Source: PVC group bacterium
Lineage (GTDB): Bacteria; Auribacterota; Erginobacteria; Erginobacterales; Erginobacteraceae
NCBI GenBank assembly: GCA_043804695.1
Contig: JAZDIV010000071.1
Location: forward strand, 1 to 23,735
Direction of reading: 5' to 3'
DNA length: 23,735 nucleotides
Shown here: positions 1 to 23,735 of the stretch, one piece after another
Layout: the number at the start of each line of letters is the position of its first letter
Position numbering within the stretch: the first letter of the stretch is position 1
Notes under the pieces: generated by a model
The model's database searches: none
What the model was told of the DNA's origin: nothing
The model's input: only the letters and a program-made list of their open reading frames with translations
Position numbers and translations under genes: made by a program

Positions 1-7
1 TGGACAT

Positions 8-133
8 GTCATTGCGAGGAGCGAGATCCTTCGCTATCGCTCGGGACAGGCTACGCAATCTCAACTATATGCACAGCAAGAGATTGCTTCCCGCCACGCT
101 TTGCTCGCGGCTTCGGCTAACGCTCGCAATGAC
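8..133. repeat. REP/MITE-like palindromic element (GTCATTGCGAG...CTCGCAATGAC)
   Basis: Terminal inverted repeats GTCATTGCGAG (8-18) and CTCGCAATGAC (123-133). Inner inverted pair GCAATCTC (55-62) and GAGATTGC (80-87). Confidence 0.75.
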
Positions 134-172
134 CGCAATCCGTGCTGCAAATACTACAACGGTCGGATTAAT

Positions 173-244
173 AAATCCCAAATCTCAAGCACCTCAGCCA
201 AAGGTTGATCAGCCTTTGGCTGAGGTGCTTGTTATTTAGGATTT
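173..244. repeat. Inverted heptamer arrays joined by a 30-bp double-hairpin element (194-223)
   Basis: aaatccc aaatctc aagcacc [tcagccaaaggttgatcagcctttggctga] ggtgctt gttattt aggattt. The right arm overlaps the murC-like stop codon and could also act as a terminator. Confidence 0.85.
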
Positions 245-1624
245 TTCCCCGGCAATTTGCCGGGAAATTCGGCGGGCGAGAGCGCTCAGCCCGGGGTCGC
301 GGGCGCCCATGATCAGACAGACCATCCCGGACCCGCCGGACCGCTCGAGATCGGCCAGCAGGGCCTCCGGGCCGGGCAGGACCGAAACCCGGGCCGGACC
401 GGCGATCACGGCGGCCAGTTCTTCCGACCCGAAACCGGGCTGCACCGTCCCGCCCGGGTAATAGACCGGGAGCAGGATCAGCCGGTCGCCGGCGCCGAGC
501 CCCCGGGAAAAGGCGGCGGCCAGCTCGCGGCGGAACCGGCGCAGGGGGGCGAAACCGTGCGGCTGATAGACGGCGGTCACCGGGAGGCCAAACCTACGGG
601 CCGTCTCCAGGGCGGCGGCGATCTTGGCCGGGTTATGGGAGTAATCATCAATCACGACCAGGGCCGGCGACGAATAAACGATTTCCATCCTCCTCTTTAC
701 CCCCGGGAAATCAGCGACGGCGGGGGCGGCCCGGGCCGGATCGAGACCGGCCAGAGAGGCGGCCGCGACCGCCGCCAGGGAGTTGTAAACATTGTGGAGC
801 CCGGGCAGGGGGACGAGGAACCGGACTCCACAGAGCGTAAAAAATGACCTTTCCCGGCCGATGTCAATCTCCCGGGCCCGGAAATCGGACGCGGCATCAA
901 CGGAGAAGGTGACCGCCGGAACGCGGAGGGACCGGATCAGCCGGCTCTCCGGGCAGTCGGCGTTGAGCACGACCCCCTTCCGGCAGCTTCCGGCGAACCG
1001 CCCGAAAATCTCTCTCAGGCGTTCGATCTCGAAGTGGTCGGGGGAGATGTTGGTGATCACGCCGTGGGCCGGAAGATACCGTTCCAGGACGCCGTCGCTC
1101 TCATCGGCCTCGAAGCAGAACCATTCCGATTTTCCCAGCCGGGCATTCCCCCATCCTCTCTCCTTCTCCTTCAGGGGGGCCCCGATGACGAACGTGGGGT
1201 CGCGGTCATTCCGGGCGAGGATCCAGCTCAGAAGCGCCGCCGTGGTGGACTTGCCGTTGGTCCCCGCCACCGCCAGCGATTCCCGCCCCCGGGTAAGCCG
1301 CAGCAGGTAATCGCCCCGGCTCACCACCGGCACCCCGGCCGTTTCCGCCGCCCGGAGATCGGGGATCTCCGCCTCCACCGCCGCCGAGCTCACCGCCTCG
1401 GCGGCATTTTTCACCCCCGATCCGTCCTGGGGAAAGATGGCGATCCCCTCCCCTTCCAGGCATTGGCGGAGGTCGGCCGCCTCGCCCCGGTCGAAGAAGC
1501 GGTCGGAGCCGCTCACCTCCCGCCCCTGCCAGCGGGCGACCTGGGCCAGCGCGCTCATCCCCGTGCCGCCGATCCCGACAAAATGGATTTTTTTTCTTGC
1601 GGGGATAAATGCATCCTTCTTCAT
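236..1624 (-). CDS. murC: UDP-N-acetylmuramate--L-alanine ligase-like Mur ligase (MurC/Mpl family)
   Basis: GIGGTGMSALA N-terminal motif, GSD, P-loop AGTNGKSTT, EADESDG, ITNISPDH, DDYSHNP, YQPHG. Lies outside a dcw cluster, so it may be a recycling paralogue. Confidence 0.8.
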   Translation of the reverse strand: MKKDAFIPARKKIHFVGIGGTGMSALAQVARWQGREVSGSDRFFDRGEAADLRQCLEGEGIAIFPQDGSGVKNAAEAVSSAAVEAEIPDLRAAETAGVPVVSRGDYLLRLTRGRESLAVAGTNGKSTTAALLSWILARNDRDPTFVIGAPLKEKERGWGNARLGKSEWFCFEADESDGVLERYLPAHGVITNISPDHFEIERLREIFGRFAGSCRKGVVLNADCPESRLIRSLRVPAVTFSVDAASDFRAREIDIGRERSFFTLCGVRFLVPLPGLHNVYNSLAAVAAASLAGLDPARAAPAVADFPGVKRRMEIVYSSPALVVIDDYSHNPAKIAAALETARRFGLPVTAVYQPHGFAPLRRFRRELAAAFSRGLGAGDRLILLPVYYPGGTVQPGFGSEELAAVIAGPARVSVLPGPEALLADLERSGGSGMVCLIMGARDPGLSALARRISRQIAGEKS

Positions 1625-1681
1625 TAGTGTTGCATCAGTGTTTAAACCATGAAACTTTCTCCCCTGCCGAGCGAGGCGGCA

Positions 1682-1826
1682 GGGGCCGGTTTTTGGGTTT
1701 GGTGTCCTGCTTTAGCTGCTGAACTTTCGCTCCGGTGGGACAAGCCCACCGGGGGCGATTTTTTATTTTAATGTCGCAGGATAGCTTTTTAACTTCCGCT
1801 CCGGTGGGATGAACCCACCGGGGGCG
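1682..1826. repeat. 69-bp tandem duplication, each unit carrying a REP-like hairpin CCGGTGGG-N5-CCCACCGG
   Basis: Hairpins at 1732-1752 and 1801-1821. The flanking tgtc, tagct and aactt motifs recur at exactly 69-bp spacing. Confidence 0.8.
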
Positions 1827-1847
1827 TATCTCAGTCATCCCGGGGGA

Positions 1848-1874
1848 ACATTCGACATTCGATATTCGATATTC
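1848..1874. repeat. Heptamer tandem array (AYATTCG)x4
   Basis: acattcg acattcg atattcg atattc. Confidence 0.8.
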
Positions 1875-1886
1875 TTTATTCAATAT

Positions 1887-2639
1887 TTAAATTTTTACCA
1901 CCATCCCGTCCTCCCCCCGGATCACTTCTCCGGGGAACTCCTTCCGACACTCCTTGACCGGGTCGATTCCGTCACAGAGAGAATCCATGTGAGTGAGAAG
2001 AACCTTTTTCACCTCCGCCCGCCGGGCGATGATCCCCACCTGGCGGGGGGTGAGGTGCATCGGAACCCCCGCCCCGTCCGGGAAGGAGCACTCGCAGACC
2101 AGAAGATCGGCGGACCGGGAAAGGCTGATCAGGGAATCGCAGGAGCCGGTGTCGCCGGAATAGACGGCCGATCCGCCCCGGAGCTCCTCCACCCGGTAGG
2201 CGATGCTTTCGGGATTGTGAAGAACCGGGGCCGTCCGGGCCCGCCAGCCGGATCCCGACCACCACCGGTCCGCGATCTCGTGGATCAGGACCCGGTATCC
2301 GCTCCCCTCCAGCCACCGGGGATAGAGGGCGTTGAACCCCTCCATCAGATCCACCAGACCCGGAGGCCCGGCAATCAGGATGTCCCTTTCACGGGGTTCC
2401 GGGTCGTACCGGGAGGCGAAGAGGAAGTGGGGCAGGCCCAGGGTGTGATCGGGGTGAAAATGAGTGACCAGTATCCGATCGATCTCCCGGTGGCGGTATC
2501 CGGCTGCCAGCAAGCCCCGCAGTATGTCGGGCCCGCAGTCGAAAAGCAGCTTCTCCTCCCCGGCCTCCATCACCAGGCCGGGCGACGCCCGCCGGAGGGA
2601 CGGGCTGGAAACGCCGGTGCCGATGAGCGTGATCTTCAT
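1887..2639 (-). CDS. MBL-fold metallo-hydrolase, RNase Z/BN-like family
   Basis: MKITLIGTG start, FDCG, THFHPDH (HxHxDH), YSGDTG, CECSF, HLTP, LLTH. Confidence 0.85.
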   Translation of the reverse strand: MKITLIGTGVSSPSLRRASPGLVMEAGEEKLLFDCGPDILRGLLAAGYRHREIDRILVTHFHPDHTLGLPHFLFASRYDPEPRERDILIAGPPGLVDLMEGFNALYPRWLEGSGYRVLIHEIADRWWSGSGWRARTAPVLHNPESIAYRVEELRGGSAVYSGDTGSCDSLISLSRSADLLVCECSFPDGAGVPMHLTPRQVGIIARRAEVKKVLLTHMDSLCDGIDPVKECRKEFPGEVIRGEDGMVVKI

Positions 2640-2844
2640 TATAAATTAGCGCCTCCGGTGCTAATTTAGAAGAATTGGGGTGAATTGTACCTTTTAAACT
2701 CGTAACAGACTGATGATTACCCAAAAATTAGTTTGAATGCAACTGCTCAATAAACAACGGTAAGCCCTGAACGTAATAAAACAAAACAAAATATCTTCCT
2801 GGTTGCTTTTTCGCCTGTTTCGGACTTGTAGGAATTGTAGGAGA

Positions 2845-2971
2845 TGTAGTATCGCCTTGCCTCCGGCAAGGCTTGCTGAACTACAAGCGAAGCGATCCTT
2901 CAATTACTACAAAGAATGCCGAAGACATTCTGATCCTGCAAGTCCTTCACGAAGTGAAGGACGATACTACA
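2845..2971. repeat. Inverted pair of GTAG-type REP-like hairpins (REPIN-like doublet)
   Basis: TGTAGTATCG (2845-2854) followed by hairpin GCCTTGCC-TCC-GGCAAGGC. Hairpin GTCCTTCAC-GAA-GTGAAGGAC (2942-2962) followed by CGATACTACA (2962-2971). Confidence 0.7.
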
Positions 2972-3018
2972 CTATTTGAATACACCTTTTCTTGAAATTC
3001 CTGAGCAGCACGTGAGAT

Positions 3019-4566
3019 TTACGGTAACTTAGAACTACCATGGTTTTCTCTCACCGGCTTCACTCTCCCGGCCAGAACTTCGGCCAGGGCCCGGACGGAC
3101 AGCGGGCCGGGGCCGCGGGTGATCAGCACCGTCCCCGCCCGGGGGAACAGCTTCGCGTCACGGGGATCCCGCACCACCGCCAGGACCGCGTCCGGCCGGC
3201 GCTCCAGCAGGGCCCCGATCAACTCCCGCTGCTCCGGGAACCGGTAGGCGTCGCAGGCGGTGATAACGACCGGGAGCTCACCGGCGGCGGCCGCCAGCGC
3301 CCGGGCTCTCTCCTCCGGTGACGGCCGGAGAGGAAGATTAATGATCCCGGGCGCAAGTCCCGCCGCCCGGAACGGCGCGGCCGGCCCGCCCGATGCCGCG
3401 GCCCTGTCCCCCACCTCGACGGTCCGTTCCGGCTCGAACCAGACCAGGAGGAACGGTCTCTTCTTCCCAGCCGCGAATCCCTTCCCGGAAATCCGTTCGG
3501 CCGATACGGCTCCCCGGGCAATCCGGAAAGCGAAGTCATCCTCACCGCCCGGGGGAGGGACTCCCGGCAGGGGCAGACGCGCCTTGAGGGCGGCGATTCT
3601 CTCCCGGCTCTCCCTGATCCGCTCCCCGACTTCCCGGTCCGCCGCGCCGCTTTTATGAAGGAGACGGAACGTCCGCTCCCGGGCGGAGGGCGAGTGGCAG
3701 AGGAGAAGCATGTCCACTCCGGCCCGGAGGGCGGTCAGGGCGGCCTCGTCCGCCGCGCCGGCGGCCCCCACGGCGCCCATCCCCAGGTCATCGCTGATCA
3801 GGACCCCCCGGAAATGAAACTCGTCCCGGAGCAGCCCGGTCAGCACGGGCCGGGAAAGGGTGGCCGGACGGATCCGGCCGCCGTCAAGAGCGGGATAAGC
3901 GGCGTGAGACGTCATGACCGCCTCTACTCCGGCCTCCACCGCCGCCCGGAAAGGCGCCAGATCCCGGCGCCGGATCACGCGGGCCGGCGTCCGGATCACC
4001 GGCAGTTCCTGATGCGAATCCCGCCGGGCCGCGCCCTTGCCCGGAAAGTGCTTGGCGGTGGCCGCGATCCCCCCGGCCTGCATCCCCCGGATCAAAGCGC
4101 TCCCCAAGGAGGCAACCCTTTCCGGATCGCCCCCCAGAGAACGGAGCCCGAGACTGTGACTCCCTTCCGGAGAGTAGAGATCCAGAACCGGCGCCAGGTT
4201 GATGGTGATCCCCTGCCGGCGCAATTCCCGGCCGGTAATCAGTCCCTGGCGGTGCGCGTCTTCGGGCGACCCCGCGAACCCCAGCGCCAGGTTGCCCGGA
4301 AAAGCCGTCATCCCCTCCCGTAACCGGGCGACCGTTCCTCCCTCCTGGTCCACCGCGATCAGAAGGGGGCTGTCGGCGACCTCCCGCCGCAATGCCCCCA
4401 GTTCCCGGCAGAGCCCGGAAACCTGCCCGGCGCCCCGGATATTTCTCCCGAACAAGATCACCCCCCCCACCCGCCACTCGAGGATGTACCGGCGGAGGCG
4501 GGCATTCAGTGACTGCCCTTCAAACCCCACCATCAGTAATTCGCCCGGATCGCCGTCGTTTTTCAT
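3019..4566 (-). CDS. nagZ: Beta-N-acetylhexosaminidase, glycoside hydrolase family 3 (two-domain NagZ)
   Basis: GGVILFGRN, IAVDQEGG, NLAPVLD, KHFPGKGAARRDSH (NagZ signature variant), ISDDLGM nucleophile region, and a C-terminal extension. Confidence 0.9.
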   Translation of the reverse strand: MKNDGDPGELLMVGFEGQSLNARLRRYILEWRVGGVILFGRNIRGAGQVSGLCRELGALRREVADSPLLIAVDQEGGTVARLREGMTAFPGNLALGFAGSPEDAHRQGLITGRELRRQGITINLAPVLDLYSPEGSHSLGLRSLGGDPERVASLGSALIRGMQAGGIAATAKHFPGKGAARRDSHQELPVIRTPARVIRRRDLAPFRAAVEAGVEAVMTSHAAYPALDGGRIRPATLSRPVLTGLLRDEFHFRGVLISDDLGMGAVGAAGAADEAALTALRAGVDMLLLCHSPSARERTFRLLHKSGAADREVGERIRESRERIAALKARLPLPGVPPPGGEDDFAFRIARGAVSAERISGKGFAAGKKRPFLLVWFEPERTVEVGDRAAASGGPAAPFRAAGLAPGIINLPLRPSPEERARALAAAAGELPVVITACDAYRFPEQRELIGALLERRPDAVLAVVRDPRDAKLFPRAGTVLITRGPGPLSVRALAEVLAGRVKPVRENHGSSKLP

Positions 4567-4629
4567 GACATCTCCGCAGTGCCCGCCCTGTAATTATTTG
4601 ATTTTTTTCGTTTCGGATGGGTTACCGCA

Positions 4630-4975
4630 CGAATGACTAAATCCTCAGCCAAAGGCTGATCAGCCTATGGCGGAGAATGATGAATGACGAATCAATGACT
4701 AAATCATCAGCCCGAGGCTGATCCGCCTCCGGCGGAGAATGTCCAAGCCTCCCTGCCTATCCTCCTTCGCCATAACAGTTCCAGCTCCAGCGACGTAAAG
4801 CGGTTTTGACGCTTGCGCGCCATAGCGCGCCGGCGAGATGGCGGATGACAAAAGTAGCCCTTAAAGACCAAGATTACAAGCACAGCAAGCACAAGCAAAG
4901 CAACGGGTTGAGGATTCTTTTGGACATTGGGACCTGGGCATTCTTTCGAGTTTCGTCATTCGGGTTTCGTCATGT
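4630..4975. repeat. Composite element: inverted AATGAC/GTCATT arrays with two 30-bp double-hairpin insertions (4645-4674, 4707-4736)
   Basis: With the inserts removed, the left arm reads atgactaaatccgaatga...aatgtccaa. This matches the reverse complement of the right arm (ttggacatt 4920-4928; ttcgtcattcgggtttcgtcat 4952-4973). Confidence 0.75.
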
Positions 4976-5257
4976 GAAATACTATCCACAATATCAACAT
5001 CTACCCACACAAAGAGAACCATTTTACCCCCCTAATCATCGCCGATCTATCTCTATTATTGAATAACCCGACATTACTCACACAATGGGTATGCGTTTTC
5101 TGGTATCGGCCTTTTGCCGGCGCGGGCAACAATAAACAGCCGATCGTCATTTTTTATTTGCATCACCGCACCTTTTGGCGTAGTTTCGGCGTATTTTCCG
5201 ACAAGTATCGATCGACAATGAGGCGGCTTTTTCCGGACGCGTCGGGATCATGGAAAC

Positions 5258-5752
5258 ATGAAAACAGAACCGGTTTATTTTTTCAGCCCGGCGGAATGGA
5301 GCGCGATTTACGTTCATAAATACTACCTCGCCCAGAAGGCCGGGGTGGAAGTGAGCCTCCAGGACACGATCGCGGACTGGCTGAAGAACTACGCCCGGTT
5401 GTGGCGGGAACAGGAAGAGGAGATCAAGAAACAAACCGGGAAGTATTCACCGGAGGGGGAACAGTTCAGCCCGGCGGAGTGGAAGGGGATCCAGGTCCAC
5501 CGGTATTTTCTCTCCCAGCGCTACTGCCGCTGGGTCAGCATCCAGGAGACCATCGCAGACTGGCTCAAGAACTACGCCCGGATCTGGCGCGAGAAAAGAA
5601 TGGAGCTCTCCTCCCGGAACCAGATGGAGCAGATCCTCAAGCATAAGTGGCTTGAATCCGAGAAGGTCAGGCACGATGTCGGGCAGAAAGCCGCCGCCGA
5701 TTGGATCGAGAAGTTCGCCAAGCAGTGGCGCCTGTGGTGGGAGACCGAGTGA
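5258..5752 (+). CDS. Protein with three tandem DUF4032-like helical repeats
   Basis: Three copies of I-x-x-H-[KR]-[YW]...DW-x-x-x-[YF]A-x-x-WR. The third copy (HKWLESEKVRHDVGQKAAADW) resembles DUF4032. Codon usage is GC3-rich like the neighbouring genes. Confidence 0.75.
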   Translation: MKTEPVYFFSPAEWSAIYVHKYYLAQKAGVEVSLQDTIADWLKNYARLWREQEEEIKKQTGKYSPEGEQFSPAEWKGIQVHRYFLSQRYCRWVSIQETIADWLKNYARIWREKRMELSSRNQMEQILKHKWLESEKVRHDVGQKAAADWIEKFAKQWRLWWETE

Positions 5753-5756
5753 GAGA

Positions 5757-5974
5757 AAAGTTCGAAGTGCCTAAAGTTCAAAGTGCCTAAAGTTGTCGCT
5801 TCGCCTGGCCGGGCACGGCCTTCCGACCCAATGGCGCAAGAAAGAGATGATGGATAATAAAGAGTTTTCTCAACTATCGGGAAATCCGGCAAAAGCAGGA
5901 GTACCAAGCGAGGCGAATAACTTTAGGCACTTTAGGCACTTCAAACTTTAGGCACTTTGAACTTTAGGCACTTC
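5757..5974. repeat. Paired inverted arrays of AAAGTGCCT/AAAGTTC units
   Basis: Left array aaagttcgaagtgcct aaagttcaaagtgcct aaagtt (5757-5794). Right array contains actttaggc four times (5919-5974). Lies between convergent genes. Confidence 0.85.
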
Positions 5975-5982
5975 AGTAACTC

Positions 5983-7911
5983 TCACCGGATCGGTATCAA
6001 CAGATCCGGCCGCTCACCTTTACTGTAGGGTACGTTGTCCTCCCCTTCCCCCCCCGGGATCGTCAGGATCTTTTCCGCGGCATCATGCCGCCCTGCCAGC
6101 CGGCAGGCGATCGCCAGCGCGTCGGCGATCCGGGGAACCCCGGGGTATTCTTTCACCAGCATCTCCAAAAGAGCGATCGCCCGGCCGGTCTCACCCCGGT
6201 CCAGATAGGTCAGGGAGAGGTTGTACCGCGCCCGTGGGCTGTCCGGCAAAATGGAGAGGGCGCGGTGGTAGACCGCCATGGCGCGGTCGGACATCCCGGC
6301 CTGGGCGAGCAGAAGACCGTATTCGCATAACGCGGGCACGAAACCAGGCCGATCGGCGAGCACCCGCTCGTACGCCCGGAGGGCCTCCTCCTTTTTCCCC
6401 ATCCGGGCATAGAGGCCGGCCAGGGAGTGATGGGTCACCCAGTCATCGCGGCTTTCCAGGATCTCCTCCAGGATGGCCGCGCCCGCCTCCGGCGATCCGG
6501 AACGGCCGAGCGCCCGGGCCAGGTTGCTCCTGGCCGCGAAGACGATCTCCTCCCGGGCCATCGGGTCGCCGTCCATCATCTCCAGAGCCCTCCGGAGATG
6601 CCGGATCGCGGCTTCGTCATCGCCCCGCTGATAGAGAATCTGCCCCAGGTGAGCCCGGGCCATCGGCGTGTCGGGGCAGGTCTCGACCGCATTCCGCCAG
6701 AGCGATTCCGACTCCCTCCAGACCACTGTCTGCCCGTGCGAGAGAAGGAGCAGGAAAGCCGCTCCGGCCAGGGCCGGGGCGGCGGCCCTCCGGTTCCAGG
6801 CCCGCCCCCCCGGCGCGGACAGGACGCACCAAAGCAGGCCCGCGATCCCGAAGGAGGGCAGGTAGGTGAACCGGTCGGCCGCCGCGGCCATCCCGGCCGG
6901 GAAAAGGCCGCTCACCGGGAGGATCGAGACCAGGAACCAGAGCCAGAAGAAAAGCGCTCCCCGACCGGAACGCCGCTGGAGAAAAACGGCGGCGGCGGTG
7001 ACTGAGGCGAGCAGCCCGATCGCCGGGAAAGCGCTCCAGGCGGACCCGGGAACGGCGGAGGGATAGGCGGCCGCCAGCCGGACCGGGAGAAAGAGTTTGC
7101 CCAGATAAAAAACCAGCGTCCGGGCGGCCAGAACTATCCGTTCCCCGGGGCCGATCGTCTCCAGCGGAATTAAGGCTTGGTTCCGGGCCTGCCCGTACAG
7201 GGCGATCAGGCCGGCCGCGAGCGCGAGCAGAAAAAACGGGATCTTCCCGGCCGCCCGGCGGAGCCCCCCGGGCGGCCGGCCCGGGACGTCGATGAGAAGA
7301 TCGGCCAGGATCAGGATTACAGGAAGCGTCACCGCCATCGGCTTTCCGAGCAGGGCCAGGAGGGCGAAGAGCAGCGACGCCGCATACCATCCCGGCCGTC
7401 CCCGCTCGCGGTAGCGGAAATAGGCCACAACGGAGGCCAGATAGAAAAAGCAGCAGAGAACGTCTTTCCGCTCGCTGATCCAGGCGACCGACTCCGCCCG
7501 GAGCGGATGAAGCGAAAAGAAAACGGCCGCGATGAACGCCGGGAAGACCGGAGCGGCTTCCGCCCCCGGCCGGAGACGCCTCCCCAGCCGGTACAATAAC
7601 GCGAACGCCAGCGCCGCCGAGGCGGCATGAATCAGGAGATTTTCAAGGTGATAGCCGAACGGATTCAGCCGCCAGAAGGCATAGTCGAAAGAATAACCGA
7701 TCCAGGCCAGCGGCTTGAAATCGCCCACGGTGAAATCAGTAAATATCCAGAGAAAGCCGTCCGTCCCGGCGGTCCTGATTTTCTGATGGAAGACGACGTT
7801 CTCCTCGTCATCCCAGTTGAGAAAGGACCCCGGCAGCGCCGGGAAGAAAGCAATCCCATTCAGGACAACCAGCAGAGAGATGGCAAGGCCGATGGACGCG
7901 CTATTTCTCAT
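5983..7911 (-). CDS. TMTC-like membrane glycosyltransferase (GT-C fold) with C-terminal TPR repeats
   Basis: First TM helix followed by NWDD, then HPLRAESVAWISERKD, KPMAV, ADRFTYLP, multiple TM segments, W...LW, and TPR helices. Confidence 0.8.
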   Translation of the reverse strand: MRNSASIGLAISLLVVLNGIAFFPALPGSFLNWDDEENVVFHQKIRTAGTDGFLWIFTDFTVGDFKPLAWIGYSFDYAFWRLNPFGYHLENLLIHAASAALAFALLYRLGRRLRPGAEAAPVFPAFIAAVFFSLHPLRAESVAWISERKDVLCCFFYLASVVAYFRYRERGRPGWYAASLLFALLALLGKPMAVTLPVILILADLLIDVPGRPPGGLRRAAGKIPFFLLALAAGLIALYGQARNQALIPLETIGPGERIVLAARTLVFYLGKLFLPVRLAAAYPSAVPGSAWSAFPAIGLLASVTAAAVFLQRRSGRGALFFWLWFLVSILPVSGLFPAGMAAAADRFTYLPSFGIAGLLWCVLSAPGGRAWNRRAAAPALAGAAFLLLLSHGQTVVWRESESLWRNAVETCPDTPMARAHLGQILYQRGDDEAAIRHLRRALEMMDGDPMAREEIVFAARSNLARALGRSGSPEAGAAILEEILESRDDWVTHHSLAGLYARMGKKEEALRAYERVLADRPGFVPALCEYGLLLAQAGMSDRAMAVYHRALSILPDSPRARYNLSLTYLDRGETGRAIALLEMLVKEYPGVPRIADALAIACRLAGRHDAAEKILTIPGGEGEDNVPYSKGERPDLLIPIR

Positions 7912-8212
7912 TTTGAGCAGGATTATTGACTACCAGCAGAATAACTTTGTTCACGATATCATCGGAAGCCGGATTAATTCGGTATATCCTGAAAAACCCC
8001 GACTGCCGGCTTGTTAAAAAGCCGACTTTTTCCAACTGAATAAGATGTTTGGAAGTACTGCGTATAGACAGCTTGATCCTGCCGGCTATCTCTCCAACGT
8101 TAATTTCACGATCAGGAAAAAGTAATTTAATTATCCTGATCCGCCGATGGCAGGATACTCCTTTAAAGATCTCTTCCAGCTTCTTGATCGGGATATCCCT
8201 GGTATCAGCCAT
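7901..8212 (-). CDS. ArsR/SmtB family winged-helix transcriptional regulator
   Basis: IFKGVSCHRRIRIIKLL...NVGEIA...STSKHLIQLEKVGFL...G..RIY. The ATG at 8212 is preferred because GGGGTGA lies upstream (the ORF track starts at 8248). Overlaps the next gene by 11 bp. Confidence 0.85.
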   Translation of the reverse strand: MADTRDIPIKKLEEIFKGVSCHRRIRIIKLLFPDREINVGEIAGRIKLSIRSTSKHLIQLEKVGFLTSRQSGFFRIYRINPASDDIVNKVILLVVNNPAQNEK

Positions 8213-8335
8213 TATCTCACCCCTGTAACAATCAAAAGCCTCCGCCAACTATTCGCATATTCGCGCGAAAGTACCCATGCTCTCTCCGCCATTTTAATTC
8301 TCGTTTCCTTTTTGGCCCCTTTGCGATGGACAGAC

Positions 8336-10978
<2,643 letters not shown>

Positions 10979-10988
10979 TGTGACCTCC

Positions 10989-11014
10989 TAAAATTTTTCT
11001 TCGAAAAATTTTAA
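10989..11014. promoter_or_regulatory. 26-bp palindrome adjacent to the clpB RBS (candidate operator or inserted palindrome)
   Basis: TAAAATTTTTC-TTC-GAAAAATTTTAA, identical to 14720-14745 upstream of groES. Confidence 0.55.
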
Positions 11015-11052
11015 CTGATCATATTTCGATGTTTTGTTCTTTGATCGTTCAA

Positions 11053-11775
11053 CTACTCCAATTTATTCATAATTCGGTTCAAAGAAGAAACTTCGGAGGG
11101 ATTAAGCCGTCTCCACATTCCCCGGGGGAGGCCTCCCAGGGCGAGCGGACCGATCGCCATCCTTTGTAAAGAGGACACTTTGTTGCCCACCGCCTGGAGC
11201 ATCCGCTTCACCTGGCGCTTTTTCCCTTCCCCGATGACGACCTCGACCCGGCGCCGGTCCGGGGAGAGGATCCTCACCCGGGCGGGGGCGGTCCGGAAGC
11301 CGTCGTCCAGCCGGACCCCTTTTTTCATCCTGTCCTCCTGCCGGACGGAGAGGGGGGCGGCCAGCTCCAGCCGGTACGTCTTCATCATCCGGTGGGACGG
11401 GTGGGTCAGCTTCTGGGCGAAGGCGCCGTCGTTGGTCAGGACCAGCAGCCCTTCCGAATCGAGGTCGAGCCGGCCGGCGGGGTAGAGCCGTTCGGAGATG
11501 CCGGGGATCAGGTCGGTCACCAGGGGGCGGCCGAAACGGTCCCGCAGGCTGCAGAGACAGCCGGACGGCTTGTGCAGCATCAGGTAGATTTTCTTCTCCG
11601 GCCGAACAACCCGGCCGTCCACCTCGACCGTGTCCGCGGCCGGGTCGACGACCGTCCCCGGTTCGGTGGCCGGCCGGCCGTTGACCGATACCCGGCCCCG
11701 GAGCATCATCCGCTCCGCTTCCCGCCGGGAGGCGACACCGGCCTGAGAAAGGTATTTTTGCAGACGCATTCTCAT
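11053..11775 (-). CDS. rluB: rRNA pseudouridine synthase, RsuA/RluB family
   Basis: S4 domain MRLQKYLSQAGVASRREAE, catalytic GRLD, SEGLL, EGKKRQVKRM. Start placed at 11775 (ATGA overlap with the comF stop) rather than 11841. Confidence 0.9.
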   Translation of the reverse strand: MRMRLQKYLSQAGVASRREAERMMLRGRVSVNGRPATEPGTVVDPAADTVEVDGRVVRPEKKIYLMLHKPSGCLCSLRDRFGRPLVTDLIPGISERLYPAGRLDLDSEGLLVLTNDGAFAQKLTHPSHRMMKTYRLELAAPLSVRQEDRMKKGVRLDDGFRTAPARVRILSPDRRRVEVVIGEGKKRQVKRMLQAVGNKVSSLQRMAIGPLALGGLPRGMWRRLNPSEVSSLNRIMNKLE

Positions 11776-12524
11776 ACCGCCCGGGCCAGTGTCAGCACAT
11801 CCACCCTCTCCGCTCCCGCTTTCATCAATACCTCCGCGCACGCGCTGACGGTGGCGCCCGTGGTGTGGACATCATCGATCAGGAGAAGGGACCGGTCCCG
11901 GAAGCGGGCGGGGTCAACCACCCGGAAGGCGCCCCGGACGTTCTTCTCCCGCTCTTTCCGGCTCAGACGGGTCTGGGTCCCCGTGTACCGCTCCCGGATC
12001 AGGCCTTTCCGCTCCAGCCGGATCCCGGTCCGCCGGCTCAGGCCGGCGGCCAGAAGCGCCGACTGGTTGAACCCCCGTTCCCGCGCCTTGCGGGGATGGA
12101 GCGGGACCGCCAGGACTCCATCGTAATCTGACCGGCGATAGCGGGCCGAAAAGACCGCGTGCAGCCGTTCGGCCGCCGCCGCCGATAGGTAGGGGTTCCG
12201 GCTGTACTTGTAGCCGAGGACCAGGCTCTTGCCCGCTCCCCGGAGAAGGAAGGCCGCCCGGGCCCGGCGGAAGGGCGGAGGGTTCTTCCGGCAGGAGGAG
12301 CATTCCGCCGGGGGGAGCACCTCCCCCTCCAGGGGCCGCCCGCACCGGCCGCAGACCGGCCCGGTGATCAGGAAGAGAAACGGGAGACAGGCGGGGCAGA
12401 GATACTCCCGGTTCCGGTAATCGAGAAGCCGCCCGCAGTGGACGCACTCCTTCGGGAAGAAGAAATGCAGCAGCCATAGTAAACTTTCTGGCATTGAATG
12501 AAGTGAGTACATCCCCTTGAACAT
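11772..12524 (-). CDS. comF: ComF family protein (double zinc ribbon plus PRTase domain)
   Basis: Four CxxC pairs, VPLH, RGFNQS, and the PRPP loop LIDDVHTTGAT. Exact start uncertain. Confidence 0.92.
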   Translation of the reverse strand: MFKGMYSLHSMPESLLWLLHFFFPKECVHCGRLLDYRNREYLCPACLPFLFLITGPVCGRCGRPLEGEVLPPAECSSCRKNPPPFRRARAAFLLRGAGKSLVLGYKYSRNPYLSAAAAERLHAVFSARYRRSDYDGVLAVPLHPRKARERGFNQSALLAAGLSRRTGIRLERKGLIRERYTGTQTRLSRKEREKNVRGAFRVVDPARFRDRSLLLIDDVHTTGATVSACAEVLMKAGAERVDVLTLARAV

Positions 12525-12681
12525 AAGAACAGATACTTGTTTCCCCGGTGGGATGATATCATGCGGGCACTCATAAATTTAAGGATAAAAATCACGTATC
12601 AAGCATATAGTGCAATGGAATGTTGGTGTTATGGTATACTTTGATTTATCGGGAATAATGCTGCATGGCATTAAAACACTA

Positions 12682-12718
12682 AAAAAGGCGGCCCCGCCAG
12701 AGGCGGGGCCGCCTTTTT
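12682..12718 (-). terminator. Intrinsic (possibly bidirectional) terminator downstream of groEL
   Basis: AAAAAGGCGGCCCCGCC-AGA-GGCGGGGCCGCCTTTTT: perfect GC-rich stem with T tracts on both strands. Confidence 0.85.
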
Positions 12719-12753
12719 ACCCGCAATTATAATTTCCCGCAGGGGAATTATAA

Positions 12754-14415
<1,662 letters not shown>

Positions 14416-14703
14416 TTACTTCACTATCGCCAAAATGTCATCCTGACTCAGAATCAAATAATCCTCGTCGTCGATCTTGACTTCCGTCCCGGAATACTTG
14501 CCGATCAGGACCTGATCGCCTTTCTTGACCTCGAGGTCGACCTTGGTCCCGTTCTCCAGGATCTTTCCGGTCCCGATGGCGATCACCTTCGCCTCCATCG
14601 GTTTTTCCTGGGCGGTGTCGGGGATGATGATCCCCCCCTTCTTCGACTCACCCGGCTCCAGTCTCTGAACCAGCACCCGGTCGCCTAACGGTTTGATATT
14701 CAT
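14416..14703 (-). CDS. groES: Co-chaperonin GroES
   Basis: [40 protein letters not shown]. Confidence 0.99.
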
Positions 14704-14718
14704 GGGCCTTGCCTCCTT

Positions 14719-14745
14719 TTAAAATTTTTCTTCGAAAAATTTTAA
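14719..14745. promoter_or_regulatory. Palindrome adjacent to the groES RBS (second copy)
   Basis: TTAAAATTTTTC-TTC-GAAAAATTTTAA with perfect 12-bp arms. Confidence 0.55.
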
Positions 14746-14892
14746 TATTGAACACATGTCATTTTTACTTCTTTATCGGGGTCTGACTTTTTTTCGATAT
14801 CCCTGGTCACCTCCTTTTTAACTCTTGATCAATCAGAACGCAAACTGATATGCCGCGTCAATAAAACGGGGGCCCGCCGCCGATATTCCCGC

Positions 14893-16821
<1,929 letters not shown>

Positions 16822-17011
16822 TTATTTTTCCTCCTCGGATTTATCTAAATTATCTTGCTTCGCTCGCAAATTCAGATAATTACATTTTTTATAATGATTA
16901 AACTTATAGATTTAATATTAATAAATGTCCAACGGCTTGCGCCAATACGGTAACTCCGACCCATTATTGATATTCCGAAGGAACATGGTTATTCGAGTCA
17001 TACACTATAGA

Positions 17012-17027
17012 TGCAATTAACATGCCA
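17012..17027 (-). promoter_or_regulatory. Sigma54 (-24/-12) promoter for dnaK
   Basis: The minus strand reads TGGCATGTTAATTGCA, i.e. GG-N10-GC in TGGCA...TTGCA context. It points toward dnaK and has an AT-rich tract upstream. Confidence 0.7.
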
Positions 17028-17226
17028 CTTCGGAAGAATATCCCTAAAAATAAATAATTCATTGCAACTAGTTAAAATTAAATCAATTATAAAAACAGCC
17101 AGTATACTATCAACAGAGTTTGCCGGCTGGATGGATGAGTAATCATGACACACATTCAGCCTGCTGTCACGGCAGTGTATCTTTTTGTCTCAGTCGGGAC
17201 GCTGGGATCTGTCGGATGAATTATGA

Positions 17227-17291
17227 GGAGTACTGGAGTGATGGTGTGGTCAAATATAGGGTGATGGAGTGTTGGAATGATGGAGTGATGG
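17227..17291. repeat. Degenerate octamer array (TGGAGTGA)n
   Basis: tggagtga, tggagtgt, tggaatga, tggagtga. A related degenerate array lies at 12616-12639. Confidence 0.7.
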
Positions 17292-17419
17292 TGACTGTCT
17301 CCCTTTATCCATCAATCCCCCTTCTTACCTTTTTATTCAATTCTCTTTCGTGTTCTTCGTATACTTCGTGGTATTATTCCCCTAATTAGATGACCTTGCA
17401 TTCGTCCATCGGCGGCATG

Positions 17420-17445
17420 GGGGCGATCACAAGGATCGCCCCTAC
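17420..17445 (-). repeat. GTAG-family REP sequence
   Basis: Minus strand GTAGGGGCGATC-CTTGT-GATCGCCCC: a GTAG foot with a 9-bp stem. Confidence 0.8.
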
Positions 17446-17478
17446 ACCCGGTTTATTGAAATTCCGAGGCAGCAGGTT

Positions 17479-17889
17479 ATGATCACCGAAAAAGAACGAG
17501 ATGAACTGCTCCGCCGGGCCGGGGAAGCCAGGAAGCACGCCCATGCTCCCTACAGCAGATACCTGGTGGGGGCGACGGTCCTCACCGCGAAGGGAAACTA
17601 CTTTAGCGGCTGCAACGTGGAGAACGCGGCGTTCACCATCACCACCCACGCGGAAGGGAACGCGCTGGGCGCCGCAGTCGCGGCCGGGGAGACCGAGTTC
17701 ACGGCGCTTTTAGTGCTGACCGACGGTTCCCCTCCCCCATTCCCCTGCGCCATCTGCCGCCAGTCCCTGGCCGAGTTCGACCGGGGTGAGATGCTGATCC
17801 TGGCCGCCAATACCGGCGGAGAGATCCGGGAGATCCGGTTCTCCGAACTTTATCCGGAGATGTTCGGCCCCCACAAACTGGGGATATAA
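17479..17889 (+). CDS. cdd: Cytidine deaminase (homotetrameric type)
   Basis: APYS, GCNVENA, and the HAE and PCAICRQ zinc motifs. Confidence 0.95.
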   Translation: MITEKERDELLRRAGEARKHAHAPYSRYLVGATVLTAKGNYFSGCNVENAAFTITTHAEGNALGAAVAAGETEFTALLVLTDGSPPPFPCAICRQSLAEFDRGEMLILAANTGGEIREIRFSELYPEMFGPHKLGI

Positions 17890-17925
17890 TTTTCCCCTCA
17901 CCGGAACGGTGAGGGGAAAATTATA
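17885..17925. terminator. Perfect 19-bp hairpin between convergent cdd and priA (probable bidirectional terminator)
   Basis: TATAATTTTCCCCTCACCG-GAA-CGGTGAGGGGAAAATTATA. Contains both stop codons. Confidence 0.7.
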
Positions 17926-20170
17926 ACATCGAGATCGGGTCGACATCGACCTCGATTTTCACGTCCCGGTCGCGGCCCAGTCCCGGGAGCACCTCCCGGA
18001 GGGCCCGGAGAGTGGAGACCACCCCCTTCGTCTTCATCAGCAGCTGATGGCGGTACCGGCCCCGGATCCGGCTGATCGGGGGCGGGGCGGACCCCATGAT
18101 CTCGTCCGCCCTGTCCAGGGCGGGGGCGAGGAGCCGCCCGAGATGCTCGCAGACCCGCCGGCTCTTTTCCTCGTTGCGGGAAAGGACCGTCACGATGATG
18201 AAGTGATTGAGGGGCGGGTAGCCCAGCTCCTCCCGGAACACAATCTCTTTTTCGAAGAACGGCCCGTACTCCTGCCGGACGGCGGCGACGAGGGCGGGAT
18301 GGCTCGGAGAATAGGTCTGGACGATGACCGTCCCCTTCAGCTCCCCCCGGCCCGCCCGGCCGGCGACCTGGGTCAGAATCTGGAAGGTGTACTCGGTGGC
18401 CCGGAAGTCGGCCAGGCTCAACGCCGTGTCGGCCATGATCACCCCGACCAGGGTCACGTTGGGGTAATCGAGCCCCTTGGCGATCATCTGGGTCCCGACC
18501 AGGATGTCAATCCGTCCAGCCTTGAACTCCTCCAGTATCCGGCGGTGGGCGTCCCGTTCGCCGACCGCGTCGGTGTCCATCCTCCGGACCCGGGCCCGCG
18601 GGAATATTTTCCCGATCTGCTCCTCGATCCGCTGGGTCCCCCGGCCGGAAAAGGTCAGATGTTTCGACCCGCAGGCCGGGCACCGGGGCGGCGGGGGGGC
18701 GGTGCAGCCGCAGATGTGGCAGACCTGGCGGCCGGTCCGCTTGTGGTAGGTCAGCGAGACGCTGCAGTGGCTGCACCGGGCGACATAGCCGCAGTCCGGG
18801 CAGGTAAGCACGGTGAAGAACCCCCGGCGGTTCAGGAAGAGGATCGTCTGCCTCCCCGCGTCCAGGTTGTTTTTTATCTCGACGAGCAGGGTGTCCGAGA
18901 AAGAGATGCCGCCCTTCTGCCGCTCCCACTCCCGGCGCATATCGACGATCTTCACCGCCGGCAACATCGCCTCCTCGGGCCGGTTCCGCAGGGAGAGAAG
19001 CGTGTACTTCCCCTGCCGCTGGTTATAGTAGCTTTCGATCGACGGGGTCGCCGAGCCGAGGATGACCCCGCATCCATCGATCTTGCCCCGCATCACGGCC
19101 ACGTCGCGGGCGTGGTAAAAGGGGCTGATCGCGGACTGCTTGTATGACGTCTCGTGCTCCTCGTCGACGATGATCAGGCCGGGGTTCTTCAGCGGGGCGA
19201 AGACCGCCGAGCGCGGGCCGAGGACGACCCGGGCGCGGCCGTCCGCGATCCGCCGCCAGGCCTCGTAGCGCTCTCCCGCGGACTGGGCGCTGTGGATGAT
19301 GACCACCTCTTCCCCGAAGCGAGCCCGGAACCTCTCCCCGGTCTGCGGGGTCAGGGATATTTCCGGGACCAGCACGAGCGCCTCCTTCTCCCTCTCCAGC
19401 ACCAGCGAGATGGCCTGGAGGTAGATCTCGGTCTTGCCGCTCCCGGTAATCCCGTGAAGAAGAAAGACCAGGAAATCTTCACCGGCGATCGCCTCCCGGA
19501 TCGCCGCGAAAGCGGCCTCCTGTTCCCCGGTGAGCCGGAGGGGGCGGGTGGGCAGGATATCCTCTCGCCGACGCCGGGCGGCATACCGGTCTTCCCCGGC
19601 CACGGCGACCAGCCCCTTCTTCTCCAGGGCGGCGAGCGAGCCGCGGGAGGAGGAGGCGGACTTTAGAAGGTCGGCAACGGCCACCGGGCCTCCCCTTTTC
19701 CGGGCCAGGCAGTCGAGGATGGCGGCCTGCCGGGGGGCTTTTCCGATCAGTTCCGGTATCGCGGCCCGGGCCTGTTCCTCCGGCACGGAGAGGGACGCCT
19801 GCCGGATCAATGCCGGCTGCCGGCTGTTCCGAACCGGGGCCGGCAGCGCGGTCTTGAAGGCCCGGGGGAACGAACAGAAGTAGTACCGGGAGACCCATCG
19901 GATCAAGGAGACCAGGCTCTCCCCGAAGAGGGGCTCCGCCTGGATGATCCGGATCAGCGGCCGCGGCTCCTTGCCGGGGGGGGATTCCTTCACCAGGCCG
20001 GTCACGAAGCCGGCGGCACGCGTTCCGCCCAGAGGGACCAGGACCTTCTGCCCCACCCGCAGTCTCCCGGCCAGGGCGCCGGGGATCGCGTAGGTGAAAC
20101 AGAGATCGGCCGGGAGGTTTATGACAACCTCGGCGTAGTGAATATCGTCACTTGGTGGAATAACACTCAT
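17921..20170 (-). CDS. priA: Primosomal protein N' (replication restart helicase PriA)
   Basis: GITGSGKTE, DEEHE, SATPS, four CxxC pairs, GTQMIAKGLD, QVAGRAGR, DVDP C-terminus. Confidence 0.98.
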   Translation of the reverse strand: MSVIPPSDDIHYAEVVINLPADLCFTYAIPGALAGRLRVGQKVLVPLGGTRAAGFVTGLVKESPPGKEPRPLIRIIQAEPLFGESLVSLIRWVSRYYFCSFPRAFKTALPAPVRNSRQPALIRQASLSVPEEQARAAIPELIGKAPRQAAILDCLARKRGGPVAVADLLKSASSSRGSLAALEKKGLVAVAGEDRYAARRRREDILPTRPLRLTGEQEAAFAAIREAIAGEDFLVFLLHGITGSGKTEIYLQAISLVLEREKEALVLVPEISLTPQTGERFRARFGEEVVIIHSAQSAGERYEAWRRIADGRARVVLGPRSAVFAPLKNPGLIIVDEEHETSYKQSAISPFYHARDVAVMRGKIDGCGVILGSATPSIESYYNQRQGKYTLLSLRNRPEEAMLPAVKIVDMRREWERQKGGISFSDTLLVEIKNNLDAGRQTILFLNRRGFFTVLTCPDCGYVARCSHCSVSLTYHKRTGRQVCHICGCTAPPPPRCPACGSKHLTFSGRGTQRIEEQIGKIFPRARVRRMDTDAVGERDAHRRILEEFKAGRIDILVGTQMIAKGLDYPNVTLVGVIMADTALSLADFRATEYTFQILTQVAGRAGRGELKGTVIVQTYSPSHPALVAAVRQEYGPFFEKEIVFREELGYPPLNHFIIVTVLSRNEEKSRRVCEHLGRLLAPALDRADEIMGSAPPPISRIRGRYRHQLLMKTKGVVSTLRALREVLPGLGRDRDVKIEVDVDPISML

Positions 20171-20229
20171 AGAAAAGCTGAACGTTCATTCTTTTTTCTG
20201 TCATCTATCAGTCGTTGCAACCGCGGTTT

Positions 20230-21000
20230 TTATTCCATTTTTTCTAAAAAATCCCGCAGCATCTTCATGTCCTCCCAGACTTTCTTCCGGTTCTCCGGGG
20301 TGTAGACCCGGAGCAGGTAGGCGGGGTGGTAGGTGGGGAGGAGGGGGATCCCCCGGTAATCGTGGAACCGGCCCCGGAGCCGGCCGATCCCGGACTCGGT
20401 TTCCAGCAGGGTCTTGACGGCCGGGGAGCCAAGGGTGACGATAACGCGGGGGCGCAGGAGCTCGATCTGCTTCTCCAGGAAGGGCCGGCAGGCGGCCGCC
20501 TCATCTGATTGGGGATCGCGGTTGTCGGGCGGACGGCACTTCACGATGTTCGTGATGTACACGTCATCGCGGCTGAGCGAGATCGAGGACAGGACTTTCT
20601 CCAGGAGCTGCCCCGAGCGGCCCACGAACGGGCGCCCGATCCGGTCTTCATCCGCTCCCGGCCCCTCGCCGATAAAAAGAATCCGTTTCCGGTTCCCGCC
20701 CTCTCCGGGGACGACCTGCCGGCGGGTGGAAGCGAGGCCGCATTTCCGGCAGCCCGCGATCTCCCGGAGCAGGGCCCGAAACCGCTCCGGAAGAGAGGCC
20801 GCCTCCTTTTCCGGGAGGGTCTTTTCCGCCGCCGGGGGGGCCGTCCGGGCCGCCCGGGGTTTCTTCTTCACCAAGCCGGCCGGGCCGCGGGCCGACTCGA
20901 CGGTTTCAATCCCCTCCTCCTTCAGCTGCTCGAAAAAGCGGCGGAAATCGTAGAGGAGCTCCCGCATTTTCTCCTCTATTTTTTCTTCGCTTTTATTCAC
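20230..21000 (-). CDS. Uracil-DNA glycosylase, family 4
   Basis: CRKCGL, IGEGPG, RPFVGRSG, NIVKCRPPDNRDP, TYHPAYLLR. GTG start, with an alternative internal ATG possible. Confidence 0.95.
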   Translation of the reverse strand: MNKSEEKIEEKMRELLYDFRRFFEQLKEEGIETVESARGPAGLVKKKPRAARTAPPAAEKTLPEKEAASLPERFRALLREIAGCRKCGLASTRRQVVPGEGGNRKRILFIGEGPGADEDRIGRPFVGRSGQLLEKVLSSISLSRDDVYITNIVKCRPPDNRDPQSDEAAACRPFLEKQIELLRPRVIVTLGSPAVKTLLETESGIGRLRGRFHDYRGIPLLPTYHPAYLLRVYTPENRKKVWEDMKMLRDFLEKME

Positions 21001-21014
21001 AACACGTTCCGTTT

Positions 21015-21273
21015 TAACCTGGATTGTTCATGAAAATGAAATATTTTCATGAACAATCCAGGTTACTGATTATCTTTCAATGTATTGTGGAAAGCAAACG
21101 TGTTCACACGCCGAAAGCACACTATTTTATCTTCCCCGAAAGGACTACGTGCTGTTCTTCCGGTTAACCCGATTTACGGCTGTCTGTCGCCAGACAGCCG
21201 TAAATCGGGTTAAATCATTATGCCTGAATATCCGCGCGACATCAATAACCCGATTTATTCATACATCGGGTTA
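21015..21273. repeat. Cluster of three TAACC...GGTTA-ended inverted repeats
   Basis: Perfect 23-bp arms at 21015-21065 and 21164-21213, and 9-bp arms at 21246-21273. Confidence 0.85.
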
Positions 21274-21305
21274 GTTTTAAAACGGGAGTAACAGCCCTGA
21301 AGGCG

Positions 21306-22073
21306 TCAAACCCGCAAGAGCGGTCTGACGATCTCGTCAAAGATACTGAAGGATGCCTGAAGAGCCGGTGATTCAACCGGAAGCCGCAGGAGGGACTTCT
21401 CCTCCAGGTCGAAGGCGTCGACCAGGGGATCGTGAGGGATCGCTCCGATCAGGGAGAGCCCGGGGGGGGCGGTGGGCGGGCTCCCCGCCTCCATCGCGGC
21501 CGGCACCTGATTGAAGATGAGGTGCTCCGCTTTCGCTTCGATCTTCAGCTCCCGGACCAGATCGTGAATGCGGACGGCGGTCTTCAGCCCCCGGGGGCTG
21601 GGGCCGAAGACGATCAGGAGAAGATCCAGGCGGCGCAGGAGCCGGCGGCTCAGATGTTCCAGACCCGCTTCATTGTCAACCACCATCGCCGGGTATTGAA
21701 CGGAGATGGCCTGCAGGATGCTCCGCAGGACCTGGTTCGGGTAGCAGTAACAGCCGGGCCCTTCGGGCCGGCCCATGGTGATCAGGTCGTACCCGTCTTC
21801 CTCGGCGATGCTTTCCTCGAGGCCCATCCGCAGCAGTTCCTGCTTGCTCAGGGCGGTGGGATTTTTTTTCGTCTCCTCTAAAAGCTCGTCGCAGATCGTG
21901 CCCACATCCCCGTCCGGGGCAATCCCCAGCACCCGCCCCAGGTTGGCGTTGGGGTCGGCGTCCACCGCCAGGACCGGGCGGGGCCCCTTCTCCAGCAGAT
22001 ACCTGATCAGGAGGGCCGCAACGGTGGTCTTCCCCACCCCGCCTTTGCCGCAGATGCCGATGATTGCCGTCAC
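21306..22073 (-). CDS. cooC: CooC/AcsF-type nickel-insertion ATPase (CODH/ACS maturation)
   Basis: GKGGVGKTT, DADPNANL, GRPEGPGCYC, DNEAGLEHLSR. Confidence 0.9.
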   Translation of the reverse strand: MTAIIGICGKGGVGKTTVAALLIRYLLEKGPRPVLAVDADPNANLGRVLGIAPDGDVGTICDELLEETKKNPTALSKQELLRMGLEESIAEEDGYDLITMGRPEGPGCYCYPNQVLRSILQAISVQYPAMVVDNEAGLEHLSRRLLRRLDLLLIVFGPSPRGLKTAVRIHDLVRELKIEAKAEHLIFNQVPAAMEAGSPPTAPPGLSLIGAIPHDPLVDAFDLEEKSLLRLPVESPALQASFSIFDEIVRPLLRV

Positions 22074-22142
22074 AATTATTCCCAGAGTAATCTATCAATT
22101 TTTCAATGTATCACAATTAGGTTTTGAAGCCGCAAGGTTTAT

Positions 22143-22231
22143 AAATTCCAAATTACAAATTCCTCAGCCAGAGGCTGATCCGCCTCTGGCGGAGATCAGC
22201 CTTTGGCTGAGGAATTTGTGATTTGGGATTT
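22143..22231. repeat. Inverted heptamer arrays joined by one complete and one partial 30-bp element
   Basis: aaattcc aaattac aaattcc [22164-22193] [gatcagcctttggctga] ggaattt gtgattt gggattt. Confidence 0.85.
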
Positions 22232-22238
22232 CAAGGAG

Positions 22239-23306
22239 CTATTCATTTTTTATTCGCTCGGATATTTCATAGTTAATCTTCAATATCTTCCGGCACTGCT
22301 CCGGTGTCACCGTCCCCATCCCGCAGCTGGGGGTGATCAGGGATTTCTCGATCAGCTCGGTGCGGGGAATCCCCTCCTCTTCCAGTCTTTCCCATGAAAC
22401 CATCAGCCGCTTCCAGAGAGAGTCGGCGTCCTCACTGTCGATATCACTGGTAGAGGGAGTAATTCCCCAGGCCAGCAAGCCACCCCGTTCCAGAAAATCC
22501 CGGACCTGCCCGGCATAGAGAAGAAGGTTTTTCGCATAGCCGAACGCGTCGAAACTCAGGATATCGACATCGGTTCTCATCAGAATCGACCAGTCGGTAT
22601 TGGCACAGCAATGTATCCCGGCCAGCGCCCCCTCCTGGTGAATCCCGGCAATCACCTCATTCAATTTTTCGATCACATCCCCGATCCGGAGACTGACCAG
22701 GGCCGAGCCGACCGACGCCAGGTACGGTTCATCGATGAAGATGAGGACCCGGTCGCAGTAGGGCGAGCATTTCCCTACCTGCCATCGTGCTTTCAGGGCG
22801 ATTGTCTTCGTTATGGCGTCGAATATTTCCGCGTTATACAGGGACGGCTTCCGGTTCTGATCGGTGATGGTGAGGCCGAAGGTGATCGGGCCGGTCACGC
22901 ACCCCTTGATATTAGGATAGCGGTGCCCCAAAGCCAGATACTTCAATAATGAATCAAATCCAAGAGCGTAGTCCGGAGTAGGGCCGAAGAATTCCAGGTC
23001 CTCCTCAATCAATTTCAGGTAGAAAGCTTCCAGTTCGGCACCGAGACCATCATCGATTCTGAAAGAAATCTTTCCCCCCTCGATATCCAGAATCAGGGCG
23101 GGCATCCCTTTGCTGAACTGGGGACACATGTTCTCTTTCAGACCCCTTTTCGGCAGCTGCGGCCAGGCGGGAGCTTCGGGGAGGTACTCCCGGATCAGGT
23201 CAAGGGCCGGCGCCGGGTCGATCTGCGGAAAACTCCCGATCGCGGTCGCTAAACCGCAGGGTTTGAACTCGTCTATTCTGTCGCCCGTGTTATCCATGTT
23301 ATCCAT
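22239..23306 (-). CDS. Core (single-barrel, MetE C-terminal-like) methionine synthase, probably MesB-like
   Basis: TAIGSFP, WPQLP, KGCVTGPITF, FIDEP, GIHCC, SFDA, AWG, ITPSCG zinc-site motifs. At 355 aa it lacks the N-terminal folate-binding barrel. Confidence 0.8.
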   Translation of the reverse strand: MDNMDNTGDRIDEFKPCGLATAIGSFPQIDPAPALDLIREYLPEAPAWPQLPKRGLKENMCPQFSKGMPALILDIEGGKISFRIDDGLGAELEAFYLKLIEEDLEFFGPTPDYALGFDSLLKYLALGHRYPNIKGCVTGPITFGLTITDQNRKPSLYNAEIFDAITKTIALKARWQVGKCSPYCDRVLIFIDEPYLASVGSALVSLRIGDVIEKLNEVIAGIHQEGALAGIHCCANTDWSILMRTDVDILSFDAFGYAKNLLLYAGQVRDFLERGGLLAWGITPSTSDIDSEDADSLWKRLMVSWERLEEEGIPRTELIEKSLITPSCGMGTVTPEQCRKILKINYEISERIKNE

Positions 23307-23323
23307 AACAATTCACCTGAGAA

Positions 23324-23546
23324 AAATCCCAAATTCCAAGCGCCTCAGCCAAAGGCTGATCTCCTCCAGAGGCGGATCAGCCTCGGGCTGAAGCCTCCGG
23401 CTGAAAATAACAAATAAATCACAAATAAATTCCTCAGCCAAAGGCTGATCAGCCTCCGGCTGAAAATCACAATGACCAAAACGATCAGGCTACACCGTCA
23501 GATGTGGAACGGTTGTTTGTTATTTGGGATTTGTTATTTGAAATTT
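23324..23546. repeat. Paired inverted heptamer arrays with three 30-bp element insertions, one nested
   Basis: Left array 23324-23477 is interrupted at 23345-23404 (nested pair) and at 23434-23463. Right array gttattt gggattt gttattt gaaattt (23519-23546). Confidence 0.85.
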
Positions 23547-23594
23547 CGGGCTCTCTTCCATTTTGTGTGGGTAGTTATTCACCACCGGGCTTGT

Positions 23595-23735
23595 CCTGCC
23601 CTTATCCCGTAAAATAAGCTGGTAGGAATCATTCATCTGCTAATGAGAACCCCATACACATTGTTTGCAAGCATGAATAACCTTTCCACAACACCTCATG
23701 ACCGGGTGGTGGATCTTTACCTCGGCCCAGATATC
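23595..23735 (-). mobile_element. Right end of an IS4-family (IS50/Tn5-like) insertion sequence, truncated by the window edge
   Basis: Putative end CCTGCCCTTATCCCGTAA has CTTAT at positions 7-11, as in Tn5 ends. It lies just downstream of the transposase stop codon. Confidence 0.65.
23629..23735 (-). CDS. IS4-family transposase, C-terminal fragment (partial)
   Basis: Manual translation from 23733 gives YLGRGKDPPPGHEVLWKGYSCLQTMCMGFSLADE*, matching the G-YLGR-x-x-D-x-x-PG-x-x-x-LW-x-G motif of Tn5-like C-terminal domains. Confidence 0.8.
   Translation of the reverse strand, partial: YLGRGKDPPPGHEVLWKGYSCLQTMCMGFSLADE

Follow-up and report, generated by a model that had tools for sequence, protein, structure and literature searches.

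Results

Copies of the 30-mer in the window

The stretch of DNA analysed here (the window, 23,735 nt) carries at six sites a 30-bp sequence folding into two adjacent hairpins, which raises the question of whether this 30-mer is a discrete mobile module and, if so, what moves it. Every copy reported in an earlier reading made from the letters alone (the sequence-only reading) was found at its coordinates. In the following, G000 denotes the genome of the window, G001 a genome of the same genus and G003 another genome of the same family. The six sites, one of their host carriers and one paralogous empty site are listed below, with no strand assigned.

194..223: 30-mer copy whose loops are AAA/TTT and whose first stem has a single G>T mismatch
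4645..4674: 30-mer copy, TCAGCC-AAA / TCAGCC-TAT-GGCGGA, within GAATGAC-type heptamer units
4707..4736: 30-mer copy, TCAGCC-CGA / TCCGCC-TCC, in the heptamer array shared with 4645..4674
22164..22210: 47-nt form, 30-mer at 22164-22193 plus an extra 17-nt unit at 22194-22210 (GA+TCAGCCTTTGGCTGA)
23345..23404: 60-nt form, 30-mer at 23362-23391 nested at GATC|AGCC inside 23345-23361 + 23392-23404
23434..23463: 30-mer copy, loops AAA/TCC, in the array shared with 23345..23404
23320..23551: host carrier, with an A-rich heptamer arm (aaatccc aaattcc aagcgcc ... aaataac aaataaatcac ...), a central spacer and a complementary T-rich arm (gtttgttatttgggatttgttatttgaaattt)
5920..5975: paralogous empty site (empty junction C71:5930), an array of the ACTTTAGGC type in which ggcacttc|aaacttta is uninterrupted

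The first site, just downstream of a Mur-ligase gene (minus strand, end at 236), lies in the middle of a nearly perfect palindrome of 72 nt (173-244) that folds as a single long hairpin (-29 kcal/mol, z -11); its orthologue in G001 is an uncollapsed carrier containing a 30-mer with loops AAA/TCG. The site at 22164..22210 is flanked by inverted AAATTCC/GGAATTT heptamers, and in G001 this intergenic position holds unrelated repeats. The inner 30-mer of the 60-nt form is a TCCTCC variant with one stem mismatch.

The 15-nt unit TCMGCCNNNGGCKGA, allowing at most one mismatch, gave 16 matches in the window, whereas 100 dinucleotide shuffles of the window averaged 0.53 and never reached 16. Fourteen of these matches fall within the six sites; the remaining two, at 7493 and 14963, are single units with one mismatch each inside TPR and DnaK genes and probably arose by chance. 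Genome-wide, G000 contains 88 multi-unit blocks, mostly of 30 nt (65) or 47 nt (15), with three of 64 nt and others of 98 and 149 nt.

Fold and stem pairing

When folded as single-stranded DNA, the 30-mers form two hairpins with 6-bp stems and 3-nt loops (-10.1 and -11.3 kcal/mol, z -4.1 and -3.9). The compensatory stem change noted in the window was upheld by an open test across the whole genome, in which the pattern T-N-N-GCC-N3-GGC-N-N-A gave 241 matches dominated by complementary stem types (CA/TG 102, CC/GG 51, GC/GC 32), whereas each non-complementary combination accounted for at most four. The loops do vary, as had been proposed, but not quite freely, the base beside the central core hardly varying (NNA in the first hairpin, TNN in the second) and being paired in 107 of 116 copies taken from across phyla. 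Two 15-nt units, T-S-M-GCC-N3-GGC-K-S-A, meet at a central GATC to form the 30-mer, a module that has dyad symmetry and carries no gene.

Empty sites, boundaries and target

Empty alleles were found in the same-genus genome. That is, in the orthologous heptamer array of G001 exactly 60 nt (23345..23404) are missing, leaving the junction aagcacc|aaataac, and a second orthologous site (G001 L157 versus G000 C35) shows a clean 30-nt nested indel. The copy at 23434..23463 is also missing there, along with a one-heptamer difference, and the ~560-nt repeat block between a GH3 gene and a DUF4032 gene that holds 4645..4674 is missing as a whole. Within G000, paralogous empty junctions were identified for 49 of 87 filled sites, including four for 4645..4674 and two for 23434..23463, and the junction left intact at 5920..5975 is filled by the 30-mer in about 12 other genomic copies of the same carrier. 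Orthologous and paralogous empty sites thus bear out the proposal of a discrete, very small, gene-less insertion with exact boundaries: sites with and without the 30-mer differ by an exact unit of 30 nt, 30+17k or a nested 60. Filled and empty junctions also agree exactly, confirming that no target duplication is made; classical MITEs combine terminal inverted repeats with a target-site duplication, and the junctions here are exact without one.

Most insertions had been said to follow CC, which holds for five of the six window sites. The broader target consensus is Y-Y|R-A, on both flanks, with Y at -2 in 103, R at +1 in 104 and A at +2 in 91 of 113 cross-phylum loci, and with no covariation between positions -1 and +1 (odds ratio 1.06, p 1.0). 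Insertions at this pyrimidine-pyrimidine|purine-A step include some into the centre of another 30-mer copy.

Host repeats and phylogenetic spread

Placement inside other repeat families, put forward as the habit of the element, holds for G000 but not as a defining habit across phyla. In G000 several types of carrier repeat, including head-to-head short-unit arrays, hold the 30-mer, and empty versions exist; the carriers of G000 also occur without it in G001, where carrier 23320..23551 has a counterpart lacking hairpin modules, and in more distant relatives. Parasitism of short-period arrays was rejected as a defining trait, periodic flanks being found at only 14 of 113 cross-phylum loci, and is a local habit. 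Read by eye, each carrier family in G000 has one fixed 30-mer position and carrier-specific loops. Carriers are gained and lost as units (a family-D carrier has no copy at the orthologous site of G000). Much of the copy number in G000 is probably due to carrier spread, not to many independent insertions of the 30-mer. The blocks of G000 are strongly biased towards intergenic DNA, with 2 of 88 in long open frames versus 1261 of 2000 random windows.

The 30-mer is not private to the lineage of the window. Exact copies were found at more than 116 loci in many phyla, at 1-115 copies per genome (50 genomes), in hosts ranging from ultra-small CPR bacteria to genomes of 8 Mb. The distribution is patchy: the 30-mer is present in 10 of 121 genomes of one CPR order and absent from five genomes of the window's own family. 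In other phyla copies lie upstream of, downstream of and inside genes, some of them in frame. The flanks of these cross-phylum copies are unrelated, yet their boundaries and Y-Y|R-A context are identical.

Association with small GIY-YIG nuclease genes

In four genomes the 30-mer lies 9-42 nt upstream of tiny GIY-YIG genes (79-108 aa) located beside tRNA genes. Viewed from the 30-mer, an ORF of the MYYVYIL type starts 9-25 nt downstream at 3 of 127 loci. Viewed from the nuclease, 11 of 23 small GIY-YIG loci (five genomes) have units within -300/+400 nt, a complete 30-mer ends 9-42 nt before the start codon in 5 of 21 ORFs (L225, L228, L226, L229 and L230, with L226 and L229 being tandem copies), and an intact tRNA lies within 350 nt of 16 of the 21. 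The encoded proteins retain Y5, Y16, G18, R26, H30 and E62; among solved structures they come closest to UPF0213 proteins and match SLX1 weakly. A broken tRNA copy carrying a TCCGCC-N3-GGCGGA unit in its T-loop comes after a GIY-YIG gene in G003, and on C27 of G000 a 95-aa GIY-YIG gene lies between inverted repeats that each carry such a unit. In G000 the only parts of the element next to a GIY-YIG ORF are the single 15-nt units in these inverted repeats of the C27 gene; no GIY-YIG gene there is preceded by a full 30-mer, and the window encodes no GIY-YIG gene.

In one CPR order all 70 genomes have small GIY-YIG genes, with or without the 30-mer, and so do the five family genomes lacking it, so that presence and absence give no support to the link and any pairing must be at the level of subfamilies. 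Other GIY-YIG copies are accompanied by different hairpin pairs (L231, L245, L241, L269). Adjacency of gene and 30-mer could also reflect a shared preference for tRNA-fragment DNA. Classical homing needs flanking homology, and the dispersed 30-mer copies lack it. GIY-YIG enzymes are not known to act as transposases.

Discussion

Proposed mechanism and alternatives

The observation made in the window is confirmed, its mobility is supported, and its original interpretation is partly supported. As a whole, the 30-mer is best explained, tentatively and with a little less than even confidence, as a gene-less insertion module moved in trans, most likely by a tiny GIY-YIG nuclease. The window copies would then be non-autonomous, and their most likely mobiliser would be the stand-alone 79-108 aa nuclease (UPF0213/SLX1-like) whose gene lies directly 3' of the 30-mer in the tRNA-side cassettes of other genomes. 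This enzyme might cleave the hairpin pair or the Y-Y|R-A target, or DNA directly beside either, whereupon the module would be copied in; later hairpin slippage may add or remove 13- and 17-nt sub-units and could collapse a carrier to a perfect palindrome, as at site 194. A bolder version, which we rate as somewhat unlikely, makes the 30-mer the cis-acting end of an autonomous element of ~320-330 bp, consisting of the double hairpin and a nuclease reduced to its catalytic domain (79-108 aa), that would home into the conserved DNA of tRNA D- and T-loops, repair the tRNA with a carried fragment and shed ORF-less 30-bp derivatives pasted without duplication at Y-Y|R-A sites, even in frame in essential genes. 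Homing into such universally conserved DNA would account for the cross-phylum spread.

The sequence-only reading had favoured an HUH/Y1 enzyme, RAYT-like or akin to the TnpA of IS200/IS605, moving a minimal two-hairpin element via single-stranded DNA. The exact boundaries, the missing duplication and the hairpin at either end of the 30-mer would suit such an enzyme, and Y1_Tnp genes are widespread (6 matches in G000, all nine genomes of the family, 18 of 20 genomes rich in the element, and several RAYT-like copies even in sub-megabase CPR genomes). Their presence does not discriminate, however: within one CPR order, Y1 genes occur in 7 of 10 genomes with the 30-mer versus 38 of 60 lacking it; they also occur in family genomes that lack it, and two genomes bearing 12 and 9 copies gave no Y1 match. 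Moreover, the units flank none of the Y1 genes, a 30-mer occurs at just 1 of the 26 Y1 loci from other genomes (~600 nt off), and the only REP-flanked RAYT of G000 (C62) has a different REP, of the GTGGGAGGGG type. Both flanks enter symmetrically into the target preference, unlike the one-sided choice of IS200/IS605, and the cleavage points abut the hairpin feet without a GTAG/CGTC tag. The HUH/Y1 proposal thus gained no support and appears quite unlikely; judged by gene neighbourhood, the small GIY-YIG nuclease may be the better candidate mobiliser.

Two further explanations dispense with a transposing nuclease or make mobility secondary. Gene conversion or homologous recombination between carriers, together with slippage or template switching at the hairpins, might suffice without any dedicated enzyme, horizontal transfer of carriers giving the phylogenetic spread. 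Indeed, gains of the 30-mer at orthologous sites could be gene conversion between carrier copies, and the fixed positions and carrier-specific loops, the turnover of carriers as units, the unequal counts of 13- and 17-nt sub-units and the hairpin-driven collapse at site 194 all fit this explanation. We nevertheless consider it unlikely, as it sits poorly with constant boundaries and target context among unrelated flanks, in-frame copies within unrelated genes, nested inserts made up of whole 30-mers that belong to a separate GGAGGA variant, and borders without direct repeats to guide slippage. It is highly doubtful that the 30-mer is primarily a selected structure, such as a transcript end, a hairpin that stabilises mRNA or a site bound by a symmetric protein, or, in a variant of this explanation, that it moves through an RNA intermediate. 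Orthologous copies do keep their stems while their loops differ, the intergenic bias in G000 is strong, and site 194 fits a bidirectional terminator-like pattern. Yet this is the only site within positions 1-6000 to do so (186-231), the seven terminator-like hits of that region compare with 8.0 in shuffles, and a search of the window against Rfam 15 at the gathering score gave no match. Furthermore, copies in other phyla lie upstream of, downstream of and inside genes, the distribution is patchy, and close relatives show no obvious effect of having or lacking the 30-mer.

Comparison with known systems

No exact match to an already described family was found in the literature searched. The nearest functional analogues described so far are found in Nostoc (SDRs) and in Allomyces (double-hairpin elements, DHE). 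SDR1-8 of Nostocaceae, said to have been described by Elhai and colleagues in Genome Res in 2008, are reportedly gene-less dispersed repeats of 21-27 nt that fold into hairpins with compensatory changes, lie inside tandem heptamers and mini-transposons and nest in one another; no enzyme is known to mobilise them. The 30-mer shares the SDR-type traits of a length of ~30 nt, dispersal, a compensatory hairpin and nesting both in heptamer arrays and in itself. Compared by description, not by sequence, it differs in being 30 nt long and dyad-symmetric, in occurring in many phyla, and in its Y-Y|R-A target and GIY-YIG/tRNA link, the available excerpt of PMC5861425 reporting SDRs from Nostocaceae only. 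The SDR study is also cited in the excerpts of PMC3116915 and PMC3733652. The mitochondrial DHE of Allomyces (Paquin, Laforest and Lang 2000) is, in the excerpt of PMC2800124, an adjacent hairpin pair without flanking duplication whose mobility was deduced from differences between close relatives and for which an RNA intermediate was proposed. It resembles the 30-mer in its two adjacent hairpins, the absence of a duplication and the differences between relatives, but is mitochondrial and fungal. DHEs are not known to be associated with a nuclease gene or with tRNAs.

REPs and REPINs appear in the excerpts of PMC3116915 and PMC3733652 as short GC-rich palindromes of high copy number, intergenic, non-autonomous, accompanied by RAYT transposases and vertically inherited. 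The 30-mer shares the first four of these properties, but its hairpins abut without a spacer, no RAYT is flanked by its units, and it crosses phyla. The GTAG/CGTC tag at the foot of REP palindromes is absent from the units, which start with TCAGCC, TCCGCC or TGCGCC directly at the stem and are flanked only by Y-Y and R-A. Nor was insertion 3' of a one-strand tetra- or pentanucleotide, as in IS200/IS605, found at these flanks, although the absence of a duplication is shared. Other small palindromic inserts are the Rickettsia palindromic elements (~100-150 nt, confined to Rickettsia), which can lie in frame in protein genes, and the GC clusters of yeast mitochondria, which leave short duplications; they resemble the 30-mer in their small palindromic form and in that in-frame placement is possible. 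The GC clusters are mentioned in the excerpt of PMC2800124.

For the nuclease, the closest parallel is T4 segB, presented in the excerpt of PMC2330249 as a free-standing GIY-YIG homing gene in a phage tRNA gene cluster that promotes its own inheritance. Like segB, the small GIY-YIG genes are lodged among tRNA genes. Seg proteins, however, are of ~200 aa or more and have a DNA-binding domain, whereas the small ORFs encode the catalytic domain only (79-108 aa) and are found alongside a double hairpin and a partly duplicated tRNA. As to the host carriers, not the 30-mer, facing short-unit intergenic arrays on opposite strands are also known from Geobacter metallireducens, where paired tandem octa-/heptanucleotide arrays were named 'class 1-3 putative global regulator binding sites'; the available excerpt of that paper (PMC2700814) describes no hairpin insert.

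Significance

Gene-less, scarless DNA this small escapes standard transposon finders and gene annotation, and yet it can put ten codons into real proteins. Modules and carriers together break assemblies and create spurious ORFs, and they mark fast-evolving intergenic regions useful in strain typing. The 30-mer offers a sequence-defined case for how repeats of less than 100 nt (SDRs, mitochondrial double-hairpin elements, GC clusters) move. Since it is physically linked to tRNA genes and to a minimal GIY-YIG nuclease, the question of movement can be tested directly at the bench. If the autonomous element exists as proposed, it would be among the smallest such units in bacteria and the first cut-or-copy-and-paste system driven by a GIY-YIG enzyme.

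Copies of the element and conservation of its stems

Inspection of the window, which is the complete contig C71 of the source genome (G000; a bin of 2.97 Mb in 155 contigs, 57.8% G+C), found every 30-mer copy where the sequence-only reading had placed it. With at most one mismatch, the 15-nt unit TCMGCCNNNGGCKGA had 16 matches in the window against 0.53 expected. Fourteen of these belong to six sites, all intergenic when judged against Pfam-supported ORFs, and the other two, which are isolated, intragenic and carry one mismatch, look like chance matches. No Rfam family matches the window. Conservation between orthologous sites, the diversity of the loops and the genomic context rule out an artefact or adapter, and the ORF at 22239-23306, which has modules on both flanks, was rejected as a transposase candidate, being instead a conserved MetE-like metabolic gene.

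G000 contains 158 exact 15-nt units. A block search with widened stems (T[CG][AC]GCC-N3-GGC[TG][GC]A, at least two units per block) returned 88 blocks, of 30 nt (65 blocks), 47 nt (15), 64 nt (3), 32 nt (2), 34 nt, 98 nt and 149 nt; that is, block lengths essentially follow 30+17k. Nested insertion was rejected as the sole source of the 13- and 17-nt arrays of G000, since 13-mers and 17-mers occur in unequal counts (by eye), so slippage acts too. A long open frame (at least 60 codons on each side) surrounded only two of the 88 blocks, compared with 1261 of 2000 random 30-nt windows. These two are therefore possible in-frame intragenic copies:

G000 C46, 4517-4546: block in a long open frame, 495+111 codons
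G000 C60, 22000-22029: block in a long open frame, 90+80 codons

The stems were also said to have undergone compensatory change, and this holds across the genome. When pairing was left free, 241 matches were obtained in G000, in which the variable stem positions were CA/TG (102), CC/GG (51) or GC/GC (32), with no non-complementary combination exceeding four. The near absence of such combinations indicates that base pairing in the stems is maintained. The 30-mer, taken as single-stranded DNA, is predicted to fold into two hairpins of 6 bp with 3-nt loops. Among the 116 copies listed from a cross-phylum scan, the dominant form was the heterodimer TCAGCC/TCCGCC (101 copies), with loop patterns NNA and TNN. 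Loop 2 complemented loop 1 in merely 10 of the 116, so that two hairpins, and not a single long one, are conserved.

Empty and filled sites

The window and contig C45 of G001, a genome of the same genus, are collinear, and alignment of orthologous intergenic regions, proposed earlier as a check, did reveal empty sites in G001. The two genomes share an A-rich heptamer array 5′ of the gene at 22239-23306, and at the junction where G001 has aaatcccaagcacc directly followed by aaataacaaataaatcacaaat the window has exactly 60 nt extra (23345-23404). The 30-mer at 23434-23463 is likewise absent from G001, along with a one-heptamer difference. The reverse case was found at a G001 locus (L157), where one 30-mer stands opposite a 60-mer of G000 contig C35, the alignment showing one clean 30-nt gap between TCAGCCAGAGGCT and GATCCGCC. 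For both nested inserts the boundaries are fixed to the exact base, with zero duplication; both inner copies carry a mismatched GGAGGA/TCCTCC stem variant.

Empty junctions were also sought within G000, by matching the left 13 nt plus the right 13 nt of each filled site with at most two mismatches. At least one empty junction was present elsewhere in the genome for 49 of the 87 filled sites, including non-repetitive ones, e.g. tgcttcggaattt joined to caataaatgtcgt (8 empties), and one empty junction lies in the window itself, between 5941 and 5942. Together, the G001/G000 site comparisons, these paralogous junctions and the arrays devoid of modules bear out the core claim of the sequence-only reading, namely exact insertion of about 30 bp, without target duplication, into pre-existing arrays.

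The carriers, the repeats that house the 30-mer, are themselves mobile: a family-D carrier of ~236 nt that contains a 30-mer in G001 is entirely missing from the orthologous G000 site. Site 194 (194-223) is filled in both genomes, with different loops and preserved stems; in G000 its carrier has collapsed about the 30-mer dyad into a 72-nt perfect-type palindrome. In five of five more distant relatives from metagenomes (L213-L217), the same intergenic positions hold quite different head-to-head short-unit arrays, and no hairpin units were found at these orthologous sites. The arrays in L213-L217 flank a MetE-like gene, one type per relative (aacgttcaacg..., cacgaagaacacgaag..., caaagacgcaaag..., ggagtgatggagt...); this array system is hypervariable.

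Distribution, target and genomic setting

Among 40 relatives sampled, the 30-mer had 25 matches in G001 and 34 and 2 matches in two further genera of the family; it was absent from all five genomes of a fourth genus and from all 32 genomes representing the remainder of the order and phylum. Relatives had been suggested as one place to search. A cross-phylum scan with the exact pattern, one genome per species, gave at least 116 loci, where our own estimate of the chance expectation for the 24-position pattern in the scanned collection is well below 1. Bins with the 30-mer, among the matches listed, are labelled as Patescibacteria (many classes), Ignavibacteria, Bacteroidota, Gammaproteobacteria, Binatia, Omnitrophota, Elusimicrobia, Verrucomicrobiota, Planctomycetia, Bdellovibrionales and others. 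The 30-mer is thus widespread and not lineage-specific. In the 50 genomes listed, copies numbered 1-115 per genome, among them 9-16 in small genomes (0.5-1.1 Mb). In one sampled CPR order the 30-mer was present in 10 of 121 genomes; it was rare on viral contigs (11 loci), and the E. coli genomes searched gave zero matches. A 25-nt flank of site 23345, used to scan metagenomes, gave no match, and contigs of three runs searched for variants yielded only 30-35-nt look-alikes in other contexts.

At the 113 listed loci the flanks were otherwise unrelated but showed a symmetric preference, (T/G)-Y-Y before the element and R-A after it, with Y at -2 in 103, R at +1 in 104 and A at +2 in 91. These bases are part of the target, since the empty orthologous site retains cc and aa on either side of the insertion point. 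Short-period flanks formed an enriched minority (14 of the 113, versus 4 for outer flanks and 0 for shuffled sequence), so insertion into arrays is a habit of this genome and not a defining trait. The same count, together with the arrays that lack the 30-mer in G001 and in all five distant relatives, refutes the 30-mer as the generator of its flanking short-period repeats. Hairpin loops or palindrome tips, an idea drawn from site 194 and from tRNA T- and D-loop cases, were likewise rejected as the target, because flank pairing of at least six consecutive bp showed no enrichment (only 3 of 113 loci, against a permutation mean of 1.32), with no covariation between -1 and +1 at the listed loci.

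At 12 of 110 listed loci the reading frame stays open through the 30-mer and 150 nt on either side, and several such frames look like genuine proteins with ten additional residues (e.g. ...QPKADQPQAE...), in host genes that are MoeA-, primase- and PilM-like by eye. An intact tRNA lies within 150 nt at 11 of 116 listed loci, usually beside a partial tRNA copy whose D- or T-loop contains the 30-mer, and one additional tRNA-Ser was detectable solely after in silico deletion of the 30 nt. At L029 (Ignavibacteriaceae bin; 130-247), tRNA-Ser(GGA) was found only with the D-loop 30-mer deleted, and the 330-nt locus contains no intact copy. On G000 C64 (3017-3830), a partial 3′ copy of tRNA-Thr lies downstream of that gene, and likewise for tRNA-Gly; both copies have a TGCGCC/TCCGCC 30-mer in the T-loop, between ggttc and ga. 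For tRNA-Gly, a 99-nt unit (tRNA 3′ end, 44-nt spacer, 5′ half of the T-arm and 30-mer) is repeated twice in tandem, without an ORF.

Candidate mobilisers

Small GIY-YIG nuclease genes recur beside the element. An ORF starting M(K)YYVY(I/V)L lies 9-25 nt downstream at 3 of 127 30-mer loci, in three different genomes. Conversely, units occur within -300/+400 nt of 11 of 23 small GIY-YIG loci (five element-bearing genomes), and at 5 of 21 GIY-YIG ORFs a complete 30-mer ends 9-42 nt 5′ of the start codon. An intact tRNA lies within 350 nt of 16 of the 21 ORFs, mostly directly downstream. The recurrent order is a 5′ tRNA piece, the double hairpin and the next tRNA bases, then the ORF, then the intact tRNA, or its 3′ mirror. 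The small proteins keep the GIY/YIG tyrosines, Arg, His and Glu; among solved proteins, UPF0213 members come nearest (E 7e-8), and the match to SLX1 is weak. From the adjacency of 30-mer and ORF, the tRNA-linked layout and the intact catalytic residues, we rank this nuclease as the likeliest mobiliser, with less than an even chance of being the right one. Other GIY-YIG gene copies are paired with different hairpin pairs, which suggests that cognate nuclease-hairpin pairs may exist; the family as a whole thus does not track the 30-mer, and its presence or absence was uninformative as a discriminator of 30-mer genomes.

A Y1 (HUH-type) transposase, the mechanism favoured by the sequence-only reading, was ranked below the GIY-YIG nuclease. 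Although Y1 genes are present in 18 of 20 element-rich genomes, they also occur in nine of nine family genomes, element-free ones included, and, within the CPR order, in 7 of 10 element-bearing versus 38 of 60 element-free genomes. None of the six Y1_Tnp matches in G000 is close to a unit or flanked by the same hairpins. The sole classical RAYT of G000 (162 aa, C62:5765-6076) has a REP of its own, of the gtgggaggggtttccaaccccgat type, on either side; this REP is unrelated to the 30-mer. The 26 Y1 loci of element-bearing genomes had no flanking units save one 30-mer ~600 nt off. With flanking units all but absent and similar Y1 occurrence with and without the element, a role for Y1, though possible, gains no support. 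Spread by recombination or slippage with no dedicated enzyme was also placed below the GIY-YIG nuclease.

In several sub-megabase CPR genomes (G045, G060, G087, G065, G042, G046; loci L191-L210), a Y1 protein of ~220-250 aa is present in up to 8-13 copies and is nearer the RAYT than the IS200 model (below the NCBIfam cut-off).

As regards the GIY-YIG genes, G000 has many hairpin repeats of the form cattgcga...gaagcaatc, whose GC-rich inner hairpins vary, including at the following positions:

Window, 8-60: cattgcga...gaagcaatc repeat
Window, 80-135: cattgcga...gaagcaatc repeat
G000 C27, 25800-26480: cattgcga...gaagcaatc repeats

On C27, a 95-aa GIY-YIG gene lies between inverted cattgcga-[TCCGCC-N3-GGCGGA]-gaagcaatc repeats, and its orthologues in relatives have different inner hairpins. 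Repeats of the cattgcga...gaagcaatc form bracket this conserved gene in G000, G001, G003 and G006, and so the repeat family looks like a gene-less form of the GIY-YIG cassette.

In another genome (G211 C30:9000-9700; L226/L229), a tRNA-Ser gene contains two tandem copies, 323 nt apart in period, of a unit made of a 30-mer plus a GIY-YIG ORF of 89-108 aa, the first ORF continuing into the following 30-mer (...SQRLIRHWRK...). On the minus strand of G000 C152 (11711-11932), a small GIY-YIG-type module of ~85 aa, bounded by short cctgcc/ggcagg inverted repeats, lies in frame within a long ORF whose flanks resemble the R subunit of a type I restriction system; the module has the look of a nuclease gene inserted in frame.

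Relation to known elements

The 30-mer fails the defining tests of REP/RAYT elements, IS200/IS605 derivatives and classical MITEs. Its behaviour matches that of the SDRs of Nostocaceae, the 'very small mobile repeated elements'. It also matches that of the Allomyces mitochondrial double-hairpin elements, where flanking duplications are likewise lacking (PMC2800124). SDRs were not found outside Nostocaceae (PMC5861425). The paired tandem-repeat sites of Geobacter metallireducens (PMC2700814) are similar to the host arrays. Literature searches by concept found no account of the 30-mer or of hairpin- or tRNA-linked small GIY-YIG cassettes, and those by sequence string returned primers only. The 30-mer is real, a discrete module that inserts without leaving a duplication scar, of a kind that is already known and poorly understood; as to its enzyme, a concrete and testable lead, the GIY-YIG nuclease, is now in hand.
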